From positions 23,404-87,403 of the forward strand of contig JBBSVU010000006.1 of NCBI GenBank assembly GCA_038046645.1: 64,000 nucleotides of DNA, given 5' to 3'. Shown piece after piece: positions 1 through 64,000 of the stretch (positions are counted from its first letter, which is position 1; each line of letters starts with the position of its first letter). The DNA is from an archaeon. GTDB taxonomy: Archaea > Iainarchaeota > Iainarchaeia > Iainarchaeales > 0-14-0-20-34-12. The position numbers and the translations under genes are program-made. The notes below the pieces were generated by a model. That model saw only the letters and a program-made list of their open reading frames with translations. It was not told where the DNA came from and did no database searches.

Positions 1-1
1 C

Positions 2-337
2 TTAAGATTGAAGAAAGAAGAGAGAAATATTAGAATTAGCGATATGCCTGCTTTGGATGAAATAGATAAAGCAAAAGCAATTAATACAATAAATAAAACA
101 TATGATAAAATTGACCGTATTTTAGGGAATAAACCAATGGTTTATTTTTATTTTAAGCATTATGCAAAGGAAGGGATGAGAAAAAAACATGTTGTGCATA
201 TCAGAACTGCAGTTGGCAGCAAGAAGATCATAGTTGAGAAAAATGATTGGAAATTTCTTAATTGCCTACAGGATGTTTGTTCAGCATTTGAGACAGCAGT
301 AATAAGGCAGTTCAAGAAAAAAGATTACCGGAAATAA
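2..337 (+). CDS. Probable C-terminal HPF/RaiA-like ribosome hibernation domain protein (likely 5'-truncated by window edge)
   Basis: Frame is open to the window start; helix-strand pattern with K-H-x-V-H-I-R and DW motifs resembles the archaeal HPF-like domain. Confidence 0.4.
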   Translation, partial: LRLKKEERNIRISDMPALDEIDKAKAINTINKTYDKIDRILGNKPMVYFYFKHYAKEGMRKKHVVHIRTAVGSKKIIVEKNDWKFLNCLQDVCSAFETAVIRQFKKKDYRK

Positions 338-350
338 ATTGCATTGAAAT

Positions 351-616
351 GGGCATCTAAAGATCGAAGATGTTAAGCGAGGCAAATTTAGCCTATTAAA
401 TTGCTTAATTCCGTACTCCGATAGCACCCAAAGCATAGACTACCGTTGCTTTCTTCCGAACCTGGCGGGGTTCTTCTATGTAAAGGGCCTATTGGAACAG
501 AATATCATTGCAATATAACAGATTTGCATTGCAAAACAAATCCTTTCTTTAGCATTCAGCCCCAGCGTATAGCGGATTTCTGGTTACAAGGAACCGCTAA
601 CTCCCCAGCCTAGCCC
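351..616 (-). ncRNA. ffs: Archaeal SRP (7S) RNA
   Basis: Reverse strand begins GGGCTAGGCTGGGGAGTTAGCGG and contains the helix-8 motif GCCAGGTTCGGAAGAAAGCAAC; ends approximate. Confidence 0.9.
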
Positions 617-696
617 AAATATTTTTCGTTAATTGTTTTTATAAAGCAGATTGTTGTCGGCAAACTGTTTTAATTAATTGCTGATAATGTATATTT

Positions 697-1836
697 ATGG
701 ATATTTTTGAGCAATCTTTGATTAGTCATGGCAAATGGAAAGGCAAGATTTCTACTTCAGCAAAGGTCAAATTAAAAAACAAAAAATTGCTCTCTTTAGC
801 ATATACCCCCGGGGTAGCAGAACCCTGCAAAAAGATTGCACTGAACAAGAATAGTCTTTATAACTATACAATAAAATCAAATTCTGTTGCAGTAATTAGT
901 GACGGATCAGCTATTTTGGGTTTGGGGAATCTTGGAGCCGAAGCAGCTATCCCGGTTATGGAAGGCAAAGCCTTGATATTCAAAGAGTTTGCAAATATTG
1001 ATGCATTTCCTATTGTGATTAAAAATCAAAACCCTGAAAAAATTGTTGAAATAATTGAAAATATCTCCCCTGTGTTTGGTGCAATAAACCTTGAGGATAT
1101 TGCAGCGCCAAAATGTTTTTACATAGAAGAAAACTTGCAAAATTTGGGCATACCTGTTTTTCATGATGACCAGCATGCTACAGCTGTTGTGGTTCTTGCA
1201 GGCTTGTTTAATTCCTTAAAATTAGCAAAAAAGGAATTTTCTGATTGCAAAATAGTAATTAATGGCATAGGGGCTGCAGGTACTGCTATTACTAGATTAC
1301 TTTTGAGTTATGGCAAGCCTAAGGAGATTTTATTGTGTGATAAATATGGCCTTTTAGACCCACTAGATGTAAGAATTAGCGAAGAACAAAAACAATTAGC
1401 TAGAGAAATAGGTCAGTCCAGAAAAGGTTCACTTGCGGATTCTTTAGAAAATGCTGATATTTTTATTGGGGTGTCAGCACCAAATATCATCTCTAAAGAT
1501 ATGGTTAAATCAATGAGTAAAAAGCCAATAATTTTTGCTTTGGCTAATCCAATCTCGGAGATTTCACCGAAAGAAGCTAAAAAGGCTGGTGCCTTTATTG
1601 TTGCAACCGGAAGAAGTGATTTTCCAAACCAAGTTAATAATGCATTGGTGTTCCCGGGATTTTTTAAGGGTTTGCTTGATTCAAGGGCAAAAAAAGCTAC
1701 GTTGAAGATGAAATTAGCAGCAGCTTTTGCCCTTGCTAATATTGAAAAACCAAGTACTGAGAAAATATTACCGAATATTTTTAACAAAAAAATAGTTCCT
1801 TCAATTGCGAAGGCAGTCATAAATGCAAGCAAGTGA
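697..1836 (+). CDS. NAD(P)-dependent malic enzyme
   Basis: AYTPGVAEPC, INLEDIAAP, FHDDQH, ATGRSDFPNQVNN motifs. Confidence 0.95.
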   Translation: MDIFEQSLISHGKWKGKISTSAKVKLKNKKLLSLAYTPGVAEPCKKIALNKNSLYNYTIKSNSVAVISDGSAILGLGNLGAEAAIPVMEGKALIFKEFANIDAFPIVIKNQNPEKIVEIIENISPVFGAINLEDIAAPKCFYIEENLQNLGIPVFHDDQHATAVVVLAGLFNSLKLAKKEFSDCKIVINGIGAAGTAITRLLLSYGKPKEILLCDKYGLLDPLDVRISEEQKQLAREIGQSRKGSLADSLENADIFIGVSAPNIISKDMVKSMSKKPIIFALANPISEISPKEAKKAGAFIVATGRSDFPNQVNNALVFPGFFKGLLDSRAKKATLKMKLAAAFALANIEKPSTEKILPNIFNKKIVPSIAKAVINASK

Positions 1837-1841
1837 TTTTT

Positions 1842-2696
1842 ATGCAGTTTAAAGAAGATTTGGGAAATGCATTAGTTGAGTTATATAAGATAACCTCGAA
1901 CGTTTTGCCCTCAGATGTTATTTCTGCATTAAAAAAAGCACAGGAAACAGAAAAAGGCAATTCTAAACTTTTCATAGACTTTATTTTACAAAATATTGAA
2001 ATAGCAAAGCAGGAATCTAGGCCTATTTGCCAAGATACTGGTTTCCCTTTCTTTATTGTTTATTGCCCTAAAGGCGAATCAACTAAAGAGCTTGCGGAAA
2101 TAATCCATTCATCATCCGAAAAAGCAACTGCTAATTTCCTTAGGCCTAATTCAGTTAATCCTATTTCAGAAAAGAATATTGGAAATATTCCAGAAATACA
2201 TTTTAGGGAATGGGATAAAAACTATTTGCAGTTTGATTTGATGTTGAAGGGGGCTGGCAGTGAAAATGTTTCTTTTCAATACTCTTTGCCTGATATTTCT
2301 TTGAATGCACATCGGGATTTTGAGGGGGTTTTCAAATGCGCCTTGGATGCAGTTTTTAGAGCGCAGGGCAATGGCTGCCCCCCGGGCATTTTAGGGCTTT
2401 GTATTGGCGGTTCTAAAAATAATTCAATGCTTGAGGCAAAAAAACAGCTTTTCAGAAAGATTGATGATGTCAATTCAGATAAAAGGCTGGCTTTGCTTGA
2501 AAAAAACATTCTTTCTAAATCAAATAAATTAAAAATAGGGCCAGCAGGTTTAGGTGGCAAAAATACTTTGTTGGCTGTCAAAGCAACTGTTTTGCCAAGG
2601 CATCCTGCATCCTACTTTGTTTCTTTTTCCTATTCCTGTTGGGCTTTAAGAAGGCATTCGCTTAGATTCAAGGAAGGGGTGATTAAGTTTGATTAA
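1842..2696 (+). CDS. Fe-S fumarate/tartrate hydratase alpha subunit
   Basis: PICQDTG, KGAGSEN, GCPPG, GPAGLGG, RHPAS, SCWALR. Confidence 0.92.
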   Translation: MQFKEDLGNALVELYKITSNVLPSDVISALKKAQETEKGNSKLFIDFILQNIEIAKQESRPICQDTGFPFFIVYCPKGESTKELAEIIHSSSEKATANFLRPNSVNPISEKNIGNIPEIHFREWDKNYLQFDLMLKGAGSENVSFQYSLPDISLNAHRDFEGVFKCALDAVFRAQGNGCPPGILGLCIGGSKNNSMLEAKKQLFRKIDDVNSDKRLALLEKNILSKSNKLKIGPAGLGGKNTLLAVKATVLPRHPASYFVSFSYSCWALRRHSLRFKEGVIKFD

Positions 2697-3261
2697 ACTT
2701 AAGCTGCCGATCACTCCTAAAAAATTAAATGATTTAAATGTTGGTGACTATGTGGAGATATCCGGCAGAATATTTACTGCAAGAGACAAAGCTAGTAGAT
2801 GGTTATCATCAGAAAAAATCCCTGAAAAATTAAGTTCAAAGATAAAAAATTCCGTGATTTACCATTGTGGCCCAATCATGGCAGGAAAAAAATCCTTTGT
2901 TGCACTATCAGCAGGGCCAACAACCAGCGAAAGAATGTTCCCTTATTTAACTGATTTAAATAAAAAATATAGGGTTAAGGCAGTTATTGGAAAAGGGGGT
3001 TTTAGGAATACAAATATTTTCAAGAAAAATAAAATGGTATATTTGCATTCTTTAAGTGGGTGTGGAGCATTGCTCGCAAAGAAAATTATAAAAGTGCATT
3101 CAGTATTCGGGCTGAAAGAATTTGGGATGCCTGAAGCAATATGGGAAATTGAAGTAAAAGATTTTCCAGTTTTAGTAACAATAGATAGCAAAGGGAATAA
3201 TCTCCACGATAAGATTTATGCTGAATCTGGAAAAATTGCTAAAAAATTGGAAAACAGTTAG
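2689..3261 (+). CDS. Fe-S fumarate/tartrate hydratase beta subunit
   Basis: TARDKA, YHCGP, AGPTTS, IGKGG, GMPEAIW; overlaps alpha subunit stop. Confidence 0.92.
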   Translation: MIKLKLPITPKKLNDLNVGDYVEISGRIFTARDKASRWLSSEKIPEKLSSKIKNSVIYHCGPIMAGKKSFVALSAGPTTSERMFPYLTDLNKKYRVKAVIGKGGFRNTNIFKKNKMVYLHSLSGCGALLAKKIIKVHSVFGLKEFGMPEAIWEIEVKDFPVLVTIDSKGNNLHDKIYAESGKIAKKLENS

Positions 3262-3265
3262 AAAA

Positions 3266-3291
3266 ATAGGTGAAATATTCCCCACCTATTC
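3266..3291. terminator. Hairpin between convergent fumarase-beta and radA
   Basis: AATAGGTG...CACCTATT inverted repeat. Confidence 0.4.
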
Positions 3292-3316
3292 TCCAAAACT
3301 GCAGATTTTTAGGTGA

Positions 3317-4273
3317 TTATTTATCTTCCTCTAAATCCTCGATTCCATTTTCAGTTATCTGGTAAATGGCTTCTCCGTCTGGCAAGAATGGGGAATCAAC
3401 AAGCTTTGCCACTCTTTTTGATGCCTTGCTCTTTCTGAGATATAATCGAGTTTTAGAAGCATGCCCTACTACATGTCCACCTATTGGGGCAGTAGGATCT
3501 CCGAATAGTATATCAGGCCTGCTCATTACCTGATTTGTTACAAGAACTGCAATATTATGGGCCTCAGCTAACTTCATCAGTTGCCTCATATGTTTGTTTA
3601 ATTTCTGTTGTCTTTCAGCTAAAAGGCCTCTTCCAATATATTCAGATCTAAACTGTGCGGTTAACGAATCCACAATTAACAGTTTGATATTTTTCTCCTT
3701 AATTATTTGGTCTGCTTTTTCAGTAAGAATCATTTGATGATCAGCATTATATGCCTTTGCAACAAAAATATTTTTTAGTGTTTTTTCCGGTTCCAAACCT
3801 TTTGCCTTTGCAATACTTACAATTCTTTCTGGCCTAAATGATGATTCAGAATCAATGTACAAAGTATTTCCCCCCAATCCTCCTTTATCTTTTGCTAATT
3901 GGACCATTACTGCTAACTGGAAACACCATTGGGTTTTGCTTGAAGACATCTCACCATATACCTCAGTAATGCTTTGGGTTTCTACCCCCCCTCCAAGCAA
4001 AGTATCTAATTCATTGCTCCCTGTGCTTATCTTCCCAATTATTTCCCTTCTTTTAAGTATCTTTTCCGCGCTTTCAAAACCCATATCAAGGGCATCCCTG
4101 GCGGCTTTAATTATCTTTTCAGCGGTTTTTTCCCCTAATTCTGCCACTTCCATCAATTCCCTTGGGGAAGCCACAGCAATATTCTCCAATGATTTATAAT
4201 TAGCTTTATATAGTTTCTCGGCTGCTTGCGGTCCAACACCAGGCAAGTCAGTAATTTCCTTTATTTCTGCCAT
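3317..4273 (-). CDS. radA: DNA repair and recombination protein RadA
   Basis: N-terminal HhH (DLPGVG), LLGGGVETQSITE, SFRPER, VTNQV, GGHVVGHAS, VDSP. Confidence 0.97.
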   Translation of the reverse strand: MAEIKEITDLPGVGPQAAEKLYKANYKSLENIAVASPRELMEVAELGEKTAEKIIKAARDALDMGFESAEKILKRREIIGKISTGSNELDTLLGGGVETQSITEVYGEMSSSKTQWCFQLAVMVQLAKDKGGLGGNTLYIDSESSFRPERIVSIAKAKGLEPEKTLKNIFVAKAYNADHQMILTEKADQIIKEKNIKLLIVDSLTAQFRSEYIGRGLLAERQQKLNKHMRQLMKLAEAHNIAVLVTNQVMSRPDILFGDPTAPIGGHVVGHASKTRLYLRKSKASKRVAKLVDSPFLPDGEAIYQITENGIEDLEEDK

Positions 4274-4323
4274 TTTTTCACCATACTATGCTTGTGCGAT
4301 TTTTTATTTATAAATGCTTTGGA

Positions 4324-4342
4324 AGAGTAGATTTCCCCTGAA
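4324..4342 (-). promoter_or_regulatory. Conserved 19-bp operator upstream of radA TATA box
   Basis: TTCAGGGGAAATCTACTCT then 9 nt then TTTATAAA. Confidence 0.85.
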
Positions 4343-4367
4343 CTCCGTCTTTTCTTTTTCTCTTAGG

Positions 4368-4660
4368 AAGAGAAAAAGAAAATATAGGCTGTCAAAAGAA
4401 AAAGAGAAAAGAAAATATGGGTTGCCGAAAGAAAAGAGAAAGAAAAAGTAGGTTACAACTAATATCAAAGGACAAAAATAAAGAAACAAAAGTCGTCCTT
4501 TGATGGCTATAAAAAGACATTATAAAAGTTTCTAGATTAATGTCTTTTTATATAAAATCCAAGGGATTTTAGTGTACATTAAAATTCATAAGAATTTTAA
4601 TTGTATTAAGAGAAAGAAAACTTTGGTTGCCAAGAAAAAGAAAAGAGAATGTAAGTTGCT
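4368..4660. repeat. Degenerate purine-rich direct repeats in radA-rpa intergenic region
   Basis: Units like AGAAAAGAAAATATRGGYTGYCRAAAGAAAAG at about 4371, 4405, 4437 and 4609. Confidence 0.5.
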
Positions 4661-4692
4661 ATTAAAAATAACTGATTTATACTTGGCCTTTG

Positions 4693-5985
4693 TTATGGTA
4701 GGTTAAAACTTCTTACCCCTACTCCTAATTTATCTTCAAATGTATTCTTTCTCACATTGCCTTCTAGTTCAATCTTTTTTCCTAAAATGTTGTTTGAAAT
4801 TTCCTCAATAAGGTCATCGCTATTTTTTGTTTCTAATTCACTTTTAATTTTATCCGCTTCCTTCCCAATTATTGCCTCAGCGTTTTCCCTGAAAAATGTT
4901 GTGTCAATGCTGCCTGTGCCGTCATCTACTGTTAATGAAATTATCGCGGTGGGCATCCCCTTTTGTTTGCATTCATCACATTCCCCTGTTTCCCTGTTCA
5001 CTTTCTTGCTGCACTGCGGGCAGCTGTCATAAACAAGCCTTCCGCGGTTTACTGAAAGGATTGTGCCAGAAATTTTTATTCTTGAATCAGTTTCAGTTAT
5101 CTCTGATATTTTTTTTTCAACAGCCGATTTTATGCCCCCAAGCTCTTCTAATTCAGGAATTTTTTCTTCTGTTTTTGGGGTTTTTAAAACTCTGGCAGAA
5201 TACCCTAAATGCAATTCAATATCCTTTAATCCTTGTTTGGTATAAGCCCCCTCAATTTTAATTAAATCGCCTGCTTTTAATTTTAAAATCTCATCAACCA
5301 TATCATTCCATGCAGTAGCCCTTATTGCCTTTGTCCCGTCATTTAGCATGAAATTTATTACCCCCTTTTTTATTCCATCTTTTTCAAAATAGTTTACAGG
5401 AAAAATATTTATTACCCGGGCTATCACATCAACATTCTGCAACCCCTCTTTTATTTCATTTAATTTCATCAGATTATTTGATTCACTTAATATGATAGTT
5501 TCATTTGTATTCTTATCAATCTGCGAGGAAAAGCCAATATTCAAAGAAGGTTTTTCATTGAACATCGAAATATAGCAATTTTTAAGCAGCAGGATGTGAT
5601 TCTTCTGCACATCTTCAAGCTCTTTTACGTGGTTATGCCAGGCGGTTGCCCTGCATTCCCCGGTTTCATCTTCCACAAGCATATTGCACAACAGCCCTTT
5701 TTTCCCGTTTTTCTCAAACTTTTTTGGTGCATAAATGTGTTTTACCCGCACTAAAATTGTAACTGTTTGCATGCCCTCTTTTAACTCATTTATTTTCGAC
5801 CTTACAACATTAGCTTCCAAATCAATTCCATAATCCTTTGCAACCATAAATGCTGCGCCTTCCTTGCTTAAAAGCCCAGCCATTTTTTTTTGCTTTCTGT
5901 CTATTTTATCAAGGATTTCTTCATTGCTCTTGCCTGTCTCCTTTATTATCCTTTCAAGAATGCTTTCAAAATTTGCCGCTTGCAT
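4693..5985 (-). CDS. rpa: Replication protein A (multi-OB fold with Zn ribbon)
   Basis: Repeated OB folds (DETG, DGT, DDGTG), CPQC...CDEC zinc finger. Confidence 0.9.
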   Translation of the reverse strand: MQAANFESILERIIKETGKSNEEILDKIDRKQKKMAGLLSKEGAAFMVAKDYGIDLEANVVRSKINELKEGMQTVTILVRVKHIYAPKKFEKNGKKGLLCNMLVEDETGECRATAWHNHVKELEDVQKNHILLLKNCYISMFNEKPSLNIGFSSQIDKNTNETIILSESNNLMKLNEIKEGLQNVDVIARVINIFPVNYFEKDGIKKGVINFMLNDGTKAIRATAWNDMVDEILKLKAGDLIKIEGAYTKQGLKDIELHLGYSARVLKTPKTEEKIPELEELGGIKSAVEKKISEITETDSRIKISGTILSVNRGRLVYDSCPQCSKKVNRETGECDECKQKGMPTAIISLTVDDGTGSIDTTFFRENAEAIIGKEADKIKSELETKNSDDLIEEISNNILGKKIELEGNVRKNTFEDKLGVGVRSFNLP

Positions 5986-6041
5986 AGTATTCAATTATCC
6001 CTTACAAACAATTTTAACCTTATGCGAACCAGCATTATTTT

Positions 6042-6692
6042 ATGGTTCATGAGATTAAACCGAAGATTTTTACCTTAAAATCAAACAATGAAGGATCCAA
6101 TGTTTATTTAATAAAAGACAAATTAAATGTGCTTATTGATTCCTCCTTATCCAAGAATTTTGATTTGATTATTGGTCTCTTGCGCAAGTTGGATTTAGCG
6201 CCGGTTGATATTGATTTGATTCTGCACACCCACGGGCACGCAGACCACATAGGTTGCTCAGCCTTTTTCGAGAAAGCAAAGAGAGCCATGCATCCATTCG
6301 ATGCTTTCCAAGTGAATGAAAAGAAAGATGATTTTTCCTATGCCTATTTTTTCAATCAGAAAGAATATCCTGAAATAGGCAAATTTCTTTCAGATTCAGA
6401 AATAATTGATTGTGGCAGCATTAAACTAAATGTAATTTTTACGCCAGGGCATACAAAAGGCTCGGTTTGTTTTTTTGAACCAAAAAACAAAATACTTTTT
6501 TCTGGTGATACCTTGTTTTATGGGGCATATGGAAGGACAGACCTGACTTCAAGTGATGAAGCAGACATGAAATCATCTCTTGAAAAACTTTCAAATATTG
6601 ATTTTGAGGTTTTGCTTCCAGGGCACGGAAGGTTTTTGACTGGAAAAAAAGCGCAGAAATCAAATATTGAAAATTTGCTGGCTTTGTTTTAG
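6042..6692 (+). CDS. MBL-fold metallo-hydrolase
   Basis: THGHADHIG, TPGHTKGS, SGDTLF, LPGHG. Confidence 0.93.
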   Translation: MVHEIKPKIFTLKSNNEGSNVYLIKDKLNVLIDSSLSKNFDLIIGLLRKLDLAPVDIDLILHTHGHADHIGCSAFFEKAKRAMHPFDAFQVNEKKDDFSYAYFFNQKEYPEIGKFLSDSEIIDCGSIKLNVIFTPGHTKGSVCFFEPKNKILFSGDTLFYGAYGRTDLTSSDEADMKSSLEKLSNIDFEVLLPGHGRFLTGKKAQKSNIENLLALF

Positions 6693-6751
6693 TTCGAAGA
6701 GAAATAGCGCACAGCATGGTTTAAATACCTGTTTTGCCCCTATTTTATCTT

Positions 6752-7537
6752 ATGATTAAAGACCATTTTGGGAAAACCTATCAGAAGATTGTGGCTGAAT
6801 TGGATAAAAAAAAGGGTTTGGCATTTTTGGTCATAGACCCGCCAAATCAGGAACCGAAGTTAGCAGGAAAGCTGGCGCAGATTGCAGAATCCAATAATTT
6901 CGGCGCAATTGCCATTGGGGGGTCAGTTGGGGCGGAAGGAAAACTGCTTGAAGAAACCCTGCAGGAGATAAAGGATAACTGCAAGCTTCCTAGAGTTTTA
7001 TTCCCTGGCAATATCTCAACATTGTCGGCAAATGCTGATGCTATTTATTTTATGAGCATGTTAAATTCAACAGATCCTTATTATATTACCGGGGCACAAA
7101 TAGCTTCCTCCTCATCTATTAAAAGAATTAAATTAGAAGCAATCCCTACTTCCTATATTATTGTTGAGCCAGGAAGGGCAGTTGGGTGGATGGGCAAAGC
7201 CAAATTAATACCCAGGGATGTTCCGTATCTAGCAGCAATAACTGCGTTAGCAGGGCAATATATGGGGGCTCATTGGGCAATCCTTGAATCAGGGGGAGGA
7301 GCACCAGAACCAGCTCCGCTTGAGATGATTTCATTCACAAAGAAAATGATTGATATTCCGTTAATTGTTGCTGGTGGTGTCAGAACTCCTGATTGGGCCT
7401 ATAAAGTAATCAAGGCTGGGGCAGATATCATTCACATTGGCGCTGCAATAGAGGCAACAAATGGAGATTTGAAAAAAGCAGATTCCAGGATTTCAGAATT
7501 CAGCAAAGCAGTTGAAAAAGCAGCAAGGGAAAAATAA
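6752..7537 (+). CDS. Geranylgeranylglyceryl phosphate synthase (PcrB family)
   Basis: VIDPP, IGGS, LFPGN, YIIVEPG, LESGGGA, VAGGVR. Confidence 0.9.
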   Translation: MIKDHFGKTYQKIVAELDKKKGLAFLVIDPPNQEPKLAGKLAQIAESNNFGAIAIGGSVGAEGKLLEETLQEIKDNCKLPRVLFPGNISTLSANADAIYFMSMLNSTDPYYITGAQIASSSSIKRIKLEAIPTSYIIVEPGRAVGWMGKAKLIPRDVPYLAAITALAGQYMGAHWAILESGGGAPEPAPLEMISFTKKMIDIPLIVAGGVRTPDWAYKVIKAGADIIHIGAAIEATNGDLKKADSRISEFSKAVEKAAREK

Positions 7538-7573
7538 TTCTTTTTCTTATCCCTATTTTTGCAATAACCTAAA

Positions 7574-8494
7574 TTATTTTCTTATCTTTTTCTCTTTTTC
7601 TAGAATCTCAAAAACAGTCCTTGCAATCGCTTCCTTAGTATCATAGCTTGGTTTCCAGCCTAATGCCTTTATTTTTTCTATGCTATACCATCTCCCCCTT
7701 GTTAACCTGTCAAGATGCTCTGGGCTTACAATTGATTTTTTGCCAAATAGTTTTCCAATAACTAAGTAAAAATATGCCAAAATTTTTCCAATAACAGTAG
7801 GAACGCTTTTCTGGTTTTTGTTCATTCCCAAGGATTTTCTTATTTCAAGTATTACCTCTTTCAATGTAAGCGGGCTTTCTTCTGCAATATTCAATGTTTC
7901 CCCAGCTGCTTTTTTGTGTTCAACCACAAATATGAGTGCATTAACCAAATCAGTAATATAGATCATCTGCCATTTATTCTCCCCATTCCCTATTAGTGGG
8001 AAATCCTTTCTAATTAGCTGAATTATTTTTTCCCAATATTCATTTTGCCCGAGAATAATTGTCGGCCTTAGAATATTTATAGTAATTAACTCTTGATATT
8101 CATTCAGAATACGCTCTGCTAATAATTTAGTTTTTTCATAATGTGTTTTGGGGTTTAATTTAGATTCTTCTGTTTTTATTTCTTCACAATCGCCATAAAC
8201 CCCTACCGAACTCATTAAAATAAATCTTGAAACTTTGTTTTCAACAGCTGCTTTAATCAGATTTTCAGTTCCAGTAATATTTACTTTATTTAGCAGCGGT
8301 GAATGTTCATCCAAAACAGCAGCCAAATGCAGGACAATATCAATTGAGCCGCACGCAGCTCTGCACTGCCCCACATCTAAAATGTCTTCCCCTTTTTTGG
8401 AATCAAATTCCCGGATCCAATGCCCCCTTTTTCTAAGAACCTCAACAATTCTCTGCCCAACAAAACCTGAAGAGCCGGTTACTAAAATACGCAT
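7574..8494 (-). CDS. NAD-dependent epimerase/dehydratase
   Basis: TGSSGFVG Rossmann motif, SSVGVYG, YEKTK. Confidence 0.9.
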   Translation of the reverse strand: MRILVTGSSGFVGQRIVEVLRKRGHWIREFDSKKGEDILDVGQCRAACGSIDIVLHLAAVLDEHSPLLNKVNITGTENLIKAAVENKVSRFILMSSVGVYGDCEEIKTEESKLNPKTHYEKTKLLAERILNEYQELITINILRPTIILGQNEYWEKIIQLIRKDFPLIGNGENKWQMIYITDLVNALIFVVEHKKAAGETLNIAEESPLTLKEVILEIRKSLGMNKNQKSVPTVIGKILAYFYLVIGKLFGKKSIVSPEHLDRLTRGRWYSIEKIKALGWKPSYDTKEAIARTVFEILEKEKKIRK

Positions 8495-8653
8495 GATTAT
8501 CCACAGTGTTTTATGATGTTAAAAAAAAATAATATATTGTACTGAGTTAAGTATAATTTATTAATAAATGTTTTTGTTGACAATCTTTTTTCCAATAACT
8601 ATGAAATTTCACCAAATGCTCTATTTTTAACCTTTTTTTTGGTTTGATTAGTT

Positions 8654-9721
8654 ATGATAGGCATAGATGGAGCACACGGTGAGTCCGGAGGGCAGATTTT
8701 AAGGACAACTTTGGCATTATCCGCACTTTTGCAAAAAGAAATAGAAATAAAAGATATTAGAAAAGGCCGTGAGAAACCAGGCTTGAGGCCACAGCATTTA
8801 GCTGCAGTAAAAACAATGGCTAATGTTTGCAATGCCAGGATTTCTGGCCTGTTTGAAAATAGCACTGCTTTAACTTTTAATCCTACAAAAATCCAGTCAG
8901 CACAATTGAATATTAATATTTCAACCGCAGGTTCAGCTGCATTGCTTTTGCAGCAATTATTTCCAGTTGCATTGTTGGAGGAATTTACCTTTAGAATTGT
9001 TGCTGGCACCGATGTTCCATTTTCTCCATCACTTAATTATTTGAATGCTGTTTTTTGCCCTATCATCAAAAAATTGGGTGCGAATTTTTCACTTGAACAA
9101 ATGGCTCATGGCTATTATCCCATAGGAAATGGCCGTGTTGTTTTTAGTTCAAAAAAAGCAAAGCTTCCATTAAAACCAATAAACATCAGCAAATTAGGCA
9201 ATCTTGAGTGCTTTAAACTATTTTCACATTCTTCAGGGCTGCCAATGGAGGTAGTGGATAATCAATTATGTGCAGCAAAAAATATTCTCTCAAAGAATTT
9301 TGAGGGTATTGATATTTTTGACAAGATTGATTTTTCATCCAGAAAGGATACGATAGGCTCAGGGATAGACATCTTTGCATGTTTTTCCTCTGGTGCGGTT
9401 TTAGGCACAAATTCTTTAGGTAAAAAAGGCATTCCGGCAACAAACGTTGGGAATGAGGCAGCAGAAAAAATCGTTTCAGAATTAAAAGCTGAAAAACCTT
9501 GCGATTCCCATTTGGCTGACCAGCTTATTATATATATGGCTCTTGCAAAAGGCATTTCAAAGATAGAGTGCACAAAATTGACAAACCATGCTCTGACAAA
9601 TATCTGGGTCATAGAGCAATTTTTGCCAGTAAAATTCCAAGTAACTGGGAATCTTAATGAAGCAGCAGAGATTTCAGTTGAAGGCATTGGATTTACCCTC
9701 CAAGATAACCCAAGTCTTTAG
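8654..9721 (+). CDS. rtcA: RNA 3'-terminal phosphate cyclase
   Basis: GESGGQILR, PGLRPQH, AGTDV, HLADQL, TNHALTN. Confidence 0.95.
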   Translation: MIGIDGAHGESGGQILRTTLALSALLQKEIEIKDIRKGREKPGLRPQHLAAVKTMANVCNARISGLFENSTALTFNPTKIQSAQLNINISTAGSAALLLQQLFPVALLEEFTFRIVAGTDVPFSPSLNYLNAVFCPIIKKLGANFSLEQMAHGYYPIGNGRVVFSSKKAKLPLKPINISKLGNLECFKLFSHSSGLPMEVVDNQLCAAKNILSKNFEGIDIFDKIDFSSRKDTIGSGIDIFACFSSGAVLGTNSLGKKGIPATNVGNEAAEKIVSELKAEKPCDSHLADQLIIYMALAKGISKIECTKLTNHALTNIWVIEQFLPVKFQVTGNLNEAAEISVEGIGFTLQDNPSL

Positions 9722-9757
9722 AATTAAAATAAGTAGTTATTCAGAATTCCTTGCTGC

Positions 9758-10951
9758 TTATTCTTTACGGTATTTCTTTTTTGCATTATTTAATGCAATG
9801 TGCACTGCCTGAGTACTTAAAGGCATTTCAGGGTCTAATACCTTACCAACTTCCCACAAATAAGGGAACCTTCCCTTTTCCCTAATTGTCCTTCTTACAA
9901 GTTTTGTATAGGCAGCAACAGCCCTTCTTTCTGAGGGTGCTAGATTGGCAGGCATTTCCTGCGTAAAAAATTCAGAATATCTATTTTGACTAACAATGCT
10001 TGACCTCCCATCTGAAGGTATGCTTGTAGTTTCTGCAACCTCCCTATATCTTTGTAATGTACTTCTTTCTCTTTTACTTTTTCTGAAAGTATTCAATATA
10101 AAAAAATTAGTGTGCATTCCAATAAAGGAATGTACTTTCATTCCTTTCGTTGGATCATACTCATCCAATTTTTCAAATAGCATTGCAGTTATTGCAGCAA
10201 ACATCTCACTATTATTGCAATTATACCTTTTCATAATGCTGTAGATTAAGCCTTTATTTTCTTTTATTTTATTGGCTTTTTCCCTAGGGCTGAAAAGATT
10301 TGTTTTTACTGCTTTATGCTCAATCCTTTTTGCTTTTCCCTTTTGCCTTAATTTTTCATAAATAGAGACTACATCATTTTTAGTTATGGTTCCATCGCCA
10401 TGTTCTTTTATATACTGTGGAATGTCATTTATTCGAATTTTTCTGGCAGGATCCGTTAAAATTTTCTTAACCATTGCTAAATCCCTTTCGCTAGGTAAAG
10501 GCCCTTGGCGATGTGTCTCTAGAAAAGCTAATTTTCCTAATCTTCTAATTTCTGGTTCAGTCCTTAATCCAGAATTTATTAAAATGGCACGCACAGTTCT
10601 TCCAGCGACTTTAATTCCTTCATCACCCATTTTTCTGGTGATCTCCTCAACATTCAATTTTCTAGTCTTCCCTAAAGGGCTTTCCACTTCTGAAGCAGCC
10701 AATTCTTTTATCTTTTCTATTGTTTCTGTAGGAACCTTCTGGTCTGAAAGTGCAATTCTTTTTGCCCTATCCCATTGTTCTTTTGATAGTCTTGAATACT
10801 TTCGAACAGTAGTTGTATCAACCCCAATACGCTCTGCTATCTCTATTTGTGTTAATGGCCTTTTTCTTGGTCTTTTTGCAAGTTTTCTTATTGTTGCTGT
10901 AACTTTTTTATTAGGAACCTTGGCGTTTGGGAATCTTCCTTTTGCTAGCAT
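9758..10951 (-). CDS. Multi-HTH protein with C-terminal sigma-70-like regions 2 and 4
   Basis: HTH LTQIEIAERIGVDTTTVRKY; ENKGLIYSIMKRY...LDEYDPTKGMKVHSF; LAPSERRAV...LWEVGKVL. Confidence 0.6.
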   Translation of the reverse strand: MLAKGRFPNAKVPNKKVTATIRKLAKRPRKRPLTQIEIAERIGVDTTTVRKYSRLSKEQWDRAKRIALSDQKVPTETIEKIKELAASEVESPLGKTRKLNVEEITRKMGDEGIKVAGRTVRAILINSGLRTEPEIRRLGKLAFLETHRQGPLPSERDLAMVKKILTDPARKIRINDIPQYIKEHGDGTITKNDVVSIYEKLRQKGKAKRIEHKAVKTNLFSPREKANKIKENKGLIYSIMKRYNCNNSEMFAAITAMLFEKLDEYDPTKGMKVHSFIGMHTNFFILNTFRKSKRERSTLQRYREVAETTSIPSDGRSSIVSQNRYSEFFTQEMPANLAPSERRAVAAYTKLVRRTIREKGRFPYLWEVGKVLDPEMPLSTQAVHIALNNAKKKYRKE

Positions 10952-11021
10952 AATCTTATTACTTATAAAATAGTTATTAAATTGTATGGAATGGTTATCC
11001 TGATTTTGTCTTCAATTAAAT

Positions 11022-11402
11022 TTAAAGCAATTCATTTTCAAGCAAATCAACAATCATATTCTTTACAATTTCATTGCACCTTTTCTTTGGCTTTAAAATC
11101 CTGCAGCATGCTACTTTATTCCTTGCAATAAATTTCTGGTGCAGTTTATTGCTGATTGCATAAGCTTCAGCTTTGCTCAAATCCTTGTTTTTCAGGTTGG
11201 AAATTAAGATTGCTCCGATTAATGCCCCACATACACACCCCGAATTCAAACCAGAGCCAAAAAACTGTGCCAAATTTTCAAATTCTTTTTTGTTTTCCAA
11301 ACCTAGCTTCTCTGTGCATATTTTAAGGACACATTCACAACAATTCTTTTTGCCATACATTTCATTTACTAATTTCTCAATTTCTTTTTCATCAATCTTC
11401 AT
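11022..11402 (-). CDS. C-GCAxxG-C-C family (putative redox) protein
   Basis: NCCE, FGSG, CVCGALIGA, ACC motifs. Confidence 0.8.
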   Translation of the reverse strand: MKIDEKEIEKLVNEMYGKKNCCECVLKICTEKLGLENKKEFENLAQFFGSGLNSGCVCGALIGAILISNLKNKDLSKAEAYAISNKLHQKFIARNKVACCRILKPKKRCNEIVKNMIVDLLENELL

Positions 11403-11410
11403 AAGAACCC

Positions 11411-12184
11411 CTATTTTGTTATCTTTTTAATTAATTTTCCTTCACAATTCTTATCTGCAACTTTCCACAATTTTTCGAAATGTTCTGCATATGTTTCCGC
11501 TAACTGTTTATTCCTTATCATAATTACGCTGATTGGCATCTGCCAAATCACAATGGCAATTTTATCTCCATAAATAAAAGTGTTAGTGGGGTTTAGGTAT
11601 TCGGATTCAAGAAATCTATATTTTGTGGATGGGTTATCAAAAATCAGAATGCCTTTCTTCTTGAGGGAAATTACCCTTTCCTTTATGCCATTTTCCCTGA
11701 GCTTTCTGAAGTATTGTGGCATAAAAATTGGCAAAGTTTCATCATATTTTGTGTCATCAAGCCCGAATAAGCAAACATCTTTTTTTGTGCGGATAATATC
11801 CGTCAAAAATACCTTCAAACCTTCTTTTCCCTTAAACACTTCTACTTTTGTCTCCAGGTTATCTTCTTGTGACCAAGAAATAAGATCGGGCAAGCAATTC
11901 TGAAGCTCTTCTTTAGTTTTTGCTATTTCATTATTTTTTTCTTCAAGATACTCTAAAAGCTTGTTAGGGTGATGTGCTTGGAACACCTTCTTTTTACCTT
12001 TATGCACATAGCTTATTAGTCCTCTTTTTAGTAATGTTTCAAGTTTGTCGTAAACATGTGGTCTATAAATGCCTGTTTTTTGTGAAAGTTCATATGCTGA
12101 AGCTTCTCCACCCCTCAACAATGACACATATATTTGAATTTCATTATCAGATAGCCCCATTTTCTTTAATACTTCTAATTTCAT
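11411..12184 (-). CDS. TrmB family transcriptional regulator
   Basis: GLSDNEIQIY..LL..GE.SA.ELSQKTGIYRPHVY wHTH plus effector domain. Confidence 0.88.
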   Translation of the reverse strand: MKLEVLKKMGLSDNEIQIYVSLLRGGEASAYELSQKTGIYRPHVYDKLETLLKRGLISYVHKGKKKVFQAHHPNKLLEYLEEKNNEIAKTKEELQNCLPDLISWSQEDNLETKVEVFKGKEGLKVFLTDIIRTKKDVCLFGLDDTKYDETLPIFMPQYFRKLRENGIKERVISLKKKGILIFDNPSTKYRFLESEYLNPTNTFIYGDKIAIVIWQMPISVIMIRNKQLAETYAEHFEKLWKVADKNCEGKLIKKITK

Positions 12185-12218
12185 AAAAATTACTTGTGTA
12201 AATGTCTTTAAAATATTT

Positions 12219-12237
12219 TCGTCCTAGTTCTGGACGA
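12219..12237. promoter_or_regulatory. Palindromic operator candidate in divergent TrmB promoter
   Basis: TCGTCC-N7-GGACGA. Confidence 0.5.
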
Positions 12238-12273
12238 CAGAAACATATTAACAAAAGAAATTATTGTTAATAT

Positions 12274-12642
12274 ATGTTCGTGGAAATAATTTGGCATTTG
12301 ATTCAGTTTGATATCATTTGGTTTGTTGATTTGCTTTTAGCCAATCTGCACTGGGCTTTTGCATTCTTTGCCTTGGGTTTTATCTTCTTTAATGGCAAAA
12401 ACCCCTGGAAGAAATTTATTGTATTGGCAACAGTCCCGCTTATTTGGGAGGACTTTAGCGCTTTAACAGGGATTGTTTTATTTATTACAGAGTTCTTGGC
12501 AATTTACTATGTTATACAGATAGCAACCTTAAGATTTGCTGAGGATTATCCGCAAATATCCAATAAATTGCACTGGGTGGAAGAATTTTTCACAATGGCT
12601 TTAGTTCTTTTGTTTAATTTTGGAGGTTTGTTATGGCAATAA
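12274..12642 (+). CDS. Hypothetical membrane protein (paralog of 26402..26758)
   Basis: Hydrophobic ORF; shares W..D..L.NL.W.F.F, G.KN and terminal GG with the paralog. Confidence 0.7.
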   Translation: MFVEIIWHLIQFDIIWFVDLLLANLHWAFAFFALGFIFFNGKNPWKKFIVLATVPLIWEDFSALTGIVLFITEFLAIYYVIQIATLRFAEDYPQISNKLHWVEEFFTMALVLLFNFGGLLWQ

Positions 12643-12806
12643 CAAGAATATTTTTTGCATTTTCAATAGCATTCCTTCTGCATATGTTTGCAGGCCTTTT
12701 TTTAGGGCCTGGGATTGGGAATTTACAGGAAGGTTTTTTCACTCCTTTTGGTTTTTTATTAACTGCGGGAGTAGCGTTTGTTGAAATGACTTTTCTGGCC
12801 CAATAA
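12633..12806 (+). CDS. Small two-TM membrane protein (57 aa, not in ORF track)
   Basis: MAITRIFFAFSIAFLLHMFAGLF...AGVAFVEMTFLAQ; GGAGG upstream; overlaps previous stop. Confidence 0.65.
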   Translation: MAITRIFFAFSIAFLLHMFAGLFLGPGIGNLQEGFFTPFGFLLTAGVAFVEMTFLAQ

Positions 12807-12821
12807 TTGGAATCAAATCAC

Positions 12822-12855
12822 TGACGCTCCATGGGCTGAAGCCCATGGAGCGTCA
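12822..12855. repeat. Perfect GC-rich hairpin (16-bp arms) between convergent genes
   Basis: TGACGCTCCATGGGCT-GA-AGCCCATGGAGCGTCA. Confidence 0.8.
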
Positions 12856-13938
12856 CATCTGTTTTGTGCGGAGCATCAAATCTTTGCCGCTTTTTTTGAT
12901 GTCCAATATTTTCAGCTTAGCTTTTACTGTTTCATCAATAAAATCAATTCCATTTTTTACTTTTTTTTGGGAAATAAAAAATAAAATTTCATCATTTAAT
13001 CTTTCTTTCAAAAAACTTGAATTAATCTTCTGTCCCCCCTCTACAAGAATGCTGGTAATTCCTCTCTTGCCAATTTCTCTTAGAACCTCTTTCAGATTCA
13101 AGAAGCCGTTTTTTTGCGTCACCTTAATAATTTCAATCTTTTTGTTTGGATTTTTCCCCAGCATCTCTTTTTCTTTGTTTTTTCCCCTATTTTTCGAGCA
13201 GAAAATTATTGTTTTAGCATTGCTTTTAAACAATTTCGCATTTTTTGGAGTTTTCAATTCAGGGTCAAGAATAATTTTTATTGGATCTCTCCCAGTTTTC
13301 AATCTGCAATTTAATTTTGGATTATCCTTCAAAACAGTATTTATGCCAACAAGCAAAGCATTACACTTATTTCTTAATTCATGCACTTTTTTTTGGCTTT
13401 CTTTGCCTGTGATTTTTCTCCCTTTGCCGTCCCCCCAAGTAATCTTTCCATTTTTTGTAATCGCAATCTTCAGAAGCACATAAGGTTTCTTTGTTTTCAT
13501 CCATATTATGTATTCTTTATTCAATTCTTCTGCTTCTTTCCTGCACAACCCAACTTTAATCTTAATTCCTGCATTTTCCAATTCTTTAATTCCTCTGCCC
13601 GCAACAATTGGATTGACATCAAGCATTGCAACATTAACTTTTTTGATTCCGGCTTTAATTATTGCCTTTGTGCAAGGTCCGGTTTTTCCATAATGGCAGC
13701 AAGGCTCTAATGTAACAAACATTTCTACATTTTCAGTTGATTTCCTGCCCTTTCTTTTCCAAGCATCTGCAATTGCATTAATCTCAGCATGCTCTTTTCC
13801 AAATTCTTTATGCCAGCCTTTACCAATGATTTTCCCGTTCTTTGCAATTACGCAGCCTACTGATGGGTTTGGGTGTGTAAAACCAGTGCCTTCCTTAGCA
13901 AGTTTAATCGCCAATTGCATGAAATACTTTTTTCCCAT
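12853..13938 (-). CDS. ribD: Bifunctional riboflavin deaminase/reductase RibD
   Basis: PNPSVGC, HAE, TLEPCCHYGKTGPC, DNPKL, ILVEGG. Confidence 0.95.
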   Translation of the reverse strand: MGKKYFMQLAIKLAKEGTGFTHPNPSVGCVIAKNGKIIGKGWHKEFGKEHAEINAIADAWKRKGRKSTENVEMFVTLEPCCHYGKTGPCTKAIIKAGIKKVNVAMLDVNPIVAGRGIKELENAGIKIKVGLCRKEAEELNKEYIIWMKTKKPYVLLKIAITKNGKITWGDGKGRKITGKESQKKVHELRNKCNALLVGINTVLKDNPKLNCRLKTGRDPIKIILDPELKTPKNAKLFKSNAKTIIFCSKNRGKNKEKEMLGKNPNKKIEIIKVTQKNGFLNLKEVLREIGKRGITSILVEGGQKINSSFLKERLNDEILFFISQKKVKNGIDFIDETVKAKLKILDIKKSGKDLMLRTKQM

Positions 13939-14139
13939 TAGCCTACTTAATAAAAAGCTTTTTTTAAACTGAATTCTGCATTATGTTTTTGAAAGTATTG
14001 AATATATGGTTCCTTGCCCTAGAAATAGCTTTTTAAACCTTATATTGAATAATTTCTTCCTATATAGATTCTATTTTTGTTAGAGTCTCCGGCCTTAGGG
14101 CCGCAGAAAATATCCCCTGTAAAGGGTTGAGGTGAATAG

Positions 14140-14751
14140 ATGGCAGTATATGACGTTCCTGCAAGGGAATTAATTGAAGCAGTTGCTCTAGATTTGGAAA
14201 GTAAATTTAACATAGTGCAACCAGCATTTGTTGAATACGTAAAATCAGGCTCGCACAAGGAAAGGGCACCTGACCAAAAAAATTGGTTTTACGTAAGAAT
14301 GGCCTCTTTATTATATAGGGTTTATAAAGAAGGTTCTGTTGGTGTTAGTTCATTAAGAACTTATTATGGTGGAAAAAAAAGGAGAGGGGTTAAGCCGCCA
14401 ATATTCAGGAAAGCCTCAGGCAAGGTTATTAGGTTAGGTTTGCAGAATTTAGAGAAATCAGGCTTAATACAAAAAGGCGCAAAAGGTAGGGTTATTTCGC
14501 CAAAAGGGGTTTCATATTTAAACAAAAAATCAAATGAAGTAAAGAAAGTAGTGGCTGATAAAGTAAAGTTTGCGGCAGAAAAGAGATTGCAGGAATTGCA
14601 GGAAGCAGAAAAAAGAAGATTGTTGGCTGAAAAACAACAAAAAGAGAAACAAGCGGCAATGCAAAAGCCCCAAAGAAAAGACGCTAATGCCCCAAAACAA
14701 GCCAAGCCAGAATTTGAGAAAAAGCAAGAGGAGCATAAGAAAGAGAAATAA
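14140..14751 (+). CDS. rps19e: 30S ribosomal protein eS19 with C-terminal extension
   Basis: VKSGSHKERAP, WFYVRMASLL, YGGKKRRGVKP. Confidence 0.95.
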   Translation: MAVYDVPARELIEAVALDLESKFNIVQPAFVEYVKSGSHKERAPDQKNWFYVRMASLLYRVYKEGSVGVSSLRTYYGGKKRRGVKPPIFRKASGKVIRLGLQNLEKSGLIQKGAKGRVISPKGVSYLNKKSNEVKKVVADKVKFAAEKRLQELQEAEKRRLLAEKQQKEKQAAMQKPQRKDANAPKQAKPEFEKKQEEHKKEK

Positions 14752-14780
14752 GGGAGATTTTTCTTTCTTGGTGATTGCAT

Positions 14781-15080
14781 ATGGATGCTGAATTAGAAGA
14801 GTTAAAACAGCAAAGGGCATTCCAATTGAAGCAAGCCGAGCAGCAGGCCCAGGCAGAAGCACAATTGAAGCAATTGCTTGACATCATTATGACCCAAAAA
14901 GCAAAAGAGAGAATAATGAATGTTCGCTTGGTAAATAAGGAGCTTTATTTAAAAGCAGCCCAGTATATACTATTAATGTACCGCGCCGGGAAGCTGCAAG
15001 GAAAGCTCGAGGAAGAAGGATTAATCCAATTGTTAAAATCATTATCCCAAAAAAGGGAAATAAAGATCGTGAGGAAATAA
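14781..15080 (+). CDS. PDCD5-like DNA-binding protein
   Basis: AKERIMNVRLV; conserved position after eS19. Confidence 0.85.
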   Translation: MDAELEELKQQRAFQLKQAEQQAQAEAQLKQLLDIIMTQKAKERIMNVRLVNKELYLKAAQYILLMYRAGKLQGKLEEEGLIQLLKSLSQKREIKIVRK

Positions 15081-15082
15081 TT

Positions 15083-15286
15083 ATGGCAGCTAGAAAAGAT
15101 CAAGAATTCAAGGATTTTCTTGTTTCCAAAAGGAATAGCATAAAACCAGGGATAAGTAGTGCCCCGGTTTGGGTTTTCCAGAAGGCAAACAAGAGAATTT
15201 GGAATCCTGTACAAAAAAGGCACTGGAAGGATGTTGATTTTGGAAAGAAATTTGAACACAACAAGGTTTCAGAGCATAAGAAATAA
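15083..15286 (+). CDS. rpl39e: 50S ribosomal protein eL39
   Basis: APVWV..K...RHW; synteny. Confidence 0.8.
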   Translation: MAARKDQEFKDFLVSKRNSIKPGISSAPVWVFQKANKRIWNPVQKRHWKDVDFGKKFEHNKVSEHKK

Positions 15287-15297
15287 ATGGTGAAAAT

Positions 15298-15717
15298 ATG
15301 GATTTGCAGGAATTAAAGATTAGCTTTAGGGATGTTTTTGAATTGCCTAAAAGCAAAAGGGCTAATAAATTAGTGAATAAACTTAAAAATTTGTATAAAA
15401 CAAAGAAAATGCCGGTAAAACTTTCAAATAAATTGAACGAATTTATTTGGGAAAGGGGCAGGGAAAAGGTTCCACGTTTGCTAGACCTTATTGTTGCAAA
15501 GGAAAAGGATGCAATATATATGTTCTTAGCAACAGAGAGAAAGGAAGCAGAAAAAATGCTTGCTGAGAAGAAGAAAAAATCAGAAAAAGAGAAAGTAAAG
15601 AAGGAAGAAAAATCCAAGGTCTCAAAGGAAGAGAAGAAAGAACTAGAAGTACAGGAGAAAAAGACTGAAGAAAAGCAGGCATTAGAACAAGATTTCGCAA
15701 AGACAGCTATGAAGTAA
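15298..15717 (+). CDS. rpl31e: 50S ribosomal protein eL31 with charged tail
   Basis: KRANK, LNEFIWERG.EKVP; synteny. Confidence 0.85.
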   Translation: MDLQELKISFRDVFELPKSKRANKLVNKLKNLYKTKKMPVKLSNKLNEFIWERGREKVPRLLDLIVAKEKDAIYMFLATERKEAEKMLAEKKKKSEKEKVKKEEKSKVSKEEKKELEVQEKKTEEKQALEQDFAKTAMK

Positions 15718-15733
15718 TTGTTAGTGTTTTTTC

Positions 15734-16396
15734 ATGCATATTGATAAAGGATACATCAGAGCAAGCCCCTATGTCGGGATTTTTATGCGGGCTTCTGATG
15801 ACTTTATCCTTGTGCCTGATTCTATTTCTGATAAAGAATTTTCACAGGTTGCAAGTGTTTTTACAAACACTAAAATCATTAAATGCTCAATGGCTGGTTC
15901 TCAGTTAATAGGCATACTAAGTATTTCACTGAAGAATAAAATAGCAGTTTCGGATATTGTTACTGAGAAAGAAATTGCGCATTTAAGGCATTACGGATTG
16001 CAAGTCCATGTAATAAAAGGGGTAAGTGCCATTGGAAACCTTGTTTGTTTGAATGAATTTGGCGGGTTGTGCAGCAAGGCATTAACCGAATCCCAAGTTA
16101 AAGAACTCGCAACCTTTTTTGAAATACCCTTTCTGAGAATGACAATTGCAAAGTCTGACCTTGTTGGGGCATCATGTGTTGCAACAAGCAAAGGATTTAT
16201 TGTTAATCCTGGAATTAATGAGGAAGAATTCAAAAAAATAAAATCAATTTTTAAAATAAATGGCCAATTAACCTCTTCAAATTATGGTGACCGTTTTGTT
16301 GGCAATGGCATTATTGCTAACAACAATGGTGTTTTGGTCGGTGACCATACCACAACACATGAGCTAATAAGGATAGATGAAGCTTTCAGGGAATGA
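15734..16396 (+). CDS. eif6: Translation initiation factor aIF6
   Basis: SPYVGIF, AIGNL, LVGAS, NYG..FVGNGIIAN, TT..EL. Confidence 0.92.
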   Translation: MHIDKGYIRASPYVGIFMRASDDFILVPDSISDKEFSQVASVFTNTKIIKCSMAGSQLIGILSISLKNKIAVSDIVTEKEIAHLRHYGLQVHVIKGVSAIGNLVCLNEFGGLCSKALTESQVKELATFFEIPFLRMTIAKSDLVGASCVATSKGFIVNPGINEEEFKKIKSIFKINGQLTSSNYGDRFVGNGIIANNNGVLVGDHTTTHELIRIDEAFRE

Positions 16397-16464
16397 GCTT
16401 TTAGGCAAAACATACATAATTATTATTTGTTAACATGATATATGATTACAAATAAGGTGATTTT

Positions 16465-16953
16465 ATGGCAGAAGCAAATAAGGAAGTGAAGCTTTCTTTA
16501 GACCAAGTATTTAATTTATATCAAACCCAAAGAAATCAGTTGGAAGGGATTGCCCAGCAGATGAATACTCTTAACAATTATGTTATTGATGTAAACAATG
16601 CAGAGCAGTCAATGAAGGAATTGCAGGAAAATACAGCAAATGAGATATTATTTTCAATAGGTTCTGGAGTTCATATTGCTGCGGAGCTCAAGGATTTGAA
16701 AAAAGTAAAAGTAAATTTGGGAGTAGATATCTTTGAAGATATGTCCTTAGATAACACAAAAACATTTCTAGAGAAGAAAAAGGCAGATTTGGTTAAAGTA
16801 ATGGAGCGTTTAAAGCAACAGGAGCAGGAGCTTCTGAAAAGTATTGCTGGCTTGGAACAGGTATTGAATGCCGCACAGCATAAAATGGTTGAAGCGCAAA
16901 AAGCCCAGCAAGCCCAAGGAAATGTAAAGAAACCATTGCCAATCATCTCGTAA
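16465..16953 (+). CDS. pfdA: Prefoldin alpha subunit
   Basis: Coiled coils flanking ILFSIGSGV...VKVNLG hairpins; synteny. Confidence 0.88.
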   Translation: MAEANKEVKLSLDQVFNLYQTQRNQLEGIAQQMNTLNNYVIDVNNAEQSMKELQENTANEILFSIGSGVHIAAELKDLKKVKVNLGVDIFEDMSLDNTKTFLEKKKADLVKVMERLKQQEQELLKSIAGLEQVLNAAQHKMVEAQKAQQAQGNVKKPLPIIS

Positions 16954-17107
16954 TTGGCAATCTTTTTTCTATTTGTCAAAAATTCTTCTTTTTGACTTAC
17001 AACGTTAGGCTTGCGCAAGCTGCAGATTTCCGATATTTTTAGGGAAATTTAGTGGATTTATTAATCCAAATATTTTTAGGCATTCCCTTGCTTAATTCTT
17101 GAATACT

Positions 17108-18313
17108 ATGTTTGATATTTTAAAGAATAAAATAAAGGGATTTACTGACAAGCTAAAGCAAAAAATTGGTGCTGAGCCGCAGGCCGAAAAAGTACAAGCA
17201 GAAGAAAAACAGGCTGATGCAGAAATTATTGAAAAATCCCCTTTGCCTGAAGAAACCTTCGCTGAAGAACCAATTGAAGAAAAACCAGCAGAATTGGAAG
17301 AACCCGAAAGTTTAGAAAAACCTGCTGCAGAACCGGCTAAAGAAACTCAAAAAATTACTGAAGTTCAAAAGAATGGCAGCATTGATTTAGAGAAATTAAA
17401 AGTAGATGATAAAAGAGAAATTAAGGCATCGGTTTCAGCCACTTCCCAACTAAAAAGCTTTTTTAGTTCCCATATTGTTATTTCAGAAAAAGATATTGAC
17501 GAGTTATTGTATGATTTTGAATTAGCATTGCTCGAATCCGATGTTGACCAGGATACTGCAACATTCCTTTGTGAAAAAATAAAAAAAGAGCTTGTTGGCA
17601 AGAAGATTCCAAAAGGAAAAGAATTTGACAATTTCATCAAGCAGGAAATAAAGAATGTATTTGCAGAATCAATTTGTGTTGAACACCAGAATATTTTATC
17701 TTTGATAAAAAATAAAACAGAAAAGCCGTTTGTGATTCTTTTTTTAGGCCCTAACGGAGCTGGGAAAAGCACCAGCATGGCAAAATTAACAAACCTGCTT
17801 CAGAAAAACAATCTTTCAGTTATTTGGTCTGCTTCTGATACTTTCAGGGCAGCAGCAATTGAACAGCTTGAAAAGCATGCCGAGCGTCTGAATGTTAGAT
17901 TAGTGAAACATAAATATGGATCAGATCCTGCAGCTGTTGCATTTGATGCGGTCAGTTCCGCAAAGGCAAAGAAGATTGACCTTGTTTTGATTGATTCTGC
18001 TGGAAGGCAAGATACTAACCAGAACCTTATGGAAGAACTCAAAAAAATCGTGAGAGTAATTAAACCAGATTTGAAAATCTTTGTTGGGGAAGCCCTCTCC
18101 GGAAGATCCCTCTTGGAGCAAGCAAAAGTATTTGATAAGGAATTATCAATAGATGGCTTTATCCTGACAAAGATAGATACTGACACAAAGGGCGGAACAT
18201 CTATTTCTTTATTGCATACCCTGAAAAAACCAATTTTCTATATTGGAATTGGTCAGGGATATGATGATCTGTTAGAATTCAGCAATGAGTTTATTGTTGA
18301 TAGAATTGTATAA
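17108..18313 (+). CDS. ftsY: SRP receptor FtsY
   Basis: Acidic N-domain, GPNGAGKST, DTFRAAA, DSAGR, TKID, GQGYDDL. Confidence 0.95.
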   Translation: MFDILKNKIKGFTDKLKQKIGAEPQAEKVQAEEKQADAEIIEKSPLPEETFAEEPIEEKPAELEEPESLEKPAAEPAKETQKITEVQKNGSIDLEKLKVDDKREIKASVSATSQLKSFFSSHIVISEKDIDELLYDFELALLESDVDQDTATFLCEKIKKELVGKKIPKGKEFDNFIKQEIKNVFAESICVEHQNILSLIKNKTEKPFVILFLGPNGAGKSTSMAKLTNLLQKNNLSVIWSASDTFRAAAIEQLEKHAERLNVRLVKHKYGSDPAAVAFDAVSSAKAKKIDLVLIDSAGRQDTNQNLMEELKKIVRVIKPDLKIFVGEALSGRSLLEQAKVFDKELSIDGFILTKIDTDTKGGTSISLLHTLKKPIFYIGIGQGYDDLLEFSNEFIVDRIV

Positions 18314-18408
18314 ATTCCATTATTTTTTAGCTAAAACATAAAAGTAATAAAGCAAAAATAGAAAAATAAAGGGAAAAATCCCTTTACTTTATTAAAATTT
18401 TACTTATT

Positions 18409-19512
18409 TTACACTAAGGTTTTTGGCTCAACGAAAGGCAAACCAAATGCGTCCGCAACTCCCTTGTGGGTAATCTTTCCCTTGTATATATTCAATCCTC
18501 TCATGAAACCATCATCATCCTTCAATGCCTTCAATCCCTTGTTTGCAAGCTTTATTGCATAAGGCAAGGTAGCTGTTGTTAATGCAATTGTGCTAGTCCT
18601 TGGATATGCCCCAGGCATATTAGCAACACAATAATGTGTTACCCCCCCTACCTTATATACTGGGTCTGCATGCGTTGTTGCATGGCTTGTTTCTACACAT
18701 CCACCCTGGTCAATCGCAACATCCACAATAACTGAACCGTCCTGCATTGTCAGTACCATGTCTTTAGAAATTACTTTCGGGGCTTTTGCTCCTTCAACTA
18801 AAACTGCGCCAACAACTAAATCAGCATCTAAAATTTCTTTCGCAACCTTTGCTTTGTCTGATTTTTCAAATCTTGCTTTAGGGTATTTTTTCTTCAATTC
18901 TGCTATTCTTTTATCACTTAATTCAAAAAGAACTACATCTCCCCTTAACCCATATGCATTCATTAGGGCATTCTCACCTACAACCCCTCCTCCAATAATA
19001 ACTGTTTTTGAAGGTTTGGTATTTTCTACTGGTGACAACAACATCCCTCTCCCTTGGAACGGTTTTGCCAGATAATAAGCACCCATTATTACTGCCATTT
19101 GCCCAGCTACCTCACTCATCGGCTTTAAGAGTGGCAATTTTCCGTCTTTTTCAACAGTTTCATATGCTACACAACATATCTTTCTTTTTAACATTTCATC
19201 AGTCAATTGTTTTCCCGAGGCAAAGTGGAAATAGGTAAACAATATTTGGTCTTCTCTGAAATGGTCATATTCCTGAGGCAATGGTTCTTTTACTTTTATT
19301 ACCATATCTGATTTTGTGCATACCTCTTTTGGTGTTGCCAATAGTTGAGCACCAGCAGCAGTATATTCCTCATCCTTAAATCCAGAACCTAAGCCTGCTC
19401 CCTTCTCTACAAAAACAGTATGGCCGGCTTTTGTTAATTCTTTTGCTCCGCTAGGAGCCAAACCAACCCTGTTTTCGTTGTTTTTTATTTCTTTAATAGT
19501 TCCAACTATCAA
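18409..19512 (-). CDS. ald: Alanine dehydrogenase (bacterial AlaDH/PNT type)
   Basis: KEIKNNENRV, KVKEP, PMSEVAG, DVAIDQGGC, HYCVANMPGA; start uncertain (TTG). Confidence 0.93.
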   Translation of the reverse strand: MIVGTIKEIKNNENRVGLAPSGAKELTKAGHTVFVEKGAGLGSGFKDEEYTAAGAQLLATPKEVCTKSDMVIKVKEPLPQEYDHFREDQILFTYFHFASGKQLTDEMLKRKICCVAYETVEKDGKLPLLKPMSEVAGQMAVIMGAYYLAKPFQGRGMLLSPVENTKPSKTVIIGGGVVGENALMNAYGLRGDVVLFELSDKRIAELKKKYPKARFEKSDKAKVAKEILDADLVVGAVLVEGAKAPKVISKDMVLTMQDGSVIVDVAIDQGGCVETSHATTHADPVYKVGGVTHYCVANMPGAYPRTSTIALTTATLPYAIKLANKGLKALKDDDGFMRGLNIYKGKITHKGVADAFGLPFVEPKTLV

Positions 19513-19685
19513 ATTCTCGCCCCCCATCATAGATGGCAAACAAACTCTGAGATTAAAGTATTAAATAGCTTTGCTTTTTCAAGCTGCAGATTCCCTGCAA
19601 TTGTCGATTATCAACTGCAGGGTTGTTTTTATGCAGTAAAAAGCGTTCAATTATTTGATAAATATTATGTTTTACAAAAGTAACT

Positions 19686-21032
19686 ATGCTTGGCGAAAAA
19701 CTAAGACAGGCCTTGGACATACTTCAACATTCTGCTTTAGACCGAGATACAATTAAAGCAGTAACAAAAGAAATGCAAAGAGCCTTAATCTCAAGTGACG
19801 TTCCCCTTGATTTAGTTTTAGACTTAAGCAAAAAGATTGAAGAATTCTCAAATGAAAAGCCGCAAGCAAATATTACTATTAGGGAACATTTGATAAGAAA
19901 AATTTATGATAGTTTGGCAGAATTGCTTGGCGGAGATTTTGAATTACCACAAACAAAAAAAATTCTCCTTGTTGGACTTTTTGGGACTGGTAAAACGACA
20001 ACCACCGCTAGATTGGCAAAGTGGTATGCAAAAAGAGGCAAGTCTGTTTTAGTTGTTTGTGCAGATACTTTTAGGCCAGCAAGTTATGAACAATTGCAGC
20101 AGCTTTCCGAGAAAGCACAAGTAGCGTTTTATGGTGAAAAAAATGAAAAATTGCCTTATAAAATTGTCCAAAATGCTTTGCAGAAATTCAAGGATAAAGA
20201 CATTATAATTGTTGATTCAGCAGGAAGAAGTGCTCTTGATAGGGAAATGGTTGATGAGGTAAAAGACATCCACATGGTATTTGCTGCAGATCAGAACTGG
20301 CTTGTTCTTTCAGCAGATATCGGGCAGGTTGCGAACAAACAAGCAAAAGCATTCCATGATGCTATCGGAGTTAACGGAATTATAATTACCAAGATGGATG
20401 GTTCAGCAAAAGGAGGAGGTGCATTAGCAGCATGTCACCAGACAAAAGCGCCTGTTTATTTCATTGGAGTAGGGGAAAAGCTTGAGGATTTGGAACAGTT
20501 TAATGCTACGCGTTATTTGAGCAGGATACTTGGATATGGCGATTTGCAATCCTTAATTGAAAAAACAGCAGAGCTTTCATCTGATGAAGAATTGTCGCCA
20601 GAGGATTTGTTAAAAGGCGATTTTACATTAAAAACATTTTACAAACAATTAGAAATGGCCCGTAAGATTGGGCCTTTTGCCAAAGTAGCGGAAATGCTTG
20701 GCATGAAACAGCATCTACAGGCCGAACAGCTAAAAGTAGGGGAAGAGAAACTTAAATCCTATAAAGTAATCATGGACAGCATGACTCCGCAAGAGTTAAA
20801 TGACCCTGATATTTTAAGCAAGCAAAGAATCCACAGGATTGCAAAAGGTTCAGGAAAATCAGAATCAGATGTCCGTGACCTTATCAAGCAGTACAACCAA
20901 ATGGCAAAGATGTTCAAGCAGTTCAGCAAGCTGAATGAAAAGGATTTGCAAAATATGGATCAATCAAAGATGCAGCGCATGATGAAAAAAATGCAGCTTG
21001 GCGGAAAGAAAAAGAGATTGCTCATACGGTAA
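19686..21032 (+). CDS. srp54: Signal recognition particle protein SRP54
   Basis: GTGKTTT, DTFRPA, DSAGR, TKMDGSAKGGGAL, Met-rich M domain. Confidence 0.96.
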   Translation: MLGEKLRQALDILQHSALDRDTIKAVTKEMQRALISSDVPLDLVLDLSKKIEEFSNEKPQANITIREHLIRKIYDSLAELLGGDFELPQTKKILLVGLFGTGKTTTTARLAKWYAKRGKSVLVVCADTFRPASYEQLQQLSEKAQVAFYGEKNEKLPYKIVQNALQKFKDKDIIIVDSAGRSALDREMVDEVKDIHMVFAADQNWLVLSADIGQVANKQAKAFHDAIGVNGIIITKMDGSAKGGGALAACHQTKAPVYFIGVGEKLEDLEQFNATRYLSRILGYGDLQSLIEKTAELSSDEELSPEDLLKGDFTLKTFYKQLEMARKIGPFAKVAEMLGMKQHLQAEQLKVGEEKLKSYKVIMDSMTPQELNDPDILSKQRIHRIAKGSGKSESDVRDLIKQYNQMAKMFKQFSKLNEKDLQNMDQSKMQRMMKKMQLGGKKKRLLIR

Positions 21033-21062
21033 AAAAATAAATCTAAGTATTGTTGATGGCTT

Positions 21063-21866
21063 ATGTTATTTTTGGAAATCAGATTGGCAATATTATTTTT
21101 AGTCTGCGTTCTGGCAACAATTACTGACCTAAAAAAAGGCTTAATCTATGATAAAATTACCCTGCCCGCCGTAGGTTTAGGGATCATCCTTAATATCCTT
21201 GATTTTAACATTTATAATTTTGCAATCCCCTTTTTTGTTTTCATCTTCTTTTTGATTTTATATTACTTAGGCAAGCTTGGGGGCGGGGATGTTAAATTAT
21301 TCCTAGCAGTTTCTTTATTGCTCCCATTTTACAACGACCAAATCTTTATCATTCCGGCATTATTTTTTTCTGCGTTGTTTTCAGTTATTTTCCTTTCGGT
21401 TTTTTACACAGTGAAATATATAAAATCAGGGATTGATTTGCAGAAAAACAAAAAGGGCATTCTGCAAGCATCAGTGCTTGCAATGTTGATTTTAGTTTAC
21501 GGCTTTTTTATGTTATCTACAGCCACACTTTCACTGAATTCTGTTTTGTTCATTACAATTCCATTGCTTTTTGCCATGCCTTTTTTGGCTTTCCAGAGCG
21601 GAATAAAGGAAAAATTCTTTTTGAAATATGTTTCTCTTTCTGATCTTGAGGAAGATGAGGTAATTGCAAAGGAATTCTTTGAAAATAAGGAGATGTTCCA
21701 GGCAAAAGGGATAATTACTGAAGAGGATAAAATAAAATTAAAACAACTAGATATAGACAAAGTCCCTGTTTACCGGGAATTGCCGCCATTTGCCCCCTTC
21801 TTTCTAGTTGGAACAATTTTGGCATTATTATTCCCAAATTTTTTAAGCCTGCTTTTTATTTCCTGA
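21063..21866 (+). CDS. A24 family prepilin/preflagellin peptidase
   Basis: TDLK..LI, GGGDVKL, PPFAPF. Confidence 0.88.
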   Translation: MLFLEIRLAILFLVCVLATITDLKKGLIYDKITLPAVGLGIILNILDFNIYNFAIPFFVFIFFLILYYLGKLGGGDVKLFLAVSLLLPFYNDQIFIIPALFFSALFSVIFLSVFYTVKYIKSGIDLQKNKKGILQASVLAMLILVYGFFMLSTATLSLNSVLFITIPLLFAMPFLAFQSGIKEKFFLKYVSLSDLEEDEVIAKEFFENKEMFQAKGIITEEDKIKLKQLDIDKVPVYRELPPFAPFFLVGTILALLFPNFLSLLFIS

Positions 21867-21948
21867 AACGTTAATTATAAATTCTGCAGATGTGCTATAC
21901 ATATACCACACAGTAAATTTGGATTTATATTCTTTGGAGGGATTTTTT

Positions 21949-22461
21949 ATGGCAAAGAGTCATGGCATTAACAGAGGTTTATGGGTTACCTTGGGAGTTG
22001 TTGCTGCTGTTGCCGGCGGGTTTGCTGGTTCGCAGGTTAATACAATGGGCCAAGCATATGATTTGGCAAGAAGGGAATTTTCTGAAGCAGAAGTTAGGAA
22101 ATATACTAAAGAGATTGATAGGTTAACTTGGGCTGTTGCTGGTGAAAAAATAAATTTGGGCATAGATACAGTTGTAGGAAAAGATACTGCCTGGAGAGAA
22201 AAAAAGATAGATTCAATGGCCAAGCGTGTTGAAGGAATGAAATTTGATAAATACCGTATTGGAACCGGAAGGCTTTCTTTTTTGGAGCATTTTAAAGTAA
22301 TAAAAGGCGCACCAAAATTCTTTAAACCAACTCTCCCAAAAACGGCTAAACGAATGAAGCAGGCTGGAATGGGTGCAGGTGCAGGGGCTGGATTTATTGC
22401 TTTAGGTGCTGCAGCAGCTGCAATCAGGAGAAGAAGAAGCCATCACCACGCAAGAAGATAA
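21949..22461 (+). CDS. Hypothetical protein with Gly/Ala-rich hydrophobic segments at both ends
   Basis: GGAGG RBS; GVVAAVAGGFAG and GMGAGAGAGFIALGAAAAA followed by RRRR. Confidence 0.7.
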   Translation: MAKSHGINRGLWVTLGVVAAVAGGFAGSQVNTMGQAYDLARREFSEAEVRKYTKEIDRLTWAVAGEKINLGIDTVVGKDTAWREKKIDSMAKRVEGMKFDKYRIGTGRLSFLEHFKVIKGAPKFFKPTLPKTAKRMKQAGMGAGAGAGFIALGAAAAAIRRRRSHHHARR

Positions 22462-22470
22462 TTATAATTA

Positions 22471-22560
22471 TAGCAAACGACATTAATTTTTGAACAAATA
22501 TTATCGTTTACTAGATAGCAAATGACATTGAGTTGGTCAATTATTTTTGTCATTTGCTAT
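22471..22560. repeat. Direct plus inverted repeat cluster between convergent genes
   Basis: TAGCAAACGACA at 22471; ATAGCAAATGACA 22515-22527 inverted with TGTCATTTGCTAT 22548-22560. Confidence 0.7.
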
Positions 22561-22662
22561 ATCTTCTTATCCCCCTGAGTTTATTCCTTGCGCAGAAAAA
22601 TCCTCCTGCCTTAAACCTATGCAAGGCATGAAAAAATAAGAGAAATTCAGATTAAAAAGAAA

Positions 22663-23463
22663 TTATTTTATTGGTTTAAGCAGATTATAATCTACAGGAA
22701 TCTTCTTGATTAAGCTATAATTTATTGGGATCTTTTTGAATTTTCCAACACTTGAATATAATACAAACAGCCCAAATTTATCCCCTGCCTCTAATGTCCT
22801 TAAATCATAGCTTCCTTTAGTACTTTGTGCCATCCCAAACATAGTATTGCTTTCACAACCTTGGGCCCAAACATCCGCCAACCCTATGGCATGGCCTAAT
22901 TCATGTGTTAATATCCCTTGAAAATCTATTTTGTTCTGGTTCTGCAAGTAATCGCCCCAGTCAAAATCCTTTGCATTGAATTCTATGTTTGCGCCAATTA
23001 TCTTGTCTCCATAATAGTAATATTTTGCTTGTGCTGGTATGTATTTTCCCAATTTTGAATCCTTATTGAAATAAATGAAAGTATTGTCACCAGAGGTTTC
23101 TATGCTTGAATTAGGGTCAATTCCTACGATCCCAAATATGTTCGTGTTATACATTTCCCAAGCATTTATTGTATTTTTTGTTGCATTTTCTACTGCCAAA
23201 CTGCTTAATCCGGAATAATTTGTCGGGTTTACCAAAATATTCAGCGGTTCTTTTACCTTTGGCCCAATGAATCCATAGCATTTCTGTTCTGGCTCAGGTG
23301 ATGATGATGCCAATGGCAGAAAATTCGGATTTTGAGGAATAGTTTTTTCTGTGAGATTGTTCTTTTTTGCATACTCCTGGCTGATTGCATATGAAAATCC
23401 AGCCAGTAAAACTATCAGAATTATTATGCTAAATAATCGCATTACATTTACCTTATTGCTCAT
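22663..23463 (-). CDS. Secreted matrixin-like (metzincin) metalloprotease
   Basis: Signal peptide; THELGHAIGLAD and Met-turn NTMFG. Confidence 0.82.
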   Translation of the reverse strand: MSNKVNVMRLFSIIILIVLLAGFSYAISQEYAKKNNLTEKTIPQNPNFLPLASSSPEPEQKCYGFIGPKVKEPLNILVNPTNYSGLSSLAVENATKNTINAWEMYNTNIFGIVGIDPNSSIETSGDNTFIYFNKDSKLGKYIPAQAKYYYYGDKIIGANIEFNAKDFDWGDYLQNQNKIDFQGILTHELGHAIGLADVWAQGCESNTMFGMAQSTKGSYDLRTLEAGDKFGLFVLYSSVGKFKKIPINYSLIKKIPVDYNLLKPIK

Positions 23464-23531
23464 AATAATCTTCTGAAAAGAACTGTTTAAAAAGGCGGAA
23501 TTTATTGGGTTTTCCCTTATTTCTGCTATGC

Positions 23532-23834
23532 TTAATTAACTGCTTTTCTTAAGGCTTTCTTAAAACCGCACTCCTTGCAAACAACCCTTTCAAAGCCTTT
23601 TTCAATAACAATCTCGGCATTTTTCCCTTTCTTCAAGAATGCACCGCATTTCTTGCAGAATTTTTCCTTGAATTCCTTTGGAATCTTTACCCTATTCCGT
23701 GTTCCGATCTTCCTTACCAATTCAACATATCTCTTGCTTCTTTCAGGGTGCTTTTCAAACTCTGTTTCAGCTAACTCAAATAATCGGTAAATCCTTTCCA
23801 AAGAAATCTTTTCCACAAAACCCTTATTTGCCAT
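23532..23834 (-). CDS. rnp4: RNase P protein subunit Rpp21/Rpr2
   Basis: ERIYRLF, RYV.L, FCKKC...CKECG. Confidence 0.9.
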   Translation of the reverse strand: MANKGFVEKISLERIYRLFELAETEFEKHPERSKRYVELVRKIGTRNRVKIPKEFKEKFCKKCGAFLKKGKNAEIVIEKGFERVVCKECGFKKALRKAVN

Positions 23835-24033
23835 AAAAATCATTTTCTTTTTGTTATCCTTAGAAACATTCATGCAGGCATACTGAAACTGGATTAACTG
23901 TTATTTTAAACTGAATTATTAATTCATGCGATAGAAAGGGTTAAAAAGATATTACTCTATTATTAACAATATTAAAATTATAGTGTATACTAAAATTCAT
24001 AAGTATATTATTTTGGTAATGAGGCAAAAACAT

Positions 24034-25311
24034 ATGCTGGAAAATAAAAATGGGAAATTTTTCCCAAGAAAACTGTTTTCGCCTTTGTTGTCGCTGGCAA
24101 GGGATAAAAAAGTTTCTTTGATTTTAGGCGCAAGACAGACAGGAAAAACCACCCTTCTAAAGCAGCTTTACTTAGAATTTTCTAAGGCTAACAAATGCCT
24201 TTTTTTAGATTTGGATGTTTTGTCAAATTATGAAAAAGTCAGCACCTTTGAAAAGTTGTTGAACACCATTAAAGTTAATGAGTATGCTGAAGATCAGAAG
24301 GATTTCTTTTTTCTGTTTCTTGATGAATTCCAAAAATATCCTTCAATGACAAAGATTATGAAAAATGTTTATGATAACTTAGACAATGTTAAGATCTATG
24401 CGTCAGGTTCTTCTTCTGTGACTATAAAAGATCAGGTGCAGGAATCATTAGCTGGGAGAAAGAGGATTATCGAGCTTTTTCCGCTTGATTTTGAAGAATT
24501 TTTATGGTTCAAGCAAAGGCATAAGCTTGCTAAAAACCTTTTAAATATAAGCAAATTGAAGGGGAGGGATTTGCATTCTTCACTGAAGGAGTATTATGCC
24601 TTGTTGGAGGAATTTCTCATTTTTGGCGGTTACCCTGAGGTTGCCTTGAAAAGCACTAAGGAAGAAAAAATCGAGGTGCTCTCAAGCATTTTTGATCTTT
24701 ATGTTAAAAAAGACCTGGTTGAGTACTTAAATATGGAAAAAATTCTTGAAACAAAGAAGTTGATTGAATTTTTAGCAGTGAATAACGGGCAAAAAATAAA
24801 ATATGAGGCTCTATCTGCAATTACTTCTTTAACGTTTAATGAAATAAAAAGGCAGATTGAAATATTAAGCGAAACTTATGTTATTGAAGTTTTGAGACCA
24901 TTTTACACCAATAAGAATAAAGAGATAGTAAAGATCCCCAAGATTTATTTTGTAGACCCTGGCGTAAGAAATTTTTTCATAAATAATTTCAATGGATTAG
25001 CATTAAGGAATGACTATGGTTTCCTGTTTGAAGGGTTTGTGATATCCGAACTTTTGAAGAAGGGAACAAGAAACCTGAAATTCTGGCAAGATAAGAACGG
25101 AAATGAAGTTGATATCATTATTGAAGGTACTGGTTTAATTCCAATTGAAGTAAAATTCAAGCAAAACCTAAAGTCAGAAGATTTTAGGGGCATTGAAGCG
25201 TTCTTGAAGGAATACACTAAAGTGAAAAAGAGTTATTTAATCAACCTGAATTTCCAAAAAACCCAAAGAAAAATCAAATTCATTTTGCCATACTGCCTAA
25301 ATCTGCGGTGA
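24034..25311 (+). CDS. AAA+ ATPase with DUF4143 domain
   Basis: GARQTGKTT, FLDEFQ, SGSS, LAGR, FGGYPE, KIYFVDPG, EVD...PIEVK. Confidence 0.9.
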   Translation: MLENKNGKFFPRKLFSPLLSLARDKKVSLILGARQTGKTTLLKQLYLEFSKANKCLFLDLDVLSNYEKVSTFEKLLNTIKVNEYAEDQKDFFFLFLDEFQKYPSMTKIMKNVYDNLDNVKIYASGSSSVTIKDQVQESLAGRKRIIELFPLDFEEFLWFKQRHKLAKNLLNISKLKGRDLHSSLKEYYALLEEFLIFGGYPEVALKSTKEEKIEVLSSIFDLYVKKDLVEYLNMEKILETKKLIEFLAVNNGQKIKYEALSAITSLTFNEIKRQIEILSETYVIEVLRPFYTNKNKEIVKIPKIYFVDPGVRNFFINNFNGLALRNDYGFLFEGFVISELLKKGTRNLKFWQDKNGNEVDIIIEGTGLIPIEVKFKQNLKSEDFRGIEAFLKEYTKVKKSYLINLNFQKTQRKIKFILPYCLNLR

Positions 25312-25334
25312 GTTTCTGGCAAAATAAATTTTTT

Positions 25335-26306
25335 CTAAGTTATCAACGAATAATTCAGTTTATGCTCCTTTGTGATTGTTAAAATCTCGCAAGAATCAAT
25401 AATATCGGAGAACTTCTCCCTTAGTTCATCCATTATTTTCCTTAGCTCTTCCCTTCCTTTTACCTCAAAATCAAAATGGACATCAGCCAACCCAATCTCC
25501 TGTATTAAATAAATTACATTTGGATGGTTCTCCCCATAACCTACAAAATCCTGCAGCCTTTTTGCAGTAATATTCCTCAATGAAAATATTGCCTTGAAAT
25601 AATAAAGCCCGATCTTCTCCAAATTTAATCTAATCCAATGGTGGATTAACCCTATCTTTTCAAGCCTTTTAATCCTATAGCTTACTGCTTCCGGGGTAAT
25701 TCCTGCCTCTTTTGCCAATTCCTGCAATGTTGCCCTTGAATTTTTTGATAATTTCAATCCAATTTCAATATCAATTTTATCCAATTCTGCTTTCTCTGCA
25801 GGCACAAAAATATTCCTTGAACTTTCTTTAGGTATTTTCTCCTCAATGAGGTATTTTCTGTTGAAATAACTCAATCTTGTCCTGAAATAAAAAGTTCTAG
25901 CTTTAATCTTTTCCCCAAATTTGTATGTAAATTGCTGCAAAAAATCAAAATAATCTGCAATTGTCTTCCATCTAGTATTTATTAATAAATCCCAATGGCC
26001 TTCAGTTGAAACAACCCAGCTAACGTTATTGCTTTCTTTAAAATAATTTATTATTTGATTTTCATCTTCTTTTGTTGCTCCCTTGAATTTGAATAAGATT
26101 GCATAGTCTGTGTAACCCAATGCCCCAATATTCCATGTTGTAATAAACTCTTCAATTATCCCTCTTTCTAACATCCTTTCAATCCTGAATTTCACTACTT
26201 GTTTGCTTAACCCTACTTTTTTTGCTATTTCTGAATATGATTTCCTTGAATTTCTATCTAATTCAAATAAAATCTTGCGGTCCTTCAAATCTAGTTCATA
26301 TGCCAT
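25335..26306 (-). CDS. Tandem Lrp/AsnC family regulator
   Basis: Two HTH-RAM units (LDLKDRKILFEL..NSR; LDKIDIEI...NSR). Confidence 0.9.
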   Translation of the reverse strand: MAYELDLKDRKILFELDRNSRKSYSEIAKKVGLSKQVVKFRIERMLERGIIEEFITTWNIGALGYTDYAILFKFKGATKEDENQIINYFKESNNVSWVVSTEGHWDLLINTRWKTIADYFDFLQQFTYKFGEKIKARTFYFRTRLSYFNRKYLIEEKIPKESSRNIFVPAEKAELDKIDIEIGLKLSKNSRATLQELAKEAGITPEAVSYRIKRLEKIGLIHHWIRLNLEKIGLYYFKAIFSLRNITAKRLQDFVGYGENHPNVIYLIQEIGLADVHFDFEVKGREELRKIMDELREKFSDIIDSCEILTITKEHKLNYSLIT

Positions 26307-26401
26307 ATATATAACTATCCTAAATAGTTATATTTAATTATTTTGTTTTGACAAAAAATTGACTACTAATGTATTTCTTTTACAAAAGCAATATGTTCTA
26401 T

Positions 26402-26758
26402 ATGGGTGAGTATTTTTTCAGGTTTTTGTCAGAGCTGCTTTCATTTAATTTTACTTGGATTATTGATGCTGCTTTGCTTAACCTGCAATGGGTTTTTGTT
26501 TTCGCTTTGTTTGCTTTTTTCCTTATTGGGGAAAAGAATTTGCTGAAAAATACTTTTTTTGTTTTCTTTTACTTGTTTGCGTTCACTTCCATAATCCTTT
26601 TTATTGGCTGGAGCTTTGGTGCATTGTACCTCTTCTGCAATTTTATACTCCAGTGCTTTATAAGAATTTTCATTCCGAACAGCAAGTATTTTTACCAAAT
26701 TCTAGCTTCCAGCATTTACTGTTTGATTGGATTTTTAAGCCTGGGCGGTTTTTTATGA
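26402..26758 (+). CDS. Hypothetical membrane protein (paralog of 12274..12642)
   Basis: FNFTWIIDAALLNLQWVFVF...GEKN...GGFL. Confidence 0.65.
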   Translation: MGEYFFRFLSELLSFNFTWIIDAALLNLQWVFVFALFAFFLIGEKNLLKNTFFVFFYLFAFTSIILFIGWSFGALYLFCNFILQCFIRIFIPNSKYFYQILASSIYCLIGFLSLGGFL

Positions 26759-26922
26759 TAAAACAATTCCTAAAAGCAGTGAACATTTCAATTTCCCTGC
26801 TCATATTATTTTTCATATTGGGCCTTTTTGGGTTTCAATTAGTCTCTCCCCAAACATTTTCCTTGTCAGGCCTGGCAGTTTTTATTACCGTGGCTTACTG
26901 TGAGGTTTTGTTTGGGATTTGA
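26755..26922 (+). CDS. Small two-TM membrane protein (paralog of 12633..12806)
   Basis: MIKQFLKAVNISISLLILFFILGLF...TVAYCEVLFGI; ATGA coupling. Confidence 0.6.
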   Translation: MIKQFLKAVNISISLLILFFILGLFGFQLVSPQTFSLSGLAVFITVAYCEVLFGI

Positions 26923-27119
26923 TTAAAAACAAAATTTATAGTAATTAAAATTTTAGTATGAGCTTGCTTTTGTTATCAGTTATTCCCATTTATAAAGGAT
27001 TTCTACAGAGCTCCTTCAAACTATTAAACTATTTTTTTATTAATACTTATTCGATACTCTATCACACCTTTAGGTGTGGGTTCCCATACGCTTTGACTAG
27101 CTATAACTGTCTTTTCAAA

Positions 27120-27659
27120 CTACCAACTTATGACTATTACTGCAGGGCCTTCAAATACTTCTGTTCCAATAGTAATTCTTATGCTGCCTGTCGTATCTTC
27201 AGGATTACTGCTTTGAGTTAACATTACTTCAATGGGCTTTGTTATCCAAGAAATGTTTCCTGTTGGGTTTGCTGTGAATTCCAAGGTTCCTTCTAATTGA
27301 TTGTATAGGCCAGTTTTAGCTGTTTTCCAATGAACTTTCTTTCCATCCTTTACTGAAGACAGATTTCCATTACCTTTGAGCCATACATTGTAATATATAT
27401 CTGTCATTGTAACAAATTTTCCACCGCCACTGATATCGATTGTTTTTCCTCCACTAGTAAGGTCTGTGGCAGAAAAACTAAACGTGCGAATGGCTGTCCA
27501 ATCAGATTTGTTGTTCAATATAGCTGTCGTGAGCAGGGTAGTAGTGTTGTTCAAGTTTATTGTTGTTATTGTCAAAACAACTAAGAGTGCAAGCGTTAGC
27601 ACAATTACTGCGGCAAGATGTACCTTTCTTTCATCCCAAAACATAACTTTTTCTTCCAT
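27120..27659 (-). CDS. Membrane-anchored beta-rich hypothetical protein
   Basis: N-terminal TM, Thr-rich; frame continues 31 codons past the TAG. Confidence 0.7.
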   Translation of the reverse strand: MEEKVMFWDERKVHLAAVIVLTLALLVVLTITTINLNNTTTLLTTAILNNKSDWTAIRTFSFSATDLTSGGKTIDISGGGKFVTMTDIYYNVWLKGNGNLSSVKDGKKVHWKTAKTGLYNQLEGTLEFTANPTGNISWITKPIEVMLTQSSNPEDTTGSIRITIGTEVFEGPAVIVISW

Positions 27660-27770
27660 ATGTTAATTATTAAAGTTTTCAAGTATTTAAAACCAATGCT
27701 TTAGTTCGTTGATAACTTTAAACCAAAACCTTCTTCTTTTAGGATTTCTAATTCTGCTTCTCATTTTGAA

Positions 27771-27928
27771 TGCAGCCGACGGGATTCGAACCCGTGTCAA
27801 GACCTATCCTCATTTTTTAAATATCCAAAATTCTTTTCTTTGGATAATACCTAGACTTTCTTTTCTTTCTAAGAAAAGAAAGGCTTGGTTTTGGAAGGGT
27901 CTGATGCTAACCACTACACAACGGCTGC
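27771..27928 (-). tRNA. tRNA-Gly(TCC) with 86-nt intron at 37/38
   Basis: GCAGCCG acceptor, AGACC-CT-TCC-A/intron 27806-27891/A-GGTCT, GGTTCGAATCC. Confidence 0.9.
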
Positions 27929-28087
27929 TTTTAGAGCATATACAACATTCCTTAATGCTATTTTTATTACTTTCCATTCTTTCGAGTACTGAGTATTATC
28001 CACGCAGGGATAAACCAATGAACAATATATTTTTATTTACTCAATACCTGTTCCATATAGTTATTGGGAGTAATAAGGGGATTATAG

Positions 28088-28717
28088 ATGAAAGGCGCTT
28101 TTATAGTATTTGAAGGATTAGATGGCTCGGGAAAAGGCACAATGCTTGCTAGGGCTGCGGATTATTTATTTAATGAATATAAGTCATTTGACCGCTTGAT
28201 GATAACAAGGGAACCAACCTATTCTGGCACAGGAAAACAGATAAGGAAAATGCTGCAGCAAAGCGATTCGCCAATGAGCGATGCAAAGAGATTATTGCAA
28301 TTATATTTAGATGATAGAAAAGACCATTTGGAATTTTTAAGGCCTTTAATAAACAAAAATTGTGTCATACTTTGCGACCGTTATAAATATTCAACTTTAG
28401 CATACCAGCAAACACAGGGAATTCCATTAGATAGCATTGTAAAATTACATGAAAAAATGTTGGTTCCTGACATTGTTTTCTTTTTGGATGTTTCTCCAGC
28501 AGTTGCATTGCAGAGGATTAAAGAAAGCAGGTCTTCAACAGAAAAATTCGAAAAGGAATTCTTCTTTGAGGAATTAAGAAGTAATTATTTAAAACTTCCA
28601 AGCCTTTTACCAAATGAAAACATAAAAATAATTGATGCAAACAGGTCAAAGGATGAAGTTTTTGAGCAGATAAAGTCTCATTTGGATATTTTCTTTAAAA
28701 GCAAAATGTCTGAGTAG
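28088..28717 (+). CDS. tmk: Thymidylate kinase
   Basis: FEGLDGSGKGT, TREP, CDRY..STLAYQ, PD. Confidence 0.95.
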   Translation: MKGAFIVFEGLDGSGKGTMLARAADYLFNEYKSFDRLMITREPTYSGTGKQIRKMLQQSDSPMSDAKRLLQLYLDDRKDHLEFLRPLINKNCVILCDRYKYSTLAYQQTQGIPLDSIVKLHEKMLVPDIVFFLDVSPAVALQRIKESRSSTEKFEKEFFFEELRSNYLKLPSLLPNENIKIIDANRSKDEVFEQIKSHLDIFFKSKMSE

Positions 28718-28760
28718 CAGCATGTTTCCTAAAAACAAATAAAGGACAAAAGGTGATTTT

Positions 28761-29807
28761 GTGAATATTTCAGAAGCAATTAATTTCTCTATTTTTTCCT
28801 GGATAAGGAAGAAGGAATTTTTTAGCAAAGCATTGCCTTTTTGGGTTTCATTCATTGTTTTTTATGCACTTCTTATTGCATTTGTCCTATACTTCTTTGC
28901 GGATTTATTCTCCGCCTTGGCATCCAACACCTTTGAACAGTACCTTCTTACTTTATTTAAGCCAGCCTATCTTTCAGAATTCCTAGGCAAGATGTTCCTG
29001 GCAATATTCCTTATCCTGATTATAGTTGTTTTATTCTGCGTTGCCATTAATTATTTTTATTTCAAGCTTTTGCAATATGCATTAACCCAAAAAGGGGTAA
29101 AATCGCAGAATCTAACCATAAATCTTTTCATAAGGCTTTTTATCCTTCAAATCCTTGCCTTTTTTGCCTTATTATTTTACCCTCAAGACAAAAAGCTTTT
29201 AGCTATACAATGGCTTAGCCTTATTCTTTTCGTTTTTGCCATACTTTTTAGTTCATTAACCCCCGTTGTTGCAATATTTGGCCTTTGCATATTGCCGTAT
29301 GCCCTTCTTGTAATCCATAATGCCATACGGTATTCACAAACAGTAACCTGCATGCTTGTTGGTAATTCATCCTATTCAGAATCATTGAAAAATTCTTGGA
29401 ATCTTACTGAGAATAGGTTCTGGGAAATACTTTTTACCCAATTTGTTGTCCTTATCGTGATGGCTTTGCTTTTGGCAGGGCTAAGCTTTGTGTTATCTGC
29501 AATTGTGAACATTATCTTAGTATTAGCGGTTCAAAATGAGGTTATCCGCTATATTATTTCTGATTCCTTCTCCAATATTGTATTTGCACCAGTAGGCTAT
29601 TTTGTCCAGGCTTTTCTTTTAGCTTTCATATATTCAAACCTTATTTCGGGAAAAGGCAACCTTTGCTGTGCTGGGGAAAAATCTGAAAAAGAACCCAGTG
29701 AAGAAATCGCTAAAACAGAGGAACATAAAGAAAAGAAAGCTGTTCCTAAGGCTGAAGCAAAAAAGGCTAATTTAACAAAAAATTCAAAACTCAAAACTAA
29801 AAAATAG
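28761..29807 (+). CDS. Multi-pass membrane protein
   Basis: Several hydrophobic segments; SLKNSWNLT motif; charged tail. Confidence 0.75.
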   Translation: MNISEAINFSIFSWIRKKEFFSKALPFWVSFIVFYALLIAFVLYFFADLFSALASNTFEQYLLTLFKPAYLSEFLGKMFLAIFLILIIVVLFCVAINYFYFKLLQYALTQKGVKSQNLTINLFIRLFILQILAFFALLFYPQDKKLLAIQWLSLILFVFAILFSSLTPVVAIFGLCILPYALLVIHNAIRYSQTVTCMLVGNSSYSESLKNSWNLTENRFWEILFTQFVVLIVMALLLAGLSFVLSAIVNIILVLAVQNEVIRYIISDSFSNIVFAPVGYFVQAFLLAFIYSNLISGKGNLCCAGEKSEKEPSEEIAKTEEHKEKKAVPKAEAKKANLTKNSKLKTKK

Positions 29808-29809
29808 AG

Positions 29810-29882
29810 TGCGGCCACCGGGAATCGAACCCGGCTCCCAACCTTGGCAAGGTTGAATCATCAGCCAATAGACCATGGCCGC
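29810..29882 (-). tRNA. tRNA-Gly(GCC)
   Basis: GCGGCCA acceptor, CAACC-TT-GCC-AA-GGTTG, GGTTCGATTCC. Confidence 0.95.
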
Positions 29883-29918
29883 ATTTTTTACTAACTAAAT
29901 AAATTCCTTGAAATAGTA

Positions 29919-30095
29919 TTAAAAACTAATTCTTTTGCTCTTCAGTTCCTTCTTTAGGTTGTGTTTTATCACTGGATCAGTAGTTGTTTCAAGCAATTGC
30001 CTTACATCGTCAGGGCTAACCTCAACAGTCCTGAATACCAATTCTCCGTTTTGCCCTGTTACTAACATATCGATTTTGACCTTCTTGTTTGCCAT
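29919..30095 (-). CDS. Small hypothetical protein (58 aa, not in ORF track)
   Basis: MANKKVKIDMLVTGQNGELVFRTVEV...; protein-like composition filling an intergenic gap. Confidence 0.55.
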   Translation of the reverse strand: MANKKVKIDMLVTGQNGELVFRTVEVSPDDVRQLLETTTDPVIKHNLKKELKSKRISF

Positions 30096-30221
30096 ACATT
30101 AAAAGTATGCCTTTGTTTAATAAAATGCTTTTGAATGGCTTGAACTGATATTCAGTTGTGCCTTATTGCAAAAAATTATCTAGGATTACCCTTTTTATTA
30201 ACAATTAGACATTTACTTATT

Positions 30222-31199
30222 ATGCGTTATTTTACAATAGTTTTGATTTTGATTGTATTTACCCTGCTAGCAGCAACAGCAAGCGCTAAATATTCTTCAA
30301 AAGACTGTTTTTTCAAAGAACATAAATTAAAAATAATCAAACCGCTTTCCTTGGCAAAGGACAACCTTTTAGTTAATGCTATCAATAAAAAAATTACCCC
30401 AATTAATATTTCATTATGCAATTTATCCAATTTTATCGAAAGAAAAACACCGCCAGAAGTTATTGCAACATACTCAGCTGTTTTGCTAAAAGGAAAGCCA
30501 ACAATTAAGGTAGATATTGAGTATTCAAAAAAAATTTCCAAAAAAGAAAATTCACAGAATAAAATCTATCGCCTTTATATTGATCCAGTAACTGCCAATA
30601 TTACTCTAATAAAATACCAGTCAAGGTTAGTTAGAAAGGCGTATTCAAGGTATGCTGCAAATTATTTCCTTTCTGACCGCGATTTGAACCTTTTAAAATA
30701 TTTAATCATGCCAAAAACCGCTATTTTTGCGAAATATTTTAACGAATCTAAATCTACAGATGAAGCATCACCAGAGCAAGCAATGCCACAAGATGATTAT
30801 TTTGAATTCCCGCAAGATGCTAACATATTACAGGGAGATGGGATACACCCAAGTGCCTCAGGGACAAAGGTAATCGCAAACAATAATGTTGCAATTCAAT
30901 TCAACAAAATAGCCATAATAGGCGATTCACAGATATCCTTGCTTTTTGACATTTATATCGGTGAGGAAAAACTGAATATTATGCCATTGATTATTTCAGG
31001 CAGCATCTTTTCATTTGAAGGCAAATTCTATGGCTTGAAGGTGAATGTGGATAAAAGCTATCAGGTGCAAGGCATTCCACTTAAGCAAATTGTCAAATTA
31101 ATTAAAAATTCAAACTATATTTCCATTGAAATTTCCTCGCTTATTTCTGAGAAGGTTACATCCTGTGCAATTTTACAACAAATGTTTAGAAAAAAATGA
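30222..31199 (+). CDS. Secreted hypothetical protein
   Basis: Signal peptide MRYFTIVLILIVFTLLAATASA. Confidence 0.65.
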   Translation: MRYFTIVLILIVFTLLAATASAKYSSKDCFFKEHKLKIIKPLSLAKDNLLVNAINKKITPINISLCNLSNFIERKTPPEVIATYSAVLLKGKPTIKVDIEYSKKISKKENSQNKIYRLYIDPVTANITLIKYQSRLVRKAYSRYAANYFLSDRDLNLLKYLIMPKTAIFAKYFNESKSTDEASPEQAMPQDDYFEFPQDANILQGDGIHPSASGTKVIANNNVAIQFNKIAIIGDSQISLLFDIYIGEEKLNIMPLIISGSIFSFEGKFYGLKVNVDKSYQVQGIPLKQIVKLIKNSNYISIEISSLISEKVTSCAILQQMFRKK

Positions 31200-32409
31200 T
31201 GCAATGTCCTGCAGCTTAATATGCCCAAATATGCCTTTAAATAACCAGGAAAAAATAACAACAGAAAACATTAATTTCTTTTTTTCACAAACATTTGATG
31301 CAGCATTGAAAGAATCAGTTCAAGCGGCCTTTGCAGAGTGTTATCCTAAGGTAAAGAATTATCTCCAAATTATGCCATATTCAAAATTAAATGTTAAAGC
31401 ATATTCCAAGCAAGATTGCCCTGACTGCACTTATTATGTCACAAATATCGGTGGAATTGATTTAACCTTGTATGAACAACAAGAATGCGGTGAAACATTT
31501 GCCCATGAGCTTACCCATTATTTTAATTATGCCAGCTCTCTTTCCCCTAATATTCTTGAAGAAGGCAGAGCAGTATTTATTTCAAAAGACATTGTTTCTG
31601 AAAATCAGGGGATGCAATCAAGCAAGGGCATAGATTGCTTGGCTGATTCATGGAAATATTCAGGGGAAAAGCCATTATCTGAAAAGATTGGGGAAGAGAC
31701 CGTTTGTGTTAATAATGCTACATCCAATTGCGGCAAAAAAACACTTTGGCAGATCGTAAATACCCCAGTATCTTTACTGACAAAAACATTTTCTAATGGT
31801 TACACCTTGAAGGTACAGGATTATTCATCCAATAAATTATCTTTTGACCTTTTTGATGAAGCAAATCAATTTTTGGAAAATGTAACATTAAAGCCATTGG
31901 AGTTTTTTGAAGGAAATAATTTCTTAGTCCATTTCGGCAAAATTATTACCCCATCTCCAATAAATCAGCAAATAGTACTGTTATTGATGCTTGATGATTA
32001 TAATTTACAGTGCTTTGTTGAAAATAAGCAGCAGTGCAATGTAAAAGCATCAAGCTGGCCGGAGAATAAATTTGCAAAGCTTGAAGAAGCGACATATTCA
32101 ATCAATTCTTTGAATACTGGATATTGTTTCTTCAAAGCCCTTAATTCTTTAAGTGCGGGCATTGTTAAAGCGTTATCTGAAAAAATGGCGTCTTCAAGAA
32201 ATGACTTCAAGGTATTCTGCACTGAAGATTTTCTTAAAACAAAGATTCAGCCATCAGATTTAAACATATTAAAGCAAAAATACGGCCTTGAAACTTATAT
32301 TGACCAATGCAAATTTTCAGCAATCCCGGCAGCACTTTTAGGCTGCCCAATGAACCTTGGATGTTACAGCTATTATGACCCTGTACAAGGTTGGGTTAAT
32401 ATTGAATAA
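31126..32409 (+). CDS. Cys-rich zincin-like metallopeptidase domain protein (possibly frameshifted continuation of upstream ORF)
   Basis: FAHELTHY...LEEGRA gluzincin-like motif. Confidence 0.65.
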   Translation: MKFPRLFLRRLHPVQFYNKCLEKNDAMSCSLICPNMPLNNQEKITTENINFFFSQTFDAALKESVQAAFAECYPKVKNYLQIMPYSKLNVKAYSKQDCPDCTYYVTNIGGIDLTLYEQQECGETFAHELTHYFNYASSLSPNILEEGRAVFISKDIVSENQGMQSSKGIDCLADSWKYSGEKPLSEKIGEETVCVNNATSNCGKKTLWQIVNTPVSLLTKTFSNGYTLKVQDYSSNKLSFDLFDEANQFLENVTLKPLEFFEGNNFLVHFGKIITPSPINQQIVLLLMLDDYNLQCFVENKQQCNVKASSWPENKFAKLEEATYSINSLNTGYCFFKALNSLSAGIVKALSEKMASSRNDFKVFCTEDFLKTKIQPSDLNILKQKYGLETYIDQCKFSAIPAALLGCPMNLGCYSYYDPVQGWVNIE

Positions 32410-32428
32410 TTCAGGGGAAATCTACTCT
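32410..32428 (+). promoter_or_regulatory. Conserved 19-bp operator upstream of LAGLIDADG gene
   Basis: TTCAGGGGAAATCTACTCT then 9 nt then AATTTAAA; identical to the radA copy over 27 nt. Confidence 0.85.
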
Positions 32429-32466
32429 TCCAAAGCTAATTTAAATGATAAAAAGCAACAATAACT

Positions 32467-33255
32467 ATGAATCTTTCTTTGATGTCTATTGAATATTTAA
32501 CTAATTCATTGTTAGATCCAAAAGTAATCACAAGAGAAGTAAAAGTCACTAAAAGAGATGCTTACTTTGATTTTATTGTTTATAGGAATGCAAGACGTTC
32601 GAGAATTCCGTTTGAACTTAATTCATCCATTGCATATCTTTGTGGAGTTATTTTAGGGGACGGTAGCATATCACTAATTCATAGGAAAAAAGTAAATACC
32701 GTTCTACCTTATACCTTTCTAAAAATATTCAACCAATCATTACCATTCTTACTTCAAATTAATCGCCTTTTTAAAGAAAATTTTGGGACTGAAGGCAAAC
32801 TATATAAAAAAAATTATTGTAACTGTTATGTTCTTCAAGTTTCTAATAAAATAGTTTGGTTATATTTTGTTAAACTACTTGGTTTGCCTATTGGTAAAAA
32901 AAGCAACATTAGTATTCCCCGATCTTTATTAAATAAGAATATTTTCAAATATTTTGTTGCAGGTCTAATGGATACTGATGGTTATTTTTCAGAAAACTCC
33001 TTTGGAATAATGCTTTCTGGATCTAATTTGATTTTTTTGGAGTCAATAAAAAAATATTGCAAGTGCTTTTATGGCATTAATTTTAGAAAAACTAATATAA
33101 ATACTTTAGAAGTTAATGGTAAATTATTTCAAAGAGCGCAGATAACTACTTCTGCGAATTCCATGAATACGTTTAAAGGAATAATTCCCCTATGTCATGA
33201 AAAATGGGATGGGCCCGGTGAGGATCGAACTCACGAGTTCCACCGTACCCAGTGA
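32467..33255 (+). CDS. Free-standing LAGLIDADG endonuclease-like protein
   Basis: AYLCGVILGDGSI and YFVAGLMDTDGY motifs; 3' end runs antisense into tRNA-Val. Confidence 0.88.
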   Translation: MNLSLMSIEYLTNSLLDPKVITREVKVTKRDAYFDFIVYRNARRSRIPFELNSSIAYLCGVILGDGSISLIHRKKVNTVLPYTFLKIFNQSLPFLLQINRLFKENFGTEGKLYKKNYCNCYVLQVSNKIVWLYFVKLLGLPIGKKSNISIPRSLLNKNIFKYFVAGLMDTDGYFSENSFGIMLSGSNLIFLESIKKYCKCFYGINFRKTNINTLEVNGKLFQRAQITTSANSMNTFKGIIPLCHEKWDGPGEDRTHEFHRTQ

Positions 33256-33326
33256 TTAAACTTGTAAGGGTTACGCACCCCCCATTTCTGGAAGATTTGG
33301 CGTCCTAACCACTAGACCACGAGCCC
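33210..33326 (-). tRNA. tRNA-Val(TAC) with two introns
   Basis: GGGCTCG acceptor; CCA[27 nt]CC-CT-TAC-A[17 nt]C-GGTGG; removing both gives 73 nt. Confidence 0.82.
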
Positions 33327-33445
33327 ATATCATTTTCTTCTTTATTCCAAAGAAGAATGATAGTCCATTATATTATACGAATAGCAATATTTAAATATAA
33401 AAGTCTTCTATTACTAATAATATTTATATGATTGGTGGTGTAAAA

Positions 33446-33847
33446 ATGCAAGGCTTAATGAATGTAAGGGTTGCTGGTCAGCAAATTCAGCTGATTAAGC
33501 TAATGGGCGCGTTCGTGATATTTGCTGCAATACTGATGTTTTTCATGGCTGCAGCCGAGATGTTTGAATATTGGGGCAATATCAAAACAATTGACAGCTG
33601 TTTAGGCATTGCAAAAGGGGATGTAGACTTCTTCAAGGAATGCAAAACAATGGCTTTTGAAGCCTTTGGCGTTTTTGTAAAGCCAGACCAGTCTGCCTTA
33701 AATGGCAAGCAGCTTTATATTGTTTTGATTAAACCTGTAGCATCCTTATTCATCTGGATTGCAATTTTAATCCTGGGATTCATAATATATGGTTTGCCAT
33801 CAAAGGTAATGGTTCCAGTAAAAAAAGACTTTAAAGTAAAAAAATAG
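33446..33847 (+). CDS. Two-TM hypothetical protein
   Basis: Two hydrophobic segments flanking a Cys pair; GGTG RBS. Confidence 0.7.
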   Translation: MQGLMNVRVAGQQIQLIKLMGAFVIFAAILMFFMAAAEMFEYWGNIKTIDSCLGIAKGDVDFFKECKTMAFEAFGVFVKPDQSALNGKQLYIVLIKPVASLFIWIAILILGFIIYGLPSKVMVPVKKDFKVKK

Positions 33848-33911
33848 AAAAATAAATTAAAGGGAAGTATTCCTTCCCTCTTTTTCAAATTTTAATTTTT
33901 AGTTGTCGCTT

Positions 33912-35159
33912 TTACTCTGCAGCAATAATTCTTGTTTTATTGCCTTCTTTTACATTGCCTTTCTTAATCCCGACAAGGAAATCCACATTGGATTCTTCGC
34001 AAGTATCCAATAATCTCTTTGTTATGATTCCATCGAAGACAACAGCCTTAATCCCCTTTTCTTTAGTAATGCTTTTTACCAAATCGCGGACATTTACTGT
34101 TTCTATTTCTTCATGTGCTGCATTTAGCAATTTTGCTGTCAGGCTTCCTTTTATTGAAGCCAGGATTGTTGGGAATTTGTCTGGCATTGGAGCTTCAACA
34201 GCAGCTGCTGTTTCAACAACCGGTTCGGCTGCTTGCTCTGTTAACCCTTCTGCTGGTCTTTCAAAGCTCTCAGGCCTTTCAATCCTTTCAGGTCTTGGTT
34301 CATATGATGGCCTGTATTCCGCTTGCTCATATCTTTCCCTTGGATTTTGGGCAGCAGCGAATTTCTTTCTTAAGGCCATTTCTATTTCCTTCCTTGTTAA
34401 TTCCTCTACTTCTTTGCCATCAGGTGCCCTAGCTATATAATCTATTTTTGCGGAACCCATCAATTTTCTGATTATTAAATCTCCGCCCCTGTCCCCATCT
34501 ATGAATGCTATCACTTGTTTCTTCTTTGCTAGTTCAGCAATGCTTGGTGGAATATTTCCGCCCTGCATCCCAACAACATTTTTGATGTTGTGCTTTAGCA
34601 TGTTCAAGACATCAGCCCTTCCTTCAACCAAAATTATTGAATCGCTTTCTTCAATTGAAGGGCCAGCAGGCAGCTTATCTTTGCCATAACTTGTTACTTG
34701 GCTTTTCTTTACTTCTTCCTTTACCCTATCTGCTATTTCAGTAGAGTCAGGCATTTCTTCATGCAATAATTTTTGCAATAAAGCAACAGCCCTTTGTGTA
34801 ATAAATTCTCTCTTCTTTGACCTCATATCCTGTATGCTCACTGCCTTGAATACTGATTTGTAAGGCCCTACCTTATCAACAGTTTCAATTGCTGCTGCAA
34901 GTATGCATGTTTCAACCATGTCCATTGAACTTGGTATGATTAAATCACCAAAAGTATTGCCTTCCTGCAATCTTTGGTTTATTTCAATCCTTCCAATCTT
35001 GCCAGAGTTTTGCAATTCCCTAAGGTCTAAATCCTCGCCAACAAGGCCTTCACTCTGACCAAATACTGCTCCAACAATATCGTGCTTTTCTACTATGCCC
35101 TCAATCCTGAAGTTTACCAAAACTTCATATTTGGCAGTATTAATATATGTTTTTGCCAT
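33912..35159 (-). CDS. dnaG: Archaeal DnaG (TOPRIM, exosome-associated)
   Basis: DIVGAVFGQSEGL, LVEGRADV, DGDRGG, DGKEVEEL. Confidence 0.95.
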   Translation of the reverse strand: MAKTYINTAKYEVLVNFRIEGIVEKHDIVGAVFGQSEGLVGEDLDLRELQNSGKIGRIEINQRLQEGNTFGDLIIPSSMDMVETCILAAAIETVDKVGPYKSVFKAVSIQDMRSKKREFITQRAVALLQKLLHEEMPDSTEIADRVKEEVKKSQVTSYGKDKLPAGPSIEESDSIILVEGRADVLNMLKHNIKNVVGMQGGNIPPSIAELAKKKQVIAFIDGDRGGDLIIRKLMGSAKIDYIARAPDGKEVEELTRKEIEMALRKKFAAAQNPRERYEQAEYRPSYEPRPERIERPESFERPAEGLTEQAAEPVVETAAAVEAPMPDKFPTILASIKGSLTAKLLNAAHEEIETVNVRDLVKSITKEKGIKAVVFDGIITKRLLDTCEESNVDFLVGIKKGNVKEGNKTRIIAAE

Positions 35160-35228
35160 AAATTCACCTTTTTTGTATATTATTCAAACTTTACTTCAGA
35201 TAAAAAATTAATTTTACAAAAGTAAAAT

Positions 35229-35492
35229 TTATTCTAGAGAATTAGAGTTTAATTTTAAGGAATTTAACATATCCGCAGTACAATCAAGGCCAATGGCCTT
35301 GTTCTTGCTTGTTTTTCCTTTTAAAATCCTTACTTCACAATTACAAAGCTTCCGCAATTCCTTAACAAGCTCAAGATTTGCCTTGCCCTCTTCAGGCCTT
35401 GATTTCAGATGAATTTTAAATAAATCCTTATCAGAATCAAAGCAAATCCCAAAGCCTTTGCTGTTAGGAATCACTTTAGCGTTAATTATCAT
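35229..35492 (-). CDS. DUF167 (YggU-like) protein
   Basis: KVIPNS, PEEGKAN.EL, GKTSKNK. Confidence 0.85.
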   Translation of the reverse strand: MIINAKVIPNSKGFGICFDSDKDLFKIHLKSRPEEGKANLELVKELRKLCNCEVRILKGKTSKNKAIGLDCTADMLNSLKLNSNSLE

Positions 35493-35610
35493 AGATATTA
35501 AGAATGATCAATTAAACTCTAAATCTTCCAATAAACATTACAGTGCTAGACACTGATTTATATATGTTTATAATTACTCCCTATTACATTCAATTAAAAA
35601 AGGTATTCTA

Positions 35611-36003
35611 ATGGCCTATTACGACAAAGGAGCTAATGCAGAAAGGGAATTGCTTTATTTATTTGCAGAAAGAGGCTTTTCCGTGGTTAGATCTGCAGGA
35701 TCTGGCAAAATAGACCTTCCAACGCCAGATATAGTTGCAATGAGCCCCCGAAATCAGTATGCTATAGAATGCAAGGCACAAGCTGGTGCCTATTTGAATA
35801 TAAAGAATGAGCAGATGTTTGAGCTTATAAAATGGGCAAAGAATGCCTGCATTGACTTGTGTATTGCATGGAAGATTACAAGCAAGGGTTGGCGTTTCCT
35901 AAAGCCTGAACAATTCAAGCAGAACAAGAAAGGTTTTTTGATCTCAAAAGATGATGCTTTGGAAAACGGCCTTTCGCTGGAAGATTTTATCAGGCAGAAC
36001 TAA
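35611..36003 (+). CDS. hjc: Holliday junction resolvase Hjc
   Basis: KGANAEREL, GFSVVRSAGS, PDIVA, IECK. Confidence 0.93.
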   Translation: MAYYDKGANAERELLYLFAERGFSVVRSAGSGKIDLPTPDIVAMSPRNQYAIECKAQAGAYLNIKNEQMFELIKWAKNACIDLCIAWKITSKGWRFLKPEQFKQNKKGFLISKDDALENGLSLEDFIRQN

Positions 36004-36099
36004 CTTTGCAATTTCTCAGATGTGCTTAATCAGCCCTAATTTTTATGTGCTTGGTCTTCCCCCTTTACTTATAAAAATTGATTGATTCCCCTATTTTAT

Positions 36100-37038
36100 A
36101 TGCCAAACCTGAGGAGATTTTTTTCAGGGAAAAAGCCAAAATCTTTGCCGTCCGGCGTTTCAAAAAAAGACAGGCAGAGATATAAAAGCCTGAAAGGCAG
36201 AAGGATTCCAAAAAGACCTTCTGTGGGGGGGGCAAAATTGGAAAAAGGTCTTTCCCTGGCAACAAGAACAAAATTATTGGCCCCGAAGATTGAAGAATTT
36301 CTGCGAGGAAAAACCAAAGGTAGGAATCTTCTTTATGCTGATACTCTTAGCTGGTCTCTTCGACGCGTTCTATTTACTATTTTTGAAACAGTTGGTGAAG
36401 GTTTGCCAAGGGAAGTTTTTGACAGATCATTACCTGAAATATTCGCTCAAGCCGTTAGGCAGAAAGGAATAAGGTCAATTGCTGAAGTAGGTGCAGGAGA
36501 AACAGGAATTTTGACCGAAGCAAATGATTTGCTTGGGAAATCTAGAGTAAAAAGATATTCTGTTGGTGGAATGTCTGATCGTGAAAAATCTGCTTGCCGA
36601 AGATTGGGCATTGAAGTTATTCCAGAATATGCGGGGGATTTATCTAGAAGACATAAAGGAAAATGTGATCTCATAGTCGCAAGCAATGTATTCAGTTTTG
36701 GTGGTTCAGATGCCGGAGTTGGTAGTAATTCAATGAATAGGGCTTTTCTACAAAATACTAAAGCAGTTGTTGATTTGATTAAAACTTTAAGCAATAACCC
36801 AAATGCAAGGATTGTTTTGACAGAAGCAGAAGATTGTTTATTATTAGCTAGAAAAGAAATTGAGAGATATGCTAGAGTTGAAAGATGGCAACAAACAGAT
36901 ATGCCCAATGCACGTTATATTAGGGATCCTTTTTTCATAGAATTAAATGCAAGAAAAGCAGGCGGTCCTGCCCTTGCAAGAAAAATGAAAGAAGCACCAA
37001 ATATTGTTGTGCTTGCCCCACCACGTAAAATTCAATGA
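36100..37038 (+). CDS. Orphan with basic N-terminus and SAM-methyltransferase-like fold
   Basis: SIAEVGAGETG motif I, CDLIVASNVF motif; Arg/Lys/Pro-rich leader. Confidence 0.55.
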   Translation: MPNLRRFFSGKKPKSLPSGVSKKDRQRYKSLKGRRIPKRPSVGGAKLEKGLSLATRTKLLAPKIEEFLRGKTKGRNLLYADTLSWSLRRVLFTIFETVGEGLPREVFDRSLPEIFAQAVRQKGIRSIAEVGAGETGILTEANDLLGKSRVKRYSVGGMSDREKSACRRLGIEVIPEYAGDLSRRHKGKCDLIVASNVFSFGGSDAGVGSNSMNRAFLQNTKAVVDLIKTLSNNPNARIVLTEAEDCLLLARKEIERYARVERWQQTDMPNARYIRDPFFIELNARKAGGPALARKMKEAPNIVVLAPPRKIQ

Positions 37039-37123
37039 ATTTTAAATGGAAAGAAAAAATAAACCCAAGAGTTTACTAATTTCAGCAAGTTAAAATAAAA
37101 GCTATTTGTTACTAGTTTTTTAT

Positions 37124-37276
37124 ATGAACAAAATAAAATGTATTTGTGGAAAAGCAGCCAATCAAAAAGATTTCAATATCCAAGGTTTTCAAGTAAAAGG
37201 CTGGCAGTGCCCAAGTTGCAAAAGGATTGAATATTCAGATGATATAAATAAAGTTTTGGTTATTCAAAAAGCGTAG
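37124..37276 (+). CDS. Small Zn-ribbon protein or gene fragment (50 aa)
   Basis: MNKIKCICG...GWQCPSCKR. Confidence 0.45.
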   Translation: MNKIKCICGKAANQKDFNIQGFQVKGWQCPSCKRIEYSDDINKVLVIQKA

Positions 37277-37386
37277 AAAATTATTGAATGTACTTTCTTA
37301 GCATCTATTTCTTTTTTAGCAATAGTTTCTTTTCTCTTGCAGACCTATTTTCTCTTTTCTTTTTTAAAGAAAAGAGAAAACGGTAA

Positions 37387-37489
37387 CGAGCCCGCTGGGA
37401 TTCGAACCCAGGACACCCAGATTAAGAGTTTCACCTCATGTTATAATCAAATAACAGAACTGGTGCTCTGCCAACTGAGCTACGGGCCC
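37387..37489 (-). tRNA. tRNA-Lys(CTT) with 30-nt noncanonical intron at 30/31
   Basis: GGGCCCG acceptor; CCAG[37430-37459]A-CT-CTT-AA-TCTGG; GGTTCGAATCC. Confidence 0.9.
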
Positions 37490-37533
37490 ATTGCACAAAA
37501 TACCTTTTCTGGGTAGTGTTTAAAAATAGAACT

Positions 37534-37719
37534 TTAGTGCTTTGATTCCTTGTTCATTGCCTTTTCCTTTTCTTCCTCATCAAGCAAAGATTTCACTTTT
37601 TTCAGGCGTTCTATGGCTTCCTTAATTAAGACCCTTCTTCTTACGCTGTTTTCAGCCAAAGACCTTCTTTCCAATTCAACAATAATCTGCTCTAATTCAA
37701 GAAACATCATAGAAATCAA
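37534..37719 (-). CDS. Small helical hypothetical protein
   Basis: 61-aa charged helical ORF. Confidence 0.45.
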   Translation of the reverse strand: MISMMFLELEQIIVELERRSLAENSVRRRVLIKEAIERLKKVKSLLDEEEKEKAMNKESKH

Positions 37720-37765
37720 TATCAGTATAATAAAACAGAACTTTTAAATAATCACTCTTTTGAAT

Positions 37766-38320
37766 CTAATGCAATAACAATCTCCTGCTTAATCTTGCAG
37801 TTTTGGCACCAACAGCTTCTTTTCTTTTTTTAAACTCGCTCACTTCTTTTGGTTTAAAATAGGATACATCGGTTCTGGCGTGTGCGGATAAATTATAGTC
37901 ACCCTTTAAAACAATAATTCCTATTGAAGGAAAATTTTTTCTTAATCTCTCCATCGCTTCTGCACAACACCGCTCTTTATATAATCCTGCTAAAAGAACC
38001 CTTGTTGGGGCAATTCCTAATTCAGCACAGCGAGCTTCCATATTTTTTGGCTCTTCTGTGCCGTGCAGCAAATGAAATCTTCCTTTTTCAATTCCCATTC
38101 TTTTGAAAAAGCGGTCCATTCTTTTTTCTTGGTACTCATTAATAACTTCCCAAAAAACAGGCAAATTATGTTCTCCTGCAAACCTTAAAAGTTTTTCAAT
38201 TTTCTTTAAATGGTTAAGGTCTTTAGCTTCGAGCGGGTGGTTAATTACCTCTGGTTCTGGTTTTTGTGAAGGGCTATGCACTATGTAAACAACAGGGCCT
38301 TTGTAATTTGCAGTTGTCAT
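37766..38320 (-). CDS. Orphan, possible degenerate isochorismatase/cysteine-hydrolase fold
   Basis: LPVFW and VLLAGLYKERCC resemble family motifs. Confidence 0.45.
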   Translation of the reverse strand: MTTANYKGPVVYIVHSPSQKPEPEVINHPLEAKDLNHLKKIEKLLRFAGEHNLPVFWEVINEYQEKRMDRFFKRMGIEKGRFHLLHGTEEPKNMEARCAELGIAPTRVLLAGLYKERCCAEAMERLRKNFPSIGIIVLKGDYNLSAHARTDVSYFKPKEVSEFKKRKEAVGAKTARLSRRLLLH

Positions 38321-38401
38321 ACTTGAATAAGCAGCATAAAATTAAAAAGAACCTTGATTTTCTGAAGTTCAAATTCAGTTGGATGAACTAAGTAAAATAT
38401 G

Positions 38402-39061
38402 TTACATCAAGGTAGCAACAAATAACAGTGTAATGCCGATAAGCGCCATTATTACTGTGACTATTATTGAATCCATAGTCATTGCCTGGCTGTTTGTAAA
38501 AAACATGTATAAAGCACCTAAGCAGAATATTAATCCAAGTGCTATTAATCCCAAGGAAATAAATTTATTTCTTGACCCTACTCCCTTAACCTTCATCTCT
38601 TCCATGTCTTTTTCAATTGTATTAATCCTTAAGCCTAATTCATTTAACGCATTTTTTGTCCTGTCTGTCAAATCTGTTACTGCTCGTATATTTTCGCCCA
38701 TCTGCTGCTGGAATGTCTTGCTCTGCCCTGTAATATTCTTTTCATAATCTTCCAAGTCTTTCATTACCTCAGAACTCACTTTCTTTTTCATATCCTTGCT
38801 TACAACTTCAGATTGATCCTGCAAATATTTTATTATTTTTGGCTTTTCATTATCCATATCTGTTGAAACAATTTTGCTGATTTCATTTCTCAATAATGCA
38901 AAGGTGTCTGCCTGCCCTAATAAAAGAAGCCTTTTTGCCTTTTCAGGCTCTACCCCCAAAGATTGCAATGTTTGTATTATTTTTTCTTCAGATTCCCCTT
39001 CCTTTACCATATCTTGGATTATTTGGATAATGCTTGACTCCTTTTGTTCTTTTGCAGCCAT
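38402..39061 (-). CDS. Coiled-coil protein with two C-terminal TM helices
   Basis: Heptad-rich body; hydrophobic C-terminus. Confidence 0.75.
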   Translation of the reverse strand: MAAKEQKESSIIQIIQDMVKEGESEEKIIQTLQSLGVEPEKAKRLLLLGQADTFALLRNEISKIVSTDMDNEKPKIIKYLQDQSEVVSKDMKKKVSSEVMKDLEDYEKNITGQSKTFQQQMGENIRAVTDLTDRTKNALNELGLRINTIEKDMEEMKVKGVGSRNKFISLGLIALGLIFCLGALYMFFTNSQAMTMDSIIVTVIMALIGITLLFVATLM

Positions 39062-39714
39062 TATTCAATCACCGTTTCTATTTTCAATTCCTTTATAGTA
39101 TCTAGTACCTTTACTTTAAATATTATCTGTGCAGTTCCTTTTCCTATTGCTGTGAATTCAAATTCTTCAGTAACGCATTTCCCTTCTTCTTTAGTGATTA
39201 ACCTATCTAACGAGCCGTCATTATCAATATTTGAGTCATCAGCTTCCAGCAGTTTTTCATCAATGTTTATTTCAATCTCCCCTTCTTCCATTTCATCCGA
39301 GCATATTTCTAAGTATATTTTAAAATTCATCCCTGATTTAACCATCTTAGGGTAATTAGCGCTTAGGTTTAAAGGGATGCCAGCCTCCATTTTTATTATG
39401 GCAGTGCTTACAGGCACATGCCAAGGGGCAGAAGCAGTTATTTTGGCAATATTTTTAGGCATATCAATTTCTTTCTTTTCTAACGGCTTTAACTCTTCAA
39501 TAAAGCCTATTTTATTTCCTTTTTCGTCTAAAATATCAATGTTTTTTATCAAATGTGAGGTGGTGTTGCTGATGAATAATTTTTCCCCTGCTGAAGTAAC
39601 TTCCCTGTCTAGTTTTAGCCCGCTATTAAAAAAAAGCAGAAGCAGAAAAATTGCTATGAATATGGCATAAATTATCCCGAAAAAAAAGATCACTCTTTTT
39701 TTATTCTCAAGCAT
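39061..39714 (-). CDS. Membrane-anchored Ig-like hypothetical protein
   Basis: N-terminal TM, beta-rich body; coupled to next ORF. Confidence 0.7.
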   Translation of the reverse strand: MLENKKRVIFFFGIIYAIFIAIFLLLLFFNSGLKLDREVTSAGEKLFISNTTSHLIKNIDILDEKGNKIGFIEELKPLEKKEIDMPKNIAKITASAPWHVPVSTAIIKMEAGIPLNLSANYPKMVKSGMNFKIYLEICSDEMEEGEIEINIDEKLLEADDSNIDNDGSLDRLITKEEGKCVTEEFEFTAIGKGTAQIIFKVKVLDTIKELKIETVIE

Positions 39715-39786
39715 ACTATGCTAATAGATATTCTTTTAATAAAGTTAACCGTGCAAATGAGAAATCTAAATTTTTTAAAAATATTT

Positions 39787-40263
39787 TTAGCAGTCAGCAG
39801 CATTTGCCAACTGTTTTAATGTATATTCTCCTTTCAATATCTGGCCATTTATTGCCCAAGTAGGATAGTCTGAAATATTTGCTTTTTCACATTCATTAGA
39901 AAGTTCTATGCCAGTAATACATTCGATATAATTAATGTGTACAAAAGCGCTTCCAAATGCTTCTTTCTGGCTTACCGTATGTTTACTCCAATTTGCGCCA
40001 TATAATTTCGCATTCTTACTGCCTAAACACACTGCAATATCCGTATTTGCAATCTCTATTGTTTCAGGTGATTCTTCAAGTATATCTTCCTGAAATTCAG
40101 TTTGTGTTTTGTTGCTGCCAGCATCAAGCCATATTGCTGCCAATCCCCGTAATCCACTGCCGGCTAGGGGATTTGCCTTATTGGATAGGCTCATAAATCC
40201 AAAAGCCACAATCAGCAAAACAAAAATCCAGAAGGCTTTGCTTAATACAAATCTCTCAAACAT
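39787..40263 (-). CDS. Membrane-anchored thioredoxin-like protein lacking CxxC
   Basis: LYGANWSKHTVSQKEAFG, YIEC, YPTWAING. Confidence 0.75.
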   Translation of the reverse strand: MFERFVLSKAFWIFVLLIVAFGFMSLSNKANPLAGSGLRGLAAIWLDAGSNKTQTEFQEDILEESPETIEIANTDIAVCLGSKNAKLYGANWSKHTVSQKEAFGSAFVHINYIECITGIELSNECEKANISDYPTWAINGQILKGEYTLKQLANAADC

Positions 40264-40273
40264 GGTTTACTCA

Positions 40274-40630
40274 TTATATTAATTTGAGATTGCCAGTGAT
40301 TTTATCTATATCTATCTCAGGCACAGGGCCTATGGCAAAGCAGGTCTTTGTCCCTGCAATAATTTGGGTTCTTCCAGCATCAGTAATTAGTGCTGGCATT
40401 CCCTGAAACCTTTTCTTAACAGCTTCAAACATCTCAAGCAATTCCTTTTCGCTTCCAACCTTTAAAACAACCTTTTCTTGGCCAGAATTTTTCCAAGCAT
40501 CAACCCATTCAGGCTCTTTATTCAATGCCTTTTCATATGCCCCCAAAGATGCATGCGAAGATTGCGCAGCTAATTTCCCTTTACCCATCTTCAAATCTGC
40601 CCTTATTACAATTACCTGCTTGAAGTTCAT
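40274..40630 (-). CDS. pth2: Peptidyl-tRNA hydrolase Pth2
   Basis: KQVIVIRADLKMGKGKLAAQ..HAS, DAGRTQI, IGP. Confidence 0.95.
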   Translation of the reverse strand: MNFKQVIVIRADLKMGKGKLAAQSSHASLGAYEKALNKEPEWVDAWKNSGQEKVVLKVGSEKELLEMFEAVKKRFQGMPALITDAGRTQIIAGTKTCFAIGPVPEIDIDKITGNLKLI

Positions 40631-40800
40631 TATTAAATCAAATACAAACAATAATAAAAATAGATTGATTTATTAGGACAAGTAACAAAAGAGGCAGAAA
40701 GAGCAGTTGTAATAATGTAGCCGCATGAAGAATAACAAGCCCAATCCCTAATTCAGAACCTTCCATTACTTTAAAAAATTCTTTTATTGCTGTTTTTATT

Positions 40801-42102
40801 ATGGTTACAAGGCGAAGATTAGGTATTAAACATAACTCATTGCTCACATGGCGTTCGATTGATAAGGAAAGATTAGTTCACAGGCCTAACGTAAAGATAT
40901 GCTCTAAGCAGATTAGTGTTTCTTTTTTGGAATGGCTGAAGCATTTAGAATCTCCTTACACTTTTCTCAGCAGATTAAAAGCAGAAAAGAAAGGCGAGAA
41001 ATATTTAAGGCCAAAATCTGAAAAGCAAAGGAAAGAGGATTTGGTCCAATTGGAAAAATTTTGGTATGTTACCAAAGGAAGGGTATTGCTAGGGAAATTG
41101 TTTGCGGACAAGGATTTGACTGAAGCAGGGATTGCTAAGGAGATGTCTAGGCAGGGCTTTAAGATGAGCCGTGAATTTGTCAGGCAAATAAAGGTTGCAT
41201 GGCAGCTTGAAAGGGATACTCGGTTTACCCGTGCCACAAGAACCCGTAAAAAAGTGCTTGATCTTATTAAAGAACATCCTACTTGGTCTTTTAAAAAAAT
41301 TGGTGCAGAGGCAGGAATTGGCACTGAGTATGCTTCTCATATTGTCCAGTCAGCCGGAGTAAAGAAACCCCCTGCAGGAAGGGTTTCCCCAGAAGAGCGT
41401 GCTGCCAGAGAAAACTTTTTGTACTCTGCTGGCATTGAGTTTTCTGGGCCTGTTCGCACGCCTTCAATTAAGATGAAGGCGCATGCAATTCACATGTATA
41501 CTAAGTATCGTGATAATGATGGCAACAATTTTGTTGTTCGGCATTATAACCCTTTTTTGAAGTTGACTTCTGGCAAGGTTGATACATCTATTAGGATTTT
41601 GGATAAATATGGTGTGGACTGGAGAGATGATGATAAGGGTTTATGGCGATTGATTAGTAACAGTACTTCTACGCTTAGGGCTAGATTGGGATTGTTTGAA
41701 TTGCTTGGAGTCTCTCCTGAATTACATTATTTGCTAATCTGTAACTTTCGTAATGGAATTAGGCATTTTAACCAGGAGGGTTTTGCTTCAATGCGCGAAG
41801 CCGTTGTTTCCCATAATATTCCTGTGCTGAAAAATTTTGTTAGAGGAACTTGTAATAAAATGCTGAATAGAAGTGCAAGACCCCCTAATGCAGATTTTTT
41901 TGAAGCTGCTGAAAACGCCTTTGTTACTGTAATGAGCGAATGCAAGCATCCTGAAAAACACCCTGCGGCTTTTCTTACATTAGTTTCTCATGCTATAGGT
42001 GATGCCTTAAATAAAGAGGCAATACATTTTGCTAGGACAAGCTCAATAGAAGATTTTACTGATATTCCTTCTGATGGAACAAGGCCAAGGAGAAAATTAT
42101 AA
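40801..42102 (+). CDS. Arg-rich multi-HTH orphan with C-terminal sigma region-2-like segment
   Basis: LTEAGIAKEM..MSREFVRQI; WSFKKIGAEAGI; REAVVSHNIPVL...DFFEAAENAF...FLTLVSHAIGDAL. Confidence 0.5.
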   Translation: MVTRRRLGIKHNSLLTWRSIDKERLVHRPNVKICSKQISVSFLEWLKHLESPYTFLSRLKAEKKGEKYLRPKSEKQRKEDLVQLEKFWYVTKGRVLLGKLFADKDLTEAGIAKEMSRQGFKMSREFVRQIKVAWQLERDTRFTRATRTRKKVLDLIKEHPTWSFKKIGAEAGIGTEYASHIVQSAGVKKPPAGRVSPEERAARENFLYSAGIEFSGPVRTPSIKMKAHAIHMYTKYRDNDGNNFVVRHYNPFLKLTSGKVDTSIRILDKYGVDWRDDDKGLWRLISNSTSTLRARLGLFELLGVSPELHYLLICNFRNGIRHFNQEGFASMREAVVSHNIPVLKNFVRGTCNKMLNRSARPPNADFFEAAENAFVTVMSECKHPEKHPAAFLTLVSHAIGDALNKEAIHFARTSSIEDFTDIPSDGTRPRRKL

Positions 42103-42224
42103 AGCAATTCCCTTAAAATTTTTATAAAAAATTTAGTGAAAAGTGAGGACGGAATAGGGAAATTTTTTTTCACTGAGAACTCACTTCCATAAGCTTTAAA
42201 AACATCTTTTCCAGATTTTCTTAT

Positions 42225-42383
42225 ATGGAATTTGTTTTTTCAAAAAAAGAAATTTCTTTCAACAGAGAACTGTCTTTTCTTGACAGGTTTGTGTTGAAGT
42301 TCACCAAATTACTTGAAAAGCATAAAATTGACTATGTGATTATTTCAGGTTATATTGCAATTTTGTTTGTAGGGAAAAGTTAA
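42225..42383 (+). pseudogene. Truncated N-terminus of a nucleotidyltransferase-like gene
   Basis: RELSFLDRFV...IDYVIISGYIAILF, then stops where GR.R.TEDID would be expected. Confidence 0.5.
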
Positions 42384-42510
42384 AATAAAATTTACCTTAA
42401 TAATCTATTTTTGTAGACTAAACAAATAGTATCCCACTTGCCTTATACCCCCGTTTTTATTTATTATGTATTCTATTCTATTTTTATTTATTCTGCATTT
42501 TATTTAACAT

Positions 42511-43401
42511 ATGCCTGTATTAAAAAAACCCGCACCAAGGCCAAGAAGGCCTTTTGCTGAAATAACCGAATCAAGAAAAGGCCCTCTGAATGTAGCGCTT
42601 GCTGATTTTTATGACGAACATGGCAGATGGGTAAAAAGAAAATCAAAGGTAACGGTAGGGGGCAGATTAGTAGAGAGGCGCAAGCACACTGTTGATAAGG
42701 AAGGGCCTAAATATATACAAGATGTTTATTCTGACAAAGGTAAGCTTATTGGTTCTATCATAACCCAAAGAGAACCTGCTTTTGATTTAAATAGAGGGGA
42801 AGACAGGTTTCATCTTGAGGTTAAGGATAAAAGGCGTGGTCAGATTAGAACAATAGATGCAATACACAAAGGAAAATTTGAAGATGTAAATATTGCCCAT
42901 TTAAATGAATGGCTTTCAGCCGAAATATTAGATATGCCTATATTTGATAGGCCTATTTTTGATAAGCCTGATTTTGCAAGAAATCTTGCAACTGCATTAA
43001 CTAGGGCTCCATATTTTTTCTTTGAAAACTTTTCAGATGCAAGAATGGAAGAATTTGCAAGGTATGTTGCTGAACATAAATACGAATTTATGTCCGGCAT
43101 AAGCAAAAATCCCGACGGTTTTTGGAATTCTTTGCATAAACATAAATATGCTTTTGCAAAAAACCTTGAGCGTTTCTTGTTGGAAGGCCATATAGAAAGG
43201 GATAACGCCCTGATGATTGCATTTAAATTAAGTGGCGTAAATCTGGCTGGTGAAGGAAGGTTAGCGCCTGCAATAAGGCGCAGTATGCGGCAAGAGGAAA
43301 TTGATAAACAAGCAAGAGCCAATGCTGAACAAAGAAGATTATTGCAAGAAGCAGAAAGGGCTGTTGTAATAAAACCGCCATCCAAGCAACCAAAAAAGTA
43401 A
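42511..43401 (+). CDS. Orphan with Pro/Arg-rich N-terminus
   Basis: MPVLKKPAPRPRRP; long ORF. Confidence 0.7.
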   Translation: MPVLKKPAPRPRRPFAEITESRKGPLNVALADFYDEHGRWVKRKSKVTVGGRLVERRKHTVDKEGPKYIQDVYSDKGKLIGSIITQREPAFDLNRGEDRFHLEVKDKRRGQIRTIDAIHKGKFEDVNIAHLNEWLSAEILDMPIFDRPIFDKPDFARNLATALTRAPYFFFENFSDARMEEFARYVAEHKYEFMSGISKNPDGFWNSLHKHKYAFAKNLERFLLEGHIERDNALMIAFKLSGVNLAGEGRLAPAIRRSMRQEEIDKQARANAEQRRLLQEAERAVVIKPPSKQPKK

Positions 43402-43422
43402 CCTTATTTTTATTTGCAAACT

Positions 43423-43441
43423 TTCACAGGAAATCTACTCT
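43423..43441 (+). promoter_or_regulatory. Conserved operator (variant) upstream of nurA
   Basis: TTCACAGGAAATCTACTCT then 9 nt then TTTATAAA. Confidence 0.8.
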
Positions 43442-43482
43442 CTCCATTTGTTTATAAACCCCAAATTCTCTTTTATTTCAGA

Positions 43483-44580
43483 ATGAATCCTTTAAGAATA
43501 ATTTCTGAAGCTGTTGAAAACATAAAGCAGAATGAGGCAAAGAGAGTAGATGCAGTAAAAGAAATTCTTGCAAAAAAATATTCGAAAATTGATTTTGATA
43601 CAGGTTCAAAAAATTGCTTGCTTGAAGATAAATTGGTTTTTCCAATTGCTGAACATACTTTGAATTCAAGGATTGCGGCGGTTGATTCAGGCTTTGTTGG
43701 AAAAAACCTTTATTCTTTTGACCTGCTTTTCATAAGGACAGCAGGTGTACTTTTTACTTATAAAAACAACATTCTTGAGAGGGCAGCATATTACCCAGAA
43801 ATGTTTTCCTTCCCAAAGCCAATTTTCATCAATGGAGCTTTACAATTAGATGAAAGCTCGGTTTCAAGAAGCCTTTACCGCCTATTTGAAGAAATTGGCT
43901 TAGCCAAAGAAATAATTGAAAAGGAAAAGCCGGAATACTGTTTAATCGACGGTTCAATTATTCCACAGCATGCAGACAAGCCAAGAAAGGATTCTAAGGT
44001 AACAAATTCATATTCAAAGGTTATTTCCCTATTTGAAAGTTTATACAAAGCAGCAGAAGATAATGGCACAATTTTAATCGGATGTATTGAAGATTCAAGA
44101 GGTTCAAGATTCAGGGAAATAATCCAGCAGAATTTTGTTTCTGAACTGAATAAACCAAGGTTAGATGATTGCTATGATTCTGTTTTGTTGGATTCCTTGC
44201 TAAAAGAAAAGGAAAGAACCTCTGCATTCCATTATACAAACAATATCGAAATGCACCCTATACTTTCAGATTTTAATGAAAAATATTCAAAAGCCGTGAA
44301 TGTTTGTTACTTAAAACCTTCAAAATATGATCGTGCATTAAGGATTGAATTTTTGTCAAATGAAAGGAATGAAAAACTAACTGAATTTGTGGATAAAATT
44401 TCACCCGTAATCTGCCAATTGTCATCACTGCACAGGGAATATGCATTTCCCTCCCCTTTAATAGAAGCAGATTTAAGGGCAGGTTTAAATCCAGACGAAA
44501 TAGAATTTGTTTTCAACAAAATAGCTGACAAATTAGGCAATAATTTTAGGCTAATGCGCAGGGATTCAAGGCCGTTTTAA
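43483..44580 (+). CDS. nurA: NurA nuclease
   Basis: AAVDSG, LIDGSI, RIEF, FPSPLIEAD..A. Confidence 0.88.
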   Translation: MNPLRIISEAVENIKQNEAKRVDAVKEILAKKYSKIDFDTGSKNCLLEDKLVFPIAEHTLNSRIAAVDSGFVGKNLYSFDLLFIRTAGVLFTYKNNILERAAYYPEMFSFPKPIFINGALQLDESSVSRSLYRLFEEIGLAKEIIEKEKPEYCLIDGSIIPQHADKPRKDSKVTNSYSKVISLFESLYKAAEDNGTILIGCIEDSRGSRFREIIQQNFVSELNKPRLDDCYDSVLLDSLLKEKERTSAFHYTNNIEMHPILSDFNEKYSKAVNVCYLKPSKYDRALRIEFLSNERNEKLTEFVDKISPVICQLSSLHREYAFPSPLIEADLRAGLNPDEIEFVFNKIADKLGNNFRLMRRDSRPF

Positions 44581-44724
44581 ACAAGCATTATTGAAGTTAT
44601 CCTTAACCTATTTATTCTATTTGTTCACTATTTTAATATGCCTAGCCCAAAACCCTCAAGAAAAGTTATGTTTAAGAAAAACATTCTAATGCTAGTTGGG
44701 GTTAGTTCCCTCTTAGCCAATTAC

Positions 44725-45615
44725 CTAGGTAAAATATGCTTTCTTAGGGAATTGTATTGAGCTTGCTGTTCCTGCTACCAAACGCCCGTTACCTGTCTTT
44801 GGGTCAATTACTACAAAAAAGCATTTTGCTATCTCAGCACATAAATTAGGGGTGGCACTTTCTTTTGCTAGGTTGCTTAGTTCTGCTTTAGCTTTCAATA
44901 TCTTATCTCTGTATTCTTTGAACTGCTTGCGTAATTCTTCATAATTGGGAATGTTCTTTCTGCGTGTTGCATAATAATCTAATACTTGTTTAGTTCCTCC
45001 TTCAGATAAATCCTCAACAGGCAACACAGCGCAAGTCATTACCTGTTCTGGATTTGTTTTTACTAATTTATAAGATTCAATGGTTGGAATGCCCATATTT
45101 CGCAATATTTTAAAATTTTCATTTTCAAGGTGAAGCCATATTGTTCCATGCCTATGGCTTACAAAATAATTTTCATCAAAATATCTTTTTCTTATTGCAG
45201 CAGGCACATTATCAGGCAATTCCCCAACTCCAATAATCCCTAAATTCATCTTTCCTTCTAACTCAGAAAGCTGCCTTCTGACCCAATTATCAGGATATCT
45301 GCAGGCTTTAAGTGCAAACCATTTTCTTTCACCAGTTTTATGGTCATCAAATTGCCCTGCCCTAAAAACAAGTATCTTGCCACCAACCCCTAAAAGCCTT
45401 GGGTCTTGCTTGCTTATTGCAACAGTTTTGATGCCTCTTGGAAAAATATATCTAAATCTTTCCATAACAAGTGTTTGCATGCTATTTCTGCTGACTTCTG
45501 TTACTTTCAGTTCAGCACTTCTTTCAATCATATCCTTTCTTCTTAAGAGTTTTGACAATTTTCTTAATCCTTTGTGAAATCTGTTCTTTAGTCCCAGCAA
45601 ACTTGGCTTAATCAT
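44725..45615 (-). CDS. Orphan with degenerate protein-kinase-like fold
   Basis: LLGVGG..VF, WFALK, ENENFKILRNMGIPT, VEDLSEGG. Confidence 0.5.
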   Translation of the reverse strand: MIKPSLLGLKNRFHKGLRKLSKLLRRKDMIERSAELKVTEVSRNSMQTLVMERFRYIFPRGIKTVAISKQDPRLLGVGGKILVFRAGQFDDHKTGERKWFALKACRYPDNWVRRQLSELEGKMNLGIIGVGELPDNVPAAIRKRYFDENYFVSHRHGTIWLHLENENFKILRNMGIPTIESYKLVKTNPEQVMTCAVLPVEDLSEGGTKQVLDYYATRRKNIPNYEELRKQFKEYRDKILKAKAELSNLAKESATPNLCAEIAKCFFVVIDPKTGNGRLVAGTASSIQFPKKAYFT

Positions 45616-45693
45616 ATTCTACTCATATTGCAACCTTCTTAATTATTTTTGGTTTGCAGGTAATACACAAAAAGTGTCCACTAGAAAGAATAG

Positions 45694-45712
45694 TTCAGGG
45701 GAAATCTACTCT
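45694..45712 (+). promoter_or_regulatory. Conserved 19-bp operator upstream of herA
   Basis: TTCAGGGGAAATCTACTCT then 9 nt then TTTATAAA. Confidence 0.85.
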
Positions 45713-45752
45713 TTGCAATGCTTTATAAACAACCTTTTGGCTTAAGTAATTC

Positions 45753-48700
45753 ATGGTTATAAATAATTCACAGACTGTTGGCACAGTAATTTCAGCAATA
45801 AATTCCCCAAACCCTAGTTCTGCAGATTTTGTTGTTACCTCTGGCTTAATACACAGAGGGCAATTTGTTGAAATAGAAAATCCATCAGGCAATTTTATTG
45901 CCTTGGTAATGGACGTATATAAAACAAACAAATATTTTGAAAGGGCTGACTCAGTAAAAGAATTTGAATCAAAAGGCCAAGCATTATTTGAACAGTTTCC
46001 TGTACACGAATGGGAATACCTTGTCGCAAATACAAAACCTTTAGGTGTGTACTCTGGCGACAATTTCTACAGGCCAAGCTTTCCTCCATCCCCAGGATCA
46101 AAGGTAAGGATTGCTGATTCTGAAAAATTAAAAAAATTCTTCCATTTTGATGAATCTGGCTTGCATTTAGGCAATGTTGAATACCATGATTTATCTGTTA
46201 AACTGAATCTGTCAAGGATGTTGAAGAAACACCTAGCAATTTTAGCTATGTCTGGTTCGGGAAAATGCGGTGATTACAATCTTGAAATATTGTTGAGTAA
46301 TGGCAGGACAATTAAGCTTGGTGAGCTTGTTGACAACCATTTGAAAAATAAAAAAGTAATTGAAGATAATGTCGAGGTCTGTGATGTTAATCCAAATAAC
46401 TTAAAAGTAATTTCCATAGGTAAAGATAATCAACCAATAACCTCTGAAATTAAGGCGTTTATGAGGAGGAAGGCCCCAAAAAAGATGTTTAGAATCAGGA
46501 CAAGAACAGGCAAACAATTATTGATTACTCCAGAGCACCCAATACCGATTCTAAATGAACAAATAAATTGGATTCAAGCTAAAAATCTTGCTAAAAAAGA
46601 TTACCTAATTACGACAATGCCCCTAATAGAGGGATCAGAACAAATAATTGATTTTGTCCAATTATGGAAGAATTCTTCTAAAGTCAGAGTTGATGATGAG
46701 CTTATTCTGGCTGAATTAAAATCTAAACTTTTTGAGAAATATTCAATAAAAGAGTTTTCAAAAATCATTAATATGACCCCCCAAAAACTACAATATTTAT
46801 TATCGCATTCAGGAGTTCCTTTGGATTATCTAAAATTAATTTGTAACAAATTAGGCGTGGATTTTTTGGAGATATGTTCAAAAATAAAAACATTAAAAGT
46901 ACTGTCTTCCAGAATCCCTGCAAAGGTTATTGTTGATGAAAAATTTGCAAGATTTATGGCTTATTTGTTAGCAGAAGGACATAATAGTGGTCAAACTATT
47001 ATTTTTACTAATAGCTCTACTTTAATTAGGGAAGATTTTAGCAATCTAACAAAATTATTTGGTGTTACTGCAAGCATTAATAGAAAGAGGGATATTGAAC
47101 TTAGAATTTATAACAAACTTTTAGCAGACAGTTTATTTAAGTTAGGTTTTACTGATTCTAGTTGGACCAAATATATTCCAGAGGAGATTCTATTAAGTAA
47201 AAAATCAGTTTTAGCAGCTTTTTTGGGTGCATTTATTGATTGTGATGGTTATGTTAGTTCTAAGAAATCACATATCGAAATAACGCTTGCCAGTAAACAG
47301 ATGTTAGACAACATAGAACAGATAGTTTTGCGATTTAAGTTAAATCCAATAAGAAAGATAAAAACAGTTAAAGGCAAACAATATGGCAGGTTATTTTTAG
47401 GCGGTGCGGATTATTTAACTATCCTAAATAATGAATTAACCCTTTTAATAGACTATAAAGCAAAAGCGCTTAAGGAATGTTCCTTAAAAAAACCAAATTC
47501 AAACATTAGGGTAATCCCCAACATTAAACATACTTTAGCTTTCCTACAAAATAAGCTTAATTTAACCCAAAGCCAATTTGTTAATATTGCTAATTATTTG
47601 TCGCGAGAGGAAAGGCATGATGATCCAACACCCACTTCGTTAAAATCTTTACTGAATGAATTTGAACATAATTATGAAAGTATTCAGAGTACCCTAGCTC
47701 AAACAAAAAAATTATTTTATGCTATGCCAAATTTAACTGAAGAAGATGCAAAAAAAATACTTGTAGATGCCTACTCTAAATATGATTTTAACAAAATTGC
47801 TAAAAATACAAATATTTCAAGCACTACCGCAAGAAGAGTAGTAAGAGGTTTAACCGAACCAAACCTAAATACCTTTTGCCTTGCTAAAAATGCCTTGGCT
47901 TTAGAAAATGAATCTGATTTAGGCATAGATGTAATTACTAATTTAGACTTTAAGCAACTAGCCAGTCAAATTAGGGTTTTGTGTAAAAATATTGGTTGTG
48001 AAATACAGGAGTTATGCAACAGAAGTGGGTTTAACGATCAATATTTGGATGGTTATTCTTACAATCCCTTAAATACAATAAGGTATTCAAATATCTACAA
48101 GGTTTTGTATAATCTCTTTATTATTTCATTAGATAAAGAAAAGCAATTGCCTGAAATTAGAGAGAAACTTGATTTTTTGCACACACTTATTTCTGATAGC
48201 TTATTTTTTGATGCAATTGAATCTGTTGAAGAGGTTGATTATGACAAAGAATATGTTTATGACTTATGTGTAAAAGAGCACAATTTTGTTGCAAATAATC
48301 TAATCATTCACAATAGTTTTTCAACAGCTTGTTTAATTGAAGAGCTCCTTAACCGGCAAAAAGAAAAAGGCAGGATTGCAATTGTTGTTTTAGACCCGCA
48401 TGGTGAATATTCCAGCTTTGCCCAGCCTGTGAAAGATGGCAAGTATGAGGATTTTTCTGACCGCACGAAAATCATTAAAGCCCAAAACATCAGAATAGCT
48501 GTGCCAAAAATGAGCGTTCATATGCTTTCTGGAATAATTCCTGGATTAACAATTCCGCAGAAAAGGGATTTAAGCAGGATTTTATCAAGCCTTAAAGAAG
48601 ATATGTATCGCGGCTTAGGGCCTTTTGATTGGTCACATGTAAAAGATGCAATTTTGAAAGATGACAATATAAAGCAAAATTCAAAATTCCCTTTAATGGG

Positions 48701-49349
48701 CTGGATTGATGATCTAATGTCCTATAACTTATTTGCGAGGACAGATATGCCTGCTGTTTCTGAATTAATTAAACCAGGAACATTAACAATACTTGATTTT
48801 TCAGACATAGTGAACATGAAAAAGAAGCAGATGATTGTAAGTTATTTTGCAAACAAGCTGTTTGATGAAAGAAAATCAAATGTAATTCCCCCGACACTTT
48901 TAATTGTGGAGGAAGCTCATCAATGGTGTCCGCAGATGGCATCAGAAGAATCAGCTATTTCCCGTTCCATTCTGCGAACAATTGCAAGGGAAGGAAGAAA
49001 ATTTGGAATGTCCCTTTGCATAATTTCTCAAAGGCCTGTTCAGCTTGATACCACAACACTTTCACAATGTTCCACTCATTTAATTTTGCGCATTACAAAC
49101 CCAAACGATTTGAAACACATAGCAGAATCATCAGAAGGAATTGACCAAAGAAGTTTTGGAATAATAAATTCCTTGCAGGTTGGGGAAGGATTGCTTGTTG
49201 GGGAAGCAACAGGCTATCCATTATTTTTTAAGGTAAGGTATAGGAAATCAATGCCAAGCAAGCATGAAATTTCCCTAGAAGATGCAGCTTTGAAATTTGA
49301 AAGCTCTGCAGATAAAACAAAGGCTGAAACCGAGGGATTTTTGGAATAA
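45753..49349 (+). CDS. herA: HerA helicase/ATPase containing an intein
   Basis: HAS domain, HLAILAMSGSGK|S, VLDPHGEY, VEEAH, AREGRKFG, ISQRP. Confidence 0.92.
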   Translation: MVINNSQTVGTVISAINSPNPSSADFVVTSGLIHRGQFVEIENPSGNFIALVMDVYKTNKYFERADSVKEFESKGQALFEQFPVHEWEYLVANTKPLGVYSGDNFYRPSFPPSPGSKVRIADSEKLKKFFHFDESGLHLGNVEYHDLSVKLNLSRMLKKHLAILAMSGSGKCGDYNLEILLSNGRTIKLGELVDNHLKNKKVIEDNVEVCDVNPNNLKVISIGKDNQPITSEIKAFMRRKAPKKMFRIRTRTGKQLLITPEHPIPILNEQINWIQAKNLAKKDYLITTMPLIEGSEQIIDFVQLWKNSSKVRVDDELILAELKSKLFEKYSIKEFSKIINMTPQKLQYLLSHSGVPLDYLKLICNKLGVDFLEICSKIKTLKVLSSRIPAKVIVDEKFARFMAYLLAEGHNSGQTIIFTNSSTLIREDFSNLTKLFGVTASINRKRDIELRIYNKLLADSLFKLGFTDSSWTKYIPEEILLSKKSVLAAFLGAFIDCDGYVSSKKSHIEITLASKQMLDNIEQIVLRFKLNPIRKIKTVKGKQYGRLFLGGADYLTILNNELTLLIDYKAKALKECSLKKPNSNIRVIPNIKHTLAFLQNKLNLTQSQFVNIANYLSREERHDDPTPTSLKSLLNEFEHNYESIQSTLAQTKKLFYAMPNLTEEDAKKILVDAYSKYDFNKIAKNTNISSTTARRVVRGLTEPNLNTFCLAKNALALENESDLGIDVITNLDFKQLASQIRVLCKNIGCEIQELCNRSGFNDQYLDGYSYNPLNTIRYSNIYKVLYNLFIISLDKEKQLPEIREKLDFLHTLISDSLFFDAIESVEEVDYDKEYVYDLCVKEHNFVANNLIIHNSFSTACLIEELLNRQKEKGRIAIVVLDPHGEYSSFAQPVKDGKYEDFSDRTKIIKAQNIRIAVPKMSVHMLSGIIPGLTIPQKRDLSRILSSLKEDMYRGLGPFDWSHVKDAILKDDNIKQNSKFPLMGWIDDLMSYNLFARTDMPAVSELIKPGTLTILDFSDIVNMKKKQMIVSYFANKLFDERKSNVIPPTLLIVEEAHQWCPQMASEESAISRSILRTIAREGRKFGMSLCIISQRPVQLDTTTLSQCSTHLILRITNPNDLKHIAESSEGIDQRSFGIINSLQVGEGLLVGEATGYPLFFKVRYRKSMPSKHEISLEDAALKFESSADKTKAETEGFLE
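46266..48314 (+). mobile_element. 683-aa intein with LAGLIDADG endonuclease in HerA Walker A
   Basis: GSGK|CGDY start, TPEHP block B, YLLAEG and FIDCDG, VYDL...HNFVANNLIIHN|S end. Confidence 0.93.
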
Positions 49350-49365
49350 TCATCAACTTGCCTAT

Positions 49366-50001
49366 TTATTTCCTTAATTCTTTAATAATCTGGTCCCTGG
49401 CCTGAATGCATGCGTTTTTGCATTCTTCATTTAATGGTGATGGAAGATTTCTGCTATCAACAATCTCCTTATCAGTTATTTTGCCAATTGCTGAAACAGC
49501 CCTAGTTATTCCTTCTTGGTATTCTGCTTCACTTTTACTTCTTAGCCCAAGCAAGTGTTTAAAACTCTCAATTGATCCAGTGCGGCTTCCAGTAATTGGT
49601 ACGGCATATTGCACTACAAAGTGGAGGCGCAAGCGTTCACCAGTGTGTTTGTTGCCATTTCTTATTGATTCAATGACTCTTTCTTTTGTTCCTAAATATA
49701 TTGGCCTTACTGCATCAACAATTGCATTTTCTGCATACAGCTCTAAAGCATCGCCATACCTTGCTTTTAAATCTTTCCAGAACCTGGCATAAATTGTTTC
49801 TAAACGTCTTAATTCACCTGTTCCCTGCTCTGGGGGAAGAGCACCTTCTTTAATCCAAACAAGCTGTTTTGCTAATTCTTCACTGCATTCTCTTTTCAAT
49901 TCCTTTAATGGCGGGCGCCGTATTGGAATAGCTTCATGGCTTTCAATAGACCTTCTTCGTGCCATATTCCAAGGAACTGGTTTTGCTGGTGCTTTTGGCA
50001 T
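49366..50001 (-). CDS. Orphan with Pro/Arg-rich N-terminus
   Basis: MPKAPAKPVPWNMARRRS. Confidence 0.7.
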   Translation of the reverse strand: MPKAPAKPVPWNMARRRSIESHEAIPIRRPPLKELKRECSEELAKQLVWIKEGALPPEQGTGELRRLETIYARFWKDLKARYGDALELYAENAIVDAVRPIYLGTKERVIESIRNGNKHTGERLRLHFVVQYAVPITGSRTGSIESFKHLLGLRSKSEAEYQEGITRAVSAIGKITDKEIVDSRNLPSPLNEECKNACIQARDQIIKELRK

Positions 50002-50132
50002 AATATTTACTTCTTTAGAACTGTTTATATTTGTTATTATGTAGTAGAATGTGTTTCCTTTAGTTTATAACAAAAACTATCTTGATTTATTTTTTAGGAT
50101 TGTTTTTAATTGTTTTATGTGCTTATTTTTGT

Positions 50133-50801
50133 ATGCCTGTGAAGTTAAGAACCAGAACAATTAGATTTAGGGAACGGCAGGGCCAAGATACTTATTATTA
50201 TGAATTAATTAAGGAAAGAATAAAGCGCCGTTGGAGATATCGTATCCGTAAAGGATTAATGAAGGCAGCAGAATGCCATAGTGCAATATTTAACAGGTTG
50301 AAAAAATTAGGAATCCCAATATCTACTTTATATGATGTAAGAACCGGCGGGATGCAATATACTGCCAAGGATATGTCAAAAGGCGGCTATTTAAGGATAA
50401 TTAATGCATATGAAGCAACAATTGCAGCAAGAAAGCGTACAAAAAAATGGGCTGATGCATCTGCCTACTGGAAAGACAACCCTATCTCGAATATGCGCAG
50501 CATTGTTTCAGGCATTACTAGGGATTTGGCAATAATGCACAAAAATGGCTTGTTTATTTCAGGGCGAAGAGTTGTTCTTGAACCTTGGCTTGTTTATTTT
50601 CGCGGAAAAGAAAATGAGAAGCAAAGAATTGCATCAAGGGCAATCACTGATGTCGGGTCAATACTTGAAACATCCAAAATGAGTATTAATGATATTTATG
50701 ATGCATATATGGATAATATTGAAGACCTACATATTAGTTTTCCTGAAGAATATCAAAGCCTTATTGATAAAACATATGCAAAATATTTTACTTCGGCCTA
50801 A
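50133..50801 (+). CDS. Orphan with degenerate kinase-like fold
   Basis: LKKLGIP, KDMSKGG, RDLAIMHKNGL, ITDVG; basic leader MPVKLRTR. Confidence 0.5.
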   Translation: MPVKLRTRTIRFRERQGQDTYYYELIKERIKRRWRYRIRKGLMKAAECHSAIFNRLKKLGIPISTLYDVRTGGMQYTAKDMSKGGYLRIINAYEATIAARKRTKKWADASAYWKDNPISNMRSIVSGITRDLAIMHKNGLFISGRRVVLEPWLVYFRGKENEKQRIASRAITDVGSILETSKMSINDIYDAYMDNIEDLHISFPEEYQSLIDKTYAKYFTSA

Positions 50802-50863
50802 CCATCTAATTCAATGAAAAGGTCTTAGCTTAGCATTCAGGGGAAATGCCCCTAGAGGGAAAG

Positions 50864-50882
50864 TTCAGGGGAAATCTACTCT
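50864..50882 (+). promoter_or_regulatory. Conserved 19-bp operator upstream of PolB2-like gene (extra partial copy at 50836-50847)
   Basis: TTCAGGGGAAATCTACTCT then 9 nt then TCTTTAAA. Confidence 0.85.
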
Positions 50883-50922
50883 CCTTCAATTTCTTTAAAT
50901 ATCCAAAAACCGCATTTTTAGT

Positions 50923-52437
50923 ATGTCTTCCACACCTGGCACACTTTGGTTAAGCAACGCAACATACATAAATGAAAAAAGAAGGATAACTATTGAATTT
51001 TCAAACAAAGAAACCAAGATAACTAAAAATTACGATTTTTATCCAGTAATGTTTATCCTTAAATCTGATTTGAATGAAAAAATGCTTTATGAAAAAATAA
51101 ATTATTTAGGGGCTAATTCATTTAATATCATCAAAAATAAGGAAACCCTAAAAATTATTGGCAAGAATTATTCTAAATTAAAAGAATTGCAAAGTTATTT
51201 TTCTCGTAAAGAAACCTTCCTGATTGAACCTGAAAGGCAATTTCTGCTTTTGAATAATTGGAGTTATTTTGATGCATTTACGTTTGATGTTGATATTCCA
51301 AATAAACAGAATACTTTCTTGTTTCCCTCACTAACTCTGGAGTTTTTTGAGAATCCTTTAGATTCTTTAATCACCAATCTGCGTTTTGAAGATAAGAAGG
51401 CAGCAAAGCAATTGACAAGATGCCTGCTGCTTTCCAATCTTCTGTCAGTCTCTTTTCAAAAAGTTCCACTGAAGAAAAAGCATCAGCTTGAAACCCTTGT
51501 GGAAAATAGTTTATTTTTGCAGGAAAAAGTATTCATCAATTCAGGCAAGCAAAGAATTTATTTCAGAAATGAAACCGTAAGGGGTAATTTTAAAAATCTG
51601 CTAGAGCTTGATTTTTCTTCAATATGGCCGGAAGTCATTGCAAGCAATAATATAGGTTCTGAAATGGAAAATTGCAAATGCTGCAAGCCTGAAGGCATTT
51701 ATTCAGAAAATATCTCTCCAAATTCACTTGTTTCAGTTGAATTTTTAGAAGATGCATTTTATTATGATTCAAATTTTGCGTGGTTTTCCAATAAATACCA
51801 CATGGAGAATACAAACAAAGACAGAAGATTGCTGAGAATGAGGGAATTTTTCACAAAAAATATCCCAGTAGGCCCATTTTTCCAAAATGAAACAAAAAAT
51901 ATCCCTATTGATGATGCAAAACAGCTGGAAAAAGAAGGGCTTGCCAGAATTTTGCCGAATGATTCTCAAATAAAATGGTTCTGCATGAATGAAAAAACAG
52001 TTTTGAGCAGCATGGCCAGCAAATTAATTCTAAAAGTAAGGGAAATAAATTCAAAGATAGGGTCATATGAAAAATTATTTTTTGATAATTTCAAGTTAAA
52101 TGGCTTGCATCTGCTTGAAAATGACCTTAATTATGCTTACCTCAAGCAGTATGCTGTTTTGATATCAAGCATATTCAAAAGCATGCCTCAATTTTTGCTT
52201 GACCCAAAAAACCAATATTATTCCTATGCTACAGCTGAATCTTTCAGAAGCCTGCAACACTCACTCATTGCACAATGGAAAGTGATGATGGAAAAGGAAG
52301 GTACAAGGATTATTGCAGTTGATTCTTTTTGCAACAAAATATTTGTTGAAGGGGCTTATCTGAAACCAGAATTCTTCAAGGAAAAAGGGCTTTTGCTGCC
52401 TGTCTGCCTTAAACACCATGAAGAAGTATATTTCTAA
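50923..52437 (+). CDS. Degenerate family-B DNA polymerase (PolB2-like)
   Basis: ELDFSSIWPEVIASNNIGSE..NCKCC motif A; IIAVDS in place of motif C. Confidence 0.7.
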   Translation: MSSTPGTLWLSNATYINEKRRITIEFSNKETKITKNYDFYPVMFILKSDLNEKMLYEKINYLGANSFNIIKNKETLKIIGKNYSKLKELQSYFSRKETFLIEPERQFLLLNNWSYFDAFTFDVDIPNKQNTFLFPSLTLEFFENPLDSLITNLRFEDKKAAKQLTRCLLLSNLLSVSFQKVPLKKKHQLETLVENSLFLQEKVFINSGKQRIYFRNETVRGNFKNLLELDFSSIWPEVIASNNIGSEMENCKCCKPEGIYSENISPNSLVSVEFLEDAFYYDSNFAWFSNKYHMENTNKDRRLLRMREFFTKNIPVGPFFQNETKNIPIDDAKQLEKEGLARILPNDSQIKWFCMNEKTVLSSMASKLILKVREINSKIGSYEKLFFDNFKLNGLHLLENDLNYAYLKQYAVLISSIFKSMPQFLLDPKNQYYSYATAESFRSLQHSLIAQWKVMMEKEGTRIIAVDSFCNKIFVEGAYLKPEFFKEKGLLLPVCLKHHEEVYF

Positions 52438-52595
52438 TTATGGCTTAATTCCAGCTTAAAACGGCTTTTTAAGCCAATTTAAAGCCATAACTGCTTTTAG
52501 TCATGGTTTTTATTTCTTTTGCTGTGTTAACTATTATTACAAAATATTCGTTTAACCATAATATACGCATTTTTTGTCAGATTTTTGGTGATTTA

Positions 52596-52796
52596 ATGGC
52601 ATTAACACGTTTTGAAAAAACCCGTTTGATAAGTGCAAGGGCTTTGCAGTTGTCAGTCGGTGCTCCAGCTTTAATAAAAGTAGACAAGAATGATTCTTGT
52701 TATGATTTAGCAAAGAAGGAATTGGATAAGAAACTTCTTCCCTTGAGTATATTAAGGCAATACCCAAACGGAAAGGTTGACATAGTTGATATTTAA
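52596..52796 (+). CDS. rpoK: RNA polymerase subunit Rpo6/K
   Basis: LTRFEKTRLISARALQLSVGAP. Confidence 0.95.
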   Translation: MALTRFEKTRLISARALQLSVGAPALIKVDKNDSCYDLAKKELDKKLLPLSILRQYPNGKVDIVDI

Positions 52797-52807
52797 TAGG
52801 TGATATT

Positions 52808-53005
52808 TTGGGAAAAGCAATTTCAAAAGCATTAAAATCTAAGGCTGAAACTCTTCTTGAATTAATGGGCGAAAAATTTATTCAAGACTTTGATGCAAAT
52901 AAAAAAGTATTGCAGCAGTTGGACATGCCTTATTCTAAAGTAGAAAGGAATATTATTGCAGGGTATATTACTAGATTGAAGAACCAGGGCGCAAAAATAG
53001 TTTAA
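52808..53005 (+). CDS. rps17e: 30S ribosomal protein eS17
   Basis: DFDANKK, SKVERNIIAGYITR. Confidence 0.92.
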   Translation: MGKAISKALKSKAETLLELMGEKFIQDFDANKKVLQQLDMPYSKVERNIIAGYITRLKNQGAKIV

Positions 53006-53024
53006 TCCCCTGATATTTCTAATT

Positions 53025-53645
53025 TTATTCTACATCATGAACGTTAAGTAATGTACTTCTAGCATTGATTGTGGGATATTTTCTTAATTCAGCAATAATT
53101 GCTAATGCAGTTTCCCTTTTTGTTTTATCCTTTATCCCTTTTGCATATTTTTCTGCTTTTTCCGGATCCAAATAGCCTATTTCAAAAAACGTCACGGTTC
53201 CTTTTTTAGTGAATCCAATATTTAATGGGTTTAAAGTGGCTCTTAACCCAGCATTTTCAAATCTTTTTAATAGTCCTTTTCTATTTGCCCTATCGATTAT
53301 TTCAGACACAGGAAATATGCGCCTTATCCTGTCATGGTGTTTTAGAGAAGCTTGTGAAAAAGGGCCTAACTTATAAAAGCCACCGATTCCTTCTAGGCTT
53401 CTTTCATCCAAATCAATTTTTTCAAAATAAGTTAGCCTTAGCTTTCTGCTTACAGCAACAGGTTTTGCAAAATGCTTTGGGAAAAGTAGGTGCGCAAGGG
53501 TATGTGCCAAATTATATTTTGCAGAAGGTGTTCCACGTAATTTTCTTCTTTGTACAAAACCCTGCAATTTACTTTTTTTCCAAGTAATCTCTCTAACTTC
53601 TGCGTGCTCACCCCTCATTCTAATAGGGGCTCTTTTTCTTATCAT
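53025..53645 (-). CDS. Orphan, possible degenerate kinase-like fold
   Basis: GEHAEV, HLLFPKHF, AGLRATLNPLNIG..VTFFEI; Arg-rich N-terminus. Confidence 0.45.
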   Translation of the reverse strand: MIRKRAPIRMRGEHAEVREITWKKSKLQGFVQRRKLRGTPSAKYNLAHTLAHLLFPKHFAKPVAVSRKLRLTYFEKIDLDERSLEGIGGFYKLGPFSQASLKHHDRIRRIFPVSEIIDRANRKGLLKRFENAGLRATLNPLNIGFTKKGTVTFFEIGYLDPEKAEKYAKGIKDKTKRETALAIIAELRKYPTINARSTLLNVHDVE

Positions 53646-53646
53646 T

Positions 53647-56019
53647 TTATTCCACATCCCTAACAATAGGCTTGGTTATGCCTTCTTCATCCTTATTCCT
53701 TTCCAAAAAATAAATCTTTGCAGATGCAGCATTTTCCATTTCGCTGTCATGTGTTATGAGAAATATCTGGTCAATTAAAGTAGGCATATGTTCTCTCATC
53801 AACAAACTTAATCTTGAAACAGTCATCCTGTCAAGGTTGTGGGTGGGTTCATCCAATATCAACCAGCTCAGGTTTGAAGCTAGTACCAATGAAAATGCTA
53901 GCCTTATTGTTAATGCAGCAGCACTTCTTTCCCCCCCGCTCAACAATCCCTCAATCCTCTGCCATTTAGCCCTTGTTTTTATCATTAAAGTGTAATCCCC
54001 TTCTGAGATATCAATCTTCAGGGATGAATAATCCTTATATGGATAAATCCTTTGCCATAAATCTTCCATCGCATTATTTATTGTTTCAATTAATAATGTT
54101 CTTAGGTTATTTTGTGTTTCAATTAGGGTATTAGTGAATATAGCAATTTTCTCATTTGCTTTTTCAATAGTTTCAACCTCTTTTCTTAATTCCAAAATAT
54201 TTTTCTTCATTGATTCTATTGAAACCCTTCTTTTCTCAGCTTCACTAACCCATTCTTTTTTGTCTTCTAATTCCTTATCCAAGCTTTTTATTGTTTCTTT
54301 TTCTCTTTCAACAATTGCCCTTATTTCTATCTCTTCATCCCTATCATATTTTATTTCTTTTAATTGAGATTCTATCTCTTTTAGGTCTTTTTTTATCTTT
54401 TCAGCAATCTCACTTTTTTCTATTTTCCTTAAAATCTCATTATTATTTTCGATAGCCTTCTTTTTATCAGAAACATCTTCCTTTACTATTAATTTTGAAT
54501 CTTTTCCCAGCCTTTCATCTAGTTCCTCAATTTCTTTTTCTAGCAGTCTCACTTGTTTTTCAGTTTCTAGCATTATTTGAATATCTTTCTTTGAATTTTC
54601 TAAAACCTGGCAATCTTTATTCAATGTTTCAAGTAATTTTCTCTGCTCTTTTTCTTCAGCCCTTGTAAGTTCAATCTTTTTCTCAATCTCCTTCAATTCG
54701 CTTTTTAGCCCATCTAATGCCTTTTCTTCTTTAGAAATATTGGATTCAGCCTCTTTTGAAAGGTTTTTTTTAAGTGCTTCATCAACAGCTTGCTTACAGA
54801 TAGGGCATTTTGCATGTAACCCCCTTAGATTGTCATGCTCCTTTTTATGATTGTTTATCCTTTCACAAACGCAACCAATTTCTTCCTTGGTTTTGGATCT
54901 TTTTTCTTCTAATTTCTCAATATCGTTTGCACTTGCGTCAATCAAATCTTCAAGGCCCTTTATTTTTTTATCCAAGCCTGAAATTTTCTCATTAATATTT
55001 TTTTCATTAACCCCAAAAGGGTTTTTTGATTTTATAGCTAAAATATCCTTATCTAAAAAACTTTTTCTTTTTGTTTTATCCTCAAATAACGCCTTCAAGC
55101 TGTTTATTTCAGATTTCGCATCATTTATCTTTTCAATTTCTTTTTCCAATATTTCAATCTGTTTTTTTATTTCAGAAATTTCATATTTGGCAGCATCAAA
55201 TCCAGCAATTTCCTGATGGAGGGTATCAAGTTTTGTGTTGCATTCTATCTGTTTTCTTTTTGAATTCTCAAAAATAATGCGAGTTTTTTCTAGTTCCTTT
55301 ATTTTAACATCAAATTCCTTTACAATTTTCTCTTTTTGGCTTATTTCGGAATTAATTGACCCTAACCTCCAGTTAGTTTCTTCAATTTTCCTTAAAATGT
55401 CCTTCAGTTCTTTTTCATCAAAGGATTCTAACAATCTAGCTAAGGAATCCTTTTTCAAAGCAAGCAATGTTTTCATCTTATTCCTTACTTTTACTGCACC
55501 AGCCCTTACTTTTTCATAGCGGTCTAAAGCAAGCATTTCATCAAAGCTTTGCTTCCTATGCTGGGGGCTTAACTTTAGAAAATAGTCAATCTGGTTCTGC
55601 TCAGAAAAAATAGCCCTTGAAAATATTTCATAATTTATTTTCAAAAGATCTTCAATTTTTTTATTGACTTCAGTAACCTGTGGCCCGGCAATAAGGCGGC
55701 CGTTTTCATGTAATGTAGCCTGATTTGTTTTCTTTTTCAATATTTTTCTATTAACTAGATACTTAGAATTAGCATATTTGAATTCAAGGCTTATTGATGC
55801 ATTATCCTCTTCATATGGCTTGCTAAGTATAACTTCTTCAATTGAAACCTCTTTCCTGTTCAGTGCAGGGAATGTGCCAAATAATGCATAACAAATAGCC
55901 TCTATTACTGATGTTTTCCCTGAACCCATCTTTCCGATAAGTACGTTTGTTCCTTTATCGAATTCAAGTTCAGAATCCTTATGGGTTTTCCAGTTCTCTA
56001 ACCTTAGCTTGGTAATCAT
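53647..56019 (-). CDS. rad50: Rad50/SMC-family ATPase
   Basis: GKMGSGKTS, Zn hook CPIC, LSGGER, ILDEPT, ITH. Confidence 0.92.
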   Translation of the reverse strand: MITKLRLENWKTHKDSELEFDKGTNVLIGKMGSGKTSVIEAICYALFGTFPALNRKEVSIEEVILSKPYEEDNASISLEFKYANSKYLVNRKILKKKTNQATLHENGRLIAGPQVTEVNKKIEDLLKINYEIFSRAIFSEQNQIDYFLKLSPQHRKQSFDEMLALDRYEKVRAGAVKVRNKMKTLLALKKDSLARLLESFDEKELKDILRKIEETNWRLGSINSEISQKEKIVKEFDVKIKELEKTRIIFENSKRKQIECNTKLDTLHQEIAGFDAAKYEISEIKKQIEILEKEIEKINDAKSEINSLKALFEDKTKRKSFLDKDILAIKSKNPFGVNEKNINEKISGLDKKIKGLEDLIDASANDIEKLEEKRSKTKEEIGCVCERINNHKKEHDNLRGLHAKCPICKQAVDEALKKNLSKEAESNISKEEKALDGLKSELKEIEKKIELTRAEEKEQRKLLETLNKDCQVLENSKKDIQIMLETEKQVRLLEKEIEELDERLGKDSKLIVKEDVSDKKKAIENNNEILRKIEKSEIAEKIKKDLKEIESQLKEIKYDRDEEIEIRAIVEREKETIKSLDKELEDKKEWVSEAEKRRVSIESMKKNILELRKEVETIEKANEKIAIFTNTLIETQNNLRTLLIETINNAMEDLWQRIYPYKDYSSLKIDISEGDYTLMIKTRAKWQRIEGLLSGGERSAAALTIRLAFSLVLASNLSWLILDEPTHNLDRMTVSRLSLLMREHMPTLIDQIFLITHDSEMENAASAKIYFLERNKDEEGITKPIVRDVE

Positions 56020-56089
56020 TAATTAGAATAGGTAAAAATACTCTTTAAAATTGAGCGATTTAACCAATAATTAGAAAAAACAAAGAAGA

Positions 56090-56347
56090 TTATAGAAGGG
56101 TCATTCCCTCAACTTCAACATCGCTTACTTCTTTAATGGCTCTTATTGCCTTTTCAAATTCTTCTAATCTTTCCTGCTTTTCCAAAAACAATACTCCTAA
56201 TCGCACAACGCACATGCCAAAGGCAACAGGCTCTTTTTTAACATCCTTTACCTCAGCAATAGTTATTTTCTTTACTGATTCTATAATTTTATCCTCTTCC
56301 CCAACTTCATTTGGGTATATTTTATAAATAACAAGAGTATTACCCAT
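56090..56347 (-). CDS. ef1b: Elongation factor aEF-1beta
   Basis: KIYP, EPVAFG, VEVE. Confidence 0.88.
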   Translation of the reverse strand: MGNTLVIYKIYPNEVGEEDKIIESVKKITIAEVKDVKKEPVAFGMCVVRLGVLFLEKQERLEEFEKAIRAIKEVSDVEVEGMTLL

Positions 56348-56365
56348 TAACCCACCTTATTGCCT

Positions 56366-56524
56366 TTATGGCCCAACAAATCCACATTCACTGCAAGAAT
56401 AAGATTTTGAGGTTCGCCTGCAGCTTGTGCATCTTATGATTGCTGTCTTTAAACATTTTGGGCACTTAAATTCCACATAATCATTTGTTACTTCTTTGTT
56501 GCATGTAGAGCATTTTCTAACCAT
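56366..56524 (-). CDS. Zn-ribbon protein DUF1610/HVO_2753 family (52 aa, not in ORF track)
   Basis: CSTC...FKCPKC...IIRC.SCR...YSCSECGFVGP upstream of EF-1beta. Confidence 0.9.
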   Translation of the reverse strand: MVRKCSTCNKEVTNDYVEFKCPKCLKTAIIRCTSCRRTSKSYSCSECGFVGP

Positions 56525-56605
56525 TAAATCACCAAAAATCGCTTCTAATTACTTTATTAAATTCTTATACCAATTATTTAAATAGCTTCCTACCAATAAG
56601 GAGTT

Positions 56606-56689
56606 GGCCCCGTGATGTAACGGAAACATAAGCGGCTTCGGTTTTTAAGGGGAAACCGCTCTATTAGGGTCCGAATCCCTACGGGGCCG
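56606..56689 (+). tRNA. tRNA-Arg(TCG) with 13-nt intron at 37/38
   Basis: GGCCCCG acceptor, AGCGG-CT-TCG-G[56642-56654]A-CCGCT; T-loop TCCGAAT. Confidence 0.85.
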
Positions 56690-58075
56690 TTACCAATCTA
56701 AAAAATCCTCCCTGTTTTTCAGGAAAGCAGTCAGGAAAGAGGCAAATTCACAATCTTTTTTGTAAATAGGCAAAATATCCTTTTCCTCGACAACCCTTGC
56801 TTTTTTGATTGTTTTATTTAAAGGGTCCTTTACTAAAATCTTCTTGATTTCGGCCTTTAAGAAGCCTTTAGCATTCCAGAATTTCCTTTCTTTTTCAATT
56901 ACCCAGCGCCCATTTTCAATAATAGGCCCGGAAATAATCTTTTTGTGGGATTTTAAGAAAATAGCAGCATTTTTTGCATCTGCTATCTCTGGCCCTAAAT
57001 GTTTTTTTACCCGTTCAATCTCAAGTGATTCAAACTCAAATGCATGAACAATAGCATTTTTTTCATCGGTCCATTCCCCGCTGGATTTCACAATAAAATC
57101 ATTTAGTTTAAGTTGGGTTTCGAGTTTTTTAGTGAGATTTTTTATCTGGCCATAAATTACGTCGCTAATAGCTTTCTTTGGATAGGGCATTTTCAGTATT
57201 AAAATTTCTTTCTCCTTGAACATTTTTTTTATTTTGGCAAGAGGCCAGCCTTTTTTCTTCTTCGGAAAGAAGAATTTCTCATTAGGTTTTTCCAGGAATT
57301 TCCTGCAGGCAGCAATAAACCTTGCAAATTGGTTATAACTTACTGCAGCAGCAACATTCCTGTTCTTGTCAGTAGGGTCTACCAAATTTAAATGATGGTT
57401 AAATTTCTTTTTTGCTTCACTTGGCTCAGAATAATATTTTTCAATATCAATTACCTCGCCATTCTTCCAAACAGCGGAAGCCTTTACACAATCAAAAAAA
57501 GAACCGTAATGCAGGATAAGCAATTCAACCGCATAACCAGGCATTGAATTTACCTTTAATTTAGCGCCATAACAGTCAATGCCCTTAAGAAAAGCCCTTA
57601 GCAGCCTTACCTCATCCTTTTGTTTTTCAGTTAATCTCTCCAATAAATATTTTTGGTGCAAAGGGCTTCTGTCAACCGCACTTTGCATTAATGAAGCATC
57701 CTCTACTTTATAGGAAGGCACTATTTCAATTGCAAAATTATCCACATATCCGCGAACATAAGGATGTTCAGAATAACACTCCTCCCATTTCTTGCCTTTA
57801 AAAATAGTTCTGCCAATCCTTAATCCTTCTTTCTCAAATTCTTCACGGTTCATTTTTTTCGGAAATAGCACAAAAATATCCAAATCCTTGTCTCCGCCGA
57901 TATCCGTGTCACGGGCAGAGGAACCGCAATGCATTACCTCAATATGTTTTCCTTCAAGGCCCTTTATTTTTTTAATTATTTTATCAACTAACTTTTTTTC
58001 AACATCTTTCTCCTTTTTAGAAGGCCTTATCCTTTTTATAATTTTTTCAAGCATTGGCCTGATGTTTTTTACCAT
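56690..58075 (-). CDS. cca: Archaeal (class I) CCA-adding enzyme
   Basis: GSSARDT...DLDIF, EHPY, SAVDRSPLH, DPTDKNRNVAAA. Confidence 0.95.
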   Translation of the reverse strand: MVKNIRPMLEKIIKRIRPSKKEKDVEKKLVDKIIKKIKGLEGKHIEVMHCGSSARDTDIGGDKDLDIFVLFPKKMNREEFEKEGLRIGRTIFKGKKWEECYSEHPYVRGYVDNFAIEIVPSYKVEDASLMQSAVDRSPLHQKYLLERLTEKQKDEVRLLRAFLKGIDCYGAKLKVNSMPGYAVELLILHYGSFFDCVKASAVWKNGEVIDIEKYYSEPSEAKKKFNHHLNLVDPTDKNRNVAAAVSYNQFARFIAACRKFLEKPNEKFFFPKKKKGWPLAKIKKMFKEKEILILKMPYPKKAISDVIYGQIKNLTKKLETQLKLNDFIVKSSGEWTDEKNAIVHAFEFESLEIERVKKHLGPEIADAKNAAIFLKSHKKIISGPIIENGRWVIEKERKFWNAKGFLKAEIKKILVKDPLNKTIKKARVVEEKDILPIYKKDCEFASFLTAFLKNREDFLDW

Positions 58076-58134
58076 ATTCTTCCATTATCTTAATGCGTAA
58101 ACATTAAATAATTCTTTCTACTTATAATAAACAA

Positions 58135-59667
58135 ATGCCTGCCTCAGATAATGCACAAAGGTTGCTTGAATCAACAAAAAATTTCAATTTGTTTCAGGGA
58201 TTTCCCTATAACTTATACAGTTATGAACAGCCTTTTTCAGAAGAAGAACAAAGGCTTATTGCTTATTTTAGCAGGTTTCTCTCAAGAAAACTTGTATTAT
58301 CTGAGTTAAAAACAAAAGTTCCTGAGGTAGCTAAAGGCAATTTCTTAGAAGAATTGCAGACAGACCTTATTCAGCATATTGAGGTTGAACAATTAGTTCA
58401 AAGATTGCCAACTGAAGAAGAATTTAATGAACTAAAAGAACTGCTGGCAAAGATGCTTGCAAATAATTTCAAAAACATAAAAGATATTAATGCGGTTGCA
58501 GAAGCTATTCTGGATAAATCAATAGGTTTTGGGGTTTTGTCAGAGCTTAAAAGGGATCCAAGCCTCGAAGAAATTATGGTTAATGGGAATAATCAATCAG
58601 TCTTTGTTTTTCACAGGAAGCATGGAATGTGCAAAACGAATATTACAATAAGCAAGGATCAGCTTGAGCTTTTAATAAACAGGATTGCATTTTCTGTAAA
58701 TAAAAGATTGGATGAAAATAGCCCTTTGTTGGATGCCAGGTTGCCTGATGGTGACAGGGCAAATGCAACATATTCATCAGTAACGCCCTTGGGATTTACC
58801 CTAACAATCAGAAAATTCAGCAATGTGCCCTATTCTATAATTGACCTTATTTCAAGTAGAACCTTGAGTTTAGCGAGTGCTGCTTTTTTGTGGATAATGG
58901 TGGAAGGTTTAAAATTGGATCCGATGAACCTTATTGTTACTGGCGGTGCAGGCTCAGGAAAAACAACCCTAGTGAATACTTTAGTGAGTTTTATTCCTTA
59001 TAACAATAGGCTTATTACTCTGGAAGATACACTTGAGCTTGATTTAGGTAGCAGGGAAAATTCAGTGCGTTTGGAATCTGTCACAAAAGCGCCAATGGAA
59101 GATTTGCTTGTAAATTCCTTGAGGATGAGGCCCGACAGGATAATTGTTGGAGAGGTAAGAGGCCCAGAAGCGCAGACATTATTTACTGCTATGGATACAG
59201 GCCATAAAGGAATTTTAGGAACATTTCATTCTAATTCATCTAAAGAAATGCTTTCAAGGCTAAAGACAGCGCCAATGAATGTCCCTGAAAGCCTTCTGCC
59301 ATTGCTTGATTTAAGCATAGTTATGGTGAAGATGCACGATAGGAATAAGGGAGTGATACGAAGGGTAAAGGAGATTGCAGAGATAAGCCGCATGGAGGAT
59401 AAGGTATTGCTTAGTAATGTGTATGAATGGAATAAGAATACTGATTCAGTTGATAGGTCTGACGTGCCATCCCATTTGCTAGAAGTGCTTGCAGAACGGA
59501 GTTTTATGAGTAAAAAGCAGATAAAGGATGAGTTATTGATAAGGCTGCATATCCTGCAATGGATGCTTGAAAGAGGAATAAGGGAGCATCACGAAGTTGA
59601 AAAAAGAGTGCAGCAATATTATTCAGAACCAGAGGTTTTGCTGAAAGAAGTAGCAAAAAGTTACTGA
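58135..59667 (+). CDS. Type II/IV secretion / pilus assembly ATPase (CpaF/FlaI family)
   Basis: DARLPDGDR, TIRKF, GGAGSGKTT, LEDTLEL, LRMRPDRIIVGEVRG, TGH. Confidence 0.93.
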   Translation: MPASDNAQRLLESTKNFNLFQGFPYNLYSYEQPFSEEEQRLIAYFSRFLSRKLVLSELKTKVPEVAKGNFLEELQTDLIQHIEVEQLVQRLPTEEEFNELKELLAKMLANNFKNIKDINAVAEAILDKSIGFGVLSELKRDPSLEEIMVNGNNQSVFVFHRKHGMCKTNITISKDQLELLINRIAFSVNKRLDENSPLLDARLPDGDRANATYSSVTPLGFTLTIRKFSNVPYSIIDLISSRTLSLASAAFLWIMVEGLKLDPMNLIVTGGAGSGKTTLVNTLVSFIPYNNRLITLEDTLELDLGSRENSVRLESVTKAPMEDLLVNSLRMRPDRIIVGEVRGPEAQTLFTAMDTGHKGILGTFHSNSSKEMLSRLKTAPMNVPESLLPLLDLSIVMVKMHDRNKGVIRRVKEIAEISRMEDKVLLSNVYEWNKNTDSVDRSDVPSHLLEVLAERSFMSKKQIKDELLIRLHILQWMLERGIREHHEVEKRVQQYYSEPEVLLKEVAKSY

Positions 59668-59694
59668 TTTTTCCAAATTATTTTCGGTTATTGC

Positions 59695-60231
59695 CTACTC
59701 TAATTCAATCCTGTGCAGTACTTTATAAATTGGGCCATTTTTCTCAAGGGCAGATTCCATTACATCAACACTCTTTGCCAAAAAAATTTCCTCGGTTTTG
59801 ATTTTGTTAAGCTCATTGGCCAATTCCCGAAATTCCCCTAATTTTAAAAATTTATTTCTTGCAATTGTTATATGGCTTGTGAATTCTTCTTTATTCAAAT
59901 CAAGGATATTCTCAATATCTTTTGAAATCTCTCCCAATATTTCTTTTCCCTCATTAATCCCAATCCATAAAATTCTTGTTTTGAAAAAGCCTATATTAGA
60001 AATTTTAATCCTAAATTTCTGAAACTTCCTAAGTGCATTTAGTTTTTTATATAATTCGGGCAGCGTCTCCTCAGGCATGTACCCCAGAAACTTCATCGTA
60101 ATATGGAGATTTTCTTTTTTTACCGCTTTTACTTTATCCTTAGGCAATTTTTCAATTAGTCCATTAAGCGATTCCTTTATTTCTTCAGGCAGGTTTACAG
60201 CAATAAAGATTCTTTTCATGCTATTTGGCAT
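59695..60231 (-). CDS. thpR: RNA 2',3'-cyclic phosphodiesterase (2H family)
   Basis: RIFIAV, LHITMKFLG, SHITIAR. Confidence 0.92.
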   Translation of the reverse strand: MPNSMKRIFIAVNLPEEIKESLNGLIEKLPKDKVKAVKKENLHITMKFLGYMPEETLPELYKKLNALRKFQKFRIKISNIGFFKTRILWIGINEGKEILGEISKDIENILDLNKEEFTSHITIARNKFLKLGEFRELANELNKIKTEEIFLAKSVDVMESALEKNGPIYKVLHRIELE

Positions 60232-60259
60232 TATATCAAACCTGTTTTTATCAGTAACA

Positions 60260-60895
60260 TTATTTCAGCTTTTTTCTTGCTTCCCCTTCCAATCGGATAA
60301 GCATTTCTTCATTAATTTTCATTTTCCTATTTGCTTCTTTTAAGGTATCTTCTATATATGCCTTATCAATAAGCAGCTTGTCATTATCCTTAACTAAGAA
60401 AGATATCTCTTGGGTGCCCATGAATTCTACAATATATTTGCCCTCTTTTGCTACAATTATCCCGCCTCTTTTTACCCCGGATAATTTCATGACTTCGAGT
60501 ATTTTTTTTGCATATTCCAGATTTTTGCACCCAATGTGCAAGATAAAAGGCTCTAATTTGAACCATATTTTGCCTTTAGTGCCTTCAATTATCCCATTCC
60601 ATAATTCACCAAATGGCACAACATCGTGCCATTTTTTGTGGAAATGGCAATTTCTTTTGTCCCTTTCATTTCCCTCAATCCTTAATAGAATTATTCTGCC
60701 CGAACAGCATGATGAGGTAAAATAATTTTTTGTGGAAGCAATATATTTGCAGAATTCAATCAGTTTTTCATCCATTCTGCCTTTTTCTAAAGCATCTTCA
60801 AATGTTTTATGATGCCTTTCCTTTACCATCTTAAATCTATTTTCTTCTAGGTTTTTCGTCAGTGAGCTTTTCATGCTTTTTTCAGAAATTTTCAT
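60260..60895 (-). CDS. taw3: tRNA wybutosine-synthesis methyltransferase Taw3/Tyw3
   Basis: YFTSSCCSGRI, KWH, PFILHIGC. Confidence 0.9.
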   Translation of the reverse strand: MKISEKSMKSSLTKNLEENRFKMVKERHHKTFEDALEKGRMDEKLIEFCKYIASTKNYFTSSCCSGRIILLRIEGNERDKRNCHFHKKWHDVVPFGELWNGIIEGTKGKIWFKLEPFILHIGCKNLEYAKKILEVMKLSGVKRGGIIVAKEGKYIVEFMGTQEISFLVKDNDKLLIDKAYIEDTLKEANRKMKINEEMLIRLEGEARKKLK

Positions 60896-61533
60896 CAGAA
60901 TTTCAGCCTCTTGCAGGAAATGTTCTTTTTATCATCAATTTCAACCAGAGAAGCAGTTCCATCCTTTAGTGCGCCGACATTTATGCTTGTTGTTTCCTTA
61001 ATTTTCTCTTCATTTGCGGATTCATGCGCATGCCCGCACAAATGCAAAAATGGTTTTTTGCTTTCAATTATTTCCCTTACCGCTTTGCTTCCGATGTGTT
61101 TCCCATTTACATTATCTAGCAGGGAATTTATTGGCGGCAAATGTGTTACCAAAATTGTTTTATTGTCTACGAGCTTTGCTAAATCCCTTTTTACCTTTTC
61201 TTCCATGTTTAAAATAACGCCGACATTTCCCAGCAAACCGCCGCCATACCCAACAAAATTAAAGCCATTCAATTTTATTTTTTTGTTGTGCAAAGAAATA
61301 CTTCGCGTATCTAGCAAAGTTGCAATTTCATTCAAATCAAGGTTTCCAGGGATAGCCAATACCCTAGTAAAGCTTAATTTGTCAAGGATTCTTTCTGCAT
61401 AATCCTTTGGCCCATAGTTAGTTATATCGCCACAGATAATAATAAGGTCAATATCCTTTTTGGCAATGTTCCAAAGAAGTTTGTCTACAAGGGGGATTTC
61501 ATTATGTATATCACTAAGTGCTAATATTTTCAT
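60895..61533 (-). CDS. Calcineurin-like metallophosphoesterase
   Basis: SDIH, CGDIT, PGNLD, THLPP, CGHAHE. Confidence 0.9.
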   Translation of the reverse strand: MKILALSDIHNEIPLVDKLLWNIAKKDIDLIIICGDITNYGPKDYAERILDKLSFTRVLAIPGNLDLNEIATLLDTRSISLHNKKIKLNGFNFVGYGGGLLGNVGVILNMEEKVKRDLAKLVDNKTILVTHLPPINSLLDNVNGKHIGSKAVREIIESKKPFLHLCGHAHESANEEKIKETTSINVGALKDGTASLVEIDDKKNISCKRLKF

Positions 61534-61617
61534 TATCTTTGCCCTTAATACATATTTATAAAAATAATATCTATTACTTATACTGTAAGATTATCTTTAT
61601 ATTAACAGAGGGGGATC

Positions 61618-62391
61618 ATGTATAAAAAATTGTTTTTGTTAGCACTGATTGCGCTTATTCCAGCAACATTTGCAGAGGTTAAAATTCTTGAACCAATAGT
61701 TAAGCAGGTTAGCCTAGGGGAAACAGTTCTTCTTGGAAGCGCCCAGCCAGGCGAATCAGTCTACTTTGTTGTTTCAAAGCAGTATGCAAACGGCAGTTGG
61801 GAATCAATAACTATTGATGACAAGACATTGCCGATTTTCTGGAATTATTCAATTGAGGAATTTGACAAGAGTTTTACTATAACTTTAATTATCCCAAAAA
61901 GTTCGGATTCAAAAACCCAGAATATCAGGTTTGTTGCAAAGAATAAATTAGTTGAAGATACCTTTAATATCCAAATTATAGTTACTAACACTTTATTAAA
62001 ATGCGGAATTTCATCATTTAACAAAACAATATCAGTCGGGGAAAAAACCACCTTTGCCTTGAAGTGTGTCAATGACAGCATTGCAGAACATGCAATTAGC
62101 GTAAAGAGCAATCTCCCAACCCATTGGTTCAAGCACATGGCTCTTGTAATAAAGCCAAATTCAACAGAAGAATATGCTTTAGAAGTAGCGCCATATGGCT
62201 ATGGCAAATATGATTTCCGTTTTGATGTAAGTTCAGGGCTTAATGACAATTCAGACAGCTTTGAAGTACGCCTTACTGTGAATCCGACAATGAAAGGAAA
62301 ATATTTTGCATCAGTTACAGGTTTGCCCATAACTGTGCCGTCAATAATCACCTTTTACCTTATTGATGCCATTCTTTCATTTATTTCATAA
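61618..62391 (+). CDS. Secreted/anchored beta-rich hypothetical protein
   Basis: Signal peptide and C-terminal hydrophobic segment. Confidence 0.75.
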   Translation: MYKKLFLLALIALIPATFAEVKILEPIVKQVSLGETVLLGSAQPGESVYFVVSKQYANGSWESITIDDKTLPIFWNYSIEEFDKSFTITLIIPKSSDSKTQNIRFVAKNKLVEDTFNIQIIVTNTLLKCGISSFNKTISVGEKTTFALKCVNDSIAEHAISVKSNLPTHWFKHMALVIKPNSTEEYALEVAPYGYGKYDFRFDVSSGLNDNSDSFEVRLTVNPTMKGKYFASVTGLPITVPSIITFYLIDAILSFIS

Positions 62392-62436
62392 TGGATGCTT
62401 GGCATTCATTATTTTTTTCTTGTTCCAGGCATCTTT

Positions 62437-64000
62437 ATGGAAAAAAAATTAAATATTAAAGCATATGCAAAAAAAATTACCGAGCTTATAAGCAATGGCA
62501 AAATAACTAATTCAGATAATTTGCAGAAAGCCAAATTAGATTTAGCTTCAGATTTTGGCATTTCAGACCTGCCAACAAATGGCGATATCCTTTCAAGCAT
62601 AAAAAATCCATCAGAGGAAGTGCATGAATTGCTCACAAAAAAGAAAACAAGGTCAATCTCAGGCATTGTCCCTGTTGCAATAATGGTCAAGCCGCATAAA
62701 TGCCCTGGAAAATGCATTTATTGCCCTAATTCCCTTGTTGATTCAGAAACACCTAAAAGTTACACAGGCAGGGAGCCTGCAACAATGCGCGCTTTGCAGA
62801 ATGATTTTGACGCATATTTGCAGACTAAAAATAGGATAGAGCAGCTTGAATTGATTGGGCATGCGGCAGAAAAAATCCAATTAATTGTAATGGGCGGGAC
62901 ATTTTTATCAACAAGCAAAAAATACCAGGCAGACTTTGTGAAAAATGCTTTGAATGCAATTACCGAAAAAAATTGCAGAACTTTTGATTGTGCAAAAAAA
63001 GCAGCTGAAACATCGAAGCGAAGGGTAATTGGCATTACTTATGAAACAAGGCCGGATTATTGCACCAAGCTTGATGTAAATCACATGCTTGAGTTAGCTG
63101 GAACACATTGTGAAATTGGTGTGCAGATTCTCAATGATAAAATATATGAAAAAATAAGGCGCGGGCATAAGGTAAAGGATGTAATTGATGCAACAAGAAA
63201 CCTTAAGGATGCAGGCTTTAAAGTAACTTATCATACTATGCCAGGATTGCCATTCACAACGCCAGAAGAAGATTTTGAGTCTTATGAAAGAATGTTTTCA
63301 GATGTTGACTTCAAACCAGATATGCTAAAGATATATCCTTGTTTGGTTGTAAAAAGTTCAAAATTGTACAAGCTGCACAAGCAAGGAAAGTACAAGCCAT
63401 TAGATACTAAGGAAGCGGCAGATTTTATTGCAGAGATAAAAAGCAGGCTGCCAAAATATGTTAGAATAATGAGAATTCAAAGGGATATACCTGCTTTTTT
63501 GATTGAAGCTGGAGTAAAAGCAGGCAATCTCAGGCAAATTATTCATGATACCCTGAAAGAAAAAAATAGAAAATGCAATTGCATACGCTGCAGGGAAGTC
63601 GGATTAAATTCAATAACTAGTGCAGATTCTTCTAACGCCAATGCAGATTCTTCTAACTTGGATTTTAATAATCTGAAACTAAATGTACAGACTTATGAAG
63701 CGAGTGGAGGAATAGAATCTTTTATCTCTTTTGAAAAGAATGACCTTTTGTATGGTTTTTGCAGGTTGAGGATTCCTGAGGATTCTTTCAGGAAGGAGAT
63801 AAAAGATAAGGCAGCAATTATACGGGAATTAAGGGTTTTTGGAGAATCTCTCCCTTTGGGCATTTCTAATGATAAAGCATTGCAGCACAAGGGGTTGGGT
63901 TCTGCATTAATCAAGGAAGCAGAGCATTTAGCTTTAGATGTTTTTGACCGAAGGAAAATGGTTGTAATCTCCGGTTTAGGGGTAAAGCAATATTATTCAA
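62437..64000 (+). CDS. elp3: Elp3 tRNA U34 carboxymethyltransferase (radical SAM + GNAT), 3'-truncated by window; not in ORF track
   Basis: RSISGIVPVAIM..PHKCPGKCIYCP, MGGTF, ETRPD, KIYP, RIQRDIP, IRCRE, QHKGLG, ISGLGVK. Confidence 0.95.
   Translation, partial: MEKKLNIKAYAKKITELISNGKITNSDNLQKAKLDLASDFGISDLPTNGDILSSIKNPSEEVHELLTKKKTRSISGIVPVAIMVKPHKCPGKCIYCPNSLVDSETPKSYTGREPATMRALQNDFDAYLQTKNRIEQLELIGHAAEKIQLIVMGGTFLSTSKKYQADFVKNALNAITEKNCRTFDCAKKAAETSKRRVIGITYETRPDYCTKLDVNHMLELAGTHCEIGVQILNDKIYEKIRRGHKVKDVIDATRNLKDAGFKVTYHTMPGLPFTTPEEDFESYERMFSDVDFKPDMLKIYPCLVVKSSKLYKLHKQGKYKPLDTKEAADFIAEIKSRLPKYVRIMRIQRDIPAFLIEAGVKAGNLRQIIHDTLKEKNRKCNCIRCREVGLNSITSADSSNANADSSNLDFNNLKLNVQTYEASGGIESFISFEKNDLLYGFCRLRIPEDSFRKEIKDKAAIIRELRVFGESLPLGISNDKALQHKGLGSALIKEAEHLALDVFDRRKMVVISGLGVKQYYS

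Follow-up and report, generated by a model that had tools for sequence, protein, structure and literature searches.

Several recombination genes in a 64-kb stretch of archaeal DNA (the window, 64,000 nucleotides from a 1.17-Mb genome, G000) have the same 19-bp word, TTCAGGGGAAATCTACTCT, in front of them, raising the question of whether this box places them under common control and, if so, which genes belong to the system and which protein reads it. A first-pass annotation had proposed an SOS-like regulon. In the window, we found the box exactly where that annotation had placed it, with four exact copies, at 4324-4342(-), 32410-32428(+), 45694-45712(+), and 50864-50882(+), and one copy with 2 mismatches, TTCACAGGAAATCTACTCT, at 43423-43441(+). 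These 5 matches (≤3 mismatches) compare with 0.02 expected, and 0 of 100 shuffled sequences reached 5. All five copies are co-oriented with the downstream gene and are followed after 9 nt by a TATA-like 8-mer (TTTATAAA three times, AATTTAAA, and TCTTTAAA), and the distance from box to start codon is 38-50 nt (radA 50, LAGLIDADG 38, nurA 41, herA 40, PolB-like 40), all as first described. Pfam searches agreed with the gene identities that had been proposed (Rad51/RadA, NurA, HerA with an intein, and LAGLIDADG_3). The features concerned are the following.

3317..4273, minus strand: radA, 318 aa (Rad51 family, E=4.6e-92; N-terminal HhH)
4307..4314, minus strand: radA TATA box TTTATAAA, 9 nt after the box, with the ATG 33 nt further on, at 4273
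4324..4342, minus strand: box copy 1 (exact), radA promoter; the radA orthologue of the same-genus genome G001 has TTCAGCGGAAATCTACTCT at the equivalent place
4343..4692, minus strand: repeat-rich spacer upstream of the radA box, with pyrimidine/purine mirror-plus-inverted repeats outside the box itself
32410..32428, plus strand: box copy 2 (exact), promoter of a free-standing LAGLIDADG gene, beginning right after the stop codon of the ORF at 31126-32409
32438..32447, plus strand: TATA-like AATTTAAATG of the LAGLIDADG gene, with the 8-mer at offset 9 or 11
32467..33255, plus strand: LAGLIDADG homing-endonuclease-like gene, 262 aa, with two LAGLIDADG motifs, each with an acidic residue
43423..43441, plus strand: box copy 3 (TTCACAGGAAATCTACTCT, 2 mismatches), nurA promoter; boxed nurA orthologues in G001, G017, G014, G029, and G030
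43451..43458, plus strand: nurA TATA box TTTATAAA
43483..44580, plus strand: nurA, 365 aa from the ATG at 43483
45694..45712, plus strand: box copy 4 (exact), herA promoter; herA of G001 is likewise boxed
45722..45729, plus strand: herA TATA box TTTATAAA
45753..49349, plus strand: herA, 1198 aa, with an inserted intein that carries a LAGLIDADG domain
50836..50847, plus strand: extra upstream half-box TTCAGGGGAAAT, 16 nt before box copy 5 (PWM score 10.7)
50864..50882, plus strand: box copy 5 (exact), promoter of the PolB-like gene; boxed orthologues in G001, G012, G026, and G057
50892..50901, plus strand: TATA-like TCTTTAAATA of the PolB-like gene
50923..52437, plus strand: PolB palm-like protein, 504 aa, with the motif A region LDFSSIWPEVI kept and AVDS, not DTD, as motif C

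For nurA, we took the ATG at 43483 as the start rather than the TTG at 43414 of the ORF list. A half-box comparable to that at 50836..50847 precedes the G001 orthologue of the PolB-like gene. The repeats in the spacer at 4343..4692 are potential triplex hairpins, and 152 nt of them recur unchanged upstream of a PC4-like gene of the genome.

The gene at 50923..52437 had been called PolB2-like, a name that the evidence supports only as far as a PolB palm-like assignment. The 504-aa protein gave no match in a Pfam search. In family-B polymerases of Thermococcus, a profile built from 3 orthologues matches the regions of motifs A and C (residues 391-428 and 479-541) with E=3e-4. The motif A aspartate is kept, and VATG stands in the G057 orthologue at the motif C position occupied by AVDS in G000.

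Scanning the whole genome with a position weight matrix (PWM) of the box gave a bimodal result, with 27 sites at 23 bits or more and no intermediate scores; the next match, at 21.5 bits, is without a TATA box and all others score 15.3 bits or less. By simple mismatch counting, 24 copies have at most 3 mismatches, against 0 for the reversed pattern, and 9 copies are perfectly identical 19-mers. Every one of the 27 sites points at a downstream gene or element. The fixed spacing noticed in the window also holds genome-wide, since the TATA offset is exactly 9 nt at 21 sites (11 nt at 3; 7, 8, and 15 nt at one each), whereas a TATA box of this kind follows just 2.6% of random positions. Eight sites head host DNA genes, namely radA, nurA, herA, mcm, the PolB-like gene, nre, a Cas4-like nuclease gene, and a small PC4-like gene, and 2 head genes of unknown function. 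Upstream boxes were also sought at the RPA, Hjc, Toprim protein, and Rad50-like genes of the window, and were absent.

The remaining 17 copies head selfish nuclease genes or insertion elements, so that the earlier statement that no copy precedes a non-repair gene is true inside the window but not across the genome; the first-pass reading had overlooked the predominance of LAGLIDADG genes and IS605/TnpB elements among the copies. Free-standing LAGLIDADG genes account for 7 copies, and every such gene examined in G000 is boxed. The other 10 copies are inside IS200/IS605 elements, where they lie about 55 nt in from the left end, after its hairpin and before tnpB; 8 of these are tnpB copies and 2 are internally deleted derivatives, and derivatives reduced to the omega-RNA carry the box promoter. 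The one tnpB copy scanned, L015, has OrfB_IS605 and Cas12f1-like_TNB domains, and the others were assigned by their near-identical N-termini. Many tnpB copies are located at contig ends and, with 10 of the 27 boxes inside such elements, the copy number partly reflects transposition.

These numbers could suggest that the box is part of a strong constitutive promoter cassette, spread by IS605/TnpB and homing-endonuclease genes and acquired by host genes through insertion or gene conversion, with no dedicated regulator. The preponderance of selfish genes, the position of the box just inside the IS left end (including the 2 deleted derivatives), the 9 identical copies, and the 152 identical nt of the radA and PC4-like promoters would all fit. 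However, the 152-nt identity belongs to an unrelated genome-wide repeat family, and host-gene copies and IS elements have nothing in common beyond box and TATA. Similarity among the host-gene copies also ends there, so they do not belong to any larger mobile unit.

Conservation bears most directly on this question. Of 30 relatives from the order, 23 have the box core with a TATA box ahead of radA and 21 have it ahead of mcm; the opposite strand gave 0 matches and shuffled sequences about 0.2. The pattern was composed after the promoters had been viewed, so that its sensitivity is flattered, although its controls are clean. Both promoters show lineage-specific drift of the box sequence, which together with the orthologous positions indicates vertical inheritance under selection and makes the cassette improbable. 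Further genes with the box in several families are nurA, nre, the PolB-like gene, the PC4-like gene, and an OB-fold ssb gene, and relatives also have it at DNA methylase and PIN/HicB toxin-antitoxin genes. Three relatives (G028, G031, and G007) have no core with TATA at radA or mcm. A stricter pattern has matches in 28 of the 121 genomes of the phylum sample (19 matches in G000 and about 105 elsewhere, vs 4 control matches overall); it is absent from four well-sampled families of that sample (0/14, 0/13, 0/20, and 0/15), one of which, f10, has a GGCAA variant at radA and mcm. A MITE/REP-type repeat was ruled out by the co-orientation of all 27 copies and their fixed TATA spacing, and by the retention of the box at radA and mcm in these relatives.

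Two further readings of the box concern what recognises it. First, its reader could be an HTH-LAGLIDADG protein derived from a homing endonuclease and resembling WhiA, which would bind a long asymmetric site, regulate its own paralogues, and have been recruited to host recombination genes. A very uniform, asymmetric 19-bp site is in the size class of LAGLIDADG targets, several of the boxed G000 genes encode an N-terminal HTH and give weak LAGLIDADG_WhiA matches, and free-standing LAGLIDADG genes are present in 5 of 5 further genomes checked. The paralogues are nevertheless numerous and divergent and keep their catalytic acidic residues, as expected of selfish enzymes rather than of one conserved regulator; tnpB, methylase, and PIN genes are boxed too, so the box does not mark the regulator; and the order-wide presence of any single LAGLIDADG orthologue is not established. 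We regard this reading as unlikely. Second, the box could be read by an RNA guide, for example by a TldR-like regulator derived from TnpB and its omega-RNA. The near-perfect identity of the 19-mers, the abundance of TnpB elements, and the omega-RNA-only derivatives driven by the box promoter would be in line with this, but none of 45 right-end-like sites has a box-like flank (best 9/12), the variable positions 5-6 directly follow the would-be TAM, and the box is conserved across families with differing IS elements, leaving an RNA guide with hardly any likelihood.

We consider it likely, from the sequence evidence, that a single sequence-specific transcription factor binds the 19-bp word and exerts common control over replication and recombination genes throughout the order, a control that selfish genes have joined. 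The data support the box as a conserved cis-regulatory element defining such a regulon, and one regulator probably switches the box-bearing genes together. A counterpoint is that transcription-factor sites are seldom so uniform as to include nine perfectly identical 19-mers. In many sites the start codon follows the box at +38 to +41, which puts the 3' end of the box at about -40, and the box would span about -58 to -40, directly upstream of BRE/TATA, if transcription starts near the start codon. As the first-pass annotation had argued, this is a position at which known archaeal activators bind (PMC5817253). From this position, the factor most likely activates, and it may do so by helping TFB/TBP onto the promoter. 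Its targets would be recombination genes (radA, nurA, herA, nre, and nucleases), the replicative helicase gene mcm, the PolB-like protein, and small ssDNA-binding-type proteins, and its scope would be a whole order of small-genome (DPANN-type) archaea. The LAGLIDADG and IS605/TnpB genes, and in relatives the methylase and PIN/HicB genes, have the box in their own promoters and are predicted to be expressed together with the host machinery that repairs their breaks.

Of the proposed SOS-like regulon, the genuine, conserved, fixed-spacing element and the overwhelmingly DNA-transaction character of the downstream genes stood up. DNA damage is only one candidate signal: because the regulon has mcm and omits RPA, Hjc, the Toprim protein, and the Rad50-like gene, an SOS-like programme explains it no better than one tied to replication/recombination or the cell cycle.

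We found no published description of the box in the literature. To our knowledge, the Sulfolobales are the only archaea in which a regulatory network of recombination and repair genes is established, and we know of nothing on gene regulation in DPANN archaea. With the box, there is a precise cis-element for the whole order and a defined set of genes under it (radA, mcm, nurA/herA, nre, hef, the PolB-like gene, and small ssDNA-binding-type proteins). Whether archaea have an SOS-like or S-phase-like regulon, and what controls it, can therefore be tested directly with a 19-bp probe and few candidate proteins. Regulon membership also marks probable DNA-repair factors, namely the 504-aa PolB-like, 87-aa PC4-like, 56-aa, and 264-aa proteins. 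Because LAGLIDADG genes and TnpB transposons need the breaks that they cause to be mended by homologous repair, it makes biological sense that these selfish nucleases systematically share the host recombination promoter.

Which protein might read the box? The two Orc1/Cdc6 paralogues supply the best candidate; both are kept order-wide, and both resemble Orc1-1/ORC1-type structures most closely, rather than A. pernix ORC2. An E2F/DP winged-helix regulator, by analogy with the eukaryotic G1/S programme, was rejected: the best E2F_TDP match (E=0.0047, 17.3 bits) is below the cut-off of 25.7, and the equivalent search also gives matches in E. coli and B. subtilis controls. The origin-recognition box (ORB) and mini-ORB have a dyad-like TTC...GAA core followed by an asymmetric extension (PMC3089459, PMC4153887, PMC1904270), a layout that our box resembles, with TTCA...GAA where the ORB core motifs are TTCC and GAA (PMC1904270). 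Against the mini-ORB 17-mer of S. solfataricus, 9 of 12 positions match at equal spacing, and against the C3 site 9 of 11 (PMC3089459), a likeness that was noticed post hoc and is only moderately unlikely by chance. The size of the box also fits the bipartite footprint described for monomeric Orc1/Cdc6. Differences from the described sites are a core one base shorter than the archaeal consensus ORB TTCCAGTGGAAA (PMC4153887), the lack of a G-string, and single copies at promoters rather than clusters around an unwinding element. Together with one copy lying 437 nt from an orc1/cdc6 gene, the likeness could mean that the copies are dispersed origin boxes loading Orc1/Cdc6 for replication rather than transcription. 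We find this very improbable given the rigid distance and orientation to TATA and gene start, the missing G-string extension, and the lack of ORB-like clusters adjoining the orc1/cdc6 genes (G000, G017, and G031); no ORB-type clustering was seen among the 27 copies, all of them single promoter elements (plus one half-box) rather than clustered inverted repeats around an AT-rich stretch. Tentatively, an Orc1/Cdc6 paralogue may instead bind the box as a promoter-adapted origin-recognition box, with the initiator family as a possible master activator of a replication-plus-recombination regulon across DPANN. If so, archaea would have an equivalent of the DnaA/LexA circuits of bacteria and the G1/S programme of eukaryotes, and homing endonucleases, TnpB, methylases, and toxin-antitoxin genes would have joined it so as to cut only when repair machinery and sister chromosomes are present.

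Among known systems, bacterial SOS co-regulates the recombinase with repair and translesion-type genes, and mobile elements and toxin-antitoxin genes are plugged into its signal. The box regulon would likewise join a recombinase to other DNA genes, and mobile elements and, in relatives, toxin-antitoxin genes carry the box too. LexA represses from a palindromic operator that overlaps the promoter, whereas the box is asymmetric and upstream of the core promoter.

Archaeal precedents are nearer in architecture. The TFB-RF1 (PF1088) site of Pyrococcus furiosus is non-palindromic and immediately upstream of BRE, with TFB recruitment as the proposed mechanism (PMC5817253, PMC5937170), and sites of this type are upstream activating sites adjoining weak BREs (PMC5817253). 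They serve one operon or few, unlike the box with its 27 promoters and order-wide conservation. Orf8, the Orc1/Cdc6 homologue of the haloarchaeal virus SNJ2, is a DNA-damage-activated transcription switch, so that a second protein of this family, this time not from the Sulfolobales, acts in transcription linked to damage (PMC10123103). Its gene is viral, as is the one gene that it controls, and no site comparable to the box is described for it.

The closest known system is the Sulfolobales DDRE, 5'-A(N)TTTC-3', a non-palindromic element at about -44 to -39, upstream of BRE, that is bound by Orc1-2 (PMC6061795, PMC5817253). A(N)TTTC occurs on neither strand of TTCAGGGGAAATCTACTCT, the nearest sequence being GATTTC on the reverse strand, and only the pentamer TACTC, at another position, is common to the box and the S. 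islandicus 20-mer. The genes differ as well (radA, mcm, nurA/herA, nre, and selfish nucleases, vs ups, ced, and tfb3 for the DDRE), as does the lineage, since the box and its putative regulon belong to DPANN-type small genomes. Still, both elements are non-palindromic and directly upstream of BRE/TATA, with the box 3' end at nearly the same place, in each a 20-bp-class consensus reaches past the core, and both are common to a set of DNA-transaction genes and fit an activator.

A pattern search of the window recovered the 19-bp box TTCAGGGGAAATCTACTCT at the five sites from which the first-pass annotation had proposed an SOS-like regulon:

4324-4342, minus strand: box, exact copy
32410-32428, plus strand: box, exact copy
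43423-43441, plus strand: box copy with two mismatches
45694-45712, plus strand: box, exact copy
50864-50882, plus strand: box, exact copy

These five matches at up to three mismatches compare with 0.02 expected, and no shuffled sequence reached five. When the five regions were aligned, likeness was confined to the 19-mer and to a TATA-like 8-mer located 9 nt downstream, which is seen in all five as had been claimed; the flanks are unrelated. The genes headed by these boxes encode RadA (Rad51 family, E=4.6e-92), a LAGLIDADG protein (262 aa), NurA, HerA split by a LAGLIDADG intein, and a 504-aa protein that had been called PolB2-like. The latter has no Pfam match and its motif C is degenerate (AVDS in this genome, VATG in another orthologue), but a profile built from it and two orthologues matches the motif A and motif C regions of Thermococcus family-B polymerases (E=3e-4), a similarity that justifies the predictive label "PolB palm-like". 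Several other repair and replication genes of the window are devoid of the box: those for Hjc, thymidylate kinase, a Toprim protein, RPA (whose gene lies immediately upstream of radA), and a Rad50/SMC-like ATPase (790 aa; 53650-56019, minus strand) that adjoins box-regulated genes. Besides its full box, the PolB-like gene has an extra half-box, TTCAGGGGAAAT, at window 50836-50847, 16 nt farther upstream. A similar half-box precedes the orthologue in G001, a relative of the same genus, and the radA promoter of G021, another relative, has two tandem cores. Such half-boxes and extra cores may assist cooperative binding as auxiliary sites.

In the whole assembly (1.17 Mb, 35.5% GC, 25 contigs, 89% complete), we found 24 copies of the box at up to three mismatches and none of the reversed pattern. 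A position-matrix scan gave a bimodal distribution, with 27 sites scoring at least 23 bits and the rest at most 15.3 bits, save for a single intermediate site (21.5 bits) that lacks a TATA. Each of the 27 sites faces the gene or element that it precedes. The distance from the box to the start of the TATA is 9 nt in 21 cases, 11 nt in three, and 7, 8, and 15 nt in one case each; a comparable TATA is present at only 2.6% of random positions. Start codons are mostly located 38-41 nt past the box, suggesting leaderless mRNAs, and those of radA, mcm, and two small genes lie 46-51 nt past it, after a GGTG/GGAG-type ribosome site. If transcription begins near the start codon, the box spans about -58 to -40.

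Genes and elements behind the 27 box promoters of the assembly
Eight host DNA-transaction genes: radA, nurA, herA, mcm, PolB-like, nre, a Cas4-like PD-(D/E)XK nuclease, and a putatively PC4-like 87-aa protein (no Pfam match)
Two uncharacterised genes, of 56 aa and 264 aa
Seven free-standing LAGLIDADG/homing-endonuclease-like genes, several with an N-terminal HTH
Eight IS605-type tnpB copies, many at contig ends
Contig C1, 61100-61385: internally deleted IS605-type derivative
Contig C6, 211139-211482: internally deleted IS605-type derivative

The earlier statement that no copy precedes a non-repair gene holds inside the window but fails genome-wide, where selfish nuclease genes account for 17 of the 27 copies. 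In the IS elements, the box is found some 55 nt in from the left end, past the subterminal hairpin, and is predicted to act as the tnpB promoter; the left-end hairpin itself includes GGGAAATCTAC, which, like the half-boxes, may be an auxiliary site. What remains in both deleted derivatives is the left end, box promoter included, and the last ~200 nt, a stretch comprising the tnpB 3' end and the right end that is the source of omega-RNA in characterised TnpB systems. In these derivatives, the omega-RNA region alone would be transcribed; an Rfam search of their short box-driven transcripts matched no family, two tRNAs being the only matches. LAGLIDADG inteins interrupt both herA (window 45753-49349) and mcm (C6:121581-125258), and in relatives inteins are also present in box-bearing genes for RadA, Mcm, and a DEAD-box helicase. 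The overlap between intein hosts and box genes is strong.

The boxes of radA and of the PC4-like, 56-aa, and mcm genes are each preceded by a spacer built from modules in which two pyrimidine tracts, a loop, and a purine tract follow one another as mirror plus inverted repeats:

window 4343-4692: spacer module
contig C6, 8134-8318: spacer module
contig C6, 153962-154255: spacer module
contig C6, 121440-121515: spacer module

Judged by their repeats, these modules could form an intramolecular triple helix. Modules of this kind also sit just ahead of tRNA genes, by a few nt, and at about 30-40 additional intergenic sites, indicating a general repeat family separate from the box. The radA 5' leader, ~90 nt long in most relatives, is absent in this genome. 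Among the leaders compared in 15 relatives (loci L098, L101, L102, L104-L108, L110-L112, L114-L116, and L119), we observed a conserved hairpin (GGGG, stem, CCCAAA loop, stem, TTCC) followed by CAAAAAGC and the ribosome site. Compensatory changes affect 7 of its 8 predicted pairs, and the hairpin may be a regulatory leader RNA.

At up to three mismatches, the box is present in 21 copies in G001, 13 in G012, and 7 in G023, and was mostly rare or not found in the other 37 genomes searched in the order (control, 0-1 per genome). In G001, it precedes mcm, radA, herA, nurA, nre, tnpB, LAGLIDADG genes, and the genes for the PolB-like and 56-aa proteins. G012 and G023 are members of other families, and their associated genes encode LAGLIDADG proteins, TnpB, the PolB-like orthologue, an OB-fold ssb-like protein, DNA methylases, and a PIN protein. 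In G001, a box with its TATA is also located ~130 nt upstream of a long-arm tRNA on the same strand (L062; C49, 1781-1867, minus strand).

Direct comparison of orthologous promoters revealed that the sequence of the box core drifts and its place is kept. We searched up to 300 nt upstream of radA and mcm with a drift-tolerant pattern (core [C/T/A]A[C/G]NGG[A/C]A, then a TATA-like hexamer 17-23 nt on, one 8-base variant allowed). With this pattern, which was devised after the sequences had been inspected, 23 of 30 genomes have core and TATA before radA and 21 of 30 have them before mcm; the opposite strand gave 0 and shuffles about 0.2. Neither promoter showed them in G028, G031, or G007. GGAAA and GGCAA types of the box both occur within single genomes. 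In a search of five distant genomes, the pattern CACCGG...TATA yielded 5 matches in G017 (control 1), 6 in G014 (control 2), 10 in G026 (control 1), 1 in G016 (control 3), and none in G031. The proteins scanned downstream of 15 of these 22 matches included Mcm and NurA (two each), Nre, an ssb-like protein, a C5 methylase, TnpB, a PIN protein, two acylphosphatase-like proteins, and one glycosyltransferase, the last (in G016) probably a chance match. BLAST added PC4-like and PolB-like orthologues, and a further match lies at the G017 radA promoter.

With a stricter pattern, 28 of the 121 genomes of the phylum sample were positive, with 19 matches in the present assembly and about 105 elsewhere versus 4 in total for the controls; no match came from families f23, f3, f10, and f30, nor from any of the 7 genomes that lie outside the order. 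Among 39 downstream proteins taken from nine further genomes of this set, 23 had a Pfam family: RadA (four), MCM, NurA (two), Hef, an XPD-like helicase, a PD-(D/E)XK nuclease, LAGLIDADG (three), TnpB, DNA methylase (two), PIN (three), HicB, DUF488, DUF7718, and Bro-N. One of the 16 without is a PolB-like orthologue.

The fixed geometry, the switch-like scores, the conservation at orthologous promoters, where drift is lineage-specific, and the coherence of the gene set lead to the same conclusion: the box is the predicted binding site of one sequence-specific factor and defines a conserved regulon. Consistent with the regulon first proposed, the copies do not lie before random genes or at variable spacing, and orthologous promoters retain them. 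The signal is a separate matter. Given that mcm has the box and RPA, Hjc, and the Rad50-like gene do not, a replication/recombination or cell-cycle programme would fit equally well as a DNA-damage signal. Homing endonucleases rely on homologous repair of their own breaks, as TnpB has also been proposed to do; for this reason, it is biologically sensible that selfish genes share the recombination box of their host. The use of the box by LAGLIDADG, TnpB, methylase, and toxin-antitoxin genes resembles the way bacterial mobile elements exploit the SOS signal. From the position of the box directly upstream of the BRE, the most likely mode would be activation, the bound factor aiding TFB/TBP. This is where archaeal activators act and where the damage-responsive element of Sulfolobales also sits, according to PMC5817253.

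As to the binder, the box, with 19 asymmetric bp and a small TTC...GAA dyad, resembles Orc1/Cdc6 sites and differs from the palindromes that dimeric archaeal regulators use. Compared with the mini-ORB 17-mer of Sulfolobus solfataricus, it has the same base at 9 of 12 positions and identical spacing, and the C3 site agrees at 9 of 11, both as given in PMC3089459; these post hoc likenesses are each estimated to arise by chance in a few percent of cases. The consensus ORB shown in PMC4153887 is longer by one base, and the box has neither the G-string nor the TTCC of the ORBs described in PMC1904270. The genome encodes two Orc1/Cdc6 paralogues (31% mutual identity), located at C23:8664-9875 and C6:154398-155522, both nearest to ORB-binding Orc1-1/ORC1 structures. 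The Cdc6_C model gave at least two matches in 33 of 41 genomes, and a protein-query search of five genomes, four of which had been single-match with this model, retrieved both paralogues in all. Precedents for a role of this family in transcription are Orc1-2 of Sulfolobales (PMC6061795 and PMC5817253) and the homologue of virus SNJ2 (PMC10123103).

One box-driven promoter is divergent from the second orc1/cdc6 gene, 437 nt away, and its G001 counterpart is on the same contig as that paralogue and upstream of it. In G017 (L180; C1, just upstream of 1127039), an inverted box core (GCACCGGAAACGCACTC, opposite strand) abuts the TATA-like sequence of this paralogue, an arrangement that would allow autoregulation. 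As a general feature, autoregulation was rejected as inconsistent: against the cases in G017 and the present genome, no box was found within 400 nt of orc1/cdc6 in G031, G039, or G011 (in G004, the upstream region ends at the contig start). No ORB-like repeat clusters were found beside either gene, and noise in the GC skew of contig C6 prevents an origin from being placed. We consider an Orc1/Cdc6 paralogue the best candidate, but a tentative and somewhat doubtful one.

Alternatively, the binder could be an HTH-LAGLIDADG protein, a protein of unrecognised type, or another winged-helix factor. For the last, a 323-aa protein (window 25338-26306, minus strand) carries two AsnC/MarR-type winged-helix domains in a single chain; with this tandem arrangement, one chain could read a site that is bipartite and asymmetric, which makes this protein a regulator candidate. 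No transcription-factor family recurs among the 39 box-downstream proteins, and G003 has one small winged-helix gene with a box (L028). Three other candidates found no support. Box variants resemble a reversed E2F site, but the E2F_TDP match is sub-threshold and also obtained in bacterial controls; for a second TFB class, only a single TFB gene was found in the assembly; and for RNA-guided recognition, none of the IS right-end flanks resembles the box. TBP (PF00352) had no match in the 89%-complete assembly, probably because of an assembly gap.

In open-access full texts and preprints, we found no paper on this box in DPANN archaea and no published description of the box itself. The closest published system is the Orc1-2 regulon of Sulfolobales with its DNA-damage-responsive element (DDRE).
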